A stretch of 64,000 nt of DNA from a virus (lineage: Duplodnaviria; Heunggongvirae; Uroviricota; Caudoviricetes), in IMG/VR virus record IMGVR_UViG_3300025697_002467; one strand, written 5' to 3'. The number at the start of each line of letters is the position of its first letter. Position 1 is the first letter of the stretch. The notes under the pieces are model-generated. The model saw only the letters and a program-made list of their open reading frames with translations. It was not told where the DNA came from and made no database searches. Position numbers and translations under genes: made by a program. This document shows, one piece after another, positions 1 through 64,000 of the stretch.

Positions 1-267
1 CCCGCAGTATTGACACTGGCCTTTGTCCCTGATCCAGATATTCCGACGGTTGAACTTCACACCTTTACGGAAGTATTTGGTCATCTTGGCCACAAATCTG
101 ATAATTGACGGTAATGGGAAAGTCGTAGAAGGAGACCGTAAAAATAAACCCTCGTACACATCTTCGATCACAGCTCGACCGGAAGTTATCCATGTGATAG
201 CTTTTTGCCATGACACTGTATTGACGGGCATGTATGAACTATTTAGGACAAGAACTTGGGTTTCCAT
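1..267 (-). CDS. HNH endonuclease, partial (N-terminal 89 aa; C-terminus runs off the window start)
   Basis: Minus-strand ATG at 265-267 preceded by an AAGGAG RBS. Translation ends ...KGVKFNRRNIWIRDKGQCQYCG at position 1, the conserved HNH-family R-N-x-x-x-RD...CxYC segment. Not in the ORF track because no stop codon falls inside the window. Confidence 0.5.
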   Translation of the reverse strand, partial: METQVLVLNSSYMPVNTVSWQKAITWITSGRAVIEDVYEGLFLRSPSTTFPLPSIIRFVAKMTKYFRKGVKFNRRNIWIRDKGQCQYCG

Positions 268-335
268 AACTAACTCCTTTTATAAACTCCTATAAGGACA
301 ATTAAATAATAGAGAAAGTGGCATAAAAGGTCAAG

Positions 336-941
336 TTATGATTCTTGTCGTAGAACATTTCTACAAAACTTGGCTCGATGTATTGGTGTTACTCCCAATT
401 TCTTAATAGCATACGTATGTACCGGTGTGCCATAACCAGCATTTTTATCCCAGCCATAACCGGGATATGCTTTGGACATCTCAACCATATAATTATCTCT
501 AGCCACTTTGGCCAGAATAGATGCTGCTCCAATAGTCCATTCGATTGCGTCTCCATGTATGATGAATTCAGTTCGGACTCCTTGGAGTTCTGCCCATTGA
601 TTTGGATTCGGGGCTTTTCCATCAATCTTCACACACTCAATAGATTCTAAAGGAACTTTCTTCATAAGGTTTAAAGCTGCTTCTCGGAAACACTCAAAAA
701 CGGCCTTGTTGATACCTAAATGGTCAATTGTAGACACTGGCCTGCTTACGATGCTGAAGTACGTGTCAGGGGCATTCTGGAGTGATCTGGATACTACTAT
801 ACGTCGTGTCCCTGTCAGTTTCTTACTGTCGTCCACCCCTGCCACAGGTTTCATATCAACAGGAGCCATAAAAGCTGCTGCATGAACGTCTCCTGCCAAG
901 CATCCTCGACCAACCTCATCTATTCCAATGATGTATTTCAT
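336..941 (-). CDS. rnhB: Ribonuclease HII
   Basis: GIDEVGRGCLAG metal-binding motif at the N-terminus; the 201-aa length is typical of RNase HII. Confidence 0.9.
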   Translation of the reverse strand: MKYIIGIDEVGRGCLAGDVHAAAFMAPVDMKPVAGVDDSKKLTGTRRIVVSRSLQNAPDTYFSIVSRPVSTIDHLGINKAVFECFREAALNLMKKVPLESIECVKIDGKAPNPNQWAELQGVRTEFIIHGDAIEWTIGAASILAKVARDNYMVEMSKAYPGYGWDKNAGYGTPVHTYAIKKLGVTPIHRAKFCRNVLRQES

Positions 942-1115
942 TTCTTTCGATTATCCTTTTTAGGGATGGTCTCCCAGGCTTTACCTGCCCACTGGCAATC
1001 AGAACACTGAACATTATAGCCCCAGTCCCGGAGCTTATAATCTTCGTCAGTCTGATGGATGTTATTACTTCCACACTTAGAGCATTTTGTTTTCATTTTA
1101 GCTCCTATTGAAAAA

Positions 1116-1192
1116 TGGTACTCGTGACAGGGCTCGAACCTGTAATCAACGGCTTCGAAGGCCGGTGCCTTATCCAGTTAGGCCACACGAGC
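1116..1192 (-). tRNA. tRNA-Arg (anticodon TCG)
   Basis: Manual cloverleaf: acceptor GCTCGTG/CACGAGT, anticodon loop CTTCGAA, T-arm GGTTCGAGCCC, encoded CCA. Confidence 0.8.
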
Positions 1193-1197
1193 ATAAG

Positions 1198-1665
1198 TTA
1201 TTTATAGGCCAGAATATCAATCCCAGCTTCTTCTAACATCAGGGCAGAAATCTTGAAATCTTCTCCCCACCTCGGCATCTCGAAATCCGGTACAGAACAA
1301 ACCATCTGAGTTATACCAGACTGAATGATACCCCGAGCACAGTCTGTACATGGGAACCATTTTAAATATATTGTACAGTTTTTCAGAGGAACCCCAGTTC
1401 GAGCTGCATTGTAGATAGCATTCCGCTCTGCATGTTCAACCCACTTGTATTTCTCAGGTCTGACTTCATACCGTTCTTTCTTGTCTTTAACTCCTCGGGG
1501 AATTCCGTTGTATCCTAACGACCGAACTTCTCTGTCCGGACCGACGATAACAGCCCCTACTCCGGTGGAAGGGTCTTTGCTCCACTTTTCAACTGTTCCA
1601 CATAAGTCGAGAAATTTCTTATCCCATCTGCTAAGTTGGGAGTATTCGGTTTCTTTGAGAGGCAT
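1198..1665 (-). CDS. dCMP deaminase (deoxycytidylate deaminase)
   Basis: HAERNAI and PCTDCA zinc-binding motifs of the cytidine/dCMP deaminase family. Confidence 0.85.
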   Translation of the reverse strand: MPLKETEYSQLSRWDKKFLDLCGTVEKWSKDPSTGVGAVIVGPDREVRSLGYNGIPRGVKDKKERYEVRPEKYKWVEHAERNAIYNAARTGVPLKNCTIYLKWFPCTDCARGIIQSGITQMVCSVPDFEMPRWGEDFKISALMLEEAGIDILAYK

Positions 1666-1678
1666 TTTATTCTCCTAT

Positions 1679-1870
1679 TTAGTTACCTGTTTTCTCTGGT
1701 AAAGGACACCATTCAGGAGTCCCTTCCTCTGGGGTTGGTTTATTCATAACTTTACAAGTATCTGTTATTTTAAAACTCGCACAACCAGAGGGGTCTACTG
1801 ATGTAGTTTCTTGAGCATTAATCTGATTTGGACATCCTTTGCAAGAAAAAACTTTAAAATATTTAATCAT
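1679..1870 (-). CDS. hypothetical Cys-rich small protein
   Basis: ORF of 63 aa with CxxC pairs; no recognisable domain. Confidence 0.35.
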   Translation of the reverse strand: MIKYFKVFSCKGCPNQINAQETTSVDPSGCASFKITDTCKVMNKPTPEEGTPEWCPLPEKTGN

Positions 1871-1873
1871 TTC

Positions 1874-2167
1874 TCACCTTTTCCGTTTACGGTGGTTAGA
1901 TTCTTTGGTTTTCATATACTGACCGGGCGGAACTTTCCGGATAAACTTGACAGCTTTGAAAAACCGATCATTGGCCATCAATCCGGCAATAGTGTCCAGC
2001 TCCAAGACAGGATTCCTCAACTCGTGATTGCTAAACAAAGTATGGATTGTCTTATGGCATTCACGGCATACTAACTCAATGTCCTTCTTATCAGTTTTCT
2101 GAGTTTTCATATGGTGTTTCTCCATCAACTCAGGTACTTCTCTTTTACACAATGGGCATTTATTCAT
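1874..2167 (-). CDS. HNH endonuclease (small)
   Basis: CPLC...HH...CRECHKTIH HNH zinc-finger pattern; the start overlaps the upstream gene. Confidence 0.7.
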   Translation of the reverse strand: MNKCPLCKREVPELMEKHHMKTQKTDKKDIELVCRECHKTIHTLFSNHELRNPVLELDTIAGLMANDRFFKAVKFIRKVPPGQYMKTKESNHRKRKR

Positions 2168-2718
2168 GTCAATTTCGGTATCATTATTTTATTTACAGCT
2201 TCATTAAGATCTTCCAGAGTCCCATCGTTAACGATTATGTGATCCGGGATAATGTGATCTACCCCTGTCTCAGTTTCATGTTTCTGTTCATTATCTGTTG
2301 AAGTAGGTCCGCCAGGACGATCCACTCGGATAACATAGTCACAGAAAGCTGCTTCAAAGGGCAATCGGATATCTGAAATGATAGCTACTTTAGGACGGTA
2401 AGGGTGGCTGTCACGGATGTCTTGCTCAAGAGCTCGTAACCACACCATCTCATCCAAACCACGGAAAAAGGATGATATCTTTTGTAAGGCTTCTCGGCCT
2501 GTTAAGTCTGGGGCTATAGTGGATGCTTTCCCTGCAGTACTCCAGGTGTCAGCACCCCATAACCCTTGCACAACCTTCTTCATGTAATTAGACAACTGGA
2601 AAATTAAACTGGAGCCCCCTAACCTACTAATCCGTATAGTTAGAGCATCGGACACGGCATCTTTACCTGACATCATTTTGCCAGTGACTCCAATAACAAT
2701 CGTGTAATTATCAATCAT
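2164..2718 (-). CDS. P-loop kinase, deoxynucleoside monophosphate kinase-like
   Basis: Walker A GVTGKMMSGKD at the N-terminus. Sits among dUTPase and dCMP deaminase genes, as T4 gp1-like dNMP kinases do. Confidence 0.5.
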   Translation of the reverse strand: MIDNYTIVIGVTGKMMSGKDAVSDALTIRISRLGGSSLIFQLSNYMKKVVQGLWGADTWSTAGKASTIAPDLTGREALQKISSFFRGLDEMVWLRALEQDIRDSHPYRPKVAIISDIRLPFEAAFCDYVIRVDRPGGPTSTDNEQKHETETGVDHIIPDHIIVNDGTLEDLNEAVNKIMIPKLT

Positions 2719-2886
2719 TTTTTCCTCGTTTTATTAGGAAATCCCCGGGGATAGGTTTTTGTATTTCTCCCATAGGGTATTTTTCTTTTGCATTCTCGTG
2801 ACGAATACGAGAACGCTCTTCTTTGCCTATAGCCCGCCAAGCATTTAATGTTAGTAAGACAATTCTTTTTTGATCTTCTGTCATAT

Positions 2887-3231
2887 CTAATCTTTCTCCT
2901 GACCGAAATGGGCTTTAGCACATGTCTCACAGAAATAAATCCCACAGTACAAACATCGATAAGCATAGTGCATATTGATGGTTTTTCCACAAACACAAGT
3001 TACGTCAGGACATTTACCCCTGATTTGCTTATACTGTTTCTTGTATGCTGCCCGTTTATCAGGGATTGACATATTTGCCGTCGGGTCTACACCACACTCT
3101 GCTTCCTTATCCTTCAATTCTTTCAAGGCTAAAGCCCTGATGCTCTCAAGACGAGCTCGTATTTCAACGGTATCTCCATAGGAATTAGGAAACCTGTCTA
3201 TCTCAGCCATGATTTTCTTGTATGTTGACAT
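2887..3231 (-). CDS. hypothetical zinc-ribbon protein
   Basis: ORF of 114 aa with a C-terminal CxxC...CxxC cluster. The overlapping ORF 2715..2996 may be an alternative or spurious call. Confidence 0.45.
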   Translation of the reverse strand: MSTYKKIMAEIDRFPNSYGDTVEIRARLESIRALALKELKDKEAECGVDPTANMSIPDKRAAYKKQYKQIRGKCPDVTCVCGKTINMHYAYRCLYCGIYFCETCAKAHFGQEKD

Positions 3232-3428
3232 TAGTTTTTCTTCATGAGGTTAAAGGTTTTGGCCCCCTCAACACATTTGGGGTTGTCATTGCAATACCTG
3301 ACGTTCATGTCCATCGTGCCTGCGGGCATATTCATGTCAGCACTTATATCCCGTTTAAACACGGAGATTTGGGCATCCGGTCGTTCTGTATCACAAACGT
3401 GACATTTCCATTTTAAATCATTCATCAT
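3231..3428 (-). CDS. hypothetical protein
   Basis: ORF of 65 aa, Cys-rich. Confidence 0.35.
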   Translation of the reverse strand: MMNDLKWKCHVCDTERPDAQISVFKRDISADMNMPAGTMDMNVRYCNDNPKCVEGAKTFNLMKKN

Positions 3429-3554
3429 TTAAAGCCCCATTTCTTAGGTTGAAATATTAGAGAGACTACTATTCCGAATAGAACTAAGATACAAGCTACA
3501 CCAACCCCTTCCAGGATTAGTACCATTATGGACTCAATTTCAGTTACTGGGATT

Positions 3555-4364
3555 TCAGTCATCGTCTTCATCCTTTAAGTGTTCCTTCATACGGGAGTCA
3601 ACATCTGCTGCATCTCCCATTACAGAAGGTTTTTGATCTTCTGCCCATTTGTAGACCTGTTTTGTGTCTGGCATCTTCTGAGTTTTGAACATATTATTGA
3701 CAACAGCATTCGGGCAAAGAGGCATTAGTCCTCGAATGGTCGGGAGTGAGTTGCACCCCATTGAAACACCTTTGTGTTTTCCATCCTGAATATCTTTCAT
3801 GTGTTCGTCCCAGTTAGAGAGGGTCTCCAGATTATAGTTATTGGTTGCCAGCTCGTAGTTTGAATACTGTTTCTGGCCTGTGATTTCTTTAAGACACCAA
3901 TCAGGAACTACTACAACAGAACCTTCAGGATCATTTTTATCTTCAGGGTCTGTGTATTCCAACTCAGCAATACGAAGACCTTTGTAACGATCCTCATAAA
4001 GGTCTACTTCAAAGACATGGTATGAAACCAGATTCATGATACAATACCGTACCTTATGAATTACAGCATCACCACAACGATCTATTAATGAATAAGCATC
4101 ATCAAGACTGATAGGGAATTCAAACTCATCCCTAGTAGTTCCGGCAGCATCTAAGAAATCACTCTTTAGGGTTAGATAGGCCATATCTTTTATCAGAGGG
4201 TGTCTGTTTTTAAGCTCTTTTTGAACACGTACTCGAACAACCATACCAGAGAATTTCCCAAGATAACCTTGAATGATATCATAAACATCCTCAGCTTTCT
4301 TAAGTAGGTCGTTTTGATAATAACTGGCACTAACTAACCAACGGCGTTCTATTTCTTTTGACAT
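3555..4364 (-). CDS. CYTH-domain protein (triphosphate tunnel metalloenzyme family) with a C-terminal extension
   Basis: N-terminal EIERRWLV matches the CYTH ExExK signature (EIERKFLV). Confidence 0.55.
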   Translation of the reverse strand: MSKEIERRWLVSASYYQNDLLKKAEDVYDIIQGYLGKFSGMVVRVRVQKELKNRHPLIKDMAYLTLKSDFLDAAGTTRDEFEFPISLDDAYSLIDRCGDAVIHKVRYCIMNLVSYHVFEVDLYEDRYKGLRIAELEYTDPEDKNDPEGSVVVVPDWCLKEITGQKQYSNYELATNNYNLETLSNWDEHMKDIQDGKHKGVSMGCNSLPTIRGLMPLCPNAVVNNMFKTQKMPDTKQVYKWAEDQKPSVMGDAADVDSRMKEHLKDEDDD

Positions 4365-4373
4365 TGAAACCTC

Positions 4374-4844
4374 TTATTTCCCTGTAGAGCCTAACCCACC
4401 TTCACCACGGTCGGTGTCGTTGAGTTTTTCAACTTCGTTCAGTGACACTCCTGCCAGATGAGCTACGAAAAACAGTTGGGCTATCCTGTCGTTTTTATTG
4501 ATAAGGTAAGCACTATCCCCTGTGTTCAACAGGATGACCTTGATATTCCCACGATAATGGGAATCTATAATGCCAGGTGAGTTCACGATGGTAATACCGT
4601 GTTTGGCTGCCAATCCTGAACGAGGGGTTATCATTGCAAAATATCCGACGGGAGTTTCCAAACTGATTCCAGTATCTACAATCAGACGTTGACCTGAACA
4701 AATAGACACAGCATCTGCTGAGGGTAAATCCCATCCCGCATCTGTGGGGTGAGACTTGCTGGGTGTATTGATGCTGTCGTCAGTTTTGTGGAAATTGATT
4801 AAGTTCGGGTTGGGGGGCTGATATATCTTTACTAAATCACTCAT
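4374..4844 (-). CDS. dut: dUTP diphosphatase (dUTPase)
   Basis: GIIDSHYRG and RGEGGLGSTG motifs; the likely start is the internal Met MSDLVKIY. Confidence 0.9.
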   Translation of the reverse strand: MSDLVKIYQPPNPNLINFHKTDDSINTPSKSHPTDAGWDLPSADAVSICSGQRLIVDTGISLETPVGYFAMITPRSGLAAKHGITIVNSPGIIDSHYRGNIKVILLNTGDSAYLINKNDRIAQLFFVAHLAGVSLNEVEKLNDTDRGEGGLGSTGK

Positions 4845-4920
4845 AGGAATCCTTTCGTTTACAATAAAATAATGTCCTTGAATAATAATACCCCATAATG
4901 GCATCCAACTGTTTTAAAAA

Positions 4921-4997
4921 TGGTGGGTCTGTACGGATTTGAACCGTAGATCGTCCGGTTATGAGCCGGGTGCATTAACCAACTATGCTACAGACCC
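4921..4997 (-). tRNA. tRNA-Met (anticodon CAT)
   Basis: Acceptor GGGTCTG/CAGACCC, anticodon loop CTCATAA, encoded CCA. Confidence 0.8.
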
Positions 4998-5181
4998 TTT
5001 ATTCTAATTCTGAATCTAGGAGTACGAAACCAAGGCATCTGGAACAGGTGGCCGTTCCAGAACCTGCAAATTCCATAAACACATGGAATTGTGAACAATG
5101 AGGGCATTTTAATAGAAAGAACCTGAATGTATACATATTAGTCCTCCATAAAGTGGAGAACATCATCAAAAAATTGACTTT

Positions 5182-5385
5182 CTAGTCTGAGTTCTCAGCC
5201 CATAACGGAGCGTTCTCGTTTACATACTCAGTTAAAAAATCTCTAGTTCCTCTATCTTTTTCACTATCTTGTTTTTTCAGAGTTTCAATGAACTCGTCTA
5301 ATTGGTCTCCAGCCTTAACATCCTCAATTACCATAGTTAAGAAATCTACACACATTTCAAGATTAGTCATAAGAATACCTTTCAT
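5182..5385 (-). CDS. hypothetical protein
   Basis: The listed ORF 5182..5496 runs into tRNA-Cys and tRNA-Met; the internal Met at 5385 gives a non-overlapping 67-aa product. Confidence 0.35.
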   Translation of the reverse strand: MKGILMTNLEMCVDFLTMVIEDVKAGDQLDEFIETLKKQDSEKDRGTRDFLTEYVNENAPLWAENSD

Positions 5386-5389
5386 AAAT

Positions 5390-5465
5390 TGGAGCAGCTG
5401 TCCGGATTCGAACCGGAACCTCTGGATTTGCAATCCAGCGTCTTTGCCATTTTGACCACAGCTGC
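5390..5465 (-). tRNA. tRNA-Cys (anticodon GCA)
   Basis: Acceptor GCAGCTG/CAGCTGC, anticodon loop TTGCAAA, encoded CCA. Confidence 0.8.
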
Positions 5466-5466
5466 A

Positions 5467-5541
5467 TGGTGACAGGAGAGGAATTTGAATCCACAACCTC
5501 TCGAATATGAGTCGAGGGCTCTACCATTGAGCTATCCTGCC
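5467..5541 (-). tRNA. tRNA with CAT anticodon (elongator Met, or Ile2 if lysidine-modified)
   Basis: Acceptor GGCAGGA/TCCTGTC, anticodon loop CTCATAT, encoded CCA. It directly abuts tRNA-Cys. Confidence 0.75.
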
Positions 5542-5960
5542 TTAATTTTTGGTTTCGTTGTTAAACGAAACGAACCCATTAAAAAATCTCCAAGGTTCTT
5601 CATATTTTCAGTTCTTATATCCATACTGCCCTCTTTATAGACGGCTATTGCTTTTTCTTCAAGCCCCTTATGGAACTTATATAAACTTTCCATAGTATGA
5701 TCTCCGTTCCCTAACCCTACAGGGGAACCACAGTCGTTATTTTCCCATTCATCAGGTTCCATAGGTCGGATGTTTTTTATTTTACCACCAAAAAGATCAA
5801 TGAAGATTTGTATAAGGTACATATCAAATTCATCTCTGACTTCGGGTCTGTCCCATTGCATAAGGGATTCTTCTAATTTAAAAATCCTTCCAGCATCAGT
5901 ATGAAGTCTGTAAACGTCTCCAAGTTTTCTTAAATCCAATTTCCCGTGATATCCCATCAC
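5532..5960 (-). CDS. hypothetical protein
   Basis: ORF of 142 aa whose stop overlaps the tRNA 5' end by 10 nt. Confidence 0.5.
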   Translation of the reverse strand: MMGYHGKLDLRKLGDVYRLHTDAGRIFKLEESLMQWDRPEVRDEFDMYLIQIFIDLFGGKIKNIRPMEPDEWENNDCGSPVGLGNGDHTMESLYKFHKGLEEKAIAVYKEGSMDIRTENMKNLGDFLMGSFRLTTKPKIKAG

Positions 5961-6289
5961 TCCCCCTTTTCTTCGAAGAATGGAAAGGGGACTCGTTGAG
6001 TCGAACTTTCCATTACAATTTTACCACCACCGTCTATATATACAAGACCTTTGGCCCCATGCTCATTCTCAACCATGTCTGCTTGAGAACGCTGACACTC
6101 AGGACAAGAAACAATTCTCATCTCTGGTCGGTCAAATGGGTGAATTGGTTTCCCATCTTCATCCCATGCAGTCAGCTTTGTGTTTCCTGTGAACTGGAAA
6201 TGGAATCCTTGAACAGGTTTGTCGGCTGTTCCAGGCAGTTCCAGTTTTTCTTTGTCGCCCCATTCCTTGCCACATTTACACTTGTTCAT
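5957..6289 (-). CDS. hypothetical zinc-binding protein
   Basis: CKCG...CPEC motifs in a 110-aa product. Confidence 0.5.
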   Translation of the reverse strand: MNKCKCGKEWGDKEKLELPGTADKPVQGFHFQFTGNTKLTAWDEDGKPIHPFDRPEMRIVSCPECQRSQADMVENEHGAKGLVYIDGGGKIVMESSTQRVPFPFFEEKGE

Positions 6290-6298
6290 AATTACTCC

Positions 6299-7168
6299 TT
6301 ATAAAATGGTTCCGGGAGAAGGAATCGAACCCTCGTCTGATGAACCAAAATCATCCGTCTTGCCGTTAGACGATCCCGGAATGTATCCTTTTTTTACCCA
6401 TTTTCTTATTGAAGTATTACTAACTCCCAACATACTAGCAACCTCCAACTGGGTTTTTTCTTTTAGCAGTATTAAAAGTTCTTGAAAAGATATATCTACT
6501 GGGATAGCTTTTGTTTTCATTATGCAAAAGAAACATAACCCAGATTTACCATGTTTTGTGATTGCACGGCCACATTTTTTACAATTATATGCCTTTTTTC
6601 GTTTGGAAGCCCCACAAAAAGTAGGTTGCTGGCTGTTGCAATTAGGGCATAGTAGACGTAAATTTTCTAATCTGTGATCGTCTCGGACTCCGTTTATATG
6701 ATCCAAAACTAGAACTAATGGTTTCTTGTCCCACATAGGGAGCAACCCGCAAAGGACACATTTGTTTTTTAGTATTCCTTCGTGTAAAAGACGTTTTTTC
6801 AAATGACCCCTACTGTAAGTAGAGTGTTCCACCATTATTTTTTCAAGTGGTCTTTTCTGTGCTTGTCTGCGTTCCTTTAGTTTCCCACAGTTCTTTTTTA
6901 AACTGTTTCGTACAAACTCATTGTAATCTAAACCCATTTCTTGCATTCTGTTTTTTACAGTATAGTGGTTCCCCCCAACCCCTTTCAACCCAAAAAACTC
7001 TAATACTTCTCTAATGGAATCACTATTGTTTAGAAGTTCGATGAATTTGTCGTCTTCTAATTTCCATATAGGGCTTCTTCGTTTTCTAGTGTGCATACAT
7101 AAACCTCTGTTATTAATAGTTAGAACCTGTACTATTATCAATGGTATAGGTTTTTTAGAATAAGTCAA
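6299..7168 (-). CDS. HNH homing endonuclease with a C-terminal HTH-like domain
   Basis: LDHINGVRDDHRLENLRLLCPNCNSQ HNH core. It is a paralog of the 24065..24778 gene. The last ~25 codons read through tRNA-Gln in antisense. Confidence 0.8.
   Translation of the reverse strand: MTYSKKPIPLIIVQVLTINNRGLCMHTRKRRSPIWKLEDDKFIELLNNSDSIREVLEFFGLKGVGGNHYTVKNRMQEMGLDYNEFVRNSLKKNCGKLKERRQAQKRPLEKIMVEHSTYSRGHLKKRLLHEGILKNKCVLCGLLPMWDKKPLVLVLDHINGVRDDHRLENLRLLCPNCNSQQPTFCGASKRKKAYNCKKCGRAITKHGKSGLCFFCIMKTKAIPVDISFQELLILLKEKTQLEVASMLGVSNTSIRKWVKKGYIPGSSNGKTDDFGSSDEGSIPSPGTIL
6307..6380 (-). tRNA. tRNA-Gln (anticodon TTG)
   Basis: Acceptor TCCGGGA/TCCCGGA with a U1:A72 pair typical of tRNA-Gln, anticodon stem GATGA/TCATC, loop TTTTGGT, short D-arm. 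Confidence 0.7.
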
Positions 7169-7326
7169 GGTTTAATTACCTGCTGGACGACACCCGAATA
7201 ATTATCGGTTATACCACATAATATGAGTGTAAGATTTATCTACCTTACCACTCGTAACATCCGAGGGTTTAACCACTCAAGAGTGACAGGTTTATTATCA
7301 TCCTTAGACATTGGCATCTCCTTGTA

Positions 7327-7359
7327 ATACAACAACCCACGAAAATCAAAAACTAAGCC
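7327..7359 (-). promoter_or_regulatory. conserved phage promoter-like motif (plus-strand text CAACAACCCAC-N9-AAACTAAGCC), copy 1
   Basis: One of at least 13 copies of the same bipartite element with an invariant 9-nt spacer; intergenic between the divergent HNH genes. Confidence 0.45.
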
Positions 7360-7399
7360 GTTATTACCAGCTTGGTATTCTTATAGGGTATAATACCCT

Positions 7400-7774
7400 A
7401 TGAAAGGAAATGTCATGCCTAATCCAAATATTCAATGTTCAGCTTGTGGGAAACCAATCTACAGGTCTCCTCGTCAGATAGCCAAATCAAAAACAGGTCT
7501 TTTCTACTGTTGTAAAGCTCATCAGAAGAAATGGCGTTTCTACAAGATGACAGCATATCGGAAATTGGCTTTCGATAATTTCCCTCATAAATGTGATGAA
7601 TGTGGTTATGATTTCATGGAGATCCTTGAAGTTCATCATGTGGATTTCAACCACAGTAACGACCAGCTCGACAATCTTCGGATCTTATGCCCGAACTGTC
7701 ATCGGGAAATCCATTGGTACGGACGTGGAGAAGCTGCTATGGAAGCAGCTTATGAACCTGACTGGGAAGATTGA
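7400..7774 (+). CDS. HNH endonuclease
   Basis: HHVDFNHSNDQLDNLRILCPNCHREIH plus an N-terminal CxxC...CC zinc finger. It is divergent from the 6299..7168 HNH gene. Confidence 0.8.
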   Translation: MKGNVMPNPNIQCSACGKPIYRSPRQIAKSKTGLFYCCKAHQKKWRFYKMTAYRKLAFDNFPHKCDECGYDFMEILEVHHVDFNHSNDQLDNLRILCPNCHREIHWYGRGEAAMEAAYEPDWED

Positions 7775-8011
7775 CGGTTCTTCAACAACCTAACTAATCT
7801 CGTCCGATACATCCAAGGTATATAGGATTTTAATATTGATGGCCCATACGTAACAGGTTGTAACCCTACCAAAGGTTTTGCTTCCAGGCCATTGGTACCT
7901 CTAAGATGGGAGAGTCACTTGCTTTAAGTTTCTTCAATATCTCCCGGACAATTTCATTCCTGTGATGCTCTGGACCACATATCAATACCATTTTCGGATC
8001 AGGGTCGTCCA

Positions 8012-8227
8012 TTACATATCCTTAAATCGGGTAGCAGCCAGTAACCATCCTGCTGCTATTGTGGAACTCATCCACCCTATTACCCAAGCCCAAGGGATTC
8101 CTTGAGAGGGGTTTTCAACAAACCCGTAAACAATGTCAGCAAATACAAGGATAAGTGATACGATAACAAGCACCAAACCAAACACCCAGCTATTCTTAGT
8201 TGGTGGGTTATATTTTGGAGTTCCCAT
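8012..8227 (-). CDS. small membrane protein
   Basis: Two predicted transmembrane helices in 71 aa. Confidence 0.4.
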   Translation of the reverse strand: MGTPKYNPPTKNSWVFGLVLVIVSLILVFADIVYGFVENPSQGIPWAWVIGWMSSTIAAGWLLAATRFKDM

Positions 8228-8239
8228 GACAGTTTCCTT

Positions 8240-8638
8240 TCAAATACAAGATAGCCCAACGTATGCAGTCAAGGACAAAGTGCTTCGATTCCATTCCACT
8301 TTGTGCATCCATACAGTAATAATACCCTCAAAATCCTTGTTTTCTCTCAGAGCTGTGTCCTCTAGTACGGCAACACGCTCTGCAATCCAGAACCCAAGTT
8401 CTTGATACTGCTTTAATAAAGCTGTATCATCCCGAACTTTTGCTGTATAGGACAACCGTGTTAAAGGAACAATAACATGTTCCTTGGTTGGTTTAAGCAA
8501 CAAAACATTTTCACCACCAGCCCCGATTATGAGGGGCTTCTCTTTAGTCTGTGGTTTAGTCGGTTGTTTTACTGCAAAGTCTGCTCCGTTGTAATCATAT
8601 GGGATTACGTCAGTTACTGTTTTGGTTTCAATGTGCAT
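8240..8638 (-). CDS. hypothetical protein
   Basis: ORF of 132 aa ending just before a tRNA. Confidence 0.5.
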   Translation of the reverse strand: MHIETKTVTDVIPYDYNGADFAVKQPTKPQTKEKPLIIGAGGENVLLLKPTKEHVIVPLTRLSYTAKVRDDTALLKQYQELGFWIAERVAVLEDTALRENKDFEGIITVWMHKVEWNRSTLSLTAYVGLSCI

Positions 8639-8656
8639 AACATTTCCTTTTAAAAA

Positions 8657-8732
8657 TGGTGGAGCTTGTCGGGCTCGAACCGACCACCTTCTGCGTGCAA
8701 GGCAGACGCTCTTCCAGATGAGCTAAAGCCCC
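8657..8732 (-). tRNA. tRNA-Ala (anticodon TGC)
   Basis: Acceptor GGGGCTT/AAGCTCC carries the G3:U70 alanine identity pair; anticodon loop CTTGCAC; encoded CCA. Confidence 0.8.
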
Positions 8733-8942
8733 GAATTACCAATTCATTCTTTGTAACATTTCCAAATGAAGCTGTAGGTTCCCAGCTACCCGACGTGCCT
8801 TCTGTAACTCGACGGTCATCTGTTTAGCGGATTTGGTAAATCCTTTGTCGTCATATTTACAAAGTTTGTATCTGTACATCTCAACAATATCATCCTGATG
8901 AGCTATATTTTTTTTCAGTTTCTTGGATCAGATTATCTACGT

Positions 8943-9521
8943 TCATGGTGTATACATTCCTCTATGTTCTTCCAAGAACTCATTAGTACCATGTCGAGTA
9001 TCTTTACCCGATAAAATATCTTTTAATCGGCGGTCGTATAATATTACGTTCACGGCAGCAGCCAAATTCAGGCAATGGGCTGTCGGAATCGTCACGAAAC
9101 TGTGTGCCCAGTTCAGAACCGACTTTGGTAATGACCCGTCTTCTGGCCCAAAGATATAAAGAGCATTCTCTGGGTGTTCAAAGTGTACCAGATTTTCCGA
9201 GTTCGGTCGAACTTCTATGGCCACAGGGGTCACATCAATTTTATCAAAAGCTTTCCAATATTGATCATTGTGAATAACTTCTACTTTTTGATAACCCTTC
9301 ATCCGTTCCTCCCGTGGGAGTCGGCTGAGGTCATCCAATTTATCAATCACTCGGTCTCCTGTGAACCAAAGCTGGTTCATTCCCCAACAGGAACAGGCTC
9401 TTAGAGCATTGCCTACGTTGTGTGGGTCACGGGGATTAATGAGAAGGACTCCTGGTGGCACCGGTGTTCGTTTCTTCATCATCTCTTGGATGTATTTGGC
9501 TTTAACTGCTTTAGTGCTCAT
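8943..9521 (-). CDS. SpoU/TrmH-family RNA 2'-O-methyltransferase
   Basis: SPOUT motifs NPRDPHNVGNALRAC, LYIFGPEDGSLP and IPTAHCLNLAAAVNVILYDR. Confidence 0.8.
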   Translation of the reverse strand: MSTKAVKAKYIQEMMKKRTPVPPGVLLINPRDPHNVGNALRACSCWGMNQLWFTGDRVIDKLDDLSRLPREERMKGYQKVEVIHNDQYWKAFDKIDVTPVAIEVRPNSENLVHFEHPENALYIFGPEDGSLPKSVLNWAHSFVTIPTAHCLNLAAAVNVILYDRRLKDILSGKDTRHGTNEFLEEHRGMYTP

Positions 9522-9957
9522 TTAATTATATCCGCCCATTTTCGTTGAAAGCATTAAACTTTTCTTCATCGGTCATGTTGTTCATACGTCGTTCTATCAG
9601 ACGGTCACGTAATACCAAAATACCTATTGAAACAAGTGTGATACCAACAAATGTGATACCAACAAATAAACTAGCTGTTAAACACATAACATTTTCCTTT
9701 CGAGTTATGACGGGGCTGCAACCCCATTATAAAAACCTGACCCCTTGAGGGGGGACGAGAGGTCAGGCCACGGTGGTTTGGTTAAGAAAGTAAAGAGTAA
9801 AAAGTTTATGGCTCAACCGCTGTTTGATATCAGTTCCGGCTCCCCGTGCTAAAAAAGCTCTCGGTGCCTTCATGAGTGTGTAATCACGGTGTTTCTAGCC
9901 ATTTTCATAATCCTGTTAGGGATCGATTTAACCTCACCAACCATGTATAAAACCAGC

Positions 9958-10524
9958 TTACTCAAAGAGAGCTGGCTCCAATCCTTCAATTTCAACCTTG
10001 GTTCCATTACCTATCTGAATAGCTTCTCGAAGGGCAGATGCTCTCCGTGCTGCTGTCTTGGCCAATAGCTGAGAGTCAGTAACCGTAATCTGCTTCTCAG
10101 CATATTCAGTACCTTCTTCCCGACTACGTTTCAGACTCTCACCAAAATCATAACGATCCATTTTCTTAGGTTTGGAAAGATCACGCCATTTCTTTTCTAC
10201 ACGTCCAGCACCACCGACCAATTTAATAGCCATAGTTAAAGAGATATCTTGACCTCCAACTGACACTTTTACTTTTTGATTGTAGAGAGCCTGAGCAGCT
10301 TGCACCTGAGCAAAATTAGCTTCTGCTTCACGAAAAATTGACATTGCAGCTACAGGGCTGGGTTTTTCCTCATCTTCAAACTTCCAAATGGAATCATCAA
10401 AGATATGTTCAGCCGTTTCTTTAGCAAAAGCCAGTTCTTTCAAGGCTCTCATCAATTGGTATCCAGTAACTTCCATAGTCAGTACTCCTCTTAAACTTAA
10501 TAAAACCCTGACAGGCTTTAACAC
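9958..10524 (-). CDS. hypothetical coiled-coil protein adjacent to the flotillin-like gene
   Basis: ORF of 188 aa; the likely start is the internal Met MEVTGYQL. Ala/Gln-rich coiled-coil content. Confidence 0.45.
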   Translation of the reverse strand: MLKPVRVLLSLRGVLTMEVTGYQLMRALKELAFAKETAEHIFDDSIWKFEDEEKPSPVAAMSIFREAEANFAQVQAAQALYNQKVKVSVGGQDISLTMAIKLVGGAGRVEKKWRDLSKPKKMDRYDFGESLKRSREEGTEYAEKQITVTDSQLLAKTAARRASALREAIQIGNGTKVEIEGLEPALFE

Positions 10525-10550
10525 CTGTCAGGTGATTAAATCACGTTCAG

Positions 10551-12545
10551 TTAAACTTTCGGGGCATCCATCATCGATCTCATCCGTTTAGTCATCGTTT
10601 TTTTAACCTTGGGGATAACATCATCACCGTTGGCCATGCCCGTCAGGGTTGCAAAGAGTCCGTCCATGGCACTCCCACTGCCACCACCGGTTACGAGAAC
10701 CTTCGGCATGATGTTCATACCATTCTCAGACAAGGAACGAGCCACGTTGACTACTGTAGTTCCCTGCTGACCAATGGCCTCCACTTGCTTCTGATAACCC
10801 TCAGCAAGACCAAGAGCAGTAGCTCTGACTTCGGCAGCTTTAGCAGCACCCGTCATTTCGATGTATGTTGCTTCACCATCAGCTTCGTTTTTACGAGCAT
10901 TGGCTTGGTTCTCAGCAATTTCCATACCGAGTTGGGAACTAACCAGATCTTTCTGCTTGTCAGCCTGAGCATTGGATTTCTCCATCTTGACACGTTGGTT
11001 CTGAGACTCAGTCTGTTTCTTGTAAGTTTCGATTTCCTGATTGGCAATTTCACGTTCGGTCAGGACTTCTACCAACTGTGCTGGCAGGATAACATCCTGA
11101 ATATAGACACCACGGACTTCAACTTCATACTGGCCTAAATGCCTCACGATATGGTCGTTGGCTTCTGTTTGGATGGTTTGACGATCCTCAATGAACTTGA
11201 CAGCAGCCATTGTTTGCAGCTTATCCCGGAAATGGTTACCAACGGCAGCTTGCAAAACTTCATTGATCAGATTTGCCATAGTTCCGACCATCGAAATAAC
11301 CTGTGGGGCTTTCGTGTCAGGAACATGAATCTGCACTTGAAGGTCGATAGTAAATACAAAACCTTCCTTGGATTTAGCACCAATCGAACTGAGCTGTTTG
11401 TCAAGGTCATGAGCGTCAGAAGTAGCATTTGCCCAGTTCAGAGTCAGGATGCTGGTAGGCACCTTTTCAACCTGATAACAACGGGGATTTAAAGCATACT
11501 TACCTGTACGAAGAGGTTCTTGCCAAATACCACGGTGACCAGGTCGGACAAGAGAGCCAAATTTGAACTCAGCACCAGAGATGTCTTCTGTAACCAAACC
11601 GACATAGGCTTTGACCACGGCAACTTGACCCTGTTGGATTACCAACATTGGAGCTTTTTCTACTCTAACGAGGAAGGGGTTCAGTGCATATGCACCATAC
11701 ATCAACGGATCATGCTGGAGTCCCATTGTCCCGCCTTCGTCGAGGAACTTCTGGTAATCCTGATAGTTGTTATGTTTGTCGTTCTGGCTGCCGAGCAATA
11801 GCTCAATCATAGCAGCATCAGAAATTTTATCTTTGCTTGTTTCTATGTCCCCGATGTCTTTGAATCCATTCATACGGGATGCAATATCACCAGCAGGAAG
11901 TGGAGGTCCTTCAAGAGTTGTCACGATACCAATGATATCCTTAACTCCGTTGTTGGAGGAATCTGGTTCGATGACAGTCAACTTGAAACAACTGGGGGAA
12001 AGTCCAAATCGTTCTGAGCCTCGAACTGCTTTTTTCACGTCTTCGGACATTGGAAGCCCGAATACTTTGTCAGAAGTAACGACAAGGAAAGCAACAGGAT
12101 GGATTGGGACGATAGTTCCTGGAGATAGCACAGGACGTTGGATACCTTTTTGACCACCGTTTTCAATGAATACCTTCAAGTCACGATAGTCACCGAAGAT
12201 TTCTTTGTAAGCAGCAGATTTAGCACCGATAGGCAAAGGGTCTCCAATCTGAGATTGAACCACACCAATTTGGCCTGGAGGTACTTGCACCCACGGATGT
12301 TTTTCAACGGAATAAATTGGCCAGAGCATGAATCTCAAGCCAGGCATCAACAAATCAGCTTGATAACCGGCTTCACCATTGAAGGCTATCGGGTTATCCC
12401 CACTCAGTTGTTTAAAGGCAAGGTTTTTGGATACAAGTCCAACCTCGTCCTCATCAATAAAGTGGAACGACTTGATCACCATTCCGGTGATCACGCCTGC
12501 TATAACAGCAAGCACAGCTACAACAAAAAGCACAAGACCAGTCAT
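10551..12545 (-). CDS. flotillin-like SPFH/band-7 membrane protein
   Basis: N-terminal transmembrane helix, a central SPFH-like region, and a C-terminal Ala/Glu/Gln-rich coiled-coil of the flotillin type (YqiK-like). Confidence 0.65.
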   Translation of the reverse strand: MTGLVLFVVAVLAVIAGVITGMVIKSFHFIDEDEVGLVSKNLAFKQLSGDNPIAFNGEAGYQADLLMPGLRFMLWPIYSVEKHPWVQVPPGQIGVVQSQIGDPLPIGAKSAAYKEIFGDYRDLKVFIENGGQKGIQRPVLSPGTIVPIHPVAFLVVTSDKVFGLPMSEDVKKAVRGSERFGLSPSCFKLTVIEPDSSNNGVKDIIGIVTTLEGPPLPAGDIASRMNGFKDIGDIETSKDKISDAAMIELLLGSQNDKHNNYQDYQKFLDEGGTMGLQHDPLMYGAYALNPFLVRVEKAPMLVIQQGQVAVVKAYVGLVTEDISGAEFKFGSLVRPGHRGIWQEPLRTGKYALNPRCYQVEKVPTSILTLNWANATSDAHDLDKQLSSIGAKSKEGFVFTIDLQVQIHVPDTKAPQVISMVGTMANLINEVLQAAVGNHFRDKLQTMAAVKFIEDRQTIQTEANDHIVRHLGQYEVEVRGVYIQDVILPAQLVEVLTEREIANQEIETYKKQTESQNQRVKMEKSNAQADKQKDLVSSQLGMEIAENQANARKNEADGEATYIEMTGAAKAAEVRATALGLAEGYQKQVEAIGQQGTTVVNVARSLSENGMNIMPKVLVTGGGSGSAMDGLFATLTGMANGDDVIPKVKKTMTKRMRSMMDAPKV

Positions 12546-12632
12546 TACGTTTCTCCTTACAGAGGGTTAAATGGTAGCACTGAAAATATTCAAAAATCAA
12601 TATTCGTTAAATTGTTATCTCCTTAGTAGGAG

Positions 12633-13328
12633 GTGTTGTTTATGTTACCCTTATTTACTGACGAAGAATTTGAAAAAGCTAAGTCCAGAGAAAAACTCCC
12701 ACTGAAATGTAAGCATTGCGGGAAAACTTTTTATCAAACTAAGAATCAAATTCAAGTTGGGTATTCCCCCAAGTATCATACAAAATGGGAATTCTGCTCT
12801 CCTTCCTGTATGGGTTCTTATCGGTATAAAGGTCACCGTATTGATTTTAACTGTGAACAATGTAGGAAATTATCCAGTAAGTTAAAATCTGCATATAAAA
12901 GAACAAAACATCATTTCTGTTCAAAATCTTGTTCAGCTACTTATCATAACCAAAGAAAACAAACAGGAACTCGGAGATCAAAATTTGAAGTCTGGGTTGA
13001 AAAACAACTGGTCTCCTTGTATCCAAATCTTGAGTTCCATTTTAACAAGAAAGACACCATTCAATCAGAACTAGATATCTACATCCCCTCTCTCAAGCTG
13101 GCTTTTGAGATAAATGGGGTTTTTCATTATGAACCTATCTTTGGACAAGATAAACTTGATAAGATTCAAAAAAATGAAAAAGGTAAATTTGCTGCCTGTA
13201 TTGAAAAGAACATCAGTCTTTGTATTATTGACGTTAGTACTTTAAGCTACTTCAAGCCTAAAAAAGCTCAGAAGTTCCTTGACATAATTACTAATATCAT
13301 TGATCAAGCTATCAGCCTGGATTCATAA
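12633..13328 (+). CDS. putative homing-type endonuclease: N-terminal zinc finger plus Vsr/DUF559-like PD-(D/E)xK nuclease domain (paralog 1)
   Basis: CxxC...CxxC...HHFCSxSC zinc-finger region. The C-terminal SELDIYIPSLKLAFEINGVFH matches the D...(I/V)E(I/V)DGxxH core of Vsr/DUF559 nucleases. About 75% identical to the 15665..16357 gene, with a conserved upstream region. Confidence 0.55.
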   Translation: MLFMLPLFTDEEFEKAKSREKLPLKCKHCGKTFYQTKNQIQVGYSPKYHTKWEFCSPSCMGSYRYKGHRIDFNCEQCRKLSSKLKSAYKRTKHHFCSKSCSATYHNQRKQTGTRRSKFEVWVEKQLVSLYPNLEFHFNKKDTIQSELDIYIPSLKLAFEINGVFHYEPIFGQDKLDKIQKNEKGKFAACIEKNISLCIIDVSTLSYFKPKKAQKFLDIITNIIDQAISLDS

Positions 13329-13375
13329 TCCAGTTTCCATCCAATGCCTCGTGGAGGCTGCTTGACATCATTGGA

Positions 13376-13448
13376 CAGCGGTGGCCGGATTCGAACCGAC
13401 GACCTGATGGGTATGAGCCACCCGAGCTGTCCTCTGCTCTACACCGCA
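13376..13448 (-). tRNA. tRNA with CAT anticodon (third CAT tRNA; Met or Ile2)
   Basis: D-arm TAGAGCAGAGGACAGCTC, anticodon stem GGTGG/CCATC, loop CTCATAC, T-arm GTCGGTTCGAATCCGGC. The acceptor has a 1:72 T:T mismatch and CCA is not encoded. Confidence 0.55.
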
Positions 13449-13464
13449 AAAAAAGTTTTTCTCA

Positions 13465-13497
13465 ATACAACAACCCACGACTTTTCAAAACTAAGCC
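13465..13497 (-). promoter_or_regulatory. conserved promoter-like motif, copy 2
   Basis: Lies between gmk and the third CAT tRNA; same motif and spacer. Confidence 0.45.
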
Positions 13498-14051
13498 GTG
13501 TTTTTTATTATTCGGTATAAATCTTGTACTGTTTTTTCAATATCAACATTAATCAACTGATAGTCATATGTCTCAGCATCTTTGATTTCTTCTAATGCTC
13601 GGTTTAATCGTATTTGAATCACATCTTCAGTATCAGAACCTCTACCCCGAAGACGTTTTTCCATCTCATCCTTAGAAGGAGGTAACAAAAAGATTGTAGT
13701 AGCTTCAGGGAGTTTTGCTTTGACAGTTTCTTTTCCCTGAGTATCAATTACAAGGATTGCTCCGTCTCCGCAATCCCAAACAGTCTCCACATCAGACATT
13801 AAAGTCCCATAAGATTGACCGTGGACTGTGGCATACTCAAGGAATTTGTTTGACTTAACTAAGATATTAAAAGAAAATTCTGTTAAAAACTGATAGTCAA
13901 TACCATCTAATTCACCTTTACGAGGTTTTCTAGTGGTACAGGTTTTAACTTGTCTCCAGCCAGCATTAGAATATCTTTGGAGAAACCGATCCACTACGGT
14001 TGTTTTTCCAACTCCTGACGGTGCTGACAATATAACTAAATCTTTCGGCAT
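13491..14051 (-). CDS. gmk: guanylate kinase
   Basis: P-loop SAPSGVGKTT, plus TTRKPRKGELDGIDYQF and the remaining guanylate-kinase signatures. Confidence 0.85.
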   Translation of the reverse strand: MPKDLVILSAPSGVGKTTVVDRFLQRYSNAGWRQVKTCTTRKPRKGELDGIDYQFLTEFSFNILVKSNKFLEYATVHGQSYGTLMSDVETVWDCGDGAILVIDTQGKETVKAKLPEATTIFLLPPSKDEMEKRLRGRGSDTEDVIQIRLNRALEEIKDAETYDYQLINVDIEKTVQDLYRIIKNTA

Positions 14052-14204
14052 TCAATTTATCCAATCTTATTCAGATGGCTGATTTTCGTAACGATGGCTG
14101 AGGTCGAATCAAGTTCATCCATATCAGGGATGAGCTTCAATCCATAGGATTGCTGCTTCTAATGATGTTGATTTAAACGGGTTAATAATCATAATGGTTC
14201 TCTT

Positions 14205-14242
14205 TCTTACCTCAACAACCCACAAAAAAGAGAAACTAAGCC
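14205..14242 (-). promoter_or_regulatory. conserved promoter-like motif, copy 3
   Basis: Lies between tRNA-Gly(CCC) and gmk. Confidence 0.45.
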
Positions 14243-14251
14243 AAAAATAAA

Positions 14252-14327
14252 TGGAGCGGGAGACGGGACTCGAACCCGTGGCATCTACCTTGGGAAGGTA
14301 GTACTCTACCAACTGAGTTACACCCGC
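14252..14327 (-). tRNA. tRNA-Gly (anticodon CCC)
   Basis: Acceptor GCGGGTG/CTCCCGC, anticodon stem CTACC/GGTAG, loop TTCCCAA, encoded CCA. Confidence 0.75.
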
Positions 14328-14334
14328 GTTTTTA

Positions 14335-14724
14335 TTAAGCTTTGTTCAGGTAATCAGCAACTTTTTGAAGGTTACTTAAGAATCGGCCACCGTTTCGTTC
14401 AACCATCTCACCGACAGCTTGAAGGCTTGTTTTAGCTTCTTTACTGTAAGTAGCTGTTTTACTTGGGATATAGCAGAATACGGTTTTCTCTGGCCGTTTG
14501 TTGGAATCATCGACGACTTCGGCTATTGAATACACACCCTTCATATCCGGGGTGATGACATACAAGCAGAAATCACATTCCTCACGTTCCCTCAGTTCCG
14601 TTCTCTTGGCTGTTTCATCCCAGTTCTCTACGACAGGGTCAAAGAAATCAATGGTTAGTAATTGGATGAGTTCTTCTCTCCATGTTGTTTCAGCACAGGT
14701 ACCACCTAAAAACACTCGTTTCAT
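14335..14724 (-). CDS. nucleoside 2-deoxyribosyltransferase-like protein
   Basis: N-terminal VFLGG plus a conserved acidic core resemble the Rcl/deoxyribosyltransferase fold; the call is weak. Confidence 0.35.
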   Translation of the reverse strand: MKRVFLGGTCAETTWREELIQLLTIDFFDPVVENWDETAKRTELREREECDFCLYVITPDMKGVYSIAEVVDDSNKRPEKTVFCYIPSKTATYSKEAKTSLQAVGEMVERNGGRFLSNLQKVADYLNKA

Positions 14725-14780
14725 TTGGGGTTCTCTTTTTCATCAAGGTTAAAAAAAAATGGAGCTGGGTCTTAAAGATC

Positions 14781-14960
14781 CTATTTTTTTTCTGCTGTAA
14801 GTGATGTGGGGCTGAAGGTTCCTTCAAGAAGGTCTTTTGCCTTAAACCAAAGGCAAAAGAAATTTCCATTTTTGTCTTTTTCAGATATTGTCATCATAGG
14901 ACCGCCTGATTTTAATTCAACTACATCCCCTATTTTCAATTCTTGGTTGTCAGTACTCAT
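14781..14960 (-). CDS. DUF2158-like small protein (59 aa; absent from the ORF track)
   Basis: MSTDNQELKIGDVVELKSGGPMMTISEK... matches the KxGDxVxLKSGGPxMTV signature of the DUF2158/YodC family. Confidence 0.5.
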   Translation of the reverse strand: MSTDNQELKIGDVVELKSGGPMMTISEKDKNGNFFCLWFKAKDLLEGTFSPTSLTAEKK

Positions 14961-15028
14961 AGCATCTCACTTTCATTGTAAAGGGTTTTTCTGATAGCAA
15001 CTATCATACTATACCCAAAGAATAAAAA

Positions 15029-15104
15029 TGGAGCAGATAACGGGGTACGATCCCGTAGCCTTCGGATTGGCAACCCGATGCTCTACCAGTTGAGCTATAT
15101 CTGC
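15029..15104 (-). tRNA. tRNA-Gly (anticodon GCC)
   Basis: Acceptor GCAGATA/TATCTGC, anticodon loop TTGCCAA, encoded CCA. Confidence 0.8.
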
Positions 15105-15114
15105 ATTATTACTA

Positions 15115-15190
15115 TGGATGAGGTGGAAAGGTTTGAACTTTCGACATTCGGATTCAGAGACCGATGCTCTACCAACTGAGCTACACCTCA
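15115..15190 (-). tRNA. tRNA-Gln (anticodon CTG)
   Basis: U1:A72 acceptor, canonical D-arm TAGCTCAGTTGGTAGAGC, anticodon loop CTCTGAA. There is one U:U mismatch at the base of the anticodon stem. Confidence 0.65.
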
Positions 15191-15201
15191 ATAATTATAA
15201 A

Positions 15202-15278
15202 TGGTACATCTGACAGGACTCGAACCTGTGGTCCCTGGTTTCGTAGACCAGTGCTTTATCCATCTAAGCTACAGATGC
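15202..15278 (-). tRNA. tRNA-Arg (anticodon ACG)
   Basis: Acceptor GCATCTG/CAGATGT, anticodon stem CTGGT/ACCAG, loop CTACGAA, encoded CCA. Confidence 0.8.
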
Positions 15279-15285
15279 TTAATTG

Positions 15286-15585
15286 TTAGAGTAAGGAAAG
15301 TCTTCGGAAAATTTCTCCGGTATGCACGGTGGCCAGAGCAGTTACTTGGTCACCAATATCAGGTTCCCGGAACACCTTGAAAGGGATATCGTTCCCTTCC
15401 AATCGTCTCCTCCAGGTTTTCAGTTGCCTTCGGCCACTGACTCCCAAGATGATCATAGTTCCGTTCTTCCACTTTGTTTTGGGTCCTCTCAGAAGCCACT
15501 CAGCTACGGCATGGCCGGACTGAACAACTTGCTGGGACATCGGTAAGTCCCTACGGACTAAGACGTATAATTTTTGTTCTTCCAT
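15286..15585 (-). CDS. peptidyl-tRNA hydrolase PTH2-like protein
   Basis: YVLVRRDLPMSQQVVQSGHAVAEW resembles the PTH2 core (vvRtDL...GK.aAQ..HA). Confidence 0.45.
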   Translation of the reverse strand: MEEQKLYVLVRRDLPMSQQVVQSGHAVAEWLLRGPKTKWKNGTMIILGVSGRRQLKTWRRRLEGNDIPFKVFREPDIGDQVTALATVHTGEIFRRLSLL

Positions 15586-15664
15586 TAGGAACTCCTATAA
15601 ATATTGGTACGTGATACTGGGATTTAATTTCAATATTCATTAAATTGCCATCTCCTTATAGGAG

Positions 15665-16357
15665 GTGTTGATTATGATCCCTTTATATACCCCAGAAGAA
15701 TTCGAGAATGCTAAGTCCAGAGAGAAACTCCCCATCAAATGTAAACGCTGTGGAAAAACATTTTATAAGACCAAACATGTTGTGTATATGACATTCTCAA
15801 AGACATCTACCACAAATGATTTCTGTAGCAGATTTTGTAGTTCTAAATATCTTCATGAAAGCCGCTGTGTTGATTTTGACTGTGAGCAATGTGGAAAACA
15901 CACCAGTAATATCTTATCTGAATTTAATAGAAACAAACACCATTTCTGTTCTCGGTCTTGCTCTGCTACCTATTATAACCAAAGGAAACAAACAGGAATC
16001 CGAAGGTCAAAATTTGAAGTCTGGGTTGAAGAACAGTTGGTCTCCTTGTACCCAAATCTTGAATTTCACTTTAATAGGAAAGATACAATCCAATCGGAAC
16101 TTGATATTTATATCCCATCTCTTAAATTAGCTTTTGAGATAAATGGTATTTTCCATTATGAACCCATCTTTGGTCAAGATAAACTTGACCGAACTCAAAA
16201 GAATGAAAAAGGAAAGTTTGCAGCTTGTTTTGAAAAGAACATTAGCCTTTGTATAATTGATATTAGCACTTTAAATTATTTTAAACCAAAAAAGGCTCAA
16301 AAGTTCCTTGATATTATTACTACTATCATTGATCAAACTCTTAGCCTGGAGTCTTAA
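15665..16357 (+). CDS. putative homing-type endonuclease: zinc finger plus Vsr/DUF559-like nuclease (paralog 2)
   Basis: Paralog of the 12633..13328 gene with the same SELDIYIPSLKLAFEINGIFH core and a near-identical RBS region (ccatctccttataggaggtgttgattatg). Confidence 0.55.
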   Translation: MLIMIPLYTPEEFENAKSREKLPIKCKRCGKTFYKTKHVVYMTFSKTSTTNDFCSRFCSSKYLHESRCVDFDCEQCGKHTSNILSEFNRNKHHFCSRSCSATYYNQRKQTGIRRSKFEVWVEEQLVSLYPNLEFHFNRKDTIQSELDIYIPSLKLAFEINGIFHYEPIFGQDKLDRTQKNEKGKFAACFEKNISLCIIDISTLNYFKPKKAQKFLDIITTIIDQTLSLES

Positions 16358-16374
16358 TCACGCATGATTTTAAA

Positions 16375-16449
16375 TGGTACGGGAGGAGGGTTTCGAACCC
16401 CCAGCTTCTGCCTTGTAGGGACAGATTTCTACCATTGAATTACTCCCGC
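16375..16449 (-). tRNA. tRNA-Val (anticodon TAC), tentative
   Basis: Acceptor GCGGGAG/CTCCCGT, anticodon stem CTGTC/GGCAG, loop CCTACAA with an unusual C33, T-arm GGGGGTTCGAAACCCTC, encoded CCA. Confidence 0.6.
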
Positions 16450-16454
16450 ATGAA

Positions 16455-17099
16455 TTATTTGACTTCGTTAGCTGCTATCGGTTTGCCTGTCAGGAGATTT
16501 TTCCATCGGACAGCCACGATAGGTAATATGGTAAAAATTGACAGGAGAGCCTGCCAGTTTATTAAGAACCAGTCAGCATAGATTAACACTGTCGGCTGGT
16601 CTTTTTTTAATTTTGGGTCATCCCTATAAGCTAATAAGGTGAGTTTTTCCAATTCTTTTGCTTCTTCTGCTTCACTGAGGATGTGTTTACGAAGGAGTGC
16701 CCGTTCTTCTCTTTTTAAAGAACTGATCTCTCTCTGGATAAAATCTATTATTTCATCCTTTGCATCATCCCCATCAGCAATAAGGCTTTGTAGATATTTA
16801 CGTTCGTCTCGAATCTGACGTAAACTTCTGTCAGCTTGTCGGCCTCCAAATAGATTTCTTGGTTTTTTCTTCTTGGCCGATCTCTTTGATAACTCCCCAA
16901 TCTCAGGAATATCTTCTTTGAATACTAATCCGTCAAGGTCTGATTTGATAGCAGATTTAGGTTGAGATTTAGGTTGGGGGGCATCAATTACTAATCCAAC
17001 CTCACCGCTTATTAGGTAAGGAGGAATCCAAATACCTAATTGTATGAAAACTATGATGAGAATTAACCATCGAGCCTTGATTGTTTTAAGCCATTTCAT
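16455..17099 (-). CDS. membrane protein with a coiled-coil region
   Basis: N- and C-terminal transmembrane helices; charged coiled-coil centre. Confidence 0.5.
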   Translation of the reverse strand: MKWLKTIKARWLILIIVFIQLGIWIPPYLISGEVGLVIDAPQPKSQPKSAIKSDLDGLVFKEDIPEIGELSKRSAKKKKPRNLFGGRQADRSLRQIRDERKYLQSLIADGDDAKDEIIDFIQREISSLKREERALLRKHILSEAEEAKELEKLTLLAYRDDPKLKKDQPTVLIYADWFLINWQALLSIFTILPIVAVRWKNLLTGKPIAANEVK

Positions 17100-17141
17100 A
17101 GTAGACCTCCTATAGAAGGAGAGGTATCAAATAAAAACCGT

Positions 17142-17474
17142 CTATTCCCCAAGCCTGTCTTTTATATGTTCATCCTTAATAGCCCTTAACTCAATTAACC
17201 ATCGGGCTAATTGGTCAGTGTATTCAGCTAATTCAGGATTGTCATATTGGGCACAGTCAAGGACAGTCTCCTCAGCATGTTTGATTGCCTCTGTGAGCTT
17301 CATAATCTCCCCTGCTGGATTGCATCGAGGACATTGTTTGATAGAGCAGTACGTGAGCAGCGGAGGCCTTTCTTTGCCTGTTGGCACTTCGGAAGACTCC
17401 AATGAAAACCCTTTAAGGTTTGCATCTGAGAGATACCCAGAATAGAAGTGGTTACATTTTTCACATTTAGGCAT
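17142..17474 (-). CDS. hypothetical zinc-ribbon protein
   Basis: CEKC...CPRC motifs in a 110-aa product. Confidence 0.5.
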   Translation of the reverse strand: MPKCEKCNHFYSGYLSDANLKGFSLESSEVPTGKERPPLLTYCSIKQCPRCNPAGEIMKLTEAIKHAEETVLDCAQYDNPELAEYTDQLARWLIELRAIKDEHIKDRLGE

Positions 17475-17489
17475 CTTGTTACCTCACAG

Positions 17490-17720
17490 TTAAAATTGGA
17501 AAGGTTCGTCCATCTTAATCATAGCTCTAGTACCCTCTAACATCCTGCCTAATCCGTTTCTTGCTGTCAAGGATTTGTAGTCATCTACCCATAATTTAAT
17601 GAGTCCTTGTTTCGATTCAGGCTTTTTATCTAATGCTTCTCTTTCTTCATCAGAAAGAGCTTTCATACGTTTCTCATGGTTTTCATGAGAAACCTCATAA
17701 CATACTCGGTCTATACGATA
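17490..17720 (-). CDS. hypothetical protein
   Basis: The listed ORF 17490..17840 overlaps a tRNA; the internal Met (MYRIDRV) gives a 77-aa product. Confidence 0.4.
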   Translation of the reverse strand, partial: YRIDRVCYEVSHENHEKRMKALSDEEREALDKKPESKQGLIKLWVDDYKSLTARNGLGRMLEGTRAMIKMDEPFQF

Positions 17721-17747
17721 CATAATCGTTACCTCATAGTTAAAAAA

Positions 17748-17824
17748 TGGTAGACCCAGTGGGAATCGAACCCACAACCTTCGGATTAAGAGTCCGCTGC
17801 TCTGCCTGATTGAGCTACAAGTCC
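17748..17824 (-). tRNA. tRNA-Lys (anticodon CTT), tentative
   Basis: Canonical D-arm and T-arm with anticodon loop CTCTTAA. The acceptor stem holds four G:U pairs, so this could be a weak or pseudo tRNA. Confidence 0.5.
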
Positions 17825-17901
17825 ATAAAACGATTGACAAGATATTCTACCCTCGATATACAATAATTACCTTTTGGGGTATTATATATAAGGAGGTTCT
17901 A

Positions 17902-18168
17902 ATGTCTCGAAGTTATAAAAAATCTCTTGCCGGTGTTCTACACTACGGCAGAGAAAATAAAAAAGGAAAACGAAGGACACATAAAGAATTAAGAGCTAAA
18001 GTGAGAGCTCTGATTCACCGATTGATGGGGAACCCTGAAGAAGAACATACGATCCCTGATATCCGAGATGTTCATATGAGTCCTGATAAGGATGTTCATC
18101 AAGATGATACCCGAGAGTTCTATAACCCCTTCTTAGAAGAATTCCCAAAAAAACTAATGAAAAAATAA
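17902..18168 (+). CDS. small basic protein (MSRSYKK family)
   Basis: Strong RBS taaggaggttctaatg. Its N-terminus MSRSYKKS is paralogous to the 22289..22600 product (MSRSYRKP). Lys/Arg-rich. Confidence 0.5.
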   Translation: MSRSYKKSLAGVLHYGRENKKGKRRTHKELRAKVRALIHRLMGNPEEEHTIPDIRDVHMSPDKDVHQDDTREFYNPFLEEFPKKLMKK

Positions 18169-18169
18169 A

Positions 18170-18246
18170 TGGTACCCGTGGTAGGACTCAAACCTACAAT
18201 TTTCGGAATAGAAATCCGCTGCCTTATTCAGTTAGGCTACACGGGC
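18170..18246 (-). tRNA. tRNA-Arg (anticodon TCT)
   Basis: Acceptor GCCCGTG/CACGGGT, anticodon loop TTTCTAT, encoded CCA. Confidence 0.75.
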
Positions 18247-18251
18247 AAAAA

Positions 18252-18321
18252 TGGTGGGAATCGAACCCTTTCGAGTCCACACATCCGAAGATATGCCTGT
18301 GTTCGTCAACACAGGATTCCC
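18252..18321 (-). ncRNA. tRNA-like structured element, non-canonical
   Basis: A 70-nt unit ending GGGTTCGATTCCC-ACCA, with a perfect GGGAATC/GATTCCC closing stem and two internal hairpins (CCTGTGTT-GACG-AACACAGG and CATATC-TTCG-GATGTG). There is no canonical D-arm or anticodon arm. Confidence 0.3.
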
Positions 18322-18327
18322 GTAAAA

Positions 18328-18405
18328 TGGTCGGGCTGCTGGGGCTTGAACCCAGAAATCTTCGGTGTAGGAGACCGCTGCTCTATCCAGTTGAGCCACA
18401 ACCCG
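18328..18405 (-). tRNA. tRNA-Arg (anticodon CCT)
   Basis: Acceptor CGGGTTG/CAGCCCG, anticodon loop CTCCTAC, T-arm CTGGGTTCAAGCCCCAG, encoded CCA. Confidence 0.7.
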
Positions 18406-18406
18406 A

Positions 18407-18739
18407 TTATTTGTACTTACGAATCCCACGAAACCCTGTCATTTGGATAGGTTCGGTGTCATATAAAGGACCAGACCTTTGAATGTATTTACCTGCTGGC
18501 CATACCACACCAGTTGTTGCACATTTCCAATCATGAGGGTATTCTTTCAGCCCTACAATCCTCATCCAACCTCGAACATTACCGTTCCAGAGAAGGTAGC
18601 ATTTATCTCCCACCTTCATTTCTTTTGGGAAATACCGTGTTTTGTAGTTCATACGGAACTTCCCGTCTTCTACGGCATCTAATTCTTTCTGGTAATCATC
18701 CCAGGATATTGTTTTCGGGATTGTGACAATCCAGTCCAT
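18407..18739 (-). CDS. hypothetical protein
   Basis: ORF of 110 aa, Trp-rich. Confidence 0.5.
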   Translation of the reverse strand: MDWIVTIPKTISWDDYQKELDAVEDGKFRMNYKTRYFPKEMKVGDKCYLLWNGNVRGWMRIVGLKEYPHDWKCATTGVVWPAGKYIQRSGPLYDTEPIQMTGFRGIRKYK

Positions 18740-18753
18740 GAGAACTCCTTAAA

Positions 18754-18837
18754 TGGCGGAAGAGACAGGAGTCGAACCTGCTAATGTTTTACCACCGACG
18801 GTTTTCAAGACCGCTTCCCACCGTTAGGCTCCCTTCC
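18754..18837 (-). tRNA. tRNA-Ser (anticodon TGA), type II with a long variable arm
   Basis: Acceptor GGAAGGG/CTCTTCC, anticodon stem GCGGT/ACCGT, loop CTTGAAA, a roughly 18-nt variable arm, encoded CCA. Confidence 0.75.
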
Positions 18838-19022
18838 AAAATAAAATGCAGAGTAGGATTGATTACCCACGAAACTGACGGTTTATCACGGCCTCCATGT
18901 AGTGTGACGGGTACTTCAACTAAACTACATACTTCCGTGTTTTCCCTGTTGTCAGATGTCCCTCGTGCAAAGGGCTAGGCCTCAAGTACCAGTTCCAGCC
19001 GTTGTCTGCAAAATTAAAGAAC

Positions 19023-19418
19023 TTAACCCAATTCCTCAATCATTTTATTGATGTCTTCCTTGGACAGATTTTGCATATCATCTGTCTCTTTCTGAGCCAA
19101 GAGGTTCATCAAGAACTGCTTTCTCTCCTTGTTGCTCTTAGCTTTCAGAACAGCTTCGTTCTCAGCTTTGCGTACCTGGATGACATGTTTGACGATATCA
19201 AATTTGTTCTTGGAAGTTTCATCAACTTTTTTTACATCATCCACAAAGGAAACCACGTCAGAAGCTTCTTTTGTTTCTTTGTACAAATCCAGGGCAATAC
19301 TATTGAGATTAGCTTTGCCAGTCTTGGAGGTTAAAGGTATGTCCCAAAGGTCTTCAGTGGTAAGATTACCTTGTGGGGTGTTAAATCGGAATTTCTGTCT
19401 TGTTGCTTTTTCAAACAT
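19023..19418 (-). CDS. hypothetical protein
   Basis: ORF of 131 aa, charged. Confidence 0.5.
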   Translation of the reverse strand: MFEKATRQKFRFNTPQGNLTTEDLWDIPLTSKTGKANLNSIALDLYKETKEASDVVSFVDDVKKVDETSKNKFDIVKHVIQVRKAENEAVLKAKSNKERKQFLMNLLAQKETDDMQNLSKEDINKMIEELG

Positions 19419-19434
19419 CTGATTTTCCTTTCAA

Positions 19435-21447
19435 TTAGAAAATGATTTTAATATCCCGTCTGAACGACCCTCTTACTCGGCACACTACCGAGTTTTTCTT
19501 CGTAGAGGAGAACCCCAGACCAGATAACTGATTGTCAGTACCTTCTATCGTTGTTTTGGAACCGACGATTTCAAGAACTTTACGGTGTTTATCAAGTTCG
19601 GTTGTGAGAAATTCATTGAAGAACCCACGAGCCTTGCCTTCATGCTTACAGCCTTCCAAGAAGAAGAAACAATGTCTGTTTCCTACTGGTTTGTCACCCC
19701 AATAGTTCGGGGAAAACATTACAGTCTGTACCTTATGGAAAGACTGAGTTGTAACATTCCAGATCGTCTTCGGAGTTTGACTGGTCGGTAAGGACGAAAG
19801 AATCTTGAATACTCCATCCTTGTACTGGATTCGAGCTACCTCTACAGTTTTCTTTGAAGGGAGGGCATTTGGGTAACTCATATGGAAAATGTTACCGTCA
19901 AATTCAATCTCTACTTCAAATCCTACATTCGTAGTGTTTCTCTTAGAATACTGATTAACACTGAGAACATAGATACCATTCTTCATCTTACGACGGTTTG
20001 GGTATGTGATGTTCTCAACAGGATCAACAGAGTTGTTCCTACCACCAGCATTCATATCTACGTCAAGTCTTCCACCTGTGCTAACTGAGCGTTTAGTACT
20101 GAAATGTATATGGTACCCACCAGCTTCTTTCATGTGGAGATCCAAATCGTCAGAGTTGAACCAACTCAGTGAACATCTGAGATCACCTGTAACATCTCCT
20201 CCGGCCTTCTTAACTCTTTCTTTAATAGAGTCAGCTACTTCCCCTGCATAACTCCAGGAAAAAGCATTCGGCCATTTGAACATCAAAGGGGCATGTTCTT
20301 GCTCTGGTGCAACCAAGCTGACAAAGTTTGGGTTGTGACGGTTTTCTACCAGAAGCTCAAGACTTTCAGCTTTAGGTAATACTTCTTTAAGGAAAATATC
20401 AATAGAAACCTCTTCCATTTTATCAGAGCTTTTGATCTTTTCAGAAGTTCCGGCAGCTACTTCATCAAACACGTCATTCATCAGTTCTTTTGCAGAACGA
20501 TCAGCAAACAACACATCGGTAGCCGAGATGTCTTCCAGTACAGCAAGGCGTCTTTCGATGGATGGTAAGAAGCCAAGGTCTTCGATTGTTTTTTTGGCTT
20601 TGGCTACCATAGTTTTGGTTACTAATGCCGTTGGACGTTTGTAGTTTTCAGGTGCAACTTTTGCTTCAAAAGAACCTACTGCATGATCCAATGCAACTTC
20701 ATTGGACAAGTCAACAAGCAGAGTACCTATTGAAGTGCTTCGGATTCTGAGTGTTGCTTCTGAACCAGACTGAACTTTTGACCAGCAGAAAAACGTCTTG
20801 TTTTCAGCTTTATCAAACTCAGTTTTCAGCTTTTTGAAGGCTGTAACTATAGCCTTCTGCTCTTCACCACGGTAAAGGGAATTCTGGCCGATGAGTTCAA
20901 GAACGGTATCAATAGCATCAACTTTGATTTCTTCCAAAGAACGGAACATCACATCAAAGGTTGAACGGTATCTGCCGAGCTTGGTTCCAATGTCTGATTT
21001 CTGGCATTGTAAACTTGCAGGGAGTTTGAGATAAAAGTGTTCCCATTGAATCCTGTCGGTGGTGCCTTCTTTTTCCTCAAAGTTCTTGTCCACTCCAATA
21101 GCACTTTCACTGTGAAGGAAGACGTTTTCAATAGCACAGGACTTCACAAGAGCGGATAAAGCATCCGTAACAGGTTGATAACCCTCACCAACCTCTACAT
21201 CCCACAGGCTTACCAACTCACCCTTATGGATGACAACCATACCACCAGCTTGTTTAATGAACTGACGGCAGCAAGAACAATCGTGTTCCGTTCGTTCTCG
21301 GAAAATTGGGTTAGTGCCTTCTTCAAAAGAATTCAGGTAAGTTTCCCAGAGCAGGTCTCTGTCGACATTTACTCGAAAAACACTACCTAACTTTTGCATT
21401 TTGCTAAAATGCACACTTATAGCTTTTTTAAAAATTGAAAAATTCAT
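19435..21447 (-). CDS. large hypothetical protein (670 aa)
   Basis: Long uninterrupted ORF with a CSCC motif near the N-terminus. No domain could be assigned by eye. Confidence 0.6.
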   Translation of the reverse strand: MNFSIFKKAISVHFSKMQKLGSVFRVNVDRDLLWETYLNSFEEGTNPIFRERTEHDCSCCRQFIKQAGGMVVIHKGELVSLWDVEVGEGYQPVTDALSALVKSCAIENVFLHSESAIGVDKNFEEKEGTTDRIQWEHFYLKLPASLQCQKSDIGTKLGRYRSTFDVMFRSLEEIKVDAIDTVLELIGQNSLYRGEEQKAIVTAFKKLKTEFDKAENKTFFCWSKVQSGSEATLRIRSTSIGTLLVDLSNEVALDHAVGSFEAKVAPENYKRPTALVTKTMVAKAKKTIEDLGFLPSIERRLAVLEDISATDVLFADRSAKELMNDVFDEVAAGTSEKIKSSDKMEEVSIDIFLKEVLPKAESLELLVENRHNPNFVSLVAPEQEHAPLMFKWPNAFSWSYAGEVADSIKERVKKAGGDVTGDLRCSLSWFNSDDLDLHMKEAGGYHIHFSTKRSVSTGGRLDVDMNAGGRNNSVDPVENITYPNRRKMKNGIYVLSVNQYSKRNTTNVGFEVEIEFDGNIFHMSYPNALPSKKTVEVARIQYKDGVFKILSSLPTSQTPKTIWNVTTQSFHKVQTVMFSPNYWGDKPVGNRHCFFFLEGCKHEGKARGFFNEFLTTELDKHRKVLEIVGSKTTIEGTDNQLSGLGFSSTKKNSVVCRVRGSFRRDIKIIF

Positions 21448-21940
21448 TTGTATTACTCCTTTGTGATGTCTGTTTATCTAAGTGGCTTTGACCACTAGCT
21501 CATTCAATATTACCCTAAAAAAGTTTGAATGCACCCCCAACGACCGATGGGCCGTACTCCTAATGTGAATTATAGAGACCCGTAAAGTTGCACCTAGGCA
21601 CCATGTCACATCACGGTGATTCCTAGTCAGGCTTCAACGACTGGGAGAACATTCAGGCCGGTAATTAATCGGCCTCTTTCAAATTTAAAAGAATACCCTA
21701 CTGGGTTTGCACCAGCATCTCCCTACTCCACGTAGGGCGGTCTTAATTAGACGAAGGGCTCTCGTAAAACAATCCAACTAATACCAAGTTCTTAAAAGGC
21801 TAAGACTGCCTCATGGTATTGTTTTCATGTCTCACTATTCAAATTCTATGTTGGACAACACGACCTTTGCACCCTACGGGTCATCCTAAGATGTAACCTA
21901 CGGGTTATCTAGTCATGTCGTCTAACATAGAATCGAAAAA

Positions 21941-22016
21941 TGGTGGAGCTGGCGGGAGTCGAACCCGCTACCTCTTGAATGCCATTCAAGCACTCTACCA
22001 GATGAGCTACAGCCCC
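21941..22016 (-). tRNA. tRNA-Ala (anticodon GGC)
   Basis: Acceptor GGGGCTG/CAGCTCC with a G3:U70 pair, anticodon stem CTTGA/TCAAG, loop ATGGCAT, encoded CCA. Confidence 0.8.
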
Positions 22017-22288
22017 AAAATATGTCGGTAGTAGTGACGATAAAACAGTCGTCCCATTTATAACCCCATGCGGGGTAACTACCTAAATTTTCAGACAATA
22101 ATGATAAACCTTGTTAGTTCCTAGCTCCATCTATCCAATAAGCATCCGGCTAAACGACCTATCCGGCAGGTATTTGTATTATCATTATCACCATATCAAG
22201 TTTCTTAAGATGGGCGTCGAAAGGCTTTAAGGAAACCGCGTCAACGACGAGATTCAATAAAGGTTGACCCCTTCAACTAACCCGCTTT

Positions 22289-22600
22289 CTATTTTCTTTT
22301 CAAAGGTTCAAACCAAGTGTTTTCTTCATTTTCATCAGCCCATTCGTTGGCTATGTGTTCTGCTTGGTAGGGATTAGTTCTCCCGTCTCCAAAGTAGATA
22401 GCACCCCAATCAAGATCTCTACTACCCGCTTTACCACGGTTACGATCTTGACGATGAATGAAGTTGAAGTCCTCTTCTTCAATGTGAAGAAGTTGTCGTA
22501 TTTTACGACGAATTGCCCGACTTGTAACTTGCTTGCCTTTTTTGGAATGATTTCCACCAGTGGCAAAGCTAAATGCAGGCTTACGGTATGACCGTGACAT
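22289..22600 (-). CDS. small basic protein (MSRSYRK family; paralog of the 17902..18168 gene)
   Basis: The internal Met of the listed 22289..22690 ORF gives MSRSYRKPAFSF...; it shares its N-terminal motif and basic character with the other copy. Confidence 0.5.
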   Translation of the reverse strand: MSRSYRKPAFSFATGGNHSKKGKQVTSRAIRRKIRQLLHIEEEDFNFIHRQDRNRGKAGSRDLDWGAIYFGDGRTNPYQAEHIANEWADENEENTWFEPLKRK

Positions 22601-23395
22601 TGTGACCTCCTTTTTAAAGGTTTCACAACATGACGGACCTCCTTCCTTGGTTAAAGATACTGAGCTGTAGGCCAAAAATACCCACACCATCTAATAGATG
22701 CCTTCACTTAGGCAAAGGTACTCAGTAAGTCATTCAGTATATTATGCCGAGCTATGAGTCATGAACTCATCAACCAATCTTTAAGTAAAACACACTCCCA
22801 AAGCTTAACTGAGAAGCTGATCAGCACTTGATACAGCTCGTAGGCAGCTACCTACAATGAATTACCAAACCAGATTAACCGCCCCTTACAGGAACAGGGA
22901 CTCTCGACATAATACACCGAACAGTTTAAATTATCAACCCTTAGCAGGGATTGAACCTGCATTCTCCACTATACGTGGCATCCTACCGTTAGAAGATAAG
23001 AGTTAGATGTGCAATCCCCTAAACAATCAAAGCCTTTCCTAGGATGCTCTTCTTTAATCTAGGTTCTTACAATTATCAAAAAACCGGTGGGTAACAGACA
23101 ACCGTGAAAGGATTGTTACTTCCTATCTCGGCAAAGAGACAGATGAGTACCTTATGGTTGATGCCTTTAGTGAGGTTGGACTAGCTTTGCAGAGCATACC
23201 AACTGAACTAATGCAGAGGTCTGAAACCCTAATTACCTTATTCAATATCCTATCAGGAAATGCAGTTCCAGACAGTTAGATTTGAACCAACGTCCTCCTG
23301 CACTCTGGCAGGTGCTCTACCAGACTGAGCTACATCCAGATTTGCATGACCTGATACGATATTGAATTGCTATTTAGTTTTCAATGAACGTCTTT

Positions 23396-23432
23396 CTTAC
23401 TACAACAACCCACGGGAATCCAAAACTAAGCC
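23396..23432 (-). promoter_or_regulatory. conserved promoter-like motif, copy 4
   Basis: Extended form TTCTTACTACAACAACCCAC...AAACTAAGCC. Confidence 0.45.
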
Positions 23433-23444
23433 AAAGTTGTAAAA

Positions 23445-23519
23445 TGGAGACCCCGACGGGGATTGAACCCGCGTTACCGGATTGAGAGTCCAGCTTCCTA
23501 GCCACTAGAAGACAGGTCC
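23445..23519 (-). tRNA. tRNA-Glu (anticodon CTC), tentative
   Basis: D-arm CTTCTAGTGGCTAGGAAG, anticodon stem CTGGA/TCCGG, loop CTCTCAA, T-arm GCGGGTTCAATCCCCGT, encoded CCA. The acceptor has one A:G mismatch. Confidence 0.5.
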
Positions 23520-23771
23520 TTAATTTTTAGTTTCTTTTCTCCAAGTTACTGTTTTTAATTTGGGTTCTTGTGGTTTGTAGTTTTCCATACTATCACCAAA
23601 TACCCTTACAAGACCTACATTATTAACTGCTGCTGTTGAGTTTGTTGGTGTAGGGTTTGTTTTTATAACTTCTGGACAATGTTCACAATGAGGACATAAA
23701 GTCCAATCATTTGTGATTTCTTTTGAAGGAAACCATTCTAAACATTGCTGGCATTGTTTACGTTGTTCCAT
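23520..23771 (-). CDS. hypothetical zinc-ribbon protein
   Basis: The listed 23520..23969 ORF runs through two tRNAs; the internal Met (MEQRKQCQQC...CPHCEHC) gives an 83-aa product. Confidence 0.4.
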   Translation of the reverse strand: MEQRKQCQQCLEWFPSKEITNDWTLCPHCEHCPEVIKTNPTPTNSTAAVNNVGLVRVFGDSMENYKPQEPKLKTVTWRKETKN

Positions 23772-23797
23772 AGTAAAATAATCTCCTAAGTAAAAAA

Positions 23798-23871
23798 TGG
23801 AGCGGGTAACCGGACTCGAACCGGTATCTCCAACTTGGAAGGCTGGGGCCCAACCCTTAGACCATACCCGC
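23798..23871 (-). tRNA. tRNA-Gly (anticodon TCC)
   Basis: Acceptor GCGGGTA/TACCCGC, anticodon stem CCAGC/GTTGG, loop CTTCCAA, encoded CCA. Confidence 0.8.
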
Positions 23872-23908
23872 TTACATATACTGATTATCATACCCTTAAA
23901 ATTAAAAA

Positions 23909-23983
23909 TGGTACGGGCGGAGGGGATCGAACCCTCGACAATTGGTTTATCAGACCAATCTTCTACCACTGAAATACACCCGT
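23909..23983 (-). tRNA. tRNA-Ile (anticodon GAT)
   Basis: Acceptor ACGGGTG/CGCCCGT, anticodon stem TTGGT/ACCAA, loop CTGATAA, encoded CCA. Confidence 0.8.
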
Positions 23984-23989
23984 TTAAAA

Positions 23990-24065
23990 TGGTGGGACTG
24001 GGGCGGCTCGAACGCCCTACTTACGAATTAAAAGTTCGTTGCTCTACCTGTTGAGCTACAGTCCC
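23990..24065 (-). tRNA. tRNA-Lys (anticodon TTT)
   Basis: Fully canonical cloverleaf: acceptor GGGACTG/CAGTCCC, anticodon loop CTTTTAA, encoded CCA. Confidence 0.85.
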
Positions 24066-24778
24066 TAATGGTTTCTTAGGTGTTTCCGAATGGCATTATC
24101 AGAAACCCCAAGTTTTTTTGCTACTTGTGTCATAGGCATACTGTTTACTAACACCATCAAGTCTTTATAGGATGGCCATTCTATTTTAGTGGGCCTTACC
24201 CTTGACTTTTCTGCACAAATTTTACATTGTTGTGAAGTATGGAACTTTACTCTTCCACAAGAACAAATAGTTTTATCTGATTGAGGTTTTCGGTATTTAT
24301 TACGTCCTTTATAAGTAGGGAGTTGGGAATCACAATGAGGGCATATAATTCTTAAATTTTCTATCCTGTTATCAGAGCTATCCCCATTTATATGGTCTAA
24401 GTGTAAGATTAAAGGCTGACCTTTCCAGATTGGCTCCTGCCCACATAAGGAACATACATTATTTAAGAGTTTCTTTGACAACAACCGATGTTTTAAATTA
24501 TATGTTGATGTGTTTGGTGAATTAGAAACCAGTATCTCTGATAGTTTCCTTTTTTTATGATACCTACTAATATTATTTGATAAATGTGATACATCAACAC
24601 CATCATTAAGTGCTCTAGTTAATAATGTCATCCTGTTTGAACCTACAGGGCGTAACCCACATCTAGTGAGGGCTTCAGACATTGTTTTAGATACTTGGAT
24701 AATATCTCTAAATTCATCAATTGTTTTTTCATAAATAATACTAGGCATTTGAACCTCCATTCTTAGTGCTTTACACAC
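24065..24778 (-). CDS. HNH homing endonuclease with a C-terminal HTH-like domain
   Basis: LDHINGDSSDNRIENLRIICPHCDSQ HNH core; paralog of the 6299..7168 gene. Its stop codon abuts the tRNA-Lys 5' end. Confidence 0.8.
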   Translation of the reverse strand: MCKALRMEVQMPSIIYEKTIDEFRDIIQVSKTMSEALTRCGLRPVGSNRMTLLTRALNDGVDVSHLSNNISRYHKKRKLSEILVSNSPNTSTYNLKHRLLSKKLLNNVCSLCGQEPIWKGQPLILHLDHINGDSSDNRIENLRIICPHCDSQLPTYKGRNKYRKPQSDKTICSCGRVKFHTSQQCKICAEKSRVRPTKIEWPSYKDLMVLVNSMPMTQVAKKLGVSDNAIRKHLRNH

Positions 24779-24866
24779 TTAGAGGGTTCAATAATACAAA
24801 AATTGAAAAAACACCCAAGAGGGTGCTCGGTGTCCTGTGTTAGACGAGAAGGTAATAATTATACGA

Positions 24867-24975
24867 TGGAGGGGAGGTTGGTAGATTCGAACTACCTCGA
24901 CCCCGTAAGACATGCAAAACAAAGAGGTCTTTCCCTATAGAGTTATTGCTGGCCATACAATAACCCCTTCTCCCC
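24867..24975 (-). ncRNA. long tRNA-like element (~109 nt), non-canonical
   Basis: Ends with the T-arm GGTAGTTCGAATCTACC followed by CCTCCCC-T-CCA, which pairs with the 5' GGGGAG. The interior has a 7-bp hairpin GTTATTG/CAATAAC and no canonical D-arm or anticodon arm. Confidence 0.25.
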
Positions 24976-24980
24976 ATAAA

Positions 24981-25057
24981 TGGTCCGATACCCCAGATTT
25001 GAACTGGGAACCTCTTGATCCCGAACCAAGCACCCTACCAGATTGGGCCAGTATCGG
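24981..25057 (-). tRNA. tRNA-Pro (anticodon CGG)
   Basis: Perfect acceptor CCGATAC/GTATCGG, anticodon stem CTTGG/TCAAG, loop TTCGGGA, encoded CCA. Confidence 0.75.
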
Positions 25058-25180
25058 TTAATTTGCCATGTACTAAAAAGTGTGGCCACACCTTCCAGTA
25101 TTTGGGTTTAGTTACCTTCTCAGAGGATCACCCTGATATACGTCTAAAACCCGTTGCCCATGGCCCAGCAGTATTCAAAA

Positions 25181-25257
25181 TGGTCGGAGTAGACAGATTT
25201 GAACTGTCGGCTTCTTGACCCCCAGTCAAGCGGTCTACCAGACTGACCTATACCCCG
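25181..25257 (-). tRNA. tRNA-Pro (anticodon GGG)
   Basis: Acceptor CGGGGTA/TACTCCG, anticodon stem CTTGA/TCAAG, loop CTGGGGG, encoded CCA. Confidence 0.75.
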
Positions 25258-25414
25258 GAAAATGTTAATACAATATTGTGTTACACACAGATTTGTGTAG
25301 TAAAACATACTCGGGCAGGAGTCGAACCTGCATTACCAAGTTAATCCCTGGCGTGTTTCCTAAACCAACACTCATGAGGTATTGGTGTTTTTTTTATCAC
25401 TACCGAGTAAAAAA

Positions 25415-25491
25415 TGGTCGAGGTACTCAGATTCGAACTGAGGACTTCCTGCTCCCAAAGCAGGCGGACTACCAGACTGTCCTATACCTCG
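25415..25491 (-). tRNA. tRNA-Pro (anticodon TGG)
   Basis: Acceptor CGAGGTA/TACCTCG, anticodon stem CCTGC/GCAGG, loop TTTGGGA, encoded CCA. Confidence 0.8.
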
Positions 25492-25725
25492 TTATTTGTG
25501 TTTTCGTTTCTTTAATCTTGGAACAGACCCCATCGGAGTCCATTCATATTCCCCATCAATAGGGAATTTTTGTATTTGTTTAGGATAATCTCCTACACCT
25601 TTGATGAGTATTCGTTTCTGTTCACCTGTCAGGTTTAAACATTCCTCAGAATCCAAGATCCATCGGATACGTTCCCAAACTTGGTACTTGTTCTCACGTT
25701 CGACCTGAATGGAGAACTGTCCCAT
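25492..25725 (-). CDS. hypothetical protein
   Basis: ORF of 77 aa sitting between tRNAs. Confidence 0.4.
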   Translation of the reverse strand: MGQFSIQVERENKYQVWERIRWILDSEECLNLTGEQKRILIKGVGDYPKQIQKFPIDGEYEWTPMGSVPRLKKRKHK

Positions 25726-25800
25726 ATTAGGGTCGTACTGAGAAACTTCTACTTCATAGCTTCCTGGCGGTGCATAGCTTCCTCCTGATGTAAAAATAAA

Positions 25801-25878
25801 TGGCGGAACATATGGGATTTGAACCCATGATCTCTGCCTTGACAGGGCAGCGTCTTAAGCCAACTAGACTAATGCTCC
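25801..25878 (-). tRNA. tRNA-Asp (anticodon GTC)
   Basis: Acceptor GGAGCAT/ATGTTCC, anticodon stem CTGCC/GGCAG, loop CTGTCAA, encoded CCA. Confidence 0.8.
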
Positions 25879-25886
25879 ATATATAA

Positions 25887-26432
25887 TTAAGTTCCTTGTA
25901 GAGCTGGAACTTGTTCACATTCTTCTCTTAATAGGGAGTACATTTTGTAATCCCTATGCTCACCTCTATTGAAAGCACATTTCCTCATCGTTCCTTCGTG
26001 CCGATAGTGACATTTCTCAGCTACTTTCTGGCAACCGATGTTATCAACATCCATCATAACTTGTAAACGAGGAGTTTCAAAGTTCTGGAAAAGATAATTA
26101 GACATGATCTTTAGTGCCTCAGTCATGTATCCTTTACTTCTGTGTTCGGCCTTAAAGATATGGAATCCGATCTCATACCCATTTACATAAGCACCATTTG
26201 AGAAGTACCCAATACTTCCGATAATGTTCTCTTGGGTGTTGCAGATAAGTAACCAACCCTCATCATTGTCCCACAAGCCTGTGTCCTTGAACTCTTTTTC
26301 GAGCTGAGACAGACTTCGAAGATATGAAGGCCAGAACTTACCTCTTTCAGTGAGATCGTTATCTAACTGAAGGTATTCTTCAAGGCCTTCTTTTCTGAAA
26401 GTTCTTAAAATAACTTTTTCACCTGTAATCAT
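25887..26432 (-). CDS. GNAT-family N-acetyltransferase (RimJ/RimL-like)
   Basis: GSIGY...YEIGFHIF...KGYMTEAL acetyl-CoA-binding region typical of RimJ/RimL-type GNAT enzymes. Confidence 0.7.
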   Translation of the reverse strand: MITGEKVILRTFRKEGLEEYLQLDNDLTERGKFWPSYLRSLSQLEKEFKDTGLWDNDEGWLLICNTQENIIGSIGYFSNGAYVNGYEIGFHIFKAEHRSKGYMTEALKIMSNYLFQNFETPRLQVMMDVDNIGCQKVAEKCHYRHEGTMRKCAFNRGEHRDYKMYSLLREECEQVPALQGT

Positions 26433-26595
26433 TTTCTCACCTCTATATAATGAACTTATTATATGATACCCAAAATGACGGGTTTCTCGGGAAGGGATTT
26501 GAACCCTCTTTACACTGACCTTTGGCCAGCATCTTTACCAGTATGTTGCATCTCCGATAATTCCCTAACAGACTGTCATGACAGTCCATTAACAA

Positions 26596-26671
26596 TGGCG
26601 ACCGTATAGGGGTTTGAACCCTAGTTGCCGAATTGAAAGTCCGGTGTCCTGACCAATTGGACGATACGGTC
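26596..26671 (-). tRNA. tRNA-Glu (anticodon TTC)
   Basis: Perfect acceptor GACCGTA/TACGGTC, anticodon stem CCGGA/TTCGG, loop CTTTCAA, encoded CCA. Confidence 0.8.
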
Positions 26672-26719
26672 ATTAAATGTTTTTGTCAGAAAAACTATAC
26701 TTTTTTCTGACAAAATAAA

Positions 26720-26794
26720 TGGCTCCTGGAACAGGATTCGAACCTGTATTGAGACGGTTAACAGCCGTCGGCCTTACCAATCGGCCATCCAGGA
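26720..26794 (-). tRNA. tRNA-Asn (anticodon GTT)
   Basis: Perfect acceptor TCCTGGA/TCCAGGA, anticodon stem GACGG/CCGTC, loop CTGTTAA, encoded CCA. Confidence 0.8.
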
Positions 26795-26842
26795 ATAAAA
26801 TTTCAATTTGTCAACATCCAATAAACTTGGACATTCAAAAAT

Positions 26843-26918
26843 TGGGGTGGATGACGAGAATTGAACTCGCCTAAACTTGGGCCACAACCAAGCGGTCAAC
26901 CACTGACCCACATCCACC
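26843..26918 (-). tRNA. tRNA-His (anticodon GTG) with an encoded G-1
   Basis: Extra 5' G opposite discriminator C73, the His identity element. Acceptor GTGGATG/CATCCAC, anticodon loop TTGTGGC, encoded CCA. Confidence 0.8.
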
Positions 26919-27030
26919 ATAATAAGAAGGACCATGTAAGGAATCGAACCTTACACCAATTAACCGGCCTAGAGGGCCTATTTCTACGAGTACCAGTTAA
27001 ACAGACTCACCACAGAGGGGTCCATAATTT

Positions 27031-27067
27031 AACAAAAACAGTGGGGGGAATTTAACCACCCCCACTG
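27031..27067 (-). terminator. rho-independent terminator-like hairpin (minus strand)
   Basis: A 9-bp GC-rich stem CAGTGGGGG/CCCCCACTG followed on the minus strand by a T-run. Confidence 0.5.
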
Positions 27068-27135
27068 GAAGTGTTATGCCATTTTCTCTATTATTTAATT
27101 GTCAATGAACATGGGCAACGATTACCCATTAAAAC

Positions 27136-27172
27136 ATAAAAAAAGCCGGACACCCTTTTGAGGTGTCCGGCT
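27136..27172 (-). terminator. rho-independent terminator (minus strand)
   Basis: Perfect 11-bp stem AGCCGGACACC/GGTGTCCGGCT followed on the minus strand by TTTTTTTT. Confidence 0.6.
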
Positions 27173-27197
27173 TGTAGCTTAAATTGCTGTTAGGCTG

Positions 27198-27419
27198 CTA
27201 CGTCACACCGGACACCTCAATATCATTATGACCATTTTCTTCTGGACGATTTGATGGTGCTGGGGCTGATCCCACGACTACACAAATCTGTCCAACGGCC
27301 ATAATCTTGGCTGCTTGTTTGACTGATTGTTTGTTGTCGTGTCTGCGTATCATCTTCTTCTCCATAGTTGCTCTAATAGGAAATTTGATTTTCCTGAGCA
27401 TTAAGTATCCAAAATACAA
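27198..27419 (-). CDS. hypothetical small protein
   Basis: ORF of 73 aa. Confidence 0.3.
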   Translation of the reverse strand: MYFGYLMLRKIKFPIRATMEKKMIRRHDNKQSVKQAAKIMAVGQICVVVGSAPAPSNRPEENGHNDIEVSGVT

Positions 27420-27493
27420 GCTCTTTAAAAGAATGTCAAGAACTTTTTTAAGTTATTTTCAATTTAATTACCAAGACTTTTTTTATCGTCTTG

Positions 27494-27528
27494 TAGTACA
27501 ACAACCCACAAGAAATCAAAACTAAGCC
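27494..27528 (-). promoter_or_regulatory. conserved promoter-like motif, copy 5
   Basis: Lies downstream of the NAD-operon distal gene, about 75 nt upstream of the 27419 start. Confidence 0.45.
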
Positions 27529-27548
27529 AAAAAAGTTTTATTGCCTGT

Positions 27549-28508
27549 TTACTGGCCTCCTGCCAAGTCTTGTAGGTTTTTGAAACGGCTGATGTATTCT
27601 TCTATAGGGACGATTGCTGTTTCAGCTACGTCCAAGGTCTTGGCATAATCCACAGCTTTCTGAAGTTTCTCAAGACACTCTTGGATTTGGTCGATATCGA
27701 AACGGACATCGGAAATATCCTTGGGGATACTTGTTATTGGGTTATCTGTTTCATCCAAGTCAATCAGGATATTCATTAACCAAGGCATCTCTGTAGCTAA
27801 AGCCCCTACACATTTATTTCCAGCAGCCTTGAACATCCCCATATCCACCAACCCTTTCAAGAGTTTTGGAGTGTTGAATGTGTCTCGGGCAGCCCTGATT
27901 GTCATCACATTATATCCATCACGCCCATAAGGGATTGCATAACCACTCAAGAAATCTTTTGGACTCATTGGCAATTGGTAGAAAACACTCGTGGCTTTGG
28001 GAGTTTTTAAACTTTCTTTACCGTTTAATGCTTTCTCTTTATCCCCAACTGCCTTATTAAGGTCGTATGGAGCCTTCGTTGCCATCATATCCAATAGGAT
28101 TAGGGAACGGATCGGATAATTGTGATTGGTCATATAGTCCTTAGCCAATTCCCAATCTTTCTCAGTTGTTGGGTGATTCCCTGAAAACTGTTTATAAGCT
28201 TCAACATTACTTTGCCATCCAAGGAATGGGACAAAGGGAGAATCTACAACGTAATCTCCAGGAACTTTATTACCATCATTCAGGGAAGATTCAGAATCAT
28301 TTTTTCCAGAGGGCAAAGTCATAAAACCTGAAGGCTTATTACCTTTGAAATCTACGTACAGGAAATAATCCAAACCGTCCACATTCCCTATCATGAGAGA
28401 CATGCCAGTGGCATCTCTTAATTCAGGGTTGGAGGTATCGGATGTGAACAGGCATGTGCCTCTTACGAAATAATTTCGTTTTTGTCCTTCAATCTTAATA
28501 AGTCTCAT
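27549..28508 (-). CDS. hypothetical protein, distal gene of the NAD/ADP-ribose operon
   Basis: ORF of 319 aa with no recognisable motif; its stop overlaps the NMNAT start region. Confidence 0.6.
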   Translation of the reverse strand: MRLIKIEGQKRNYFVRGTCLFTSDTSNPELRDATGMSLMIGNVDGLDYFLYVDFKGNKPSGFMTLPSGKNDSESSLNDGNKVPGDYVVDSPFVPFLGWQSNVEAYKQFSGNHPTTEKDWELAKDYMTNHNYPIRSLILLDMMATKAPYDLNKAVGDKEKALNGKESLKTPKATSVFYQLPMSPKDFLSGYAIPYGRDGYNVMTIRAARDTFNTPKLLKGLVDMGMFKAAGNKCVGALATEMPWLMNILIDLDETDNPITSIPKDISDVRFDIDQIQECLEKLQKAVDYAKTLDVAETAIVPIEEYISRFKNLQDLAGGQ

Positions 28509-29059
28509 AAGTATAGTCCTTTCTCGACTATGTAATCAAACACATTTTTTGGAATCATCTTCTCTACATAAGGCATATTAGTTTCGTGAGCTGCAATCAG
28601 CTCACGAATCCTGGTGGAACTGATATTAGGCATCTCCCATACCCAAATTGAATCAGAAGACCTTTCTCGTGGAACGACATGTAATCCTATCAGGTTCTCA
28701 AGGATGTTCCAATCTTTCCATCGGTGTTGCTCTAACACATTATCTGAACCTATAATGAAAGTGAAATCATTATCAGGATAGTCCCGTTGCAGGTTCGTTA
28801 CTAAGTGAATGGAGTATTTGGTCTGGTACATCTTCTCATAATGACGAACAATCACATTTGGCCATTGAGAGAAAGCTAACCGGCACATTTCCATCCGAGT
28901 CTCGAAAGGCAACAAGCTGTCATTCTTATCAAAAGCATGTTCCCAACATGGGAGCACCCAAACTTCATCAAATTTCCCAGAAGCTAATGCATCCGTAACC
29001 ATGAAAAGATGGGCTTTGTGTGGTGGGTTAAAACCACCACCGAGAATAGCAACTCTCAT
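28505..29059 (-). CDS. nicotinamide/nicotinate mononucleotide adenylyltransferase (NMNAT, NadD-like)
   Basis: ILGGGFNPPHKAH matches the (H/T)xGH nucleotidyltransferase motif; the ISSTRIR motif is also present. Confidence 0.8.
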   Translation of the reverse strand: MRVAILGGGFNPPHKAHLFMVTDALASGKFDEVWVLPCWEHAFDKNDSLLPFETRMEMCRLAFSQWPNVIVRHYEKMYQTKYSIHLVTNLQRDYPDNDFTFIIGSDNVLEQHRWKDWNILENLIGLHVVPRERSSDSIWVWEMPNISSTRIRELIAAHETNMPYVEKMIPKNVFDYIVEKGLYL

Positions 29060-29787
29060 TACTTCACCTCAAAATCAATCCCCTGCTCAAGCAGGGCTTC
29101 GTAGTTGGTTTTATCAAAACGATACTTGAGGGCTGGTCTGCCCCCACTCCGCTTCTGTCCGTCAGGAGTTAACACACCCAACTTCATTACTTTAGCTCGG
29201 AAATTCCGTTTATCAAGTTTCTGGCCGAGAATGGCCTCATAGACCTCCTGAAGCTCTGTAAGAGTAAAAGCCTCTGGTAGGACGTTAATACCTATCGGTT
29301 GCCACCTGACCTTAGATCTGAGCCTCTGAAGGCCCCTCTTAATGATCTTATTGTGGTCGAAAGCCAAGCTGGGTAATCCTGAGATAGGAAACCACTTAGC
29401 TTTGGCTGCATCGTCTCCAGCTTCGACGGTTACGTCAGCAGCACGGACGAGTGCCAGATAAGATGTGGAGATTACTCTGCCACGAGGATCTCGTCCAGGG
29501 TCTCCAAAGGTATAGAGCTGTTCCATCCAAGCCAGCTTCACGCTGGTTTCTTCTTCCAGTTCCCGAAGGACAGCTTGATCGATGGTTTCGTCTTCTTCAA
29601 GATAACCCCCGGGCAATGCCCACTGGCCTTTGAAAGGGTCGTCTTTTCGTTCAATCAGGAGAACATGGAGTTCATTCCTGTCTATGAACATCTTATCAGG
29701 CCCAATGCCGAACACCACTGCATCTACAGTATTGTCGGCCATTGGGTAATCGTATGTATATGATTGTTTTTTATTTCTCGACTTCAA
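29059..29787 (-). CDS. Nudix hydrolase (ADP-ribose pyrophosphatase-like) with a C-terminal winged-helix-like domain
   Basis: Nudix box GGYLEEDETIDQAVLRELEEETSV. Its start overlaps the NMNAT stop. Confidence 0.8.
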   Translation of the reverse strand: MKSRNKKQSYTYDYPMADNTVDAVVFGIGPDKMFIDRNELHVLLIERKDDPFKGQWALPGGYLEEDETIDQAVLRELEEETSVKLAWMEQLYTFGDPGRDPRGRVISTSYLALVRAADVTVEAGDDAAKAKWFPISGLPSLAFDHNKIIKRGLQRLRSKVRWQPIGINVLPEAFTLTELQEVYEAILGQKLDKRNFRAKVMKLGVLTPDGQKRSGGRPALKYRFDKTNYEALLEQGIDFEVK

Positions 29788-29965
29788 CGGTTGGCCATCC
29801 TTTCAGAATTTTTCTAATCCCTAAAAAAGCCACTTTGTAAGCAGCATAATGTCCTTCAAGGTATTTTAAGCTATGATCGGAATCAATACATGCTTCGTTT
29901 TTTTCTTCAAGGAGCTTGGCCAAGGCCTGTAACTCCGTATGTGCCGTTTCTATTTTTGTTGACAT
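29771..29965 (-). CDS. hypothetical small protein
   Basis: Internal Met of the listed 29771..30031 ORF; it lies between the macro and Nudix genes. Confidence 0.3.
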   Translation of the reverse strand: MSTKIETAHTELQALAKLLEEKNEACIDSDHSLKYLEGHYAAYKVAFLGIRKILKGWPTVEVEK

Positions 29966-29978
29966 CCCTACAACCCTC

Positions 29979-30905
29979 CTATTTAACAGGTACTTTAATG
30001 ATGTTTCCGTCAGCGTCACGTTTGATAGCAACGTACACCAAATTAGCAGCCGTCACATATTTCTCATCGTCTTCACGTCCTGGTCGTGAAGCTGTAACTT
30101 CTACCCGAACAGTGATGGAGGTTTTACCAATTTTGACCAGTGATGTCCAAAAACTGATTGCATCACCGATCTTCAAAGGCTTCTTAAACTCAATACCGTC
30201 CATTGCAATGGTAGCCACATCGTGGTTTGTGTGACGTTGAGCTTCCATAGCTCCTGCCAGATCAATCTCAGCCAGAACAGCCCCGCCAAAGACTTCTCCA
30301 CGGTGGTTAGTATCTCTTGGGAGCAGCATTCTACGAACTGCTAAATAACGGTCGATCTTGGAGTTAATGACAATTTTAGCAGTCTCCAATTCTTCATCGG
30401 TAAACATCACCAATGAAATTTCTTCAATGTGGTCCCATTTCCGGGAAGTGGCTGCTTTGTAAGCTATGTTGACACCCAGTTCCAGAGGACAACCATACAC
30501 ACCACAAGAGATGGCAGGGAAAGCAATCGTTTTGCATTGGGTTGCATCGGCCAATTTAAGACTATTCAAGTAGGCTTCATACAAAAGTTTTTCTTTATCG
30601 GTACCATCCGGCAGAGTGATAGCATTATCAATTTCGATGTCTGCAAACAAAGGACCCACGGTATGAATGACGTAACGTGCAGGAAGATTGTACCCTGCTG
30701 TCAGAAAAGCCTCACCTGTATAACAACGGACACCAGGTTCTTTTTCAGGAAGTTGCTCACAAGCAAACTTGAGAGCCGAGCCAGCACCACGATGGATTGC
30801 ACCATCTACACCACCACCCCCTAATAGGGAAGGACGGCCAGCATTAACGATGGCATCAACGATCATTTTGGTAATATCATCTTGAATAACAAGTATTTTG
30901 GTCAT
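29979..30905 (-). CDS. macro-domain (ADP-ribose-binding/processing) fused to a hotdog-fold acyl-CoA thioesterase
   Basis: N-terminus VIQDDITKMIVDAIVNAGRPSLLGGGGVDGAIHRGAG is a macro domain; C-terminus GGAVLAEIDLAGAMEAQRHT...ATIAMDGIEFKKPLKIGD is a YciA/4HBT-type thioesterase. Confidence 0.75.
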   Translation of the reverse strand: MTKILVIQDDITKMIVDAIVNAGRPSLLGGGGVDGAIHRGAGSALKFACEQLPEKEPGVRCYTGEAFLTAGYNLPARYVIHTVGPLFADIEIDNAITLPDGTDKEKLLYEAYLNSLKLADATQCKTIAFPAISCGVYGCPLELGVNIAYKAATSRKWDHIEEISLVMFTDEELETAKIVINSKIDRYLAVRRMLLPRDTNHRGEVFGGAVLAEIDLAGAMEAQRHTNHDVATIAMDGIEFKKPLKIGDAISFWTSLVKIGKTSITVRVEVTASRPGREDDEKYVTAANLVYVAIKRDADGNIIKVPVK

Positions 30906-30924
30906 GATTTTTTTCCTTCAGTTT

Positions 30925-31128
30925 TTAGTGTATACGTTTGCAATGATGAGGCCATACTTCTCTGCCATGATGAGGCCATACTTCATCCGTTTTCAATTCA
31001 TGATCTGTAACCTCTAGTTTAGGGGCTAAGAGGACACGCCCCCAGAACTCCTTTACATTAATAGGTTCAGGAGGGTCTACGTGCGTGAAAGGATGAATTA
31101 CATCAATGATAATCAAATCTTTTTTCAT
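30925..31128 (-). CDS. hypothetical protein containing an in-frame tandem repeat
   Basis: Encodes EVWPHHGR-EVWPHHCK from a 24-bp tandem DNA duplication. Confidence 0.35.
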   Translation of the reverse strand: MKKDLIIIDVIHPFTHVDPPEPINVKEFWGRVLLAPKLEVTDHELKTDEVWPHHGREVWPHHCKRIH

Positions 31129-31505
31129 GATTTTTCCTTTTTTCCTATGTGTTCGTGAAGGCCTCCGGCAATATCACCTTTGACATCACAGTCTGTGTTG
31201 GCAGGATACCAGTTTTCCCCTCTTTCCTCATGGAATTCCTTGTCGGATTCATGAGGGTTAGGAGCTACAATAAATCCAGGCAGTGAAGTCCCACCATCAA
31301 GACAGGTAAGAATACTGAAGGCCAGACCTTCCATCCGTTCTCGAGTGGTTTTGTCAGGAAGATCATGCCAGTATTCGGTCATCATACGAACGTGGTCAAG
31401 GAACATTTCCCTGACCTCGTCCGTGGTGTATTCTCGTGAATCAGACATGTTAATTTCCTTGGTAAAATTGTATAAGGCTGATATAATGTGTAATGGTAAC
31501 GGCAA
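31125..31505 (-). CDS. hypothetical protein
   Basis: ORF of 126 aa; the likely start is the internal Met MSDSREY. Confidence 0.45.
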   Translation of the reverse strand: MPLPLHIISALYNFTKEINMSDSREYTTDEVREMFLDHVRMMTEYWHDLPDKTTRERMEGLAFSILTCLDGGTSLPGFIVAPNPHESDKEFHEERGENWYPANTDCDVKGDIAGGLHEHIGKKEKS

Positions 31506-31650
31506 GTGCTAAAACCATAGTAATAACAACATTGAATTTTTCTATAGATTTCTTTTTGGATAATTCAAATGTCCCAGAAAAAACAAAAACCAGAACCCCA
31601 AAAAACATCATAAACCAGTGGAAATACTCATGATTTATATAATCCGGCAT
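31450..31650 (-). CDS. small membrane protein
   Basis: Two transmembrane helices in 66 aa. Confidence 0.35.
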   Translation of the reverse strand: MPDYINHEYFHWFMMFFGVLVFVFSGTFELSKKKSIEKFNVVITMVLALAVTITHYISLIQFYQGN

Positions 31651-32054
31651 TAGTTAGCTCCTTTCTGACCAAGCTGCATCAGAACCATGCTGTTAGGGAT
31701 TTTGTAGCTTTTACCGGTTACACAATCCACAACTGAGATTGGGTACTTAGGACGACGAGTGTTGATTCCAGTGATTTTAGCCATGTTGCCGTTGTTGAGG
31801 CGGATTTCTTTGTTGTAGTCATCTTCGGTCATGTTATACAAAGGAGCAAGACGTTTGAAATCAGCAGGGATACCATCTTCGGTAACAATACAGAATTTCA
31901 GTTTAGGGCTGTAACTGGCAGCGGGGTCATACTTGCCACCGTTGATGCTCATAGTCAAGCCGTGTTTCTCTACAACCTCAGCTAAAGCAGCTTTGATCTC
32001 AGAGTCCAGTGTTGTCATAAATGCTTTTGTTACCTTGGTAATTTTCTGTGCCAT
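31650..32054 (-). CDS. hypothetical protein
   Basis: ORF of 134 aa with a good RBS (ccaaggagatgaacaatg). Confidence 0.5.
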   Translation of the reverse strand: MAQKITKVTKAFMTTLDSEIKAALAEVVEKHGLTMSINGGKYDPAASYSPKLKFCIVTEDGIPADFKRLAPLYNMTEDDYNKEIRLNNGNMAKITGINTRRPKYPISVVDCVTGKSYKIPNSMVLMQLGQKGAN

Positions 32055-32098
32055 TGTTCATCTCCTTGGGTTAAGTTTTCAGTGTCGTTTTATCTTCT

Positions 32099-32134
32099 AC
32101 ACTTCAACAACCCACGAGAATCCAAAACTAAGCC
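32099..32134 (-). promoter_or_regulatory. conserved promoter-like motif, copy 6
   Basis: About 50 nt upstream of the ATG at 32054. Confidence 0.45.
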
Positions 32135-32135
32135 A

Positions 32136-32429
32136 TTATTTTTTCTTTTTAGCAGATTGTGCTGCTTCGATGAATCGGCCAAGGAATTTACTGTAGTATG
32201 TTTCAGCAGTTTCAACGGCAGCTTTCTGTGTTTTAGCTGTGAAATCCTCAGCCCAAACAGCATCCTCTGGGTCAATGATATCATTTTCATCTTTAATCAT
32301 GAAGAACACTTGATATTTTTTCTTGTCGTAGTCAACAGTAAGTTCATCTCCTGGAGCATGAACTAATGCAGCTCCAAAAAAACCATCATCCGAGTACCAC
32401 AAGCCTTTTGATTTCTTCTTAAATTTCAT
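32136..32429 (-). CDS. hypothetical protein
   Basis: ORF of 97 aa. Confidence 0.5.
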   Translation of the reverse strand: MKFKKKSKGLWYSDDGFFGAALVHAPGDELTVDYDKKKYQVFFMIKDENDIIDPEDAVWAEDFTAKTQKAAVETAETYYSKFLGRFIEAAQSAKKKK

Positions 32430-33379
32430 TCATCTTCTCCTAACTTCAAAAGTTTTCGAACCAACTCTTTCATATCCGTTGGCCATAACCATTCTGGTCG
32501 AGGGTACTGAGTATCTGGTGAACCGTACTGAGGTTCACAGTTCAATACGGTATCCTGCCATTTCTTAGGGATTGCTTCGATTCCATAGTAAGCTCCAAGG
32601 AGAGCCCCGACAATAGCACCGTTTGTATCGGTATCCCCACCACGTTGAATAGTGTCTACCAGACCTTCCTCAAAATTCTCAGCATGAAGCAACTGCCAGA
32701 AAGCATTCTGGAGAGCAATCAAGACCCAGCCCATCTGGTGAAAATACTCATCAGGAGGATTCTGTTTAGCATTTGTAAGAGCTTCAATAACAGAAGGAGA
32801 AATTCCCCGTTTCTTGGCCAGTCGTAGAATAAACTCATATATTTCCAAGGGGCTTTCGTCCCTTACCAAGCAGGTATAAAGTGCAAACACGAAAACACTG
32901 TTTGCATCGACACACACCTGATTGACATGAGTGATTCTACAATCGTGTGCAGCCCAACCCATAAATTTATTAGGGAAAGCCAGACCCAGAATGCCTAACG
33001 GGGCAGCCCGCATCATGGCTCCATTAGCTTGGCTGCCTTTGTCAAATCTGTTGGACAGAGATTTGTTGATGGTCCCACCAATACCGAAAGGCATCGTGTT
33101 TCTCCACTCTATGTAAGCCCTCTTAACTTCGTTCGTTTTATACCTGCCGTTTTTCAGGACCGATCGAATCATAGCCAGAGCCATCTCAGAATCATCCGTA
33201 ATCTGTCCAGGAGCTAATTTCCATACTCCAGGGTCACCAAACTCACGAACACCTTTAGGATACCTCCATTGGATGTCAGCAGGGTTCTCAAATTCCACGA
33301 TAGCTCCGAGAGCGTCTCCAACACACATTCCAATGAGACAGCCATCAGTTTTGTTAAGTTGTTTTTTTGTCGGTTTCAT
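32426..33379 (-). CDS. ADP-ribosylglycohydrolase (DraG/ARH family)
   Basis: GCLIGMCVGDALGAIVEF, GQITDDSEMALA and GGDTDTNGAIVGALLGA motifs. Confidence 0.8.
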   Translation of the reverse strand: MKPTKKQLNKTDGCLIGMCVGDALGAIVEFENPADIQWRYPKGVREFGDPGVWKLAPGQITDDSEMALAMIRSVLKNGRYKTNEVKRAYIEWRNTMPFGIGGTINKSLSNRFDKGSQANGAMMRAAPLGILGLAFPNKFMGWAAHDCRITHVNQVCVDANSVFVFALYTCLVRDESPLEIYEFILRLAKKRGISPSVIEALTNAKQNPPDEYFHQMGWVLIALQNAFWQLLHAENFEEGLVDTIQRGGDTDTNGAIVGALLGAYYGIEAIPKKWQDTVLNCEPQYGSPDTQYPRPEWLWPTDMKELVRKLLKLGEDE

Positions 33380-33665
33380 CTGGTCTTTCTCCTAAATGTT
33401 TTCTTATATCTTTTGCATAAGTTTCTGCAAGCTCTCCAATTGTCAAAGCACCATGCATCAGATGCATGTCCATAAGTAGAGGACCTATTGACGGGACACC
33501 GATATTATCAACTATCATCTCATAGTGCATAGTGATTTGAATATCCTTGTCAGGAAACATCTCCTTTAAAACACTCTGGACTTTTTCAGAAACACTCTGG
33601 GGTTTTTTCTCATCACTCATTTCATTACCTTTAGCCACCGACTTGGGAATTCTAATTCTCTCCAA
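33354..33665 (-). CDS. hypothetical protein
   Basis: ORF of 103 aa. Confidence 0.4.
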   Translation of the reverse strand: MERIRIPKSVAKGNEMSDEKKPQSVSEKVQSVLKEMFPDKDIQITMHYEMIVDNIGVPSIGPLLMDMHLMHGALTIGELAETYAKDIRKHLGERPDETDKKTT

Positions 33666-33874
33666 TAGGTTATTGTTGCCGTGTGTAACTCATCTAGGTC
33701 ATAGGAATGGTCGCAGGAAATAGACCACGAATGGCTTCCCCATTCGGCCACAGCCTGGTATCTCTCCCCGTCCTTTTCGTAACATATCAGGACGGGAGTT
33801 CCCGTCTTGGGCATTTTCTTGGAAACCTCGATCCATTTTTTCATTTCATCCTCTTTCAATAATGTGCTGTCCAA
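33617..33874 (-). CDS. hypothetical protein
   Basis: ORF of 85 aa. Confidence 0.45.
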   Translation of the reverse strand: MDSTLLKEDEMKKWIEVSKKMPKTGTPVLICYEKDGERYQAVAEWGSHSWSISCDHSYDLDELHTATITYWRELEFPSRWLKVMK

Positions 33875-34015
33875 GTTTTTTAAGGGTTTCCGATGCCTTC
33901 ATAAAATCTTCTTTAGACATCTTATGCCCAGTTACTATGTCGTGTACCCCATCAAATTTCTTTAGGTTAACAGTTGGGCAACTTACTATCTCAAACTTAG
34001 GGACTTTAACTCTCT

Positions 34016-35740
34016 TCATTTCATCCTCACTTTGTACATTTTATTACCCTTGGACACAACGACAGCACCGGCATGTTTGCCGAGCTTCATATCACCACCG
34101 ACCACAGGGTCATCAATAATTTTAATTGAGGATGCATTCTTCCGGCTACTGAAAGCCTCCATCTTCTCATCCTCAGTAATGGACACACAAACCCCAGAGT
34201 CCAACGTCACGAAGTTCAAGCCTGTAGGCTGAATATCTTTGACTTCTCGGACATCATAAGATTGGTCAGTCAAATCAAATCTGAAAACCAACCTGTTATA
34301 CTTACCCTTAATTTGGCCGACGACCATCAAGACACCACCTTCAAATTTGGCATCCACGATTCGATAACCGTCCAGTTCCTTGATAGGGATCTGATATGAC
34401 TTTCCAGACTCTGGGAGCAGGGACACATAAACCGAACCCAACAGGTTCTGTATGGCCACACCCGGGTATAGCCTGGTTGCATGTTCCAACACTTGAGCTG
34501 CTTCCTTGGTGGAAGGGATAATGGTGTTCCCTACCTCAGTAAAGATAACTTCATGTATTCGATCAGCAGTACGGATATACATTCGACCATTTGTGTATGA
34601 CACTTCTTTAGTGGTCAGACCAAAAGGTAGGTTCTTTTTCAAGATCATATCCGTCATTGTAATAGGTTGAGTCGAACCATTTATCTGGACAGGACGGCTG
34701 CCACGGGGAGTGAATGTTGTTCCCGTAGCTTGGGTTGGTTGTCCAGACTTAATTTTATCTACGTACATGGCTTTGGTTGTGGCCACGACCAACTTATGAC
34801 CGTCACTCCAGAAATCCTTGATATCCCCATCGTACTCACCAATTTCAGTGATATCCAAATATTGAGTACCTGACAAGGTAACAATCTTGGGTACGAAAAT
34901 CATAGCTGCCCCGATGTCCATAGGCGGAGCACATCTCCTACCATTCTCGAATATTGCTTCATACCATTCACGGTATCCCTTGGGGATAACATCAAAGGGA
35001 TAGGCAGCTTTGGGAACTCCCACGTCCTGATTGAAAACACTAATGCCTTGTTGCATCCGTTCATCAAAGGACATTTTCTTTTTCTTATACCGGCCTTTAT
35101 AAGGATGAATCCCTGTAAACATTTGAAAAGTGACAATGCCGAAGCTGTACCAATCAGAATCAGTTGTGAATTTGTTTTTCTTAACCTTCCAGTCCTTGAC
35201 TGAAGGCATAATTGCCGTGGCAGGATAAGATTTGGTTTGATAGGAATCCACATCAATGAACATCACATCATCGAATTTCTTGGGGATGAGGAAATTCATC
35301 TCGTTCAGGTCTACAATCAAGATACCTGACTTGTGGACGTTCTCCACGCCTTCATGCATTTTCTTGACGAGCTCTTGGATAGTATTAAAGGAAATACCAT
35401 TTCTATCCCTGAAAGCACGGGGGAAAATCTGGCATAAGGACCAAGCATCTTTAACAAACTTGTAAGTGTAACCAATAGGTTTGCCACGGTCGTCTGTCAA
35501 TACTCTCTCAGGCTTAATAACCCTGGGATCAGATATCTGGGAAAGTTCCTGAATCTTGCCGAGGGGGATGACTTTCTTGGGGTCGAAGTAAACTTTGAAG
35601 GCTACCCCACCCTTCTGATAAATCCGACCTTCACCACCCTCACCAACGTAATCACGTTGAGTCAGGCTAATGGCAGCAGATTGTCCTTTGGTATAAACTT
35701 TCATTTTTTTATCCAAGCCCAACCAACGACAGGATTCCAC
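34016..35740 (-). CDS. Hanks-type Ser/Thr protein kinase with a large C-terminal domain
   Basis: Gly-rich loop GEGGEGRIY plus VAFKVY lysine, catalytic-loop-like ILIVDLNEMNF, DVDS, and the subdomain-IX-like DWYSFGIVTFQMFTG. Confidence 0.8.
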   Translation of the reverse strand: MESCRWLGLDKKMKVYTKGQSAAISLTQRDYVGEGGEGRIYQKGGVAFKVYFDPKKVIPLGKIQELSQISDPRVIKPERVLTDDRGKPIGYTYKFVKDAWSLCQIFPRAFRDRNGISFNTIQELVKKMHEGVENVHKSGILIVDLNEMNFLIPKKFDDVMFIDVDSYQTKSYPATAIMPSVKDWKVKKNKFTTDSDWYSFGIVTFQMFTGIHPYKGRYKKKKMSFDERMQQGISVFNQDVGVPKAAYPFDVIPKGYREWYEAIFENGRRCAPPMDIGAAMIFVPKIVTLSGTQYLDITEIGEYDGDIKDFWSDGHKLVVATTKAMYVDKIKSGQPTQATGTTFTPRGSRPVQINGSTQPITMTDMILKKNLPFGLTTKEVSYTNGRMYIRTADRIHEVIFTEVGNTIIPSTKEAAQVLEHATRLYPGVAIQNLLGSVYVSLLPESGKSYQIPIKELDGYRIVDAKFEGGVLMVVGQIKGKYNRLVFRFDLTDQSYDVREVKDIQPTGLNFVTLDSGVCVSITEDEKMEAFSSRKNASSIKIIDDPVVGGDMKLGKHAGAVVVSKGNKMYKVRMK

Positions 35741-35991
35741 CCTTCACCTTTACCACTTGTTGACCGTCCAAGCCCCTTGAAGTTGTACCAATAGTCAGCA
35801 GATCCTGAACGATAGGTATTTACTACCTCTTTGTCATTTTCCAACTCCACCATGATAATCCATTGTCCGTCTTCCGAAGGGGTCGGGAGAGGGTCGGTTC
35901 TGTTAATTTTAATCTTCCACATTATTTTTTCCTCTGTTAAATTGTTTTTTTCCAGCACATCGGCAGATTGTCCTTTGATATGTACTTTCAT
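35701..35991 (-). CDS. hypothetical protein
   Basis: ORF of 96 aa overlapping the kinase start by 40 nt. Confidence 0.4.
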   Translation of the reverse strand: MKVHIKGQSADVLEKNNLTEEKIMWKIKINRTDPLPTPSEDGQWIIMVELENDKEVVNTYRSGSADYWYNFKGLGRSTSGKGEGWNPVVGWAWIKK

Positions 35992-36377
35992 TTTATCACC
36001 GATTTGTATTCGTTAAAAAGTTCAAGAAATCGAGTTTTAGCTTTATTTTCTGTTAGTCCATCACCAGGGTCATCAAAAACACCTATGGCAATGTTGGTAC
36101 CATATGTACCAGCTACTATCATTGGCCCATCAAAACACACAACTGCCAGATTATTTTGGTGTTTAGATGCTTGGTGGATAATGCTATGTATTTTTTCCCA
36201 CAAGGCATCTAAAGAATTTCGTTCCAAATACACTCTAGGGAGCAATACCAATTCCTCATCCTTTAATTCATCTTTAATACGACTATCCCCAGCATAGACT
36301 GTAACAGCCTGACCTTTTGCTTTACTAAAAGCAGCTAGTGGAAACACGAGGGCTTGAATGTTATACAGGATGTTCAT
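35988..36377 (-). CDS. hypothetical protein
   Basis: ORF of 129 aa. Confidence 0.5.
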   Translation of the reverse strand: MNILYNIQALVFPLAAFSKAKGQAVTVYAGDSRIKDELKDEELVLLPRVYLERNSLDALWEKIHSIIHQASKHQNNLAVVCFDGPMIVAGTYGTNIAIGVFDDPGDGLTENKAKTRFLELFNEYKSVIK

Positions 36378-36613
36378 TTTGCTTCTTCTTCCAATAATAA
36401 ATCTTCACCAAAGAGCTGGATAAATTCGGATCGGGTCATAGCCCTAAAACCATCCCCATCTTTAATTACTGCTGGGGTTTTCTCATCATCCACTTTGAAG
36501 CCTGCTTCGATGGCATCCTGCCTTGACATAACCACACGAGCTGATGTTAGTGGGTGTTTGTTTAAAAGCTCAAAGGCTTCATCTAAGGTTTTATTGTCGA
36601 GCTTATCCATCAA
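36374..36613 (-). CDS. hypothetical protein
   Basis: ORF of 79 aa. Confidence 0.45.
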   Translation of the reverse strand: MMDKLDNKTLDEAFELLNKHPLTSARVVMSRQDAIEAGFKVDDEKTPAVIKDGDGFRAMTRSEFIQLFGEDLLLEEEAK

Positions 36614-37107
36614 ATGCTTTCATAGAGTTGGAGGTAAAGTTTCACTTCACCTGTAATGCCCAGTTTGGTAGCTTCAGCAGTAATTTCATCAGCATGAGCC
36701 TGAAGTTCTGAGATTGTAAATCCTGTTTCTCCCCCACCACCTTCGGTACTGCTATAACCTAAGAGATGCCCGAACACTAAAGTGTCAGGATCTCCCTCAC
36801 CGATAGTTTTGGGGTCTGCATCATGGACACAGAATCCGTTCATACCTGATTGTTTCAGGTCTTCCCAAAGGCCATCAGAATCTTGAGCATCAAGAGTTTT
36901 CCCAAACCATGTCAATAATTTTGGTGTTGGAATTTCTTCCCATTCTTCCCGTACAGCTTTTCCACAGATAGGACAAAACTTAGGGACGGGAGCCTCATAG
37001 ACATGACCATCCTCACACACGAAACGAGATTCAGTTGAAAATGTGAAAAACTGATCTTGTGTAACCTTGATCCCCATAATATGTCGAGCATATGCATCGT
37101 ATCCCAT
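36610..37107 (-). CDS. hypothetical protein
   Basis: ORF of 165 aa with a CxxC pair. Confidence 0.5.
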   Translation of the reverse strand: MGYDAYARHIMGIKVTQDQFFTFSTESRFVCEDGHVYEAPVPKFCPICGKAVREEWEEIPTPKLLTWFGKTLDAQDSDGLWEDLKQSGMNGFCVHDADPKTIGEGDPDTLVFGHLLGYSSTEGGGGETGFTISELQAHADEITAEATKLGITGEVKLYLQLYESI

Positions 37108-37110
37108 TGT

Positions 37111-37515
37111 TTACCTCATTCCTGAGTTGTCCGGAACCTGATCTCCGTTATTTATTGTTACAGTACGTCTGGAGAACATCCCTTTCAGGGCATCCAATAA
37201 TTTGTTTTTCATATCCTGAGTTCCATACAGATGGATTTCAGCAACCAAACTACCCTGCCGGATTACAGCAACTGTCACTCCATAACCTCCACAGATACCA
37301 CCTCCCTCTGAAGGGACAAAATCGTGGAGTGCTTCATTGTAAGAGAATGAATCAAATACACCTACCAATTCCATAATCCGCATAATTGGAACCCCAACTA
37401 TTAAGTTCCCTACCAGAGTGGGGATTGGAGTTCCTGAGTCTTCGTTTTTCCTGTGTGGTTTGGATGGGAAAGATATTGTGATGTCACTTTTTTCTAAAAG
37501 TCCTTGGTTATCCAT
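37111..37515 (-). CDS. hypothetical protein
   Basis: ORF of 134 aa. Confidence 0.5.
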   Translation of the reverse strand: MDNQGLLEKSDITISFPSKPHRKNEDSGTPIPTLVGNLIVGVPIMRIMELVGVFDSFSYNEALHDFVPSEGGGICGGYGVTVAVIRQGSLVAEIHLYGTQDMKNKLLDALKGMFSRRTVTINNGDQVPDNSGMR

Positions 37516-37852
37516 AAGTTACTTCTCCTTCGTTTTCCCGTTCAAGTTCCAGAGCTGCCTCAGCATCTTTGAATTCTTCCAACATGTCGGCATCCAGGAT
37601 TTCTTTAATAGTTCGTCTCTTGGCATCAGGAAGGAAATCGGCTAGGAATTGTCGGTGGGTGGTCATTGACCCTGCAGAGGCTGTCATCTCCCACCCTGCC
37701 CCAGTTAAAGCCATCAGCTCTATACTTAACTCAGTGCCTTCTATTATAGACATGACTCCTGAGTACACATAAGGGGATTTTTGTCTCCAAATAATCATTT
37801 TGATCCTCCTGAATATCGTTCTGCACCAGTTTCTGAATGCCATTCTGGCCAA
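37508..37852 (-). CDS. hypothetical protein
   Basis: ORF of 114 aa. Confidence 0.5.
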   Translation of the reverse strand: MARMAFRNWCRTIFRRIKMIIWRQKSPYVYSGVMSIIEGTELSIELMALTGAGWEMTASAGSMTTHRQFLADFLPDAKRRTIKEILDADMLEEFKDAEAALELERENEGEVTYG

Positions 37853-38254
37853 CGTCCGTCAGCTAAACTACCACCGATACACCGATACATCGATACCAAC
37901 CGGTATAGTCGTGGCCATCTATTTCATATTCGTATTTACCATCATATGAGTGCCAGTAAGTCATTTGGTTTCCTCTTTGATTTCTCGAATCCATGCCCAT
38001 TGTAGAACGGCACTTGCTTGAGGTCTACTTGCTCCTGATTCTATATCAGTCCAAATTACACCATCATAATCATGGAAAGCTGCTTCAAGGAAACCAATCA
38101 TCCCATTTTTGTTTCTCCACTGGACAATTATAATTGACCCATAGACAGGTTTCTCAGGGAGAGTTTACTCCTTTTTTCCATTTAACTACCCACCCTTCAT
38201 TAAAATGGTGAGCCTTTGGTTTTTCAAATTCTTTAGTCATCGTCTTCCTCCTCC

Positions 38255-39037
38255 TTAAAATAAATTAAGTATATTAATTTCAACTTCTTGTTTGGAGATA
38301 CGTTTTACAGCACCATCAAAGATTTCAGGATCTAATTCAATCCCTATAAAACCTCTGTTCAGTTCTATACAAGCAACCCCTGTTGTTCCTGATCCCATAG
38401 TGAAATCTAATACTAACTCATTTTCATTTGTGTAAGTTTTAACTAAATAAGTCATTAGTGCAACAGGCTTTTGGGTGGGGTGAAGTTTACTACCTTTTGG
38501 GGTGTTTGGAACACTTTTAAATTTTAACACCGTTTTGGGATTTACCTTTGTTTCATTATAAAATTTTGCTTTTTGGTTTCCCATTTTTATGTGATTAGAC
38601 TTGTTACTATTTCCCTGAAGTTTATATTTTGCTCTATCAAGGCTACTACTGTTTCTCTCGGCTAATTGCTTATTAAAAGTTGGCTTTCCTTTGTTTATAA
38701 AAATGCTTATTGTTTCATGATATTTCATAGGCATATATGAACTTTGTGCCATTCCTGTTGGCATTGATTTTTGCCATATCCAATCATATTTATAATTCTT
38801 AATATTGCTCATTCTCAAAGCACTTGAAAATGGTTCACTACCAAATAAAACAATAGCCCCATTTGGTTTTATTAATTTGTTTAACCGTTCCCACAGTTCA
38901 TCAAAAGGGATAATAAAATCCCATTTACATGCCGTGGTACCATAAGGGGGGTCCGTTATGATAGCATCTACTACAACCCCCTTTTTAATTAAAAAGTCCA
39001 TCTCTTTCAGACAATCCCCATTTATAAGATTAATCAT
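38255..39037 (-). CDS. DNA methyltransferase, N6-adenine or N4-cytosine (beta class)
   Basis: ITDPPYG (motif IV) lies N-terminal to FTMGSGTTGVAC (motif I); HPTQKP is also present. Confidence 0.8.
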   Translation of the reverse strand: MINLINGDCLKEMDFLIKKGVVVDAIITDPPYGTTACKWDFIIPFDELWERLNKLIKPNGAIVLFGSEPFSSALRMSNIKNYKYDWIWQKSMPTGMAQSSYMPMKYHETISIFINKGKPTFNKQLAERNSSSLDRAKYKLQGNSNKSNHIKMGNQKAKFYNETKVNPKTVLKFKSVPNTPKGSKLHPTQKPVALMTYLVKTYTNENELVLDFTMGSGTTGVACIELNRGFIGIELDPEIFDGAVKRISKQEVEINILNLF

Positions 39038-39942
39038 TTTCCCTCTTCCTCAATGATCTCCTCAATGTAAATAGCTCCGACCCCCAAATCGTCGTAATGT
39101 TGCCATTGCTTTTTCGGGAGAGTTTTCTTCTCAAAGGCATTAAGCCTACGTTTTACAAAAGAACCCTTCAGGTTCTTAAAACCCACTATATGAGGAAGAA
39201 CTTCAGCCAGAGGAACAGGGACTGGGGAAAGGTCACTGATATCTTGAAAAGATTCAACTCCATCACTCATCAAAACTACCAAATCTGTGTCTCTGGGATC
39301 TACAAGGAACGTGAAGTCTGGAAAACTTTCCAGTTCATCAGGAGTCCATTCCCAGATGGCTTTTTCTTCACCATCCACAATAACAGTTACTTTCCGGCCA
39401 CCGAAACCAGCCTTTTTCAGAGCTTCCATTCGGTCAGGGCTGCTAAAGTACGAAGGATAAGCTGGAGCACCCCCCTGGTCGATAATGTAAGTTTCAAGAG
39501 AACCATTCCGACGCCGGACTGACACCACACCATCTCCAAAGACCTGAACCTTGATGTAACCGGTAGGTGTGGAGTAAGCTGCCATCAATGTGGCATCCAA
39601 ACACCCCTCCGATAATTCTCTCGGATGTTCTGCAAACCACATCAATCTTTGAACATCAATATTTTTGATCGGCCCTCCTTGAATACACCTTTGTGCTGAA
39701 AGAACCAAAGACCGAGACCCAAAATCGGTATCCTTAGAAGAAGAACATCCATCTGATACAAACACAGCTACAGAGGGTGTTATCTCTTTAAAATCAAAAC
39801 ACCTTGAATAATCCTCACAGACGTGGTGGGAGGAACCAATGGTGAAATAATCATCCGTGTGAAAATGGAACTTCCGGCCATCCTCAATAGGTTTGCCCAA
39901 CGGGGGGAAAAACCTCAAATATCGTGAAATGTCAGGCTGCAT
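39034..39942 (-). CDS. PP2C-type Ser/Thr protein phosphatase-like protein
   Basis: FVSDGCSSS and VLMSDGVESF metal-binding Asp motifs in a PPM-like arrangement. Confidence 0.6.
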   Translation of the reverse strand: MQPDISRYLRFFPPLGKPIEDGRKFHFHTDDYFTIGSSHHVCEDYSRCFDFKEITPSVAVFVSDGCSSSKDTDFGSRSLVLSAQRCIQGGPIKNIDVQRLMWFAEHPRELSEGCLDATLMAAYSTPTGYIKVQVFGDGVVSVRRRNGSLETYIIDQGGAPAYPSYFSSPDRMEALKKAGFGGRKVTVIVDGEEKAIWEWTPDELESFPDFTFLVDPRDTDLVVLMSDGVESFQDISDLSPVPVPLAEVLPHIVGFKNLKGSFVKRRLNAFEKKTLPKKQWQHYDDLGVGAIYIEEIIEEEGK

Positions 39943-39959
39943 AGTAAAACTCCTTTGAA

Positions 39960-40703
39960 TCAGAAAGTGATGGACTGTGAAGGACCGCCGGTGCCCAGAG
40001 CTTGGGACTGGCTGGAAATCGACTTCGAGATGAAGTTGGCCAGCTTTGCCAGTTCGTTGGCTGTGGCATTGGCAATGGCCACATACTGCTGGAATCCACC
40101 GTTGTCACGGTAATCTTCCAGGTAGTGATTCAGGCCATTTGCAGCATCGGTGTTGACACCAATAAGAACCGGCATGATGGACTCAACTGCTTCATCGGTC
40201 TTGGCTTCACGGATGGCATCAGCCACCATCTTCATCGAAACACTGGAGCAGTTGTCATCACCATCGGTAATAACGAACACAGCCGAATTGACAGCATAAT
40301 CCTGTTCGGTCAAGTCCCGACCAAAATCGGTCATTGCTTTGACCGCATTGTAAGTGGCATCAAACAGTGAAGTTCCACCACCGGGACGGATAGTGCCGTC
40401 ATACAGGTTGTCATTGCAGTTGGAGAGGAGTTGGAACCCGTGGATTTCATCAACACGAGTGTTGAAATAAACCACACGTAACATCAGGTTATCCACACGT
40501 TTGTCCTTCTGACAGGCACGAGCGACGGTTTTGACAGCTTCTTCGATGTCCTTTCCGAACCCTGTTACGGAACCTGACACATCAACCACGAGGGTGACGA
40601 GGGTGTATTCGGAAGCTCCTGTCAGGGATTCAATCTTCTGGGCAGAAAATCCGTAGTTGGAACCGGCAATGGTTTTCATTTCCATGTCATCAGTAAATTT
40701 CAT
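39960..40703 (-). CDS. von Willebrand factor A (vWA) domain protein
   Basis: MIDAS motif LVVDVSGSV, plus GGTSLFDA and VFVITDGDDN. Confidence 0.8.
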   Translation of the reverse strand: MKFTDDMEMKTIAGSNYGFSAQKIESLTGASEYTLVTLVVDVSGSVTGFGKDIEEAVKTVARACQKDKRVDNLMLRVVYFNTRVDEIHGFQLLSNCNDNLYDGTIRPGGGTSLFDATYNAVKAMTDFGRDLTEQDYAVNSAVFVITDGDDNCSSVSMKMVADAIREAKTDEAVESIMPVLIGVNTDAANGLNHYLEDYRDNGGFQQYVAIANATANELAKLANFISKSISSQSQALGTGGPSQSITF

Positions 40704-40731
40704 AGCACAATATCCTTTCTTTGCTGGCAGT

Positions 40732-41577
40732 TTAGGCCAGGAAGTCCACCGTAGTGGAAAGTTTCATACCTTTAGCAACCATGTCTTTAACGAATGCATC
40801 ACCGAGGAAATCAAAACCAGGCACGTTTGATGAGGCATCTGTCAACAGAGTGATTTTCTGGATGTACTTCGGGTCACTAAAACTGTCAGCAATATCACGT
40901 CCAGAGTTAGCCAAGCAATGGCTGAGGGCTTCACCCGAAAGGGCAATGATGTCAGCTTCTTCCAGAGTCTGGATCAGGCCAGTGTTGATCTGAGTTGTAG
41001 GATCATCAGGATCTGGCACTTGAGCTTTAACAGCACCAAAATGCTCGGTGAAGATGTTGGAACCTTTAGTAACATAGTTAGTTACTGCAATCTGAGCTTC
41101 CCATTCGTGGATAGCATCCAGCAGTTCAGGAACGATACAAGCACCCCAACTACCGATCAAGCAATGAACTGGCCAGATGCAATGTGGGTAACGGCCTGTG
41201 GCATCCAGATCTTCCAAGTATTTAGTAACTTTTGGAAGGAAACTGAACTTGACTGTGGTGTATTCCTCAGTCGTCGGGATTTTTTGACCAGTGGCATCCA
41301 TATCACACTTGACGATTTTACCATTGTCAAGGCCAAGAATAGTGAAGGGGTCAGGAGCAGCACCATCACTGACACGTTTCCACATCGTGGGGTGGCTGAT
41401 GTCCAGATAATGGTGACTATCCAGAGTAACGTGGATATCGTCCAGTTTACCTTTGGTACGTTGAATCATGGTTGCCAGACGTTTCATATCTTCGTCTGCA
41501 CCTGGTACGGCCAAGGTTCCTTTTTTGGGGTGACAGAAATCGTTCTGCGGGTCAATGATAAGCAATTGAATGTTCAT
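40732..41577 (-). CDS. pncA: nicotinamidase/isochorismatase-family hydrolase (PncA-like)
   Basis: LLIIDPQNDFCHPKKGTLAVPGADE matches the PncA start (DxQxDF...GGxLAV); Cys/Lys/Asp triad context. Confidence 0.7.
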   Translation of the reverse strand: MNIQLLIIDPQNDFCHPKKGTLAVPGADEDMKRLATMIQRTKGKLDDIHVTLDSHHYLDISHPTMWKRVSDGAAPDPFTILGLDNGKIVKCDMDATGQKIPTTEEYTTVKFSFLPKVTKYLEDLDATGRYPHCIWPVHCLIGSWGACIVPELLDAIHEWEAQIAVTNYVTKGSNIFTEHFGAVKAQVPDPDDPTTQINTGLIQTLEEADIIALSGEALSHCLANSGRDIADSFSDPKYIQKITLLTDASSNVPGFDFLGDAFVKDMVAKGMKLSTTVDFLA

Positions 41578-41987
41578 GAGTTATCCTTTCGGGATAAAAT
41601 TGAAATTGAAGGATTAAGTTTTCCTTCTAAAATATCGTCAGCTAATGTAGAATTTAGAGATTCATCACGGATTCTTTGTGTACGTGCCTCCCTTTTCTTT
41701 TTTTCTTCCATTTGTTCGGTATAGGTATCATGAAACTGTTTATGATTATCCAGTTTCTCATCGGTTTCGTGAACGAGTGTCAAGAAAACATGATCCCCGT
41801 AATCCTCATTATGGATTTCCAAATCAATATCAACAAGACCCACTGAGGGAAACTTGCTGGGTGCAAAATCATAAATATCCACGATACTATCCACACCTTC
41901 AGGGATTATAACCGTGTATCGGTATTTTTTTGAGTGGCCAACCTGGACTTCCCGTTTGTGATATTCTTCGTTGTAATCACACATCAT
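41574..41987 (-). CDS. hypothetical protein
   Basis: ORF of 137 aa, acidic. Confidence 0.5.
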   Translation of the reverse strand: MMCDYNEEYHKREVQVGHSKKYRYTVIIPEGVDSIVDIYDFAPSKFPSVGLVDIDLEIHNEDYGDHVFLTLVHETDEKLDNHKQFHDTYTEQMEEKKKREARTQRIRDESLNSTLADDILEGKLNPSISILSRKDNS

Positions 41988-42301
41988 TTATTATCTCCTG
42001 TTCGGCGTACCCGTAGCCATATGGCCAACCATTTATGTTTGTAAGAGAAATCATATTGTTTCTTTCGTACATGGGATGAGTAATCAGCAATAAACCCGTC
42101 TTTAAGCAATCGACCAAGAACCATCGATGCAATATTAATACTGATTCTGGCTGCCTTAGCAACTTCACGAGATGTTGCAATCCCGTTGATAGAGGCCAGG
42201 CTAGCCAGAACTTTACGTTTTTGGGGGGGCAACTCATCCATTGTAGCAGTGAATATAGGAGTCATTTCATCAAGAACTATTTTTTGGTTTTCTGTTAACA
42301 T
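41984..42301 (-). CDS. winged-helix DNA-binding protein (MarR/ArsR-like)
   Basis: LASINGIATSREVAKAARISINIASMVLGRLLKDGFI HTH region. Confidence 0.5.
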   Translation of the reverse strand: MLTENQKIVLDEMTPIFTATMDELPPQKRKVLASLASINGIATSREVAKAARISINIASMVLGRLLKDGFIADYSSHVRKKQYDFSYKHKWLAIWLRVRRTGDNK

Positions 42302-43401
42302 TATATCTCCAAACCATTAGACAAAATACCTGCCTTAACCAACTCGGCACGAGTACCGAGACTTGGGATAGCTGGGTTTTCTTTGTGCCGAGTTATCTTC
42401 TCAGCTCTACGAGCAGCCCATAGGTAATCTGCAACTTTGGGTGGTTCCATATCTTTAGGGAAAATACCTTTATCTTTAGAAATCAATATCATATGGTCTA
42501 TTAAACCAGACAGGTTAGGGACATCATCCCGAAACAAAACATCACCTATAGTTAGTTTAGGGAAAGGGGGTTCCATACCTGGAGGGTATAGACCACTTGC
42601 CCAAGCATTAGCATACTTAAATTCCGTATCCAGCAGACGAGACATTCTTTCGATGGTCCCATATTCAATAATCTTGCCTGTTTCAGGATCAACTTTACCA
42701 TAGGTAAAAGATACTCCTGTCCAGCTTTTCAGTTCGTCCTCATCGTTATGGTCATCACCATCACCCCAAAGGTCGGGGGAAGGTTTGACGGAGATCAATT
42801 CTTTGAAACACTCACCAAGAACTGAATCAGGGTGACGTTGTGAAATGCCCCAAGCCATCTGGAATACTTCTGTTTTGGTCAGCATTTCCATAGGGTTAGT
42901 GTCAACTTCTCCATCCCCACCTTTTTGGTAGAAGCGGAGGAATCGGTCTTCACATTCGTTGCCTGTACCATGACGAAGGCCACCACCATTCAGGCGGTTA
43001 AAGAAACGTCCGATAGGTGCTCGAAGTGTAGACTTAAAAGAACCTACGATAGTAGGGTCGAGTGCTATACGTTCATCAGCAGCCTTACCTAATTTCATTT
43101 TCATATCAAAAACCAGATCATTAAACAGTTCGGTTATATCGAAATCCACGAATTGAGCTTCAAGAGCATCCACTGCTAATTTTCTAGCCCGTTCGGTTTG
43201 TTCAGGGTTTGTATTGATTTTGGAATGAACTAATATAACATTTTCCACACCCAGAGCCTCTATCAACAGGTAAGCCATCACAGCGGAGTCGATGCCACCA
43301 GACAAGTCCAGTTCAGCTTTCTTTATACCACATTCTCTATGGTATGCTTGAATAGCAAAGATTCGGTTTTGTATTAAAAGTTCAATATTTGGTACACTCA
43401 T
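42301..43401 (-). CDS. nadE: NAD+ synthetase (NadE family, PP-loop ATP pyrophosphatase)
   Basis: SGGIDSAV PP-loop; GTGNECEDRF...GGDGEVDTNPMEMLTKTEV matches the NadE core. Confidence 0.8.
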   Translation of the reverse strand: MSVPNIELLIQNRIFAIQAYHRECGIKKAELDLSGGIDSAVMAYLLIEALGVENVILVHSKINTNPEQTERARKLAVDALEAQFVDFDITELFNDLVFDMKMKLGKAADERIALDPTIVGSFKSTLRAPIGRFFNRLNGGGLRHGTGNECEDRFLRFYQKGGDGEVDTNPMEMLTKTEVFQMAWGISQRHPDSVLGECFKELISVKPSPDLWGDGDDHNDEDELKSWTGVSFTYGKVDPETGKIIEYGTIERMSRLLDTEFKYANAWASGLYPPGMEPPFPKLTIGDVLFRDDVPNLSGLIDHMILISKDKGIFPKDMEPPKVADYLWAARRAEKITRHKENPAIPSLGTRAELVKAGILSNGLEI

Positions 43402-43416
43402 TTTGGTTCTCCTTCT

Positions 43417-43450
43417 ATATCAACAACCCACAACTTCGGGAAACTAAGCC
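43417..43450 (-). promoter_or_regulatory. conserved promoter-like motif, copy 7
   Basis: Immediately upstream of the nadE RBS: GTGGGTTGTTGATATAGAAGGAGAACCAAAATG on the coding strand. Confidence 0.45.
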
Positions 43451-44946
43451 AGTTTTTCAGACATCTCGTTAATTCTCATCACACACAAGGCTTGGTATGC
43501 TCTTGTAGTGGGGCTGAATGCCACATCTTTGTCCAGAGAAGGTCGATCCATCCCAGCCTCTAACAGACTGAATCCAATAGGAGGTTCTTCTCCTGCTTGG
43601 CCAATAATGCCAGTGATCTCAGTAAACTCTGTAAAGCCAGAGGTATTCTGACGGAAAATAACAGGGACACCTGGAAGTGATGCTTTAGCCGGTGCTGAAT
43701 CACAAGTCTTCATTACAGGAACATTGCTGGTCATGCTGAGTTTATAGACTGCCGAAACTCTATCACGGGTCAGATCGGTGAATTCGGGTTTAACGAAGAA
43801 CCCACCAGCACCATACAAACGGCGTTCTTTGATGATACCAAACTTATTACAGAGAGCCTCAAAGTGCAAAACTTTCTTATCGTTGATACTGTCCTCGAAA
43901 ATGTAATCTCCATTATCCAAGTCTGCCTGTCCCACACACATTGCAAGCTGGACATCCTGATCTCCAGAATCAAACCTGATAAAGAAATCCCTGTTAGGAG
44001 TTTCTCTCATCACTTTGAAAGCAGCGGGGAGACCTAATTCTATAGGGCTAAAAGTATCTGGCAAACAAGAAGGTTTACCTGATCTCATATCTCTCATAGC
44101 ACGACAGGCAGTTAAATCATCTCCCCATCTCAGGATATGTTCATGGCCTGTTGTTCCAACGGCTTTCATACCTAATTTCTCAGCCAGATAAACATTAGAG
44201 GTGCTGTTGATACCGAGATCCTTGAGGACTTGTAGAGCTATCTCGTGCATTTCCATACAGGAGCAAGCTCTCATACCGACTTCAAATAAACGGCTGGGGT
44301 CTTTATCGTCCAGAGCATCAATTAAGGACTGTGCTCTATCTGAAACATCCTGTTCATATCGTTCCTGTTCAACGGTGATGATTCGGGTACTGTCGTCTTT
44401 TCCGATAGCTTTAAGAGTAGCATGGACGATGTTTGCTTCATCCTCACAGGTACACCTGAACTCTTTTTTGTCGTTCAATAAAACTTCCGTAGCTACCTGA
44501 ATGGGGAAATGAAGCATCAAGGCCAAAGGTTCCATAACCGAAACAGGAAACGATGGGCATGTGAGTGCAAAGAAAGGTTCTTTCTCACGGACCCATGAAC
44601 CCTTGGGGGCTGCATTGATAGTGACAGAATCTTTATCTTTCAACATCTCAATAGACTCTACCATTCCAGGTGTCAAACTATAACCCATTGAATCCAAAAA
44701 AGAGGCCTCGTGTTGCCGAGGTTGCCCTGTTGGAAGCAATCCTCTAATGACAGTTTCAACGTCAAACGGGACGTAATACATTCCTTTACGTCTGAATGAC
44801 ATATAGAAGGTCTCCTCCCGCATTGGGAAACCAGCTTGTGCCATTGCAAATTTATACCCATCGGTCTTCAAAACTGAAGGACCAGAATATACATATCCAA
44901 GGATATGTTCAATCAGTTCTTGTTCGTATGTGAGTTCCATTTTCAT
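43444..44946 (-). CDS. nicotinate/nicotinamide phosphoribosyltransferase (NAPRT/NAMPT family)
   Basis: TDGYKF (TDSYK-like), IRFDSGDQD (RPDSG-like) and LYGAGGFF (GSGGG-like) motifs. The 500-aa length is typical of NadV/NAMPT. Confidence 0.8.
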   Translation of the reverse strand: MKMELTYEQELIEHILGYVYSGPSVLKTDGYKFAMAQAGFPMREETFYMSFRRKGMYYVPFDVETVIRGLLPTGQPRQHEASFLDSMGYSLTPGMVESIEMLKDKDSVTINAAPKGSWVREKEPFFALTCPSFPVSVMEPLALMLHFPIQVATEVLLNDKKEFRCTCEDEANIVHATLKAIGKDDSTRIITVEQERYEQDVSDRAQSLIDALDDKDPSRLFEVGMRACSCMEMHEIALQVLKDLGINSTSNVYLAEKLGMKAVGTTGHEHILRWGDDLTACRAMRDMRSGKPSCLPDTFSPIELGLPAAFKVMRETPNRDFFIRFDSGDQDVQLAMCVGQADLDNGDYIFEDSINDKKVLHFEALCNKFGIIKERRLYGAGGFFVKPEFTDLTRDRVSAVYKLSMTSNVPVMKTCDSAPAKASLPGVPVIFRQNTSGFTEFTEITGIIGQAGEEPPIGFSLLEAGMDRPSLDKDVAFSPTTRAYQALCVMRINEMSEKLA

Positions 44947-45027
44947 ATTTTCAAACCTTCCTTACTTTATAAGTTAGTGTGTCTTTCACACTAAGTCAAG
45001 CTGTTTCTCAAAAGAACTTCATATTTC

Positions 45028-45063
45028 TTACCCCAACAACCCACAAGAAATGAAAACTAAGCC
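45028..45063 (-). promoter_or_regulatory. conserved promoter-like motif, copy 8 (minus-oriented half of a divergent pair)
   Basis: Back-to-back with the inverted copy at 45078..45113. Confidence 0.45.
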
Positions 45064-45077
45064 GAATTTGATTTTTT

Positions 45078-45113
45078 AGCTTAGTTTCGGGTAGTAGTGG
45101 GTTGTTGTAGTAG
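45078..45113 (+). promoter_or_regulatory. conserved promoter-like motif, copy 9 (plus orientation)
   Basis: AGCTTAGTTT-N9-GTGGGTTGTTGTAGTAG sits about 24 nt upstream of the ATG at 45134, the first gene of the plus-strand operon. Confidence 0.5.
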
Positions 45114-45133
45114 AACAAAGAAAGGAAAAGATT

Positions 45134-45820
45134 ATGGATCTTAGTTGCACGACCCCGAAATATAATAAAATATATGCTCCTTGGCTGGCTAATCCAGGTA
45201 AGCTGTTGGATCTGGCCGAATACAAAGTCGGTGATACCCTATTGGATTTGGCCGGTGGGACAGGAGCTATATCTGAAGAAGCTTTACGGCGTATCCATCA
45301 AGAACGAGCCATTCTCAGATTTGATGAAGGTTTGTCTCTTTTGGATATGAACCCTCGTACAAAACATAACAGCATCAAAGTATCAAAAGGATATGTTGAG
45401 AACGTAGACAATATTTACATCAAAGATTCCTTTAATATCGTTGTCTGCCGTCAGGCCGTTGGTTATATTTATATGGATCAAGCCATTCCAGGCATCTGGA
45501 AGGTTCTAAAGTCCGGTGGGCGTTTCGTTTTCAACTCCTTCGGTAAACCCTCACGAACTAGATTCCGATATCACAAAACAAAAAACGGGGTAAGATTTGC
45601 TGAGTTCAGCCTACGAATAGAAGACCATGTTTTCCATATCCAAGCTCGACTCAATCAAAGACCTGGGATAGATTTCTCATGGTTTAAATACTGGTCTGCT
45701 AAAGAACTTCACGATCTTTTAATGCCGTGGTTCAAAGTAGATATTTTTCAGAAACATAATTCATTTAACTGGGTTTGTACTAAAAGAGATTTAGGGCTGC
45801 CCGCAAGGAGAAAAACATGA
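45134..45820 (+). CDS. class I SAM-dependent methyltransferase
   Basis: Motif I LLDLAGGTGAIS. It is the first gene of the plus-strand operon and is preceded by the inverted promoter motif. Confidence 0.7.
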   Translation: MDLSCTTPKYNKIYAPWLANPGKLLDLAEYKVGDTLLDLAGGTGAISEEALRRIHQERAILRFDEGLSLLDMNPRTKHNSIKVSKGYVENVDNIYIKDSFNIVVCRQAVGYIYMDQAIPGIWKVLKSGGRFVFNSFGKPSRTRFRYHKTKNGVRFAEFSLRIEDHVFHIQARLNQRPGIDFSWFKYWSAKELHDLLMPWFKVDIFQKHNSFNWVCTKRDLGLPARRKT

Positions 45821-46020
45821 ATAGTAGTATTGTAATAGGTGTTTTAATAACACTTGGGGTTCTTTTTGTTTGTTTTGAAGGTTTTATGGATAACAATCCT
45901 AAAAATCAGGAGAGCTCCGGGAGAATGGTTCCAACTGGCAAAGATGTGCCGTTTGTTAACAAACGGAATTGTATCGGATTACAAGAAACAGAAAATTCAA
46001 AAGAATCTGGATATCCTTGA
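45817..46020 (+). CDS. small membrane protein
   Basis: ATGA start/stop overlap with the upstream gene; an N-terminal transmembrane helix. Confidence 0.4.
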   Translation: MNSSIVIGVLITLGVLFVCFEGFMDNNPKNQESSGRMVPTGKDVPFVNKRNCIGLQETENSKESGYP

Positions 46021-46129
46021 AAAAGAAAAGGGTCAGATTATCTGGAATAAAAACCACACCAAATACGAAGCTGAGGTAACTCTGGATGCTTTGAAAGAAC
46101 AATACGAGGCATGGGCTTCGGGTAAATAG
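45944..46129 (+). CDS. hypothetical protein (alternative frame; overlaps the 45817..46020 ORF)
   Basis: Internal Met of the listed 45854..46129 ORF; charged C-terminal part. Only one of the two overlapping ORFs is likely real. Confidence 0.3.
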   Translation: MCRLLTNGIVSDYKKQKIQKNLDILEKEKGQIIWNKNHTKYEAEVTLDALKEQYEAWASGK

Positions 46130-46147
46130 CCTAAGAGAGGTACAAGT

Positions 46148-46399
46148 ATGTTGTCCCGTATAAATATGGTTGGAATGTCCCAAGTAGTTTTAGGCATAGC
46201 ATATGATAATGAACAGGCTAATGAGGCATCTGATAAAGCAAGGGATGCCCTGAGCCTTCTTGAAAATCCTATGAACAAAGGGAAAGTCATAGAGATGACA
46301 TGCTTCAACCTGAAGGACGAGAACATACATCGGAAGGCTTTCCAGATGAGACTGTCTACAGAACAGATGGAACGAGTTTTCTTTATCCGATATTTTTGA
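46148..46399 (+). CDS. hypothetical protein
   Basis: ORF of 83 aa. Confidence 0.45.
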   Translation: MLSRINMVGMSQVVLGIAYDNEQANEASDKARDALSLLENPMNKGKVIEMTCFNLKDENIHRKAFQMRLSTEQMERVFFIRYF

Positions 46400-46416
46400 A
46401 ACTGAGGAGACCTTAA

Positions 46417-46749
46417 ATGATAATTAGAATTGAGAAGTCAGGTAATAACTATCGAGCCTATATGAAGGACCTACCAGGAAGTCCTCCTGTTGGGACAGCT
46501 CAGACCCCAGAAAAAGCAGTGGCTGATATGTTTTTCAGGGTACTCCATCCTAATAACCAGAACCCTTGGACACAATACATAGACTTCAAAACTTTAGAAA
46601 TTGAAATGGTTACAGACCCTGGTGAAGATCAACAAACCTTCTGCCACATTTGCGGAGCAGAATGGCACGATAAAAACCCAGCCTGTCCGAACGTAGGTTG
46701 TTCTGATAATCAAGATTTGGAGCAGAGCTTTGATGCAAAAACTAACTGA
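46417..46749 (+). CDS. hypothetical protein
   Basis: ORF of 110 aa with a good RBS (tgaggagaccttaaatg). Confidence 0.5.
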   Translation: MIIRIEKSGNNYRAYMKDLPGSPPVGTAQTPEKAVADMFFRVLHPNNQNPWTQYIDFKTLEIEMVTDPGEDQQTFCHICGAEWHDKNPACPNVGCSDNQDLEQSFDAKTN

Positions 46750-47350
46750 TTCAGACCTTGTTTTTCAGGAGCACAAAGAAGAGGTTGTAGAATATCTGGT
46801 ACACCGAGGATTCACCGTCAGGGAGGGAGCTGATGCTCTTACCCTTGTGGTCAGTAAAAACGAGCTGGAAATCCTAACATTTTGGTGGGACACTGAGAAA
46901 GAAGCCTGGAGTCCTTGGTTTATGGGTCCTCCTATCAGAACCCTGAAAGATCTCGATGTAGTTATAAACTCAGCCAATGCTAATGAGGAGACTCTCAGAT
47001 TAGTTGATAAAACTTGGGAGGTGTATCTCAACCATGAAAACGATGAAAATTGGATGAGTTATCTCGGTTCTCAATGTCCTTTTTACCAGAAGGCTAATAC
47101 TTGGGGTAGTATACTGGATGAAATGTCGGAGGATCTTGAGGCAATAAAAAAACTGGCACTTAAAGCAGCCGATATGTTGTGGAATCGAGGAAAAGGACAT
47201 TTAGGTTATATATCCCTGAACGACCCCTCCATGTCAATAAAACCAAAGACTCAAGGATTCACGGTAGATGACCTATTCCAAATGAACCAGAAGATATATG
47301 ACCTACTAGGAAAGATTGGATACCCTGAGAAGGAAAAGAAAAATGATTGA
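46730..47350 (+). CDS. hypothetical protein
   Basis: ORF of 206 aa. Confidence 0.5.
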   Translation: MMQKLTDSDLVFQEHKEEVVEYLVHRGFTVREGADALTLVVSKNELEILTFWWDTEKEAWSPWFMGPPIRTLKDLDVVINSANANEETLRLVDKTWEVYLNHENDENWMSYLGSQCPFYQKANTWGSILDEMSEDLEAIKKLALKAADMLWNRGKGHLGYISLNDPSMSIKPKTQGFTVDDLFQMNQKIYDLLGKIGYPEKEKKND

Positions 47351-47582
47351 CTTAACTAAAGGACAAACCTTGTTTCTCGACCAAATGACTCGAAAACTCT
47401 TGGTAGGTTGGTGTGACAAATCTCTCCAAGGTGTTCGTTTTATGGAAGTGACTGAGATCGAAACTAAGAAAGAACATAAAGTTTATTTAGAATACGCTCA
47501 AAAGAAAGGTTTTGTCTCTGCTGATGGAACCCGTATTCTTGCCAAAGGGTGGCAAGCTGCCACCAGTTTTCTTAAACGATAG
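47343..47582 (+). CDS. hypothetical protein
   Basis: Internal Met MIDLTKGQ of the listed 47316..47582 ORF. Confidence 0.4.
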   Translation: MIDLTKGQTLFLDQMTRKLLVGWCDKSLQGVRFMEVTEIETKKEHKVYLEYAQKKGFVSADGTRILAKGWQAATSFLKR

Positions 47583-47592
47583 GAGAAGTACT

Positions 47593-47874
47593 ATGAACAA
47601 GATGCTTAAGAAAGACCTGTTAGCCGATCTGGCCACGACAACTAACATGAGCCAAACTCAAGTTGATGCCGTCCTGACCAGCTTGGCCAAACTTGTTGCC
47701 ACGCAAACTCTCGAAAACGACACTGCCGTTGTTATCATGGGTTTGGGGACATTCACACCGAACTTCAAGAAAGCACGTACTGGCCGTAATCCTGCTACAG
47801 GAGCACCTCTGCAAATTGCAGCCAAGACCGTTATCAAGTTCAAGCCCGTTGCAAGTCTGGTCAAAGCCGGTTAA
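47593..47874 (+). CDS. HU/IHF-family DNA-binding protein
   Basis: MNKMLKKDLLADLA...GLGTFTPNFKKARTGRNPATGAPLQIAAKTVIKFKPVASLVKAG carries the RNPxTG arm motif of HU. RBS aggagaagtactatg. Confidence 0.85.
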   Translation: MNKMLKKDLLADLATTTNMSQTQVDAVLTSLAKLVATQTLENDTAVVIMGLGTFTPNFKKARTGRNPATGAPLQIAAKTVIKFKPVASLVKAG

Positions 47875-47894
47875 CACGCCTTTCCAGTTCTAAA

Positions 47895-47929
47895 CCCACA
47901 GGCAGTCTAATCTGCCTGTGGGTATTTTT
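47895..47929 (+). terminator. rho-independent terminator (plus strand)
   Basis: Perfect 11-bp stem CCCACAGGCAG/CTGCCTGTGGG with a 6-nt loop, followed by TATTTTT. Confidence 0.6.
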
Positions 47930-48395
47930 GGAGAAAATGGTTATGATAGCCTTTATTACAGAAATACTTACGACAAAAATATACCCTTATGCCTTACCTT
48001 ATCTATTGATCATTATGGCTATGGTTGTAGCCAAGATCATAATGTACAGATCCAAAAAACCCCAAACGGGTGTTGAATGCATTACAAAAGAACGGCAGTT
48101 TCAAAAGAACATTGGGTTTAATGATAAACATGATGATACTCAGATTCAAAGAGAACTTGTCCAGCTTGGGGTGGCATATGCATCCCACGGAGTCCCTATG
48201 AAATCCTATGAGCCAGAGTTATGGGACGGGGTTGGGTTTTTCCCAAATGGTTGGGATTATTCCCTATGGAATCCCTCTGAAGTAGACCCTAAAGACATGA
48301 CTATCGATGGCCGTATCCGACATCTGACTATTGCAGGTGCTTTAATGGCAGCTGAAATTGATAGACTCGAACGCCAAAAGAAAAAACAAATCTAA
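47928..48395 (+). CDS. membrane protein
   Basis: Two N-terminal transmembrane helices in 155 aa. Confidence 0.5.
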   Translation: MEKMVMIAFITEILTTKIYPYALPYLLIIMAMVVAKIIMYRSKKPQTGVECITKERQFQKNIGFNDKHDDTQIQRELVQLGVAYASHGVPMKSYEPELWDGVGFFPNGWDYSLWNPSEVDPKDMTIDGRIRHLTIAGALMAAEIDRLERQKKKQI

Positions 48396-48429
48396 CACCA
48401 AACCTTCAGAAACGAAATAGGTTCATTAT

Positions 48430-48945
48430 ATGATTGACTTAGTAGTGATGGATCTTTCTGATGATAAAGTGTTAGACATAATGGCAACCTACAGTAAAAC
48501 CATTCTACATAAGATGTTCCGTAATGGAATGCAGTTGATGTCCGAACTTACCAGTGAACAATGCATTCAGGATAACTGTCCCGGACTCTGCTGTTCCCCA
48601 GAACAATGTGAAATTGTAAAAAATGATTTAGATGGCCAAGGGGTAAAGTATGAAACAGGCACCGACCCACGGATGCCCTTCTTGACCGAAACTGGTTGTA
48701 TCTTAGAACCTTGGCAAAGGCCAATATGCACTTTACATATTTGTGATAAGCTTCTTGTGGTTGATACAGAGTTCTACGACAGATATTTTCATCTTCGGTC
48801 AAACTTGGATCTTTTAATGTATTTGCTAGATGAGGATGATGAATGTCTGAAAAAACAAATATGCAGTTGGCCAAAGCCCTCCGAATCATCGGAAACCTCC
48901 TCAAAGGGAATTCAGGATCTGATAAAAAAGCTGAAGAATTTCTAA
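48430..48945 (+). CDS. hypothetical Cys-rich protein
   Basis: ORF of 171 aa with multiple CxxC and CC pairs. Confidence 0.5.
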   Translation: MIDLVVMDLSDDKVLDIMATYSKTILHKMFRNGMQLMSELTSEQCIQDNCPGLCCSPEQCEIVKNDLDGQGVKYETGTDPRMPFLTETGCILEPWQRPICTLHICDKLLVVDTEFYDRYFHLRSNLDLLMYLLDEDDECLKKQICSWPKPSESSETSSKGIQDLIKKLKNF

Positions 48946-49055
48946 AAAGTGTTGAATCTCACGAAATCTTATTGAATCCGCTGGAGACGACTACAACAGT
49001 AAAACCACACTGGTTCCAAAGCAATTCTATTTGGGGGAACACCGATGGCAAATAA
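48843..49055 (+). CDS. hypothetical protein (overlaps the preceding ORF)
   Basis: ORF of 70 aa in an alternative frame. Confidence 0.3.
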   Translation: MSEKTNMQLAKALRIIGNLLKGNSGSDKKAEEFLKSVESHEILLNPLETTTTVKPHWFQSNSIWGNTDGK

Positions 49056-49410
49056 AGGATACTACACAATTATCCAATATATCCCTGACCAAGGACGACT
49101 CGAATCTGTCAATATAGGTGTTGTCTTGGTTATTCCTGATCTGGAGTATGTTGGGGTTTCTTCAGGCTACCCAAATAGCTATCATAGAGCTCATGCATTT
49201 TTCCCTGATGTAGATTTAAGCTGGTTATCAACAGCTATGGACAGTTTGACTAATAGAATACGTATAACATCCCCCACAAAGCTCGAATTTGGCTCTCTAA
49301 TCAACACTAGAGCCAATGAACTCAGAATGACACCCCTTCGGGCTATGAAGGTCATAGAGAAGCCCTCAGAAGCTCTGAAGAAACTCAAAGCAGAACTCGT
49401 TGATGTCTAA
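49045..49410 (+). CDS. DUF3037-like hypothetical protein
   Basis: N-terminus YYTIIQYIPDQGRLESVNIGVVLV resembles the DUF3037 signature. Confidence 0.4.
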   Translation: MANKGYYTIIQYIPDQGRLESVNIGVVLVIPDLEYVGVSSGYPNSYHRAHAFFPDVDLSWLSTAMDSLTNRIRITSPTKLEFGSLINTRANELRMTPLRAMKVIEKPSEALKKLKAELVDV

Positions 49411-49455
49411 CCAATAAAAATATCTCTCCTTAAAATTTAGGGTAAATAACATCAC

Positions 49456-49490
49456 GGCTTAGTTTTCGTTTCCCGTGGGTTGTTGAAGTG
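49456..49490 (+). promoter_or_regulatory. conserved promoter-like motif, copy 10 (plus orientation)
   Basis: GGCTTAGTTT-N9-GTGGGTTGTTGAAGTG sits about 40 nt upstream of the ATG at 49526. Confidence 0.5.
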
Positions 49491-49525
49491 TAAAGAGTTC
49501 AGTAACTCAAAAATAAGGTTTTGAT

Positions 49526-49738
49526 ATGAAAGACCCTTTTAAAATTAACCCTTTCGGAAATTTAACCGATCAGGAACAGAAAGCTTATAACAATATACGC
49601 CTATACCAAGAGAATGGTTGGTTTATAGCAAGCTGGATTCCCGGAGGTGTTAGTGGCCGATTGATTGATAACGGTAAAAATGAGACACAAACTATGAAAG
49701 ATGCTATTAAAAAAGCCATTGATTTAGGATTAATATAG
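49526..49738 (+). CDS. hypothetical protein
   Basis: ORF of 70 aa preceded by the promoter motif. Confidence 0.45.
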   Translation: MKDPFKINPFGNLTDQEQKAYNNIRLYQENGWFIASWIPGGVSGRLIDNGKNETQTMKDAIKKAIDLGLI

Positions 49739-49741
49739 GAG

Positions 49742-50389
49742 ATGGACATGAGAAGTATAAAAATACGTGACCCTTTGGTATTGGAATGTATTGAATACAT
49801 GAAAAGAATGCACGAAGGACAGGTCAGAAGGGTTAACAAAACACCCTTCTATATTCATCCTCTCAGGGTCCTTGAGCTTCTGGAAGAAGCACCGTTCTTT
49901 TTCTCAGCCCGTGACAAATGTGCTGCCCTACTTCATGACGTGAAAGAAGACAGCCCCCTATTCTCGTGGGACGAGATTGTGGACAAATTCAGTCCGTGGG
50001 TGGCCGGTGTAGTTGCCCTGCTTTCCAAAGCAAAACTAGGTGAAACACAACCCGCTGTCTATTTCCATATGCTCCGGCATACCCATCCTAACATTATTGC
50101 AATCAAGATATGTGACCGTATCAGTAATACTGAGGATTTCAATATTATCACGGATGCTGTTTGGTTGGAGAAATACCTCTCTGAAACAATAGAACTCGTA
50201 CATCCCCTGATTCAACTACTGGTTGCCCGTGGAAGTATGATGTCTCCACAAGGTTACTTCAAATTGGGAGTCTGGCTTGAGAAAAAACTTCAACATAACC
50301 TACACGGTATGCAAGTCCGACTCAGAGAACTCCAAGTTGTTGAAATGGAAAAAGAAATACAAAAAGCAGACCCTTCGGACAAGAAATAG
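49742..50389 (+). CDS. RelA/SpoT-type HD-domain small alarmone hydrolase (SAH)
   Basis: MHEGQVRRVNKTPFYIHPLRVLELL...AALLHDVKEDS matches the (p)ppGpp-hydrolase HD core (HxGQxR...HPL...AALLHDxxED). Confidence 0.8.
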   Translation: MDMRSIKIRDPLVLECIEYMKRMHEGQVRRVNKTPFYIHPLRVLELLEEAPFFFSARDKCAALLHDVKEDSPLFSWDEIVDKFSPWVAGVVALLSKAKLGETQPAVYFHMLRHTHPNIIAIKICDRISNTEDFNIITDAVWLEKYLSETIELVHPLIQLLVARGSMMSPQGYFKLGVWLEKKLQHNLHGMQVRLRELQVVEMEKEIQKADPSDKK

Positions 50390-50506
50390 GACTCATTATT
50401 GACCCTATAAGCTGCTTTTAGGAAAGGTTACGATAAACCTTTAGACTATAAATCTCTATTCAGGAGATATATTTATCTTAAACTCAACCCTTCACATTTC
50501 AATGCC

Positions 50507-50541
50507 GCATCCCCCAACATTGGGGGATGCCCATAGTTTTA
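50507..50541 (+). terminator. terminator-like hairpin (plus strand)
   Basis: A 10-bp stem GCATCCCCCA/TGGGGGATGC followed by CCATAGTTTTAT. Confidence 0.45.
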
Positions 50542-50940
50542 TGCTTGAGCCTCTTTTAACTACCGCCACTCAGGACCTCTCCAGAACCCCCACCGATCTC
50601 AACTGAGATTCACAATGTATTGTTGGATACAAATGATGCCCTTATGGGTACAGGCCACTATTCTTATCGGGATCACCGGATTTTTATTCGGCTCGATTCG
50701 TTGGTTTTTTAACCTAATTACACCCCCAAAGAAAAAATCCGCAAGGGGTAAGAAATAAGAGTTAAATCTTATTTTGGCAGATTATCTGCCAATTGGGGAA
50801 AGCAAAGAGTTTTCAAAGACTTAGGTCTTCTCAGCTCTTAGTGTCCTGCCCACTCCTGGGCAGTGTGACTTTTAGGCATAAAAAAACGGCCAAAACCCCC
50901 AGTTAGGGATTTTGACCGTGTGTGTGTTAAGGAGTTTGGT

Positions 50941-51483
50941 TTACAGTACTTTACGAATGCTCCCGCCCGATATCTTCAAAGCCCCGGGTGCTATTTTCTT
51001 AATAGAAGCTAAGATGGAAACCACTACAGCATCATAAGGTTTTCGAGCAGTCTTACAAAAAGCAAAAGCATTGGTGGTTTCTTTTTGCATGTAGAAAGAC
51101 TCATGAGAAAGATCATCTGGACCATCTGGACCGATATATTTCTTATTACCGTTCAGAGAGATAAGTTTATTATTCAGGATAGGTTTGCCTGTACCGAAAG
51201 GTCCGAAAATCTGAATGCCATCAAGAGCAATTTCTTCATCGTAATAATCCCCAGAAGGTGCTTTCAATTTTGTTGTTCTAGCAGCTTTGGCAATGATCTG
51301 TTTTGACACCTGTATGATCTTAGACCATTCCTGATCGGTAAAAGGACGGAGGATATCCCAATAATGGGTGTAACCTGCCTGCTTGGTCGTTGAGGTTTCT
51401 TTCAAAATCGGGACTAAATGTTCCCGGATACCGTCAGGATTGTCGTTGGCTAATTTTACTAATTTGTTTCGTAAGTTACTCAT
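50941..51483 (-). CDS. hypothetical protein (tandem paralog A)
   Basis: Internal Met MSNLRNKLVKLANDNPDGIREHLVP of the listed 50941..51522 ORF; homologous to the C-terminal half of the 51488..52813 product. Confidence 0.5.
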   Translation of the reverse strand: MSNLRNKLVKLANDNPDGIREHLVPILKETSTTKQAGYTHYWDILRPFTDQEWSKIIQVSKQIIAKAARTTKLKAPSGDYYDEEIALDGIQIFGPFGTGKPILNNKLISLNGNKKYIGPDGPDDLSHESFYMQKETTNAFAFCKTARKPYDAVVVSILASIKKIAPGALKISGGSIRKVL

Positions 51484-51487
51484 AGTG

Positions 51488-52813
51488 TTACCCTTCCAAG
51501 GCTTTATCAAAAAATTTGGCAATATTTAAAGAAGTTGCTGCCTGTGTAGACAGTTTAACTTTTTCATCTACATATTTTCCAAATGCTGTTAGGTTCACAG
51601 TGTTATTATCATAATTGGGGAAAACACCCAATGTGATTTTCACAATATCAACCTTCGTATGGATATACAACCGAGGTATCCTGACTTCAATACTTAATAT
51701 TTTCACAGGAGTATGCATCTTGGTTATGATTGTTTTAGCCATGTCGTTCATCATTTTCTCATAAGAACCGAGAATTGTCTCACCACCAGCATAAATGCGT
51801 TTAATGGCACTCGATCCACCATCAGATGACACCCTCACTGACTTAGGAGCTATCTTCTTAATTGCTGCCAAAATAGAAACTATGACAGCATCATAAGGAC
51901 GCTGTTCAGTTTTGCAGAATTCATTCTGCTCTGTCGGGTACTTGGATACAAGAAAACCCTCATACTGGTCATCAGTAGAACGATCACCGTTTATTAAAAT
52001 CTCCTTATTCGTCAAGATCGGTGACCCTGTACCCATCCCATTACGAATGATAATCCCGTCTTTTTTAGCTTTTCCGATTATCTGTTTTGTAACCCGAATA
52101 ATCTTAGACCACTCTTGATCAGTGAAAGGCTCTGTCCAATGATGTTCTGGAGTTGTTTGATACTCCAAGTAGTGAGTGTAACCGGCCTGCTTGGCCATTG
52201 AAGCCTCTTTAGGCTCTCCTACAGGACCGTCACCGTTGGCATCTCCGTTGGCATCTCCCTTGCCTTTACCCTTGGATTTTGTTTTGTTGCCTGGATCGGC
52301 ACATTCAGCACTCTTTAACAAAGGAACCAAATGCTCCCGAATACCATCAGGGTTATCGTTGGCTAATTTTACTAATTTTTCTCTTAAATTACTCATAGTG
52401 TTTCCTTCTTTTTGTCGAGGTCTTTTTAGAAAAATCTTTAAATGCTTTATCAAACCACGGGCAATCTTCTGACCTGTAGCATCTGTTAAATTATTAAACG
52501 ATAAAACATACTTATCTGATTTCTCAACCCCATACCGTTTATCAGCTATATTAGCATGTATCTCAATGTCATTAAGACTCAAATCCTGATGAAAAGAATT
52601 CAAATGGTATGCAATGCTAAATAGAAAATGACCGTGAGTAGCATCATAACCCTTAGCTACCATCTGAAACATAATCTTATTCTCAAGATAATTGTTTGCA
52701 AAATCAAAATGAGTCACTTTACCATAGGAACGTAAAGCTTTCTGAACCTGTACCCAGACATGCTTCACAACCTGCTTTGTAACAAAATTCATTTTAAAAG
52801 CGGACCTATCCAT
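51488..52813 (-). CDS. hypothetical protein (441 aa): N-terminal domain fused to a copy of the paralog A domain
   Basis: Contains the internal ...KEGNTMSNLREKLVKLANDNPDGIREHLVP repeat of the downstream gene's start context, plus a Gly/Asp/Ala/Asn-rich low-complexity linker. Confidence 0.55.
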   Translation of the reverse strand: MDRSAFKMNFVTKQVVKHVWVQVQKALRSYGKVTHFDFANNYLENKIMFQMVAKGYDATHGHFLFSIAYHLNSFHQDLSLNDIEIHANIADKRYGVEKSDKYVLSFNNLTDATGQKIARGLIKHLKIFLKRPRQKEGNTMSNLREKLVKLANDNPDGIREHLVPLLKSAECADPGNKTKSKGKGKGDANGDANGDGPVGEPKEASMAKQAGYTHYLEYQTTPEHHWTEPFTDQEWSKIIRVTKQIIGKAKKDGIIIRNGMGTGSPILTNKEILINGDRSTDDQYEGFLVSKYPTEQNEFCKTEQRPYDAVIVSILAAIKKIAPKSVRVSSDGGSSAIKRIYAGGETILGSYEKMMNDMAKTIITKMHTPVKILSIEVRIPRLYIHTKVDIVKITLGVFPNYDNNTVNLTAFGKYVDEKVKLSTQAATSLNIAKFFDKALEG

Positions 52814-52816
52814 AAC

Positions 52817-53263
52817 TTATAAACCCCATACCTTTTTAGTTAACTGTCTGACTTGTAATCGAACCGCCTCAGATATATCAGCAAGACCCCAATTCTTATC
52901 TATCAAATAAGACATCGGATAATTCTCAACATCTTCAACATTCCGGCCATGATGATAATCACGAATCCTAATGGTAATTTTGACACCCCTCCCATCAAAC
53001 AACCATGTGGCACTGATAATAGAAGGAATCTTACCGGTATCCAGCTCTAAACTCCAAATCCAACCATTAGCTAACTTGATAGTCTTCAAGTCATCAAAGC
53101 CAATGTCTTCAAATACCTTGAACAACATTCGATTATTAATTACAGAATACAAATCCTTCTCAGCCTTAACAAAACCACGGCTAAGGAGCTCTGATAAATG
53201 ATCTGACATACCATTAGAGGAAGAACTCAGGATAGTCTTGTAATCTTGTATAGATAAACTCAT
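52817..53263 (-). CDS. hypothetical protein
   Basis: ORF of 148 aa. Confidence 0.5.
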   Translation of the reverse strand: MSLSIQDYKTILSSSSNGMSDHLSELLSRGFVKAEKDLYSVINNRMLFKVFEDIGFDDLKTIKLANGWIWSLELDTGKIPSIISATWLFDGRGVKITIRIRDYHHGRNVEDVENYPMSYLIDKNWGLADISEAVRLQVRQLTKKVWGL

Positions 53264-53267
53264 TTTA

Positions 53268-53648
53268 TTACTCCTTCAAAGCCTCTACAGTAGCACGTAT
53301 AACATGATTAACTATGGTCTCGGCCATAGCAGCCGGAGGGATATTATAATCAATCTTGAAGTCAGGAAGCTTCTCTTTGGAAATACCCTTAACTTCTCCC
53401 CGGAACTGGACGAACCCAGTTGCAGTAAAATAATGTAAAATAACATCAACAGACTCAGAACCCAATTTCAACGTGAAACCTAACCGGCTATTAAGCAGAG
53501 CCGTCAATTTCACAAGAGATACTTTACGGTCACGCCTGAGTTCCATTCCTATAAACGGCCATAGTGTCTTGTCAACAAACTCAGGATACATATCCACAAA
53601 AGGTGCATCCCGAACTGCCAGTTTTTGATATTCACTTATAGGTAACAT
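53268..53648 (-). CDS. hypothetical protein
   Basis: ORF of 126 aa. Confidence 0.5.
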   Translation of the reverse strand: MLPISEYQKLAVRDAPFVDMYPEFVDKTLWPFIGMELRRDRKVSLVKLTALLNSRLGFTLKLGSESVDVILHYFTATGFVQFRGEVKGISKEKLPDFKIDYNIPPAAMAETIVNHVIRATVEALKE

Positions 53649-53880
53649 CTCAGGTTACTCCTTACAAAATATAAGACTTCCTACCAAAGGGTATCCTATA
53701 AGGGAAAAATTGCCAATAGAATAATACACCAACCCTCATATTTATAGTTAGGGAAAAAACTCGTATTACAGGTATTCAAAGAAACACTCCGCCGCCGGGA
53801 AAAATTAGTTCAAAATAAAAATCGAATATACGATATCACAAATCCCGTTTCAAAAAAGCTCTCATATAAAGGGCCCTTCT

Positions 53881-54096
53881 CTAAGGGAACCTTAGTCTAT
53901 TGATTCTCTCCTGCAACTCATTCCATTCTTCTTCCTCAGTAGGGTCGTCAGGATTCCAAGGGTTCTCCATCCTACAGTATGCCTTCTCATATTCTTCTGG
54001 GGAACGGTCTGGTATCTTAAACATATCTACACCTCCTGTATAGTATACGATCATAGAACGGATTCGTGACAAACAAAGGGGATTCCAATACCCCAT
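53881..54096 (-). CDS. hypothetical acidic small protein
   Basis: ORF of 71 aa. Confidence 0.35.
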   Translation of the reverse strand: MGYWNPLCLSRIRSMIVYYTGGVDMFKIPDRSPEEYEKAYCRMENPWNPDDPTEEEEWNELQERINRLRFP

Positions 54097-54348
54097 TTCA
54101 ATGTTGGTCCTCCGTTTTCAATGCACATCCAATACGCGTTTTTGAGGGGGTCGGTACTTTCTTCGAAATTTACTAATCGGTTATACAGATGTGACCGGGT
54201 GGGGTCTCCAGAGAGGGGTGTTGTTATCACAGTTATAACTCAGAGGGATAGGTTGTTTTCAGGTTGTTTTCAGGTTGGTCACTTACAACTTGGGTTGAAG
54301 GACCGACCAACCTACGGATTTTTTCCCTAGCTATCAATGAGTGCTCCA

Positions 54349-54594
54349 TCACCACCCTGCTTGGTGTTCTTCACAAATGCAGTGACAGGAGCAAAACTCT
54401 CCTGCCCGTTCTTTCTTTACACAGTCTGTTATAGGATAGAACAAATGTTTACAGTGGGGACATGTCACACTGGTGTCCTCTGTAGCTTCGGTTACAGTGA
54501 ACCACTGATTACACTCAGGACACTTGACCATGATGTTCCCAGTTTCTGATATTGCTGTCGGTACTAAGACTGTCTCTTGATCCATATTAATCAA
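54349..54594 (-). CDS. hypothetical zinc-ribbon protein
   Basis: CPECN...CPHCKH...C-rich, 81 aa. Confidence 0.45.
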   Translation of the reverse strand: MINMDQETVLVPTAISETGNIMVKCPECNQWFTVTEATEDTSVTCPHCKHLFYPITDCVKKERAGEFCSCHCICEEHQAGW

Positions 54595-54860
54595 CCCTCT
54601 CTGTTTCGACCTGGATACCGTGCTGTCTCATTTCTTCCTCCAAGGCTATGATGTTGTGGTACGGACACTGCTCCCCTGGACTCCATCCCATACAGGATCT
54701 GTTGGCTGCCTTGCATGGTGGGGTAGTCCCCCTGACTCCAAGGGTCTGCTACCCAATCGTTCGGTACATGTCCGCAATATTTACAGTTGTCTGCCAGTAG
54801 GCATTGATGCTTCGACATGGTTAGTGCGTCTCCAATTCTGATGGTGGATAGTAACCACAT
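54591..54860 (-). CDS. hypothetical protein
   Basis: ORF of 89 aa with CKYCGH. Confidence 0.4.
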   Translation of the reverse strand: MWLLSTIRIGDALTMSKHQCLLADNCKYCGHVPNDWVADPWSQGDYPTMQGSQQILYGMESRGAVSVPQHHSLGGRNETARYPGRNREG

Positions 54861-55810
54861 AGTCTGGCCACCTCTCGTATCGTGACCATAGCTTTACCTA
54901 TTGAGGTACGGCTGATGTCTAACATCTCAGCCATGTCTCCGTGTGTGTACCCTTGACCAAGCAGAGGGACAACTCGTAAGGCCAGACGATTCTCCCTGGT
55001 AGGTCTGCTCAATAGCATCAGGGACAGGTCGTCCGTCATAGTAGATTGTTTACGTGGGTCCTTGGTATGTTTCTCAGCTAATCCTTCCGCTGCATCAGCC
55101 TCTTTCCATACTCCGTCCTTCATCATCTTCATACCTACCATCTCAGCCTTGGCTCGACGAGACTCCTTACGATGATAGTTCGATAGAATACACCGGCACA
55201 CCTGATGAACGTAATGACCAAAGGATGCCTTCCTCACATCGAAGGGACACGTACCCTTGTTACGGATCAAGATCCCTTTATATACTTCCTGCAACACTTC
55301 CTGCGGATCATACCCGGACCCAAAGATCCAATTCTTGAAACCTGCAAACAAAAGTTTAGCAACCTCGTGGCCTCTTTCGTCTAAATTTATCCCAAGTATC
55401 GGCCCGTTAGGAAACTTCTGCATATCTATCAGTGCTTGTTCGGCACAAGTAAGTTTTAAGTTTCCCTTAGCTTGTAAACTTTTAGGGTTGATAGTTAGGT
55501 TCTGAGTTGATTTAGTTTTACCGGGGACGATTATCCCGGCATCTGTAACGATGCCACCGGGTTCAAAGAGGTCGAGTACGGGAACGATTGGTTGGATGTC
55601 ACGTTGAGGCGGTGACCAGATTCCTTGTTTGAAGTACCGGTCGAAAGTCCAGTTACGAGCTTGGGGGTGACCGGTGAGATTAATGATTAGTTGACGAGCT
55701 GAGGAACAGATTACTTTTTCGTGAGGCTTGTGGATTTCGTACTGGCCGTCGTCTCTCATGTAAACTGGAAAACTGCCATCTTGATACCGACTGTATAATA
55801 ATCTCTCCAT
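54821..55810 (-). CDS. sigma-70-family (ECF-like) sigma factor with a ~170-aa N-terminal extension
   Basis: Region-2-like QEVLQEVYKGILIRNKGTCPFDVRKASFGHYVHQVCRCIL. Region-4.2-like TRENRLALRVVPLLGQGYTHGDMAEMLDISRTSIGKAMVTIREVARL. Confidence 0.6.
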   Translation of the reverse strand: MERLLYSRYQDGSFPVYMRDDGQYEIHKPHEKVICSSARQLIINLTGHPQARNWTFDRYFKQGIWSPPQRDIQPIVPVLDLFEPGGIVTDAGIIVPGKTKSTQNLTINPKSLQAKGNLKLTCAEQALIDMQKFPNGPILGINLDERGHEVAKLLFAGFKNWIFGSGYDPQEVLQEVYKGILIRNKGTCPFDVRKASFGHYVHQVCRCILSNYHRKESRRAKAEMVGMKMMKDGVWKEADAAEGLAEKHTKDPRKQSTMTDDLSLMLLSRPTRENRLALRVVPLLGQGYTHGDMAEMLDISRTSIGKAMVTIREVARLCGYYPPSELETH

Positions 55811-56294
55811 GCATCACCTCATTTTCAATAGGACTGGATAACTACATCTTCTACCCGAAAATCATTTTGATTTTCAAAATACATTCACAATTTTATTTTC
55901 AATGCGTGTTTGGATTTTTTCAAATATACACACTAAGTCCACACCTTTACTCCCACCTTTGAGAAAGGTTGGGGGGCTACGGGGTGGGTCGGTAATACCA
56001 TCATCAACAGGGTTCCCATATTTACGGGGGAGTATTTACAGCATGATTTCTTTTGTCTATATCAGGTCAGATACGATAAAGCAAGCAAAAAGGTATAATA
56101 GGTTAAGAAAAGGGTTATCTCTGTAACTAGTATTGATGGGGGGGTCACTGAGATTTAGGGATTTATGAGCTCTTTTGTTTTACCAGCATCCTCTTTTAGG
56201 TTTAGGGTACATAGAGTCTACCTATGATTGTTTGATAAGCAGGGATAGTATTCTGTGTCCTTTACGAGTTGCTTGTATTTCGTAAGCCATTGTG

Positions 56295-56915
56295 TTAGTC
56301 CTCCTTTACTACTATGAAATAGGTCACCCATACGAAGTCCCCATTACTATTTTGTTTGGTAGTAACATCTGTAATTTCTATAATGAGGTCATCTGATAGT
56401 TTTTCAAACGATCCTGTACGGGTATAAGGGTAGAGTACGAAACGGAATGGACAATTAGTATACTCAGGGTCAAAGAAATGACCCCCGAAGAAGTGAGCTC
56501 CGAAGCCTTTAGACCCTTCATACACTTTTACTGTAACATCCTTGAGCTTCTTTTCAGGCTGGTTATCAAACAACCGTTCAGTGCGGGTTAAGGTTCCTTC
56601 ACGGATATCCGAATAAACTGTACCTTTGTGGAGATTAGGGAACAGTTTCATAGTCTTGGGCGTGTCCTTAAAGTGTTCCTGTCCTGCTGGTGGTTCTTGA
56701 GGGGTATTTAAAGTTTTCTGGGCTTCTACTGTAATGCCTGCTGCCATTAGGAGGCTACTGGCTTGTTTAGCTCTGATATTGATATTATCAAAAATGTTGG
56801 CTGATGTTTCATTACCTAAAGATTTAGCTGTGTTAGAGGCTAATTCCAGGTCTTCTTGTACACGTAGGAGGTTATCTATACCTTCTTGTATTTGTTTTGC
56901 TTGTTCTTCATTCAT
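56295..56915 (-). CDS. hypothetical protein
   Basis: ORF of 206 aa directly downstream of the C5-MTase gene. Confidence 0.5.
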   Translation of the reverse strand: MNEEQAKQIQEGIDNLLRVQEDLELASNTAKSLGNETSANIFDNINIRAKQASSLLMAAGITVEAQKTLNTPQEPPAGQEHFKDTPKTMKLFPNLHKGTVYSDIREGTLTRTERLFDNQPEKKLKDVTVKVYEGSKGFGAHFFGGHFFDPEYTNCPFRFVLYPYTRTGSFEKLSDDLIIEITDVTTKQNSNGDFVWVTYFIVVKED

Positions 56916-57994
56916 TGTTTGTTCCGTTCTGTAAGGATGTTTTTAACTAACCGTGCTAAGAAAAAAGAAATCTTTGGTGGTACTGCATTCCCTATCTGTC
57001 TACTGATGGATCGTTTGCCGCCATAGAATACGAAGTCATCAGGGAAACTTTGAATCCTTGCTGCTTCTCTGGGTGATAGTGTTCTATTTTCAGTAGGGTG
57101 TATAAATCTACCACCTGTAGGTGTATCAAATCTTGTTGTTATTGTTACGGACTGTTTATGCCAATCCATCCTTCCATATGACCCACTGTGTACTGATTTG
57201 ATTGTTTCATCTAATACTGTATAGTTTTCACCTGTCTTAATCAGTTTCATTCTTTCAACAGCCGTTTTTGAATGTTTTGCCTGCCAGTGGTTTTTTATTG
57301 TTTTGCCTGTACAGGCTAGGTATTTCTCATAATTTGTTTGAGGTGTTGGATTATCTACTACTCCGTCTTTGCTTACAGTAGGTAGATTCCCGATTGCATT
57401 GTGTATGTTTACTGTATCGAAGTATGATGGGTTTAGTTCGTTCTTGGTTTGTTCCCAGAGTTTGTTTATGTCTGTATCCAGCGTTGTACCAATAACTATG
57501 AGTCGTTCTCTTTTCTGTGGTATCCCGAAGTCTGATGTTTTGATTATTACGGAAAATAGTTGATAGGGTTCATTGAGTGTATTGAATGCTTGTTTTATTT
57601 CTTCGAAGATTTTACCTTTCTTCATTGTCAACATGCCTTTGACGTTTTCCATTACGAACACTTTTGGTTTCACCATTGATACTATGTTGAGGTAATGCTT
57701 GAACAGGTAGTTTCTGGGATCATTGGTAAAGTTTTGTCTTATTCTGGCTCCGGCCATTGAGAATCCTTGACATGGAGGTCCACCGATGATTACGTCCTTC
57801 ACCTTGTTTAAAGGAGTTTTATCTACATTCTTGATATCATCTACGATCATCTTTATTTCTGGGTGGTTCAGTTTATAGGTATTGGCAATCATAGGGTCAA
57901 ATTCCACAGCTTTCTCTATGATAAACCCTTCTTTTATGAAGCCGAGAGAAAACCCACCACATCCAGCAAATAGGTCAATTACTTTGATTGACAT
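56912..57994 (-). CDS. DNA cytosine-5 methyltransferase
   Basis: DLFAGCGG (motif I), GGPPCQGFS (motif IV), ENV (motif VI) and QIGNAVPP (motif X). Confidence 0.9.
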   Translation of the reverse strand: MSIKVIDLFAGCGGFSLGFIKEGFIIEKAVEFDPMIANTYKLNHPEIKMIVDDIKNVDKTPLNKVKDVIIGGPPCQGFSMAGARIRQNFTNDPRNYLFKHYLNIVSMVKPKVFVMENVKGMLTMKKGKIFEEIKQAFNTLNEPYQLFSVIIKTSDFGIPQKRERLIVIGTTLDTDINKLWEQTKNELNPSYFDTVNIHNAIGNLPTVSKDGVVDNPTPQTNYEKYLACTGKTIKNHWQAKHSKTAVERMKLIKTGENYTVLDETIKSVHSGSYGRMDWHKQSVTITTRFDTPTGGRFIHPTENRTLSPREAARIQSFPDDFVFYGGKRSISRQIGNAVPPKISFFLARLVKNILTERNKQ

Positions 57995-58000
57995 TATACT

Positions 58001-59155
58001 TTATCCTTTGAGCTTTTTCTTTAAACGGTTCTGGTAAACTAGAACAGATTGGCAATCAAATCCTTTGTGGAACCCTGTCATAAACATTGATTTGAGAAGA
58101 TTCTCCCCGACATTGTTTGTTTTTAACTTGGGTAGGTGTTTGGTTTTAAAATGATTCTCAGACCGATCTTGATATGTAATATTGTACCGTATCTCAGGAT
58201 CATTGGGGGCATCTTTATCACATTCAGCTCTACCATCTTCGAATCCTGCAAGGAACATTTTTTCAGCTTGTTCTTCCCCTGTCTTTGTTCTGAGGAACTC
58301 TGGGACTTGTGGGTCTGGAGGGTTATCATTCTCAGTTATACTCTTATACAATCCAGCAAAGTGTTCATGCGGAAATGTGTCTAATGGTGGCAGCTTTAAC
58401 TCCAGTACCTCTTGTTCTTCTGTGGTAAGGACTACAGGAGCTTTCTTAGGGGCTTTTTGTTCCTTGGCTTTGTTACGTTCTCTGTATTGTTTGATACGTT
58501 CACTGTAACTGTCAAGGGAGTAGAAACTGATATCAAACTTCTTCAAGAGCTTTGTAAGTTTATCCCAGTCAGTAAGGGCATGAAGGAGCATCTTGGTTGC
58601 TTCCTCTGTAAAAGTGTAGCTCTTGGGATCTACATGGATATTCTTCTCCATGTAGCCTGGGTTATTTATATCCCATATTAGCCTTCGGGTACATCTATGA
58701 GTTCCATAGATATCGAGCCTACGTTCTTCTTCCTCTATCATTTTCCATTTTAACTCTTGGTGTATTCTTTCTTGGCAGTCTGCTATGAACTCTTGAAGGA
58801 ACTTTTTACGGAATTTTCTGGTTAGGCTGGGGTGTCCTTGGTATTTGTCGTTGTTGGAGTCTTCTTCTGGTTTATAGTGGAAGTAGGAGACATCTGAATA
58901 GCCATGATAGAAATTATGGAGTCCGACAGAGCCTATGGTTCCATTTTCTATAGGTAGATTCATCCAGCCTCTCCAACCACCTCTTCCTATTTCCTCTTGT
59001 CCTGTAAAAGCTACTTTATGGATATCACACATGTCCTCAAGTAGTCCTTGAACGGGTTGTATTTCTTTCTTGTATTCGGCTCGTTCTTCCGCTCTCCGTG
59101 CTGACCAGGCATCTTGTCTTTTCTCAGCTTGTTCTTGTGTTATGTAACAGGGCAT
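58001..59155 (-). CDS. hypothetical protein upstream of the C5-MTase
   Basis: ORF of 384 aa; no catalytic motif recognised. Confidence 0.55.
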   Translation of the reverse strand: MPCYITQEQAEKRQDAWSARRAEERAEYKKEIQPVQGLLEDMCDIHKVAFTGQEEIGRGGWRGWMNLPIENGTIGSVGLHNFYHGYSDVSYFHYKPEEDSNNDKYQGHPSLTRKFRKKFLQEFIADCQERIHQELKWKMIEEEERRLDIYGTHRCTRRLIWDINNPGYMEKNIHVDPKSYTFTEEATKMLLHALTDWDKLTKLLKKFDISFYSLDSYSERIKQYRERNKAKEQKAPKKAPVVLTTEEQEVLELKLPPLDTFPHEHFAGLYKSITENDNPPDPQVPEFLRTKTGEEQAEKMFLAGFEDGRAECDKDAPNDPEIRYNITYQDRSENHFKTKHLPKLKTNNVGENLLKSMFMTGFHKGFDCQSVLVYQNRLKKKLKG

Positions 59156-59370
59156 TATCTTCTCCTTTTATCACATTTTCTTTTCAGGTCATTTGGATGA
59201 ATACATTTCAGTTCTTTCATGTGTTCCTGAGTACGGTCTCCATAGTCAATAACTTGATCCAGAAATTTTTTACCTTCTGGGGTTGAGAAAAGGGATTTGA
59301 GTGTTCTTTTCTTCATCCTAATCCTTGTGCTTGTTCGATGTATCTCCATTGTGTGACTGTGTAGCCCCAT
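59155..59370 (-). CDS. hypothetical basic protein
   Basis: ORF of 71 aa. Confidence 0.35.
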   Translation of the reverse strand: MGLHSHTMEIHRTSTRIRMKKRTLKSLFSTPEGKKFLDQVIDYGDRTQEHMKELKCIHPNDLKRKCDKRRR

Positions 59371-59654
59371 TTGTTTATTTTGCCATAGATACTAGAGAGC
59401 CATTGACCATCTTCATAGCAGCCGTGTTCTATTGATCTTGTATCAAGATCAATTTCGACCTTCATGTTCTCTGGCGGGGTCTTGTCATCTGGGTTGATCC
59501 ATCCATCGTTGTCGTCTGGTATTCCCTTGGTTGTTTTACGATCACATTCAGGGCAATAGAGGTCTGTTTTACCTTGTGGTTCAAAGGAGCTGTTACATTT
59601 GACGCAGGTTCCTTTTGTCCAGTTGATATATTTCCAAAATTGTTCTTCTTTCAT
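59313..59654 (-). CDS. hypothetical zinc-ribbon protein
   Basis: CVKCN...CPECD in 113 aa. Confidence 0.45.
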   Translation of the reverse strand: MKEEQFWKYINWTKGTCVKCNSSFEPQGKTDLYCPECDRKTTKGIPDDNDGWINPDDKTPPENMKVEIDLDTRSIEHGCYEDGQWLSSIYGKINKWGYTVTQWRYIEQAQGLG

Positions 59655-59721
59655 GTCTGATCCTATCCTTGATTATAGTTTTTAATAGCTGCTGATTCTT
59701 TTATTGTGTATGGGTCTTATA

Positions 59722-59976
59722 TCAATGTTTTTCTTTTAGTTCCAGTCTGAAAACATTTGTTAGATGCTTGACACATTGGTAATTGCAAAGATCTCTATAA
59801 AATTTAACGGCACATCTTTTGTAACAGCATACCGGAATGGTATCCCAATTCTTTTCTTTTTCTACTTCGGTCTTACACAGAATAATTGAATCTTTACCAT
59901 ACTGCTCGGCCTCTTTGTGCATTTCACCGCAGGAACACATTAGGAAAGCCATTATTAAAATCATAAAATATCTCAT
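59722..59976 (-). CDS. putative lipoprotein, Cys-rich
   Basis: Signal peptide with a lipobox-like LMCSCG; 84 aa. Confidence 0.45.
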   Translation of the reverse strand: MRYFMILIMAFLMCSCGEMHKEAEQYGKDSIILCKTEVEKEKNWDTIPVCCYKRCAVKFYRDLCNYQCVKHLTNVFRLELKEKH

Positions 59977-59992
59977 TGTTTTCGGTCCTTTC

Positions 59993-60433
59993 TTATCTAA
60001 ATCCGGGGTATCGGTATCTCTTATGCTTCTTCACAGGGTTTGGGTGTCCTAAACAGCCTAGAAGGAATGTATCTGAGTTGTTTCTTTTACCCATTAGTTT
60101 TTTGTTATCTTCATAGAGGGCAGTTCCGATCCATACGCAGCATTGTTGTATTTCTTTATGTGAGCATTGGGTGCATTCTATGTCTTTGAGGGAGCTTTGG
60201 ATCACTTCATACTCTGATGATCCTATGTCTGTGTATTGAGTTCCTGCACATATGTTACGTGTTATGACTCCCAAGTCATAATGCTTGTCTAATTCTCCTA
60301 CACGTAAGGTTGGCAGGTTTATTAAAAACAAGTATAATAGCCACATAACCCCTAAGACGATAAATAGGATAAGAAGGTTACCGAACCAGTCATTTTTTCT
60401 TTTCTTTTCAGTCATTGTTATTATATGTTTCAT
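59993..60433 (-). CDS. membrane-anchored hypothetical protein
   Basis: N-terminal transmembrane helix; Cys-rich ectodomain. Confidence 0.5.
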   Translation of the reverse strand: MKHIITMTEKKRKNDWFGNLLILFIVLGVMWLLYLFLINLPTLRVGELDKHYDLGVITRNICAGTQYTDIGSSEYEVIQSSLKDIECTQCSHKEIQQCCVWIGTALYEDNKKLMGKRNNSDTFLLGCLGHPNPVKKHKRYRYPGFR

Positions 60434-60690
60434 AACGTCCTTACCATTTTCTCATAGGAGTCCATAGTCACTGCCATGGTTTTTATTTCTTTTTGAAGGG
60501 CTTCTTCATTTGACTTTGCCTTTTTTCTTATTTTTTCAAGCCTTTTTATGTCATCAGACAGAGATTTCCCGTCGGTGTCATCTTGAATCATACTTTCATA
60601 TTCCCATGAAATTACTTCATCGACTGCTATTTCTAATTCCTTAAGTCGTTGAAGTAACTCTTTATTTTTATTTTTTAATAAGTTTATCAT
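60430..60690 (-). CDS. hypothetical coiled-coil protein
   Basis: ORF of 86 aa. Confidence 0.45.
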   Translation of the reverse strand: MINLLKNKNKELLQRLKELEIAVDEVISWEYESMIQDDTDGKSLSDDIKRLEKIRKKAKSNEEALQKEIKTMAVTMDSYEKMVRTL

Positions 60691-61052
60691 TTGACCTTTA
60701 TCCCCTTGGATAATCGTCTTTCCAAGGTTAGAGTAGGAATATTAACATTATCCTTAACATCTATACAAATACGTCCTTTACCATCAGGAGTGTACAACCA
60801 AGCATTAAGCTTTAAATAACTATTGTTTTTATAACATACTTCTGTTGCTTGTTTAGAGAATAGCTCTTTCACGTTCCAAGGCTCTACAACTAACTGAGAA
60901 AACAGAAAACCAGCTATAAATATAACCACTACAACCATTACAGTACCTAATGGGCAGCATTTTTTATTATTTGTCATCATTTTCCCCATCGTTGATGAAC
61001 TCTGGACCTTCTGGGTGTACCAGAGGATTATAGAATCCGCACCTTGGCCCAT
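60687..61052 (-). CDS. membrane protein
   Basis: Transmembrane helix; 121 aa. Confidence 0.45.
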   Translation of the reverse strand: MGQGADSIILWYTQKVQSSSTMGKMMTNNKKCCPLGTVMVVVVIFIAGFLFSQLVVEPWNVKELFSKQATEVCYKNNSYLKLNAWLYTPDGKGRICIDVKDNVNIPTLTLERRLSKGIKVK

Positions 61053-61191
61053 CTATCTCATGACAGACACATTTTTCTGGAGTTTCCGTCCACATACATC
61101 CGCCACAATCTCTTATATCAAGACAGGTCAGTTTAGTTTTCCAGTCCTTTGGTAATGTTTTATACCTCATAAGTAGCCTCTTTACTTTCAC
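60967..61191 (-). CDS. hypothetical Cys-rich protein
   Basis: ORF of 74 aa overlapping its neighbour. Confidence 0.35.
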   Translation of the reverse strand: MKVKRLLMRYKTLPKDWKTKLTCLDIRDCGGCMWTETPEKCVCHEIDGPRCGFYNPLVHPEGPEFINDGENDDK

Positions 61192-61796
61192 TAAATCAGA
61201 AAAAAATTCATTCCACTACTGACAAGAACCAGACTGCTATTTTTCCAGTTTGTAAAACGGGTCAGCATGTTGTCCCACAACGAGGACTTAGGTTCTGTTT
61301 GGGTCTTTTCTGGAAAAAAGATAATAGAACAAATATCTTCGTTAAACACTTTGGGTTTATTTATCATTGGCTTAATTGGTGTAGTTGGTTTAGGCCAAAT
61401 AACTTTTCTTTTTTCTTTTTCTCTCCATCGGAGGGTTCTAAGAAAACACTGTTCGGCTTTTCCGTAAACCTCACAGTGTTCTGCTGCAGAACCAGCCACA
61501 GCAGCAGCATGGACGGCAGTTCCAGAGTCAGCTACTTCAAACACTTCAAGATATGTCCAGTCAATAGGGATGTCTCCATAAACGAAAATAGCCAAACCCC
61601 TATCCTTAGTACTCACGATCCAATTGTCAGATTGGATTTTCCTACCCCCTTTCAGACCCCTGACCATGTGGTTGTTGCCTACCTGTAGGAATGGGGTAGC
61701 TATGGGGATTCCGTGTTTAAGACCTCTCCAAATATGGTCTCCAACTTGAGGGATGTCTAAGAGTTCATAGGTTTTTGGTAGTCTGCATTTTATCAT
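61191..61796 (-). CDS. hypothetical protein
   Basis: Start moved to the internal Met MIKCRLPK (RBS aaggagcaaactatg), because the listed start lies inside the promoter motif. Confidence 0.5.
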   Translation of the reverse strand: MIKCRLPKTYELLDIPQVGDHIWRGLKHGIPIATPFLQVGNNHMVRGLKGGRKIQSDNWIVSTKDRGLAIFVYGDIPIDWTYLEVFEVADSGTAVHAAAVAGSAAEHCEVYGKAEQCFLRTLRWREKEKRKVIWPKPTTPIKPMINKPKVFNEDICSIIFFPEKTQTEPKSSLWDNMLTRFTNWKNSSLVLVSSGMNFFLI

Positions 61797-61810
61797 AGTT
61801 TGCTCCTTCT

Positions 61811-61845
61811 TACTACAACAACCCACAACTTTCAGAAACTAAGCT
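61811..61845 (-). promoter_or_regulatory. conserved promoter-like motif, copy 11
   Basis: Directly upstream of the RBS of the gene starting at 61796. Confidence 0.45.
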
Positions 61846-62464
61846 AATCCAAGTCTGGTGGTGTCCAGACCGTATGGGGATATAGTAGTCCTTCTGGCAA
61901 ATGTATCAACTGTTCTCTCTTGATCGAACGAGACCAATCAAAATATTTCTTTTCAGGGTGTATCCAAGCTCTAGGGTACGAGACAAGTGTACTCCCTTCA
62001 TGTAAGACTTTACCCTTTGGTACTCCAAGGGAGGTTTTCGTTGGATTCAGGCAAACTGCCAGACCTTTAGGAATAATGACTCTGAATCCATTCATGCTGA
62101 TAACATACTCACAGGTTGTGAGCCACAGGCTGAAATGAACCAGTTCAGGGTCTTCATTTTCAGTTACTTCAAAGTAATCGTTCAGGAGTTTAACTCCATA
62201 GATGTGAATGTCATCAGCAGGGTGTATTTTCTGGTCTCCCCATTGTTTAGCTGGTATTTTATCATAATAGATACCGAACTCCGGTGTAGGGGGTGCAGGA
62301 CGTTGAAAATAGACGTGGGTATGTGTGTGTGTGGATATAATGTTGATCGTCGTTCCTAGACCGTCTAAGACCCCTTTTGAGTGATTTGGGGCAGGGTATG
62401 TCCAGTCCTTCGGATGAACCCATGGAAAGAAGGATTGGAATCCTGTTGGATCGTTATTTGACAT
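61844..62464 (-). CDS. hypothetical protein
   Basis: ORF of 206 aa containing an HTHTHV stretch encoded by an (AC)n microsatellite. Confidence 0.5.
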   Translation of the reverse strand: MSNNDPTGFQSFFPWVHPKDWTYPAPNHSKGVLDGLGTTINIISTHTHTHVYFQRPAPPTPEFGIYYDKIPAKQWGDQKIHPADDIHIYGVKLLNDYFEVTENEDPELVHFSLWLTTCEYVISMNGFRVIIPKGLAVCLNPTKTSLGVPKGKVLHEGSTLVSYPRAWIHPEKKYFDWSRSIKREQLIHLPEGLLYPHTVWTPPDLD

Positions 62465-62714
62465 GTTTTTCGGCCCCTCTGTTTAGTTCCAATCTTGATC
62501 TCATTATGGCTCTCAGAGAGCTTTCGATACTTTTCGTAAAGAACTCAATCATAATTTCTGCTACTGCACCCCCTCTTATTTCCCAGAACTCCTGTTGTTT
62601 TTGGTACCTGATGATATCTTGTTCATTGTATCTGATAAAAGCATTGATTCTTTCTTCATCAGATTTGCTTGAGTCTTGAAACAGCAGGTAATCTTCAGAT
62701 AGTTGTGTTGTCAT
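62454..62714 (-). CDS. hypothetical protein
   Basis: ORF of 86 aa. Confidence 0.4.
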   Translation of the reverse strand: MTTQLSEDYLLFQDSSKSDEERINAFIRYNEQDIIRYQKQQEFWEIRGGAVAEIMIEFFTKSIESSLRAIMRSRLELNRGAEKHVK

Positions 62715-62977
62715 GACTGTTTCCTTTTGATTGAGGCTTCAGCAAACTCTACATCGTTAATAAGGTTTTTATAAGAAAATCTTATGTTGAAGTCAGATGT
62801 GAGGTGGATGTCTTCATGATCTATGTCAAAACTATTGCAGGTTAGTAAGAGCCAACCAAGGTCTTTTACCATGCTGCCTGTTCCTTTAAGGGCAAAGACT
62901 CTAGCAGCTAATGCTGGGAGTTTTTTACCGATTGTTTTCATGCTGTCAAAGTATTTTATAATTCCTGCTTCGTTCAT
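62711..62977 (-). CDS. hypothetical protein
   Basis: ORF of 88 aa preceded by the promoter motif and RBS aaaaggagaacaatcatg. Confidence 0.45.
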   Translation of the reverse strand: MNEAGIIKYFDSMKTIGKKLPALAARVFALKGTGSMVKDLGWLLLTCNSFDIDHEDIHLTSDFNIRFSYKNLINDVEFAEASIKRKQS

Positions 62978-62993
62978 GATTGTTCTCCTTTTC

Positions 62994-63029
62994 TTACTTC
63001 AACAACCCACAATAAAGAGAAACTAAGCC
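62994..63029 (-). promoter_or_regulatory. conserved promoter-like motif, copy 12
   Basis: About 20 nt upstream of the ATG at 62977. Confidence 0.45.
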
Positions 63030-63039
63030 AGAAAAGAAA

Positions 63040-63372
63040 TTATTTGATTTCGTAAAGTTCCACCCATTCTGTTTTGATCCAGAATTTCCATTTAGGAACA
63101 CGTTTAACGGCCATGAATAATATGTCTGAGTTGTTGTAGAGGTCATCAAAGACATCATAAGCTGCCTGGAATGCTGCCTCAGCATCGTTCATGGTGTCGT
63201 AGCGGGTTGCGTTATCAAGACCCCATATGAAATCATAGCCTTTCCTGTAAAAGTCGTTGGGGTGGTGATTTGGGTCGTATTTCAGGTATGTCGGAGTGTC
63301 ATACCTGCCGGTTAAGCTCTTGATAATGATGGTTTCCTGTTTCATTATGATCTTTCCTTTTGCATTACTCAA
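63040..63372 (-). CDS. hypothetical protein
   Basis: ORF of 110 aa. Confidence 0.5.
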   Translation of the reverse strand: MSNAKGKIIMKQETIIIKSLTGRYDTPTYLKYDPNHHPNDFYRKGYDFIWGLDNATRYDTMNDAEAAFQAAYDVFDDLYNNSDILFMAVKRVPKWKFWIKTEWVELYEIK

Positions 63373-63712
63373 TCAGTTCAGCTTTTTCTTTTGTAATAGC
63401 TGCCAAACATTTGCTTTCACACATTTCCTGATCTTTTTTTGATGTATAGAGCAGCCATATATCTGAACATTCACCTTTACAGCATGAGGTAGTGTATTTA
63501 GATTCGAGGCATTGATATATAACTCGTGACATTTTCTGATTGATATTGTTTTCGAGCAGTTCATTAAACGTCTGGTCCATATCCAGACTATTTAGAGCTT
63601 TGCTGCATTTCTTGATGCCCACTGCTACCACAATTATCAGTGCTATAACTACAAGTATTGATGCAATAGTTACAACCCAGTCTTTTATTGATTTTTTTGT
63701 TTCTTTAGTCAT
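63365..63712 (-). CDS. membrane-anchored hypothetical protein
   Basis: N-terminal transmembrane helix; preceded by the promoter motif. Confidence 0.5.
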   Translation of the reverse strand: MTKETKKSIKDWVVTIASILVVIALIIVVAVGIKKCSKALNSLDMDQTFNELLENNINQKMSRVIYQCLESKYTTSCCKGECSDIWLLYTSKKDQEMCESKCLAAITKEKAELIE

Positions 63713-63746
63713 TTTCTCTCTCCAAGATTAGGGTTAATGTTTCTTT

Positions 63747-63783
63747 CTTACTACAACAACCCACAGATTAAAGAAACTAATCC
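63747..63783 (-). promoter_or_regulatory. conserved promoter-like motif, copy 13 (variant AAACTAATCC)
   Basis: About 36 nt upstream of the ATG at 63712. Confidence 0.4.
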
Positions 63784-64000
63784 AAGCTGGTTCAATAGTC
63801 CAAATTAAAATCGTCTAGTTCGTGGTATTTATTACAAACCTCATCAACAGTTTTTAGTCTTTTTGTGATGTTGACACAAGCTATTATGCAGGCCGACCGC
63901 CTGGTGTTAGTGCAGCCTCAAGAACCAAAGAAGCATTGGCCTTTGCAGCATTCTAAAACACTTGGCTCTCCGGTACAGATTAAGCCGTTGGCACAAGCTT

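What the first reader, a model, noticed from the sequence alone, without database searches (positions are those of the whole stretch)
27549..44946. An unusually complete phage-encoded NAD+ salvage pathway sits beside three classes of ADP-ribose-removing or -degrading enzymes
Two gene clusters on the same strand together encode a nicotinamidase-like isochorismatase (40732..41577), a NAPRT/NAMPT-family phosphoribosyltransferase (43444..44946), an NMNAT/NadD-like adenylyltransferase (28505..29059) and NadE (42301..43401). These four steps make up a full Preiss-Handler or NadV-type route from nicotinamide to NAD+. Alongside them are a Nudix ADP-ribose pyrophosphatase-like enzyme (29059..29787), a macro domain fused to a hotdog thioesterase (29979..30905) and a DraG-type ADP-ribosylglycohydrolase (32426..33379). 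A winged-helix regulator (41984..42301) and a 319-aa unknown protein (27549..28508) share the operons. Some phages are known to carry NadV plus NMNAT/Nudix, for example KVP40 NadV/NatV, and phage NAD+ reconstitution has been described as a counter to NAD+-depleting host immunity. The combination seen here, adding PncA-like and NadE-like enzymes plus macro, ARH and thioesterase functions, looks more extensive. I infer a dedicated anti-defense or anti-ADP-ribosylation module. The macro-thioesterase fusion and the 319-aa protein are the least characterised parts.
Basis: partly seen in the sequence, partly recalled or inferred. Interest (0 to 1): 0.8.

Follow-up and report, generated by a model that had tools for sequence, protein, structure and literature searches.

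The report
Jumbo-phage NAD salvage cassette with NrtR
A giant phage carries four enzymes predicted to rebuild NAD+ from nicotinamide, apparently taken as a block from bacteria together with a likely ADP-ribose-sensing repressor and its DNA binding site; similar pathways are already annotated in other giant phages, so the built-in sensor is the new part.

Summary
The ORFs exist as described, all on the minus strand. HMMs and conserved residues support nicotinamidase (40732-41577), NAPRT (43444-44946), NadD (28505-29059), NH3-dependent NadE (42301-43401), macro+hotdog thioesterase (29979-30905) and ARH (32426-33379).

- **Correction.** The "Nudix ADPR pyrophosphatase" (29059-29787) is an NrtR-type regulator: a Nudix domain with an intact signature fused to an NrtR winged helix.
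- **Operator.** A perfect 21-bp palindrome, TTAGTGTG-N5-CACACTAA (44974-44994), fills the spacer of a sigma70-like promoter 27 nt upstream of NAPRT. The same AGTGT-N7-ACACT core lies upstream of the homologous NAPRT in another jumbo phage and in several bacteria.
- **Origin.** The cassette looks like an imported bacterial NrtR operon. A Planctomycetota MAG has the same order, NAPRT-NadE-PncA-VWA-PP2C-kinase-NrtR. The cassette recurs in at least a dozen IMG/VR contigs, most of them jumbo-sized.
- **Prior art.** Bacillus phage G already carries an annotated NrtR-like/PncA/PncB/NadD/NadE cluster. A 2024 paper lists Preiss-Handler clusters in jumbo phages. The claim of unusual completeness is therefore weakened.
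- **Non-core genes.** ARH and the 319-aa ORFan are not conserved cassette members.
- **Apparently undescribed.** These are the phage-borne NrtR-operator pair, the embedded TerY-P-like triad, and a clade-specific Asn-to-Arg change in the macro active site. The anti-defence role remains inference.

The parts
44974..44994 (.). Candidate NrtR operator: perfect 21-bp palindrome TTAGTGTG-AAAGA-CACACTAA (read on the minus strand) with a centred GT-N7-AC core
   Evidence: It is the only exact site in the 64-kb window. It fits the NrtR operator rule in PMC2330246. The same AGTGT-N7-ACACT core lies upstream of NAPRT homologues in L008, L010, L016, L017, L019, L032 and L038.
44971..44999 (-). Sigma70-like promoter: -35 TTGACT (44999-44994), 17-nt spacer, -10 TAACTT (44976-44971). 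The operator fills the spacer and overlaps the -10. RBS AAGGAAGG at 44963-44956.
   Evidence: Read directly from the sequence. L010 has the same layout, TTGACA-17-TATAAA, with the operator in the spacer. The consensus promoter scan did not list it because the -10 is weak.
43444..44946 (-). Nicotinate phosphoribosyltransferase (PncB/NAPRT), divergent subfamily of about 480-500 aa
   Evidence: NCBIfam NAPRT models 2.9e-19 to 1e-7 over residues 196-496, below curated cut-offs. PDB 2f7f NAPRT 2.7e-5, with the GTxxHE motif aligned. 325 homologues, named nicotinate PRTase by sources. The gene sits next to NadE, PncA and NrtR in bacteria and phages.
42301..43401 (-). NH3-dependent NAD+ synthetase (NadE) with a C-terminal region of about 140 aa of unknown fold
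   Evidence: Pfam NAD_synthase 1.5e-18 (residues 11-224). TIGR00552 at 64.2 bits against a 63.65 cut-off. PDB 2e18, 3fiu and 4xfd are all NH3-dependent NadE. SGGIDS PP-loop present.
41984..42301 (-). Small probable winged-helix protein (105 aa)
   Evidence: Its own hits are sub-threshold (TrmB 0.026, HTH_24 0.062, MarR 0.081). The L001 orthologue (36% identical) passes the TrmB threshold at 2.8e-6. The AF2 model is unusable, pLDDT 45. It is found only in the window and L001.
41574..41987 (-). 137-aa protein of unknown function
   Evidence: No family match. No blastp/tblastn homologue at E<=1e-4 in any related locus.
40732..41577 (-). Nicotinamidase (PncA) with an insertion of about 65 aa
   Evidence: NCBIfam PncA 4.6e-7, N-terminus only. 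The profile of 5 orthologues hits only nicotinamidases in the PDB. Catalytic D9-K171-C221 and metal ligands D53/H55/H138 are invariant.
39960..40703 (-). VWA protein with MIDAS motif DVSGS (TerY-like)
   Evidence: Pfam VWA 1.3e-5. Sequence read directly. Conserved next to PncA in phages and bacteria.
39034..39942 (-). PP2C phosphatase
   Evidence: Pfam PP2C_2 4.7e-8. Conserved synteny.
38255..39037 (-). N6/N4 DNA methyltransferase. It is an insertion into the cassette and not a core member.
   Evidence: Pfam N6_N4_Mtase 1.1e-35. PADLOC MTase_II 8.8e-67. No homologue was found at this position in the related cassettes.
34016..35740 (-). Atypical Ser/Thr kinase (kinase domain about residues 110-229) with a C-terminal region of about 340 aa of unknown fold
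   Evidence: Pfam Pkinase 2.6e-9, 37.3 bits against a 31.7 cut-off. It is 45-55% identical over its full length to kinases in the phage loci L001 and L010 and in the bacterial locus L017.
32426..33379 (-). ADP-ribosylglycohydrolase (DraG-like ARH). It is an accessory gene, not core.
   Evidence: Pfam 1e-61. DraG TIGR02662 2.6e-44, below cut-off. The TDDSE and GGDTDTN metal motifs are present. Only a 26%-identical ARH lies next to NrtR in L018/L085/L086. It is absent from the other cassettes.
29979..30905 (-). MacroD/YmdB-type macro domain (residues 1-177, NAAN changed to NAGR) fused to a YciA-type hotdog thioesterase (188-306)
   Evidence: Pfam Macro 5.4e-35 and 4HBT 1.5e-12. NCBIfam O-acetyl-ADPR deacetylase 3.6e-52 and YciA 9.6e-19. 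The two are separate adjacent genes in L001 and fused in L012. The fusion is seen in only 3 of the top 120 homologues. The Asn-to-Arg/Gln change is specific to this clade.
29059..29787 (-). NrtR-family regulator: Nudix domain with an intact REUxEE signature (RELEEE) plus a C-terminal NrtR winged helix. The start codon is uncertain (TTG 29787 or ATG 29742).
   Evidence: Pfam NUDIX 1.5e-20 and NrtR_WHD 8.4e-22. NCBIfam NF050029 5.5e-46, 157 bits against a 400 cut-off. PDB AraR 5bs6 1e-39 and Shewanella NrtR 3gz5 1.9e-34, both full length. 60-64% identical to bacterial NrtRs encoded beside the same operator.
28505..29059 (-). Nicotinate-nucleotide adenylyltransferase (NadD)
   Evidence: CTP_transf_like 2.8e-17. 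TIGR00482 4.7e-31, 108.3 bits against a 112.45 cut-off. The GGGFNPPHKAH and ISSTRIR motifs are present.
27549..28508 (-). 319-aa ORFan, translationally coupled to NadD (ATGA overlap)
   Evidence: No family, no homologue and no related locus. The AF2 model has pLDDT 37. It is absent from all related cassettes.
27143..27173 (-). Strong intrinsic-terminator-like hairpin (13 pairs, 8 G-C, followed by a T-run) that closes the gene string

Best explanation
The 17.8-kb minus-strand gene string is a jumbo-phage copy of a bacterial NrtR-controlled NAD+ salvage operon.

**Pathway.**
- PncA deamidates nicotinamide to nicotinate.
- The NAPRT-like enzyme makes NaMN from nicotinate and PRPP.
- NadD adenylates NaMN to NaAD.
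- NH3-dependent NadE amidates NaAD to NAD+.

**Regulation.** Transcription of the NAPRT-NadE-...-PncA end starts at a sigma70-like promoter. Its spacer and -10 are occupied by a 21-bp NrtR operator. The phage-encoded NrtR, or a host NrtR with the same specificity, would repress this promoter. ADP-ribose, the product of NAD+ cleavage, would release the repressor. NAD+ destruction by host NADase immunity or other NAD+ consumers would therefore supply both the inducer (ADPR) and the substrate (nicotinamide). The NrtR Nudix signature is intact, so the protein may also hydrolyse ADPR, which would reset the switch.

**Other genes.** The macro-thioesterase and ARH are phage-side accessories that probably handle ADPR derivatives or ADP-ribosylated targets. 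The VWA-PP2C-kinase triad is an inherited but unexplained part of the operon.

**Shown here.** Gene families, conserved residues, the operator with its position and cross-species conservation, and synteny with bacterial operons.

**Inferred.** Enzyme substrates, NrtR-operator binding, ADPR as effector, and a counter-defence role.
For: - **Enzyme families and motifs:**
- **NAPRT, not NAMPT:** only nicotinate-PRT models are reported. The family is named nicotinate PRTase by sources. It co-occurs with PncA and NadE, which the amidated NadV route does not require.
- **NrtR architecture:**
- **Operator in the window:** a unique perfect palindrome obeying the published NrtR rule of a 21-bp palindrome with a GT-N7-AC core.
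- **Operator elsewhere:** the AGTGT-N7-ACACT core is exact within about 75 nt upstream of the homologous NAPRT in the jumbo phage L010/L079 and in bacterial loci L008, L016, L017, L019, L032 and L038. In the roughly 0.95 Mb of the 60 bacterial loci, only six hits with one mismatch or fewer lie anywhere other than upstream of NAPRT.
- **Broader signal:** GT-N7-AC palindromes occur upstream of NAPRT in 25 of 78 loci, against about 4 expected.
- **Protein-site pairing:** NrtRs paired with this operator are 60-87% identical to one another. L018, which lacks the site, has an NrtR only 49% identical.
- **Bacterial precedents:** NrtR regulons made of pncA, pncB, nadD and nadE, ADPR-dependent release from DNA, and catalytic activity of NrtRs with an intact Nudix signature are all in PMC2330246.
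- **Bacterial ancestry:** the Planctomycetota MAG L061 has the order NAPRT-NadE-PncA-VWA-PP2C-kinase-NrtR.
- **Literature:** NAD+ reconstitution as a phage counter-defence is described.
Against: - There are no experimental data, and the host is unknown.
- HMM scores for NAPRT, NadD and NrtR fall below the curated equivalog cut-offs.
- The best solved relative of the NrtR is Bacteroides AraR, an arabinose sensor. ADPR as effector rests on gene context and on the intact Nudix box.
- Only one operator exists in the window. The nrtR gene lies 15 kb downstream. It is not known whether the whole string is one transcript; there are gaps of 402 bp and 141 bp.
- The two closest cassettes, L001 and L012, have no operator because NAPRT there directly follows another gene.
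- A catalytically active Nudix domain would destroy its own effector.
- A four-step route that costs ATP and PRPP is an expensive emergency response compared with NadV-based NARP2.
- The same genes fit simple NAD+ homeostasis.
Confidence: 0.6

Rival explanations
1. The biochemistry is the same, but the role is housekeeping. The cassette is an auxiliary metabolic module. It raises or stabilises NAD+ for a very large phage replicating in slow-growing hosts and running NAD+-consuming enzymes. NrtR provides ordinary feedback homeostasis. It is not aimed at immune NADases.
For: The cassette is a near-verbatim import of a bacterial homeostatic operon. PMC11662467 interprets such clusters in jumbo phages as independent NAD+ synthesis systems. 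No known anti-defence protein family was detected in the region.
Against: Every experimentally tested phage NAD+ pathway found in the literature search (NARP1-3) acts against NAD+-depleting defence. Phage-specific additions (macro, thioesterase, ARH) point to ADPR-centred conflict. An inducer that is the product of NAD+ cleavage suits a damage response.
Confidence: 0.27
2. The functional centre is the TerY-P-like triad (VWA-PP2C-kinase). Some TerY-P-like modules are stand-alone anti-phage systems. The cassette could therefore be a conflict or superinfection-exclusion system, with the NAPRT-like and PncA-like enzymes making or removing a pyridine-nucleotide signal rather than bulk NAD+.
For: The triad is welded between PncA and NrtR in bacteria and phages. 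TerY-P background is in PMC11090510. Several bacterial operons are NAPRT-PncA-VWA-PP2C-kinase with no NadE or NadD detected within the roughly 10-kb flanks.
Against: NadE follows NAPRT in 18 of 21 viral loci, and NadD is present in the window. PADLOC models do not recognise the VWA or PP2C, and the kinase hits only PD-T4-6 weakly. The catalytic residues of PncA are those of true nicotinamidases.
Confidence: 0.08
3. The region is not one system. It is a run of unrelated accessory genes that happen to lie on the same strand of a jumbo phage, and the palindrome is a chance or unrelated element.
For: A DNA methyltransferase, ARH, about 13 small ORFs and an ORFan interrupt the string, and these are not conserved elsewhere. 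Only one operator is present.
Against: The order NAPRT-NadE-PncA-VWA-PP2C-kinase-(4HBT)-NrtR-(NadD) recurs in many independent phage and bacterial loci. The operator recurs at the same place in distant genomes. About 0.06 exact AGTGT-N7-ACACT matches are expected by chance in the 64-kb window, and about 6e-5 per 60-nt upstream region.
Confidence: 0.04

Closest known systems
Bacterial NrtR regulons, e.g. [quoted passage not shown] 2008, PMC2330246)
   Same: The gene set is the same: pncA, pncB, nadD, nadE and nrtR. The regulator architecture is the same (Nudix plus wHTH). The operator is a 21-bp palindrome with a GT-N7-AC core overlapping the promoter.
   Different: Here the set is carried by a jumbo phage. 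It has an embedded VWA-PP2C-kinase triad and phage-specific macro-thioesterase, ARH and ORFan additions. The NrtR keeps an intact Nudix signature.
Bacillus phage G cluster gp273-gp283 (NC_023719)
   Same: It is a cultured jumbo phage with an NrtR-like Nudix-wHTH protein (annotated MutT/NUDIX hydrolase), isochorismatase, nicotinate PRTase, NaMN adenylyltransferase and NAD synthetase in one cluster.
   Different: The origin is independent: NrtR is 34% identical, and NAPRT is 27% identical over 135 aa. It has no triad and no macro-thioesterase. It contains a KptA-like gene. No matching operator was found.
'NAD-jumbo phages' with Preiss-Handler clusters, e.g. Kuafu_71 pncB-nadD-nadE (PMC11662467)
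   Same: These are jumbo phages that encode the deamidated route to NAD+ as a gene cluster.
   Different: That work is annotation-level only. The term searches of its main text surfaced no NrtR, operator, PncA step in the cluster, or triad.
NARP2 (NadV plus bifunctional NMNAT/Nudix, as in KVP40) and NARP1 (Adps plus Namat), Osterman et al. 2024 preprint 10.1101/2024.02.11.579819
   Same: These are phage pathways that rebuild NAD+ from the products of NADase immunity.
   Different: The chemistry differs. Here the route has four steps through nicotinate, NaMN and NaAD. There is no NAMPT or Namat signature and no PRPS-like Adps. The Nudix domain is fused to a DNA-binding domain rather than to an NMNAT.
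NARP3 (PnuC plus NadR; PMC13464706)
   Same: It is a phage-encoded route that restores NAD+ against Sir2-HerA.
   Different: It imports nicotinamide riboside. No PnuC or NadR was found among the ORFs examined here.
TerY-P triad (Anantharaman et al. 2012, as summarised in PMC11090510)
   Same: The composition is the same: a VWA protein, a PP2C phosphatase and a Ser/Thr kinase encoded together.
   Different: It is linked to NAD salvage genes under an NrtR operator, not to Ter, CoCoNuT or restriction systems. The kinase C-terminus is about 340 aa of unknown fold. PADLOC defence models do not match the VWA or PP2C.

Membership tests
NrtR family of Nudix-related transcriptional regulators | N-terminal Nudix-fold effector domain | tested here: met
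   Pfam NUDIX 1.5e-20, residues 35-150. The Nudix box GX5EX7RELEEETS is intact.
NrtR family of Nudix-related transcriptional regulators | C-terminal NrtR-type winged-helix DNA-binding domain | tested here: met
   Pfam NrtR_WHD 8.4e-22, 77.5 bits against a 27 cut-off. Full-length alignment to 3gz5 and 5bs6.
NrtR family of Nudix-related transcriptional regulators | 21-bp palindromic operator with a GT-N7-AC core in the promoter of NAD genes | tested here: met
   Site at 44974-44994. Conserved upstream of orthologous NAPRT genes.
NrtR family of Nudix-related transcriptional regulators | DNA binding relieved by ADP-ribose | not testable with these tools
   This needs EMSA or ITC. The best PDB relative is the arabinose sensor AraR, so the effector is inferred from context.
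NrtR family of Nudix-related transcriptional regulators | Passes the NCBIfam equivalog NF050029 cut-off | tested here: not met
   157 bits against a 400 cut-off. It is a family member but not an equivalog of that model.
Preiss-Handler / salvage I pathway (PncA, PncB, NadD, NadE) | Nicotinamidase with Asp-Lys-Cys triad and metal site | tested here: met
   D9, K171, C221 and D53/H55/H138 are invariant. The profile hits only nicotinamidases. Pfam Isochorismatase itself does not hit.
Preiss-Handler / salvage I pathway (PncA, PncB, NadD, NadE) | Nicotinate-specific type II phosphoribosyltransferase | tested here: inconclusive
   Only NAPRT models hit (to 2.9e-19), but all are below their cut-offs. 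Family naming and gene context favour nicotinate. Substrate was not tested.
Preiss-Handler / salvage I pathway (PncA, PncB, NadD, NadE) | NadD-type NaMN adenylyltransferase | tested here: met
   TIGR00482 4.7e-31, 108.3 bits against 112.45, marginally under the cut-off. The HxxH and ISSTxxR motifs are present.
Preiss-Handler / salvage I pathway (PncA, PncB, NadD, NadE) | NAD+ synthetase with PP-loop | tested here: met
   TIGR00552 at 64.2 bits against 63.65. SGGIDS present. PDB NH3-dependent NadE hits.
NARP2 (NadV plus NMNAT/Nudix) | NAMPT (NadV) and a bifunctional NadM-Nudix protein | tested here: not met
   No NAMPT model was reported for 43444-44946; the PHROG nicotinamide-PRT hit is only 5.6e-7. 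The Nudix domain is fused to a wHTH, not to an NMNAT.
NARP1 (Adps plus Namat) | PRPS-like ADPR pyrophosphokinase next to a Namat | tested here: not met
   No PRPS-like protein among the region's ORFs scanned with Pfam, NCBIfam and PHROGs.
MacroD/YmdB-type macrodomain hydrolases | Macro fold with the GGGVDGAIH loop | tested here: met
   Pfam Macro 5.4e-35. YmdB 1spv 2.5e-35.
MacroD/YmdB-type macrodomain hydrolases | Catalytic Asn in the NAAN motif | tested here: not met
   The window has NAGR. 101 of 119 homologues have NAAN. The importance of this Asn is taken from PMC10499221 and from my own knowledge of YmdB and MacroD1.
TerY-P triad | VWA with MIDAS, PP2C and Ser/Thr kinase encoded together | tested here: met
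   The three genes are contiguous in L001, L010 and L017. In the window, a methyltransferase and small ORFs separate PP2C from the kinase.
TerY-P triad | Kinase C-terminal zinc ribbon or OB fold | not tested
   The C-terminal region of about 340 aa has no Pfam hit. No structure model was made.

The most novel reading that the evidence does not exclude
This would be a fourth, mechanistically distinct phage NAD+ reconstitution pathway: PncA-PncB-NadD-NadE. It would be wired as a damage-triggered counter-defence. A phage-borne NrtR reads ADP-ribose, the debris left by host NADase immunity, and de-represses the pathway from an operator imported with it. A TerY-P-like phospho-switch and an Asn-to-Arg macro-thioesterase would be integral, functionally new components.
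Probability: 0.3. Interest if true: 0.75.

Novelty: new variant of a known kind. Interest (0 to 1): 0.52.

Why it matters
Phage NAD+ reconstitution (NARP1-3) is a current topic in phage-bacterium conflict. All characterised versions use amidated or ADPR-recycling chemistry, and none has a described regulator.

This cassette, and its dozen or so relatives on mostly jumbo-sized viral contigs, would add the deamidated four-enzyme route. More interestingly, it suggests a sensing logic in which the product of immune NAD+ cleavage acts as the inducer. That logic is directly testable with one protein and one 21-bp DNA duplex.

The work also exposes an unexplained and widely conserved link between a TerY-P-like signalling triad and pncB/pncA in Myxococcota, Planctomycetota and phages. 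It further reveals a derived macro active site coupled to a thioesterase.

If the cassette is only homeostatic, it remains a tidy example of a whole regulon, cis-element included, moving from bacteria into phages.

Tried and rejected
- **Megablast against INPHARED.** Neither the region nor the first 25 kb gave any match, so there is no close cultured relative.
- **The 319-aa protein.** The viral locus scan, word-based homologue search and full HMMER search of 1.84 billion representatives found only a fragment of itself plus spurious hits to repeat proteins. The single-sequence AF2 model had pLDDT 37 and was unusable, so no fold search was run.
- **wH105.** The AF2 model had pLDDT 45 and was unusable. 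The winged-helix call rests instead on its L001 orthologue.
- **Extending L001 downstream.** An exact-pattern scan gained only about 760 nt.
- **Single-protein viral scans.** The macro-thioesterase query found nothing. The NrtR query found only a 33%-identical Nudix protein.
- **More operators.** Searching the window for further sites found none above chance. The one-mismatch site at 45838-45854 is within expectation.
- **Operators in the nearest relatives.** L001, L012, L018 and phage G have none of the TTAGTGT type.
- **NAD riboswitches.** Rfam finds only tRNAs.
- **PADLOC.** There is no match for the VWA, PP2C, ARH, macro-thioesterase or the unknown proteins.
- **Alternative identities for the 500-aa protein.** Namat or NadV was considered and rejected on HMM hits and gene context. 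Adps for the 319-aa protein was considered and rejected because it has no PRPS-like signal.

Full report
**1. Observation**

The ORFs form a tightly packed co-directional string from 44946 down to 27549. Several stop/start overlaps occur along it. It ends at a strong terminator-like hairpin at 27173-27143.

The window looks like part of a very large phage.
- It carries 28-29 tRNA genes interspersed with HNH endonuclease ORFs.
- It encodes a 670-aa protein that matches PHROG 1735 at 888 bits and is 53% identical to a phiCbK protein and about 50% identical to a phiRSL1 protein.
- Identical proteins occur on metagenomic contigs of up to 402 kb.
- No cultured phage in INPHARED is close at the DNA level.

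**2. What the genes are**

- **28505-29059 is NadD.** CTP_transf_like scores 2.8e-17 and TIGR00482 scores 4.7e-31. The HxxH and ISSTRIR motifs are present.
- **42301-43401 is an NH3-dependent NadE.** TIGR00552 just passes its cut-off. The SGGIDS PP-loop is present. The best PDB hits are 2e18, 3fiu and 4xfd. An unexplained C-terminal region of about 140 aa follows the catalytic domain.
- **43444-44946 is a divergent NAPRT.** Only nicotinate-PRT models hit, down to 2.9e-19. The PDB match is 2f7f. It has 325 homologues, largely named nicotinate PRTase. The 60-locus genome survey places the family mostly in Myxococcota.
- **40732-41577 is a nicotinamidase.** It gets no Pfam hit. A profile of five orthologues matches only nicotinamidases in the PDB. 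The Asp-Lys-Cys triad and the metal ligands are invariant. The protein carries an insertion of about 65 aa.
- **29979-30905 is a MacroD/YmdB-type macro domain fused to a YciA-type hotdog thioesterase**.
- **32426-33379 is a DraG-like ARH** with both metal-binding motifs.
- **41984-42301 is probably a winged helix.** Its own hits are sub-threshold, but its orthologue in L001 passes Pfam TrmB.
- **27549-28508 is an ORFan.** No family, homologue or usable structure model was found.

**3. The main correction**

The "Nudix ADPR pyrophosphatase-like enzyme" at 29059-29787 is an NrtR-family regulator.
- Its Nudix domain (1.5e-20) is fused to the NrtR winged-helix domain (8.4e-22).
- It aligns over its full length to Shewanella NrtR (3gz5) and to Bacteroides AraR (5bs6).
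- Its Nudix signature (RELEEE) is intact, as it is in all members of this subfamily.
- In the NrtR literature, an intact signature correlates with retained ADPR pyrophosphatase activity.

**4. The operator**

A perfect 21-bp palindrome, TTAGTGTG-AAAGA-CACACTAA, lies at 44974-44994, 27 nt upstream of the NAPRT start codon.
- It fills the 17-nt spacer of a sigma70-like promoter (TTGACT ... TAACTT) and overlaps the -10.
- It obeys the published NrtR rule of a 21-bp palindrome with a centred GT-N7-AC core. Published sites overlap promoters and are consistent with repression.
- It is the only such site in the window.

The decisive evidence is comparative. The exact core AGTGT-N7-ACACT recurs immediately upstream of the orthologous NAPRT gene in several other genomes.
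- A different jumbo phage of 438 kb (L010/L079) has it as two tandem sites in the same -35/-10 arrangement.
- Desulfatibacillum aliphaticivorans (L008) and a related bacterial contig (L016) have it.
- A TARA Oceans scaffold of bacterial gene content and its Kofleriaceae counterpart (L017, L019) have it, again as two tandem sites.
- A Haliangium MAG (L032) and a Planctomycetota MAG (L038) have it.

In the roughly 0.95 Mb of the 60 bacterial loci, only six hits with one mismatch or fewer lie anywhere other than upstream of NAPRT. With looser criteria, GT-N7-AC palindromes occur upstream of NAPRT in 25 of 78 non-redundant loci, against about 4 expected. The half-sites are lineage-specific.

NrtRs encoded beside the TTAGTGT-type operator are 60-87% identical to one another. 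The window's NrtR is 62-64% identical to the bacterial ones. L018, which lacks the site, has an NrtR only 49% identical.

**5. Origin and distribution**

The cassette looks like an imported bacterial operon.
- In 60 bacterial species loci carrying this NAPRT subfamily, an NrtR homologue lies 1.5-7.7 kb downstream in 37.
- PncA-like genes occur in 17 of them and NadE in 10.
- A VWA-PP2C-kinase triad occurs in 6-9.
- One Planctomycetota MAG (L061) has exactly the phage order: NAPRT-NadE-PncA-VWA-PP2C-kinase-NrtR.

On the viral side, 21 loci carry the NAPRT subfamily. They represent about 15 distinct contigs, most between 188 and 619 kb, with a few shorter ones. Counts of cassette genes among them:
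- NadE in 18.
- PncA in 17.
- The kinase in 16.
- NrtR in 13.
- VWA in 12.
- PP2C in 11.
- NadD in 6, counting only genes within 10 kb.
- Macro and/or 4HBT in 5.
- ARH in 3.

The conserved core is therefore NAPRT-NadE-PncA-VWA-PP2C-kinase-(4HBT)-NrtR-(NadD). The window's DNA methyltransferase, most small ORFs and the 319-aa ORFan appear to be local insertions. The ARH is an accessory that recurs only in a distant form next to NrtR in L018/L085/L086. Macro and 4HBT are phage-side additions, absent from all 60 bacterial loci.

**6. Mechanism proposed**

Nicotinamide is converted to nicotinate by PncA. NAPRT converts nicotinate to NaMN. NadD converts NaMN to NaAD. NadE converts NaAD to NAD+.

The promoter is open when no NrtR is bound. 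NrtR, from the phage or from a host with the same operator specificity, closes it. ADPR reopens it.

Immune NADases produce ADPR and nicotinamide together. Inducer and substrate would therefore appear at the same moment. The intact Nudix site could clear ADPR and reset the switch.

The families, residues, operator and synteny are shown by the analyses here. Substrates, DNA binding, the effector and the counter-defence role are inferred.

**7. Caveats**

- Scores for NAPRT, NadD and NrtR fall below the equivalog cut-offs.
- The nearest solved NrtR relative is an arabinose sensor.
- There is only one operator, and nrtR lies 15 kb away.
- The closest cassettes, L001 and L012, lack the operator because NAPRT there directly follows another gene.
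- The host is unknown.

**8. Comparison with what is known**

- Bacterial NrtR regulons with exactly this gene set are classical.
- Phage NAD+ reconstitution is established as NARP1, NARP2 and NARP3. None of them uses the deamidated route.
- The route is not new for phages at the annotation level. Bacillus phage G has a cluster annotated as NUDIX hydrolase (an NrtR-like protein, 34% identical over its full length), isochorismatase, nicotinate PRTase, NaMN adenylyltransferase and NAD synthetase.
- PMC11662467 reports pncB-nadD-nadE clusters in "NAD-jumbo phages".
- The 2021 jumbo-phage survey still described NadV plus two NMNATs as the most expanded version.
- Among the 20 listed of 23 papers that mention both NrtR and phage, none appears, from its title and abstract, to describe a phage-encoded NrtR.
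- Full-length NrtR-like genes occur in only about 10 of 50,697 phage records.

**9. Unexplained features worth follow-up**

- **The triad.** The TerY-P-like triad (background) is welded into the salvage operon in both bacteria and phages.
- **The macro active site.** Macro domains of this phage clade replace the catalytic Asn of the NAAN motif with Arg or Gln, while 101 of 119 nearest homologues keep it. Among the loci whose context was examined, the copies lying next to or fused with the thioesterase (window, L012, L001) carry this change. The macro of L010, which lies far from the thioesterase, keeps NAAN.
- **The fusion.** The macro-thioesterase fusion itself is confined to 3 of the top 120 homologues.

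**10. Verdict**

This is a new variant of a known kind. It is a deamidating, NrtR-gated version of phage NAD+ reconstitution that recurs in jumbo phages and derives from a bacterial operon. Interest is moderate.

Noticed in passing
window 1116-26917 (minus strand); also 22936-23003: A dense array of 28 tRNA genes by ARAGORN, plus one more found only by Rfam. Small ORFs and HNH endonuclease ORFs (6299-7168, 24065-24778) are interspersed. ARAGORN reports an undetermined tRNA with a 2-nt 'anticodon' at 23265-23340.
   Followed up: partly
window 39960-40703, 39034-39942, 34016-35740; L017 12381-15645; L061: A TerY-P-like triad (VWA, PP2C, Ser/Thr kinase) is embedded in the NAD salvage cassette. 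It lies under the NrtR operator in bacterial operons as well. The kinase has a C-terminal region of about 340 aa with no known domain.
   Followed up: partly
window 29979-30905 (residues 21-24 NAGR); L012 16113-17060; L001 20189-20773: The catalytic Asn of the macro NAAN motif is replaced by Arg or Gln across this phage clade. The copies adjacent to or fused with the hotdog thioesterase (window, L012, L001) all carry the change. 101 of 119 nearest homologues keep NAAN.
   Followed up: partly
window 45134-45820 (+): A SAM-dependent methyltransferase is transcribed divergently from the NAPRT promoter. Homologues lie near NAPRT in L001 and L010 too. Function unknown.
   Followed up: no
window 10551-12545 (-): A 664-aa protein with an SPFH/Band 7 domain (7.1e-18). 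This is unusual cargo for a phage.
   Followed up: no
window 19435-21447 (-): A 670-aa protein of unknown function matching PHROG 1735 at 888 bits. It is about 50% identical to proteins of phiCbK-like and phiRSL1 jumbo phages and matches 552 phage records. It could serve as a marker for large phages.
   Followed up: partly
window 38255-39037 and 56912-57994 (-): Two DNA methyltransferases. The first (N6_N4 type) is inserted between the PP2C and kinase genes of the cassette.
   Followed up: no
L015 (Bacillus phage G 194177-206842): The NAD cluster of phage G includes a KptA/Tpt1-like RNA 2'-phosphotransferase between the NAPRT and NadD genes. This enzyme consumes NAD+ and produces ADPR-1'',2''-cyclic phosphate.
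   Followed up: no
L018 14303-18008 (527-kb phage contig): A variant cassette: NAPRT-NadE-...-NadD-deaminase-like(262 aa)-NrtR-ARH-Nuc_deoxyri_tr2+Nudix fusion. It has no PncA-like gene and no TTAGTGT operator.
   Followed up: no
window 45838-45854: A second, one-mismatch operator-like sequence, GGTGTTTTAATAACACT, lies at the 45817-46020 ORF. It is within chance expectation (about 1.9 per window).
   Followed up: yes

Follow-up and report, generated by a model that had tools for sequence, protein, structure and literature searches.

A four-gene module encoding a nicotinamidase, a vWA protein, a PP2C-type Ser/Thr phosphatase and a Hanks-type Ser/Thr kinase recurs in huge phages and in bacterial chromosomes. 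In the 64,000-nucleotide stretch of phage DNA analyzed here (the window), it lies within an island for the reconstitution of NAD+. The best reading of these observations is that a phospho-switch acting on the vWA adaptor may control the deamidating NAD+ salvage route, which we consider moderately probable.

The initial annotation had named the kinase, the phosphatase, the vWA protein and an adjacent DNA methyltransferase. All four genes are present where it placed them, on the minus strand (Table 1). Its gene set was incomplete, as the nicotinamidase and the surrounding NAD+ salvage/ADP-ribose island were overlooked. These genes are the strongest functional clue for the triad.

Table 1 Features of the locus, in order of transcription of the leftward block
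Feature	Positions	Strand	Details
Nicotinate phosphoribosyltransferase-like gene (NAPRT/PncB)	43444..44946	-	NCBIfam E 2.9e-19, below cut-off; Pfam NAPRTase weak
NAD+ synthase (NadE)	42301..43401	-	Pfam NAD_synthase E 1.5e-18; TIGR00552 64.2 bits, above cut-off
Nicotinamidase gene	40732..41577	-	Profile against PDB; catalytic triad and metal ligands
vWA/MIDAS protein	39960..40703	-	247 aa; Pfam VWA, conserved MIDAS, AF2/Foldseek, hhalign
vWA C-terminal tail	39963..40034	-	Residues 224-247, F-I-S-K-S-I-S-S-Q-S-Q-A-L-G-T-G-G-P-S-Q-S-I-T-F; candidate phospho-acceptor/docking peptide
PP2C-type Ser/Thr phosphatase	39034..39942	-	302 aa; Pfam PP2C_2, invariant Asp residues, hhalign
Beta-class N6A/N4C DNA methyltransferase	38255..39037	-	Pfam N6_N4_Mtase E 1e-35; PHROG DNA methyltransferase E 2e-70
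Eight small lineage-specific ORFs	35701..38101	-	33-165 aa; gene calls
Hanks-type kinase gene	34016..35704	-	ATG at 35704; 562 aa
Hanks-type Ser/Thr kinase domain	34919..35704	-	Residues 1 to ~262 of 562
Seven-bladed beta-propeller domain of kinase	34016..34858	-	Residues ~283-562
ADP-ribosylglycohydrolase (ARH)	32426..33379	-	Pfam ADP_ribosyl_GH E 1e-61
Macro domain fused to 4HBT thioesterase	29979..30905	-	Pfam Macro E 5e-35, 4HBT E 1.5e-12
NrtR-like Nudix + winged-helix protein (ADP-ribose-responsive regulator family)	29059..29787	-	NCBIfam NF050029 E 5.5e-46; precomputed Pfam NUDIX, WHD_NrtR
Nicotinate-nucleotide adenylyltransferase (NadD)	28505..29059	-	NCBIfam TIGR00482 E 4.7e-31; Pfam CTP_transf_like
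Strong intrinsic-terminator-like hairpin closing the block	27143..27173	-	13-bp stem, 8 G-C pairs, then T run

The four proteins of the module

Sequence comparison shows the vWA protein, the phosphatase and the kinase to be a triad of the TerY-P type, as defined in the literature (PMC10542128; PMC7699616; PMC4978471). The gene order vWA, PP2C, kinase is identical here and in TerY-P. In hhalign comparisons with the canonical TerY-P proteins, the vWA protein aligned with a probability of 93% (E 2.6e-7), including its Ser motif, and the phosphatase with a probability of 95%. Five non-orthologous plasmid kinase matches were inspected, and all five lay within vWA-PP2C-kinase triads. The catalytic and metal-binding residues of all three proteins are conserved, and all three are predicted to be active, as had been supposed.

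The kinase was listed with 574 aa from a GTG at 35740. The Hanks kinase itself is confirmed, but its length is 562 aa, since homologue alignments begin only at residue 13 and independent gene calls open the frame with the ATG at 35704, in an ATGA overlap with the preceding stop codon. The Pfam Pkinase match (E 2.6e-9, above the gathering score) covers only aa 110-229. Among 163 homologues, G23/G24, K37, D132, N137, D151, D184 and R257 are invariant or nearly so; the catalytic Lys (K37) and Asp (D132), the loss of which would have spoken against a kinase, are thus retained. The enzyme is a non-RD kinase with the catalytic loop V-D132-L-N-E-M-N137, the Mg-binding residue D151 and the activation segment D-S154-Y-Q-T157. 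Its C-terminal domain, previously described as of unknown function, folds as a seven-bladed beta-propeller according to a structure model and fold matches, and may serve as a sensor or for docking. In contrast, the described TerY-P kinases carry a Zn-ribbon or an OB fold.

The phosphatase is recognized by Pfam PP2C_2 (E 4.7e-8), and its profile matches the bacterial PP2C phosphatase Stp1 in the PDB (E 2.7e-4), followed by weaker PP2C-type phosphatases (E ~5e-3). The metal-binding aspartates, whose absence would likewise have been telling, are in place: D44, D64-G65, D137-G138, D227-G228 and D284-D285 are 98-100% conserved among homologues.

The Pfam VWA match of the third protein, a vWA protein of the TerY type, has an E value of 1.3e-5, and its orthologues carry the JGI name YegL. 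The MIDAS site is complete (D41-x-S43-x-S45, T111 and D147, 88-100% conserved). The AF2 model (pLDDT 88.5) matches integrin I-domains and ArnB in Foldseek. ArnB is itself a vWA protein and is controlled through Ser/Thr phosphorylation in its C-terminal region. In the present family, the C-terminal tail is the best-conserved segment, with a mean column identity of 0.74 vs 0.54 elsewhere among 148 distinct phage and bacterial sequences. Its serines S226, S228, S230 and S233 are 98-100% conserved and lie on the last helix of the model, while the final 10 residues are disordered. S226, S228 and S233 could be structural rather than phospho-acceptors, because they are borne on a helix and are also common to canonical TerY-P vWA proteins. 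As for S230, L, I, Y or C takes its place in seven of 11 loci without PP2C, as opposed to three of 101 loci with PP2C (raw Fisher p 1e-6, from at least 3-4 independent lineages, i.e., few). Exceptions exist on both sides: one PP2C-less locus retains S230, and three PP2C-bearing loci are without it. In two loci with Q at this position, S154 and T157 of the kinase are lost as well.

The gene that precedes the vWA gene by 28 bp is, judging from its profile and active site, a nicotinamidase of the PncA/Pnc1 family with an isochorismatase-like fold. Nicotinamidases rank top when the family profile is compared with the PDB (yeast Pnc1, 2h0r, E 3e-17). Conservation is 97-100% both in the catalytic triad (D9/K171/C221) and at the metal ligands (D53/H55/H138). 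NCBIfam gives a weak nicotinamidase/pyrazinamidase match, and the Pfam search returned no match at E<=0.01.

Genomic context and distribution

The module is embedded in an 18-kb leftward block (~27.1-45.0 kb of the window). By family assignment, this block encodes all steps of the deamidating (Preiss-Handler type) pathway that converts nicotinamide into NAD+, comprising PncA, NAPRT, NadD and NadE, along with the NrtR-like Nudix protein, ARH and the Macro-thioesterase. The NAPRT/PncB-like gene is the first of the block and recurs beside the module in phages and bacteria; its product falls far below the NCBIfam cut-offs, and both nicotinate and nicotinamide are possible substrates. The terminal hairpin is the sole strong minus-strand site of the 27-46 kb region.

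In this window, the module genes are split by ~3.3 kb of unrelated genes. The methyltransferase, which has a 4-bp overlap with the PP2C stop, had been placed among the triad genes. It was found near the module in seven of 91 sources, namely three copies of this genome and four others that have it at a different position. Its position here is unique to the copies of this phage's genome, and it is an incidental lineage-specific insertion outside the module. Between it and the kinase, gene calls give eight small ORFs rather than the seven reported before. None has a family match in Pfam, PHROG or PADLOC. They had been proposed as substrates or regulators of the kinase; jackhmmer confined them to three copies of this genome among the 91 sources (six sources for the 165-aa ORF), so they cannot be conserved ones.

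The distribution of the module was surveyed via the kinase in 73 dereplicated huge-phage loci, with partners sought upstream on the same strand or within 10 kb. Nicotinamidase, vWA and PP2C were all upstream on the same strand in 62 loci and all within 10 kb in 68 (~85-93%), and the gene order was retained in 61 of the 62. A reciprocal search via the vWA protein recovered the nicotinamidase in 66/66, PP2C in 65/66 and the kinase in 63/66 loci. The nicotinamidase is thus the constant first gene of an obligate four-gene module, and the co-occurrence is far beyond chance. The triad had been called a recurrent bacterial module, which holds for its TerY-P type and its co-occurrence in related genomes. 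It had also been called rare in phages; this is true of deposited phage genomes (4 matches in 50,697 records) but not of IMG/VR, where at least 130 loci were found, mostly on contigs of 100-620 kb. There, the module belongs to the near-core genes of a large huge-phage clade and is not a sporadic accessory.

Armatimonadota, Acidobacteriota, Myxococcota and Spirochaetota also carry the module, in compact form, on their chromosomes, usually surrounded by NAD+ salvage genes (NAPRT, NadD, NadE, NrtR-like Nudix, ARH, Macro). Across phages and bacteria together, it almost always lies within or beside genes for NAD+ salvage and ADP-ribose metabolism. The MAG chromosomes concerned measure 4-6 Mb; their GC (0.5-0.75) is host-like, and the module is flanked by ordinary bacterial genes. 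Median gaps in bacteria are 28 bp for nicotinamidase-vWA and 13 bp for PP2C-kinase. Nicotinamidase and vWA form the tightest pair, with a median gap of 28-58 bp, and are at most 150 bp apart in 92% of bacterial loci. In phages, the vWA-PP2C and PP2C-kinase gaps often reach several kb. NAPRT, NadE, NadD or Nudix genes often sit between module genes. The phage kinases are 32-55% identical across IMG/VR loci and belong to one broad clade, so synteny among phages is partly inheritance.

A possible phosphorylation switch on NAD+ salvage

In the preferred reading, the vWA protein would be phosphorylated by the kinase at the Ser cluster of its last helix and tail, and PP2C would strip the phosphate again, with S230 as the putative PP2C-dependent site. 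Phosphorylation would alter how the MIDAS face engages a partner. The likeliest partner is the adjacent nicotinamidase, so that the switch would gate nicotinamide recycling at its first step. The propeller may either sense a signal or dock the vWA protein by its invariant C-terminal peptide.

Alternatively, the module could be a host-takeover or anti-defense switch, as suggested earlier by analogy with T7 gp0.7. The kinase would target host proteins, PP2C would limit or reverse its action, vWA would serve as an adaptor, and the NAD genes would be mere neighbors. Points in its favor are the predicted activity of both enzymes, the many accessory genes of this huge-phage genome and the possible recruitment of host substrates by the propeller. 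Nevertheless, the analogy is weakened because ordinary bacterial chromosomes carry this four-gene module too, including the vWA tail and the propeller kinase, among housekeeping genes and beside pncB/nrtR-like genes, where a takeover device is not expected. The strict coupling to the nicotinamidase would also be left unexplained, and we consider this explanation unlikely.

A role in defense is another improbable alternative: superinfection exclusion or abortive infection in the phage and immunity in bacteria, with the nicotinamidase and NAD genes as effector or self-protection. TerY-P triads, to which this one is homologous, were reported as stand-alone anti-phage systems against T7-like phages (PMC10542128; PMC7699616), and the kinase shows weak similarity to the defense kinases PD-T4-6 and MAD6. 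However, the described partners of TerY-P, namely McrBC/CoCoNuT, Ter genes, type VII secretion genes and DNA-processing enzymes (PMC10542128; PMC4978471), are absent here. Nor are the inspected bacterial loci defense islands; besides NAD salvage proteins, they encode an ECF sigma factor, a flavin reductase and a porin. Near-core status in a large phage clade also argues against this role.

In other metalloenzyme systems, vWA partners act as metal-insertion or assembly chaperones, usually together with an AAA+ (MoxR-type) partner. The vWA protein could similarly serve the metal-dependent nicotinamidase, with kinase and PP2C modulating it or acting elsewhere. The close spacing of the two genes, the conserved D/H/H metal site and the complete MIDAS site are consistent with this. 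Yet no AAA+ (MoxR-type) partner was found among the neighbors with a Pfam scan or precomputed Pfam matches, and the extreme conservation of the Ser-rich tail and its covariation with PP2C would be left unexplained, which makes a chaperone quite improbable.

Finally, the absence of any functional link, with order kept by descent in one phage clade and MAG matches being prophages or mis-binned phage contigs, would fit the single clade of IMG/VR kinases and the shortness of many MAG contigs, but is most implausible given the 4-6 Mb contigs of several phyla that bear the module with host-like GC, bacterial flanks and overlapping or abutting genes, the persistence of module order while phage surroundings shuffle, and a Variovorax replicon and Capsulimonadaceae chromosomes, which suggest that the module exists outside prophages in closed genomes of cultured bacteria.

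Under the phospho-switch reading, the phage version would adjust how NAD+ is reconstituted in the infected cell, plausibly to counter host immunity that depletes NAD+. If true, the module would represent a phosphorylation switch on NAD+ recycling that has not been described before, in giant phages and diverse bacteria.

Genes of the module and their products

Four minus-strand genes, coding for a nicotinamidase, a vWA protein, a PP2C phosphatase and a Ser/Thr kinase, form the module considered here. The domain calls of the initial annotation for the kinase, PP2C, vWA protein and DNA methyltransferase each hold by Pfam. The start of the kinase gene was corrected from GTG 35740 to ATG 35704, which gives a protein of 562 aa; this start fits the alignment of homologues, which sets in at residue 13, and is also the one chosen by independent gene calls. 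The catalytic Lys and Asp on which the kinase call depended are kept on alignment. K37 is found in 158/163 homologues and N137 in 162/163, and D132, D151, D184, H200, P201 and R257 are invariant in the family. Therefore, the protein is predicted to be an active, non-RD Hanks kinase. Its activation segment, D-S154-Y-Q-T157, is almost invariant.

The C-terminal part of the kinase, about 280 aa, was modeled by AlphaFold2 as a seven-bladed beta-propeller with 28 strands (pLDDT 89.6; the structure models were made on database homologues). In a fold search of BFVD, the sole full-length match to a kinase joined to a propeller was A0A8S5RYX0 of Myoviridae sp. ctNQV2 (19% identity, E 9e-32). A partial kinase match was also seen on the human-faecal phage contig MT837596.

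The phosphatase belongs to PF13672 (PP2C_2; E 4.7e-8, above the gathering score). All of its metal-binding aspartates are kept and invariant, as expected of the PP2C proposed at the outset, and the family profile found bacterial PP2C phosphatases in the PDB. In the vWA protein, the MIDAS is complete, and its residues D41-x-S43-x-S45, T111 and D147 are conserved. The vWA family profile had no match among PDB sequences, and it was a fold search that gave matches.

The fourth gene gave no Pfam match at E<=0.01. The best PDB matches of its family profile were nicotinamidases, with yeast Pnc1 first (E 3e-17). The Asp-Lys-Cys triad (D9/K171/C221) is 97-100% conserved and aligned with the Pnc1 motifs, and the fold is isochorismatase-like. 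The residues of an Asp/His/His metal site (D53, H55, H138) are conserved too, and the 'W-P-x-H-C' and 'D-x-H' segments align with those that carry the metal ligands in Pnc1. Curated thresholds (Pfam Isochorismatase, NCBIfam PncA) are not passed, e.g., 29.9 bits on NF008623 against a cut-off of 174. Compared with Pnc1 and PncA, the protein has extra segments (about 265-280 aa vs. about 180-216 aa). Judged from these motifs and profiles, the gene codes for a predicted, divergent subfamily of nicotinamidases.

Genomic setting of the module in the window

The window derives from a huge phage. An identical kinase protein is on record from a contig of 402,136 bp, and among deposited records three metagenomic 'uncultured phage' genomes (462-595 kb) are the nearest. 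Phage families are also matched by large ORFs in other parts of the window. Megablast of the 33-42 kb region against deposited phages gave no match, and protein-level searches were needed. ARAGORN found 28 tRNA genes in the window (1116..26917), all on the minus strand and with small ORFs interspersed.

Several other features of the window were recorded. For one tRNA gene (23265..23340), no anticodon was assignable by ARAGORN. A highly conserved 670-aa protein inside the tRNA region (19435..21447, minus strand) matches phrog_1735, of unknown function, end to end (E 8e-267). A second DNA methyltransferase lies at 56912..57994 on the minus strand (phrog_116, E 8e-76), so that the window holds at least two.

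The module sits in an island (27143..45000, minus strand) that reads as a set of genes for NAD+ salvage and ADP-ribose recycling. Transcription diverges near 45.0 kb, where the island starts, and a hairpin marks its other end; the features of the island are listed in the table. With these genes, the window encodes a complete predicted route from nicotinamide to nicotinate, NaMN, NaAD and NAD+. A promoter scan gave 31 sites, no more than the 38.6 expected by chance, and no operon claim is built on it. Homologues of the Macro-4HBT protein recur near the module in other huge phages (loci L008, L009, L014 and L051 among those fetched).

Features of the NAD+ island, in transcription order, and ARH genes in the usual PP2C slot of three bacterial loci
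Feature	Sequence	Coordinates	Strand	Position
NAPRT-like	window	43444..44946	-	first in transcription order
NadE	window	42301..43401	-	after NAPRT-like; then two small ORFs
Nicotinamidase	window	40732..41577	-	directly upstream of vWA gene
vWA	window	39960..40703	-	between nicotinamidase and PP2C
PP2C	window	39034..39942	-	between vWA and DNA methyltransferase
DNA methyltransferase	window	38255..39037	-	after PP2C; then eight small ORFs
Kinase	window	34016..35704	-	after eight small ORFs; then three small ORFs
ADP-ribosylglycohydrolase (ARH)	window	32426..33379	-	then small ORFs
Macro domain-4HBT thioesterase fusion, 308 aa	window	29979..30905	-	single protein
NrtR-like Nudix	window	29059..29787	-	after Macro-thioesterase
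NadD	window	28505..29059	-	after NrtR-like Nudix; then 319-aa protein of no assigned function
Strong terminator-like hairpin	window	27173..27143	-	end of island; sole strong one on minus strand in island region
ARH	L125, Capsulimonas MAG	1698..2771		fills PP2C slot exactly
ARH	L130, Capsulimonas MAG	1759..2832		fills PP2C slot exactly
ARH	L115, Capsulimonadaceae	6873..7970		about 1 kb without assigned gene before ARH

The methyltransferase next to the PP2C gene was rightly described as an orphan beta-class N6A/N4C enzyme (PF01555, E 1e-35). Its translation has 'DPPYG' (residues 29-33) upstream of 'FTMGSGTTG', and its neighbours are the PP2C and small ORFs without family match. As a member of the system, it was rejected because neighbourhood conservation is absent. 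The small ORFs, put forward earlier as substrates or regulators, were set aside as well, having no family matches and no conservation outside this genome.

Conservation of the module in viruses and bacteria

A scan of IMG/VR with the kinase alignment gave at least 130 relatives, at 32-55% identity and on contigs of up to 618 kb. Eighty loci were fetched, and jackhmmer was run over all of their ORFs. The counts cover 73 dereplicated viral loci in which the upstream sequence spans at least 4 kb. In 62 of them, the genes for nicotinamidase, vWA and PP2C are all found upstream of the kinase and on its strand, in 61 of these 62 with the order nicotinamidase, vWA, PP2C, kinase; in 68, all three partners lie within 10 kb of the kinase. 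The co-occurrence of the triad (vWA, PP2C, kinase) in related genomes was borne out from the vWA side too: loci found through the vWA protein contain PP2C in 65/66, the kinase in 63/66 and the nicotinamidase in 66/66 cases. In two of the three without kinase (L191, L197), it lies more than 10 kb away, beyond the fetched range; in the third (L215), PP2C and kinase are on the other side of the PncA-vWA pair. With the nicotinamidase as starting point, the vWA gene was present in 66/69 loci and the kinase in 63/69. Nicotinamidase and vWA are the tightest gene pair of the module. In compact phage loci (L040, L043, L049, L069, L073, L079, L087), the four genes abut. NAPRT, NadE, NadD and NrtR-like Nudix genes often adjoin them and are even inserted between them. 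The module is a near-core gene set of huge phages.

The module is not phage-specific. A prokaryote scan with one genome per species found 129 relatives. Contigs of 4-6 Mb carry them in Capsulimonadaceae and Chthonomonadaceae (Armatimonadota), and other carriers belong to Pyrinomonadaceae and Blastocatellia (Acidobacteriota), Myxococcota and Spirochaetota. The bacterial module is compact, with median gaps of 28 bp between nicotinamidase and vWA and of 13 bp between PP2C and kinase, and the GC content of its loci is host-like (0.5-0.75). It mostly adjoins NAPRT, NrtR-like Nudix or ARH genes. Two chromosome-scale loci are flanked by ordinary bacterial genes (ECF sigma factor, flavin reductase, OmpL1 porin, radical-SAM enzyme). 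In four cultured Variovorax strains, the module is on an 800-kb replicon, split by IS elements (IS3, IS21) and followed by pncB. In Variovorax sp. SRS16 plasmid 2 (L168; NZ_LR594667, 612000..646000; genes E5P2_RS31095 to RS31255), the vicinity includes pncB, NUDIX, macro, NAD kinase, tRNA-ligase-like, RNase HII, RecX and AlkB genes, the rest being mostly hypothetical. The Variovorax replicon may be a giant phage-like episome.

Three Capsulimonadaceae loci (L125, L130, L115) have an ARH between vWA and kinase, in the usual PP2C slot, and no PP2C was found in them. Residue S230 of the vWA protein is kept in all three; the kinase carries T157A in L125 and L130 and keeps T157 in L115.

The last 24 residues (224-247) of the vWA protein are its most conserved part, with a mean column identity of 0.74 vs. 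0.54 for the rest (148 distinct phage and bacterial sequences). Of the MIDAS segments, the first is less conserved than this tail (0.65) and the second about as conserved (0.75). The vWA model places a Ser cluster on the last helix and shows the ten C-terminal residues as disordered. S226, S228 and S233 are hallmarks of the TerY type, and S230 is specific to this vWA family. S230 is Ser in 98/101 loci with PP2C. There are seven loci without PP2C in which the vWA and kinase genes stand immediately next to each other; position 230 is L, I, Y or C in them, and the kinase is catalytically intact, judged by its residues, in all of them. The covariation of S230 and PP2C has a raw Fisher p of 1e-6 but comes from only about 3-4 independent lineages. 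In L109 (a MAG labelled 'bacterium') and L124 (a Myxococcales MAG), S230 is replaced by Q, and the kinase has S154A and T157V or T157L and has lost the alphaC Glu.

Relation to known systems and possible function

The triad itself is already known and of the TerY-P type. TerY-P (Anantharaman et al. 2012; Gao et al. 2020) is described as combining a TerY-like vWA protein and a PP2C with a Ser/Thr kinase that has a zinc ribbon fused to it (PMC10542128, PMC7699616, PMC4978471). A variant with an OB fold is a stand-alone anti-phage system, and TerY-P is known to associate with Ter genes, McrBC/CoCoNuT, type VII secretion genes and genes for DNA processing (PMC10542128, PMC7699616, PMC4978471). No mechanism for the TerY-P defence module is given in the literature searched.

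Several features link the module to TerY-P. The co-directional order vWA, PP2C, kinase is the same, also in the canonical plasmid triads L169-L173. The triad genes are contiguous in many relatives (e.g., L040, L073, L079, L087 and most MAG loci), with the methyltransferase and eight small ORFs standing before the kinase in the window. Among plasmid-borne genes, the catalytic domain of the kinase is closest to triad kinases; indeed, 5/5 inspected non-orthologous plasmid matches sit in vWA-PP2C-kinase triads. The PP2C is of the same Pfam family, PP2C_2, and was aligned with a Deinococcus triad PP2C by hhalign at 95%, over the N-terminal half only. The vWA protein has a complete MIDAS and a C-terminal motif, [FW]-[LVI]-S-x-S-[LIV]-x-x-x-S, shared with the last helix of canonical proteins ([FW]-[LV]-S-x-S-[LVM]-x-x-x-S). 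With a Sphingobium triad vWA, hhalign gave a probability of 93% and E 2.6e-7, Ser motif included. JGI labels the vWA orthologues as YegL, which we take to be the COG of TerY-type vWA proteins.

There are also differences. The kinase ends in a propeller and not in a zinc ribbon or OB fold, whereas the Sphingobium triad kinase carries Zn_ribbon_Top1. After the Ser motif, the vWA tail reads L-G-T-G-G-P-S-Q-S-L-T-F, in contrast to the canonical x-P-G-D-x-V-P-L. The PP2C is far more divergent (33 bits on PF13672 vs. 147-156 bits). The constant partner is a nicotinamidase in an NAD+ salvage setting, and in huge phages the module belongs to the near-core genes. PADLOC-DB 2.0.0 has no model matched by the vWA protein or PP2C; since the canonical plasmid triads, taken as positive control, also match no TerY-named model, this miss says nothing on TerY-P membership. 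One canonical triad, in Sinorhizobium meliloti pB (L171, 1..5387), lies directly downstream of hxsB, hxsC and hxsA of a His-Xaa-Ser radical-SAM system.

Three phage pathways for rebuilding NAD+ were recently described: NARP1 (Adps and Namat), NARP2 (NadV and NMN adenylyltransferase) and NARP3 (PnuC and NadR) (bioRxiv 10.1101/2024.02.11.579819; PMC13464706). These phage-encoded enzymes rebuild NAD+ from the products of NADase defence, and the window, too, has ADP-ribose-processing genes. It differs by its deamidating set of nicotinamidase, NAPRT-like, NadD and NadE, predicted from sequence. Among 10 island proteins scanned with NCBIfam, the NARP signature enzymes were not seen, and the matches were nicotinate PRTase, NadD, NadE and nicotinamidase. 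A kinase/phosphatase/vWA switch is not mentioned in the abstracts on NARP1/2/3. The bacterial module also resembles PncA-PncB salvage operons under NrtR, as it sits among nrtR-like Nudix, pncA-like and pncB-like genes, but three signalling genes stand between its pncA and pncB.

Foldseek matched the vWA model to, among others, ArnB of Sulfolobus (8s05_B). ArnB is a vWA protein regulated by Ser/Thr phosphorylation of its C-terminal region (ArnA/ArnB, with the kinases ArnC/ArnD). The similarity is at fold level only; the module has no FHA/Zn-ribbon partner, and Arn biology is that of archaellum regulation.

We infer a phospho-switch. The vWA tail would be phosphorylated by the kinase and dephosphorylated by PP2C, S230 being the site that depends on PP2C. 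In vWA/I domains, such as the integrin I domains, the last helix is coupled to MIDAS affinity; thus, phosphorylation of the tail would alter partner binding. The partner would most likely be the nicotinamidase, since its gene forms the tightest pair with the vWA gene. The propeller may serve as signal sensor or as dock for the invariant terminal vWA peptide. The output would be control of the first salvage step, nicotinamide to nicotinate, en route to NAD+, which in a phage would fit NAD+ reconstitution against NADase immunity. A wider version makes the module a sensor-switch of the NAD+/nicotinamide state, in which kinase and PP2C set a phospho-code on the vWA tail; through it, the nicotinamidase and with it the salvage flux would be gated, and huge phages would time NAD+ reconstitution against NADase immunity. 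We consider this version rather unlikely.

It is possible that the module is instead a phage-borne TerY-P defence system, given the triad; however, Ter genes, restriction or DNA-processing modules and defence islands are not its setting, and its neighbourhoods in phages and bacteria are metabolic, with NAD+ salvage and ADP-ribose genes. The vWA protein might also act as a metallochaperone for the nicotinamidase, which would account for the pairing of the two genes but leaves the tail unexplained. A kinase directed at host takeover recalls T7 gp0.7, also a phage-encoded Ser/Thr kinase (a likeness in kind). This reading is weakened by the presence of the same module in bacterial chromosomes, and unlike gp0.7 the module kinase is accompanied by a phosphatase and an adaptor of its own. 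Conservation across phyla, amid flanking genes that are unrelated, contradicts pure synteny by descent. The preferred reading is the phospho-switch on nicotinamide salvage.

Literature searches found no paper in which nicotinamidase, vWA and PP2C occur together, and both TerY and nicotinamidase are absent from a survey of viral NAD+/ADP-ribose systems. The propeller-kinase variant, the obligate coupling to nicotinamidase and NAD+ salvage, the spread of the module in huge phages and the S230/PP2C covariation were likewise not found in the literature searched, which is no proof of absence.

Much of the conflict between bacteria and phages turns on NAD+ depletion. The locus would add a fourth NAD+ route, a deamidating one found in huge phages, and this would be the first with its own kinase/phosphatase/adaptor switch, implying post-translational control of viral counter-defence. 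The TerY-P triad gains a concrete metabolic partner and a testable phospho-site candidate, S230 of the vWA tail. If the sensor-switch were true, NAD+/ADP-ribose metabolism would, by homology, be a possible input or output of TerY-P defence, and Ser phosphorylation and ADP-ribosylation might be linked by cross-talk, as the ARH in place of PP2C in Capsulimonas would suggest. Moreover, being present in several poorly studied phyla, the module would be an unrecognised regulator of ordinary bacterial NAD+ salvage.
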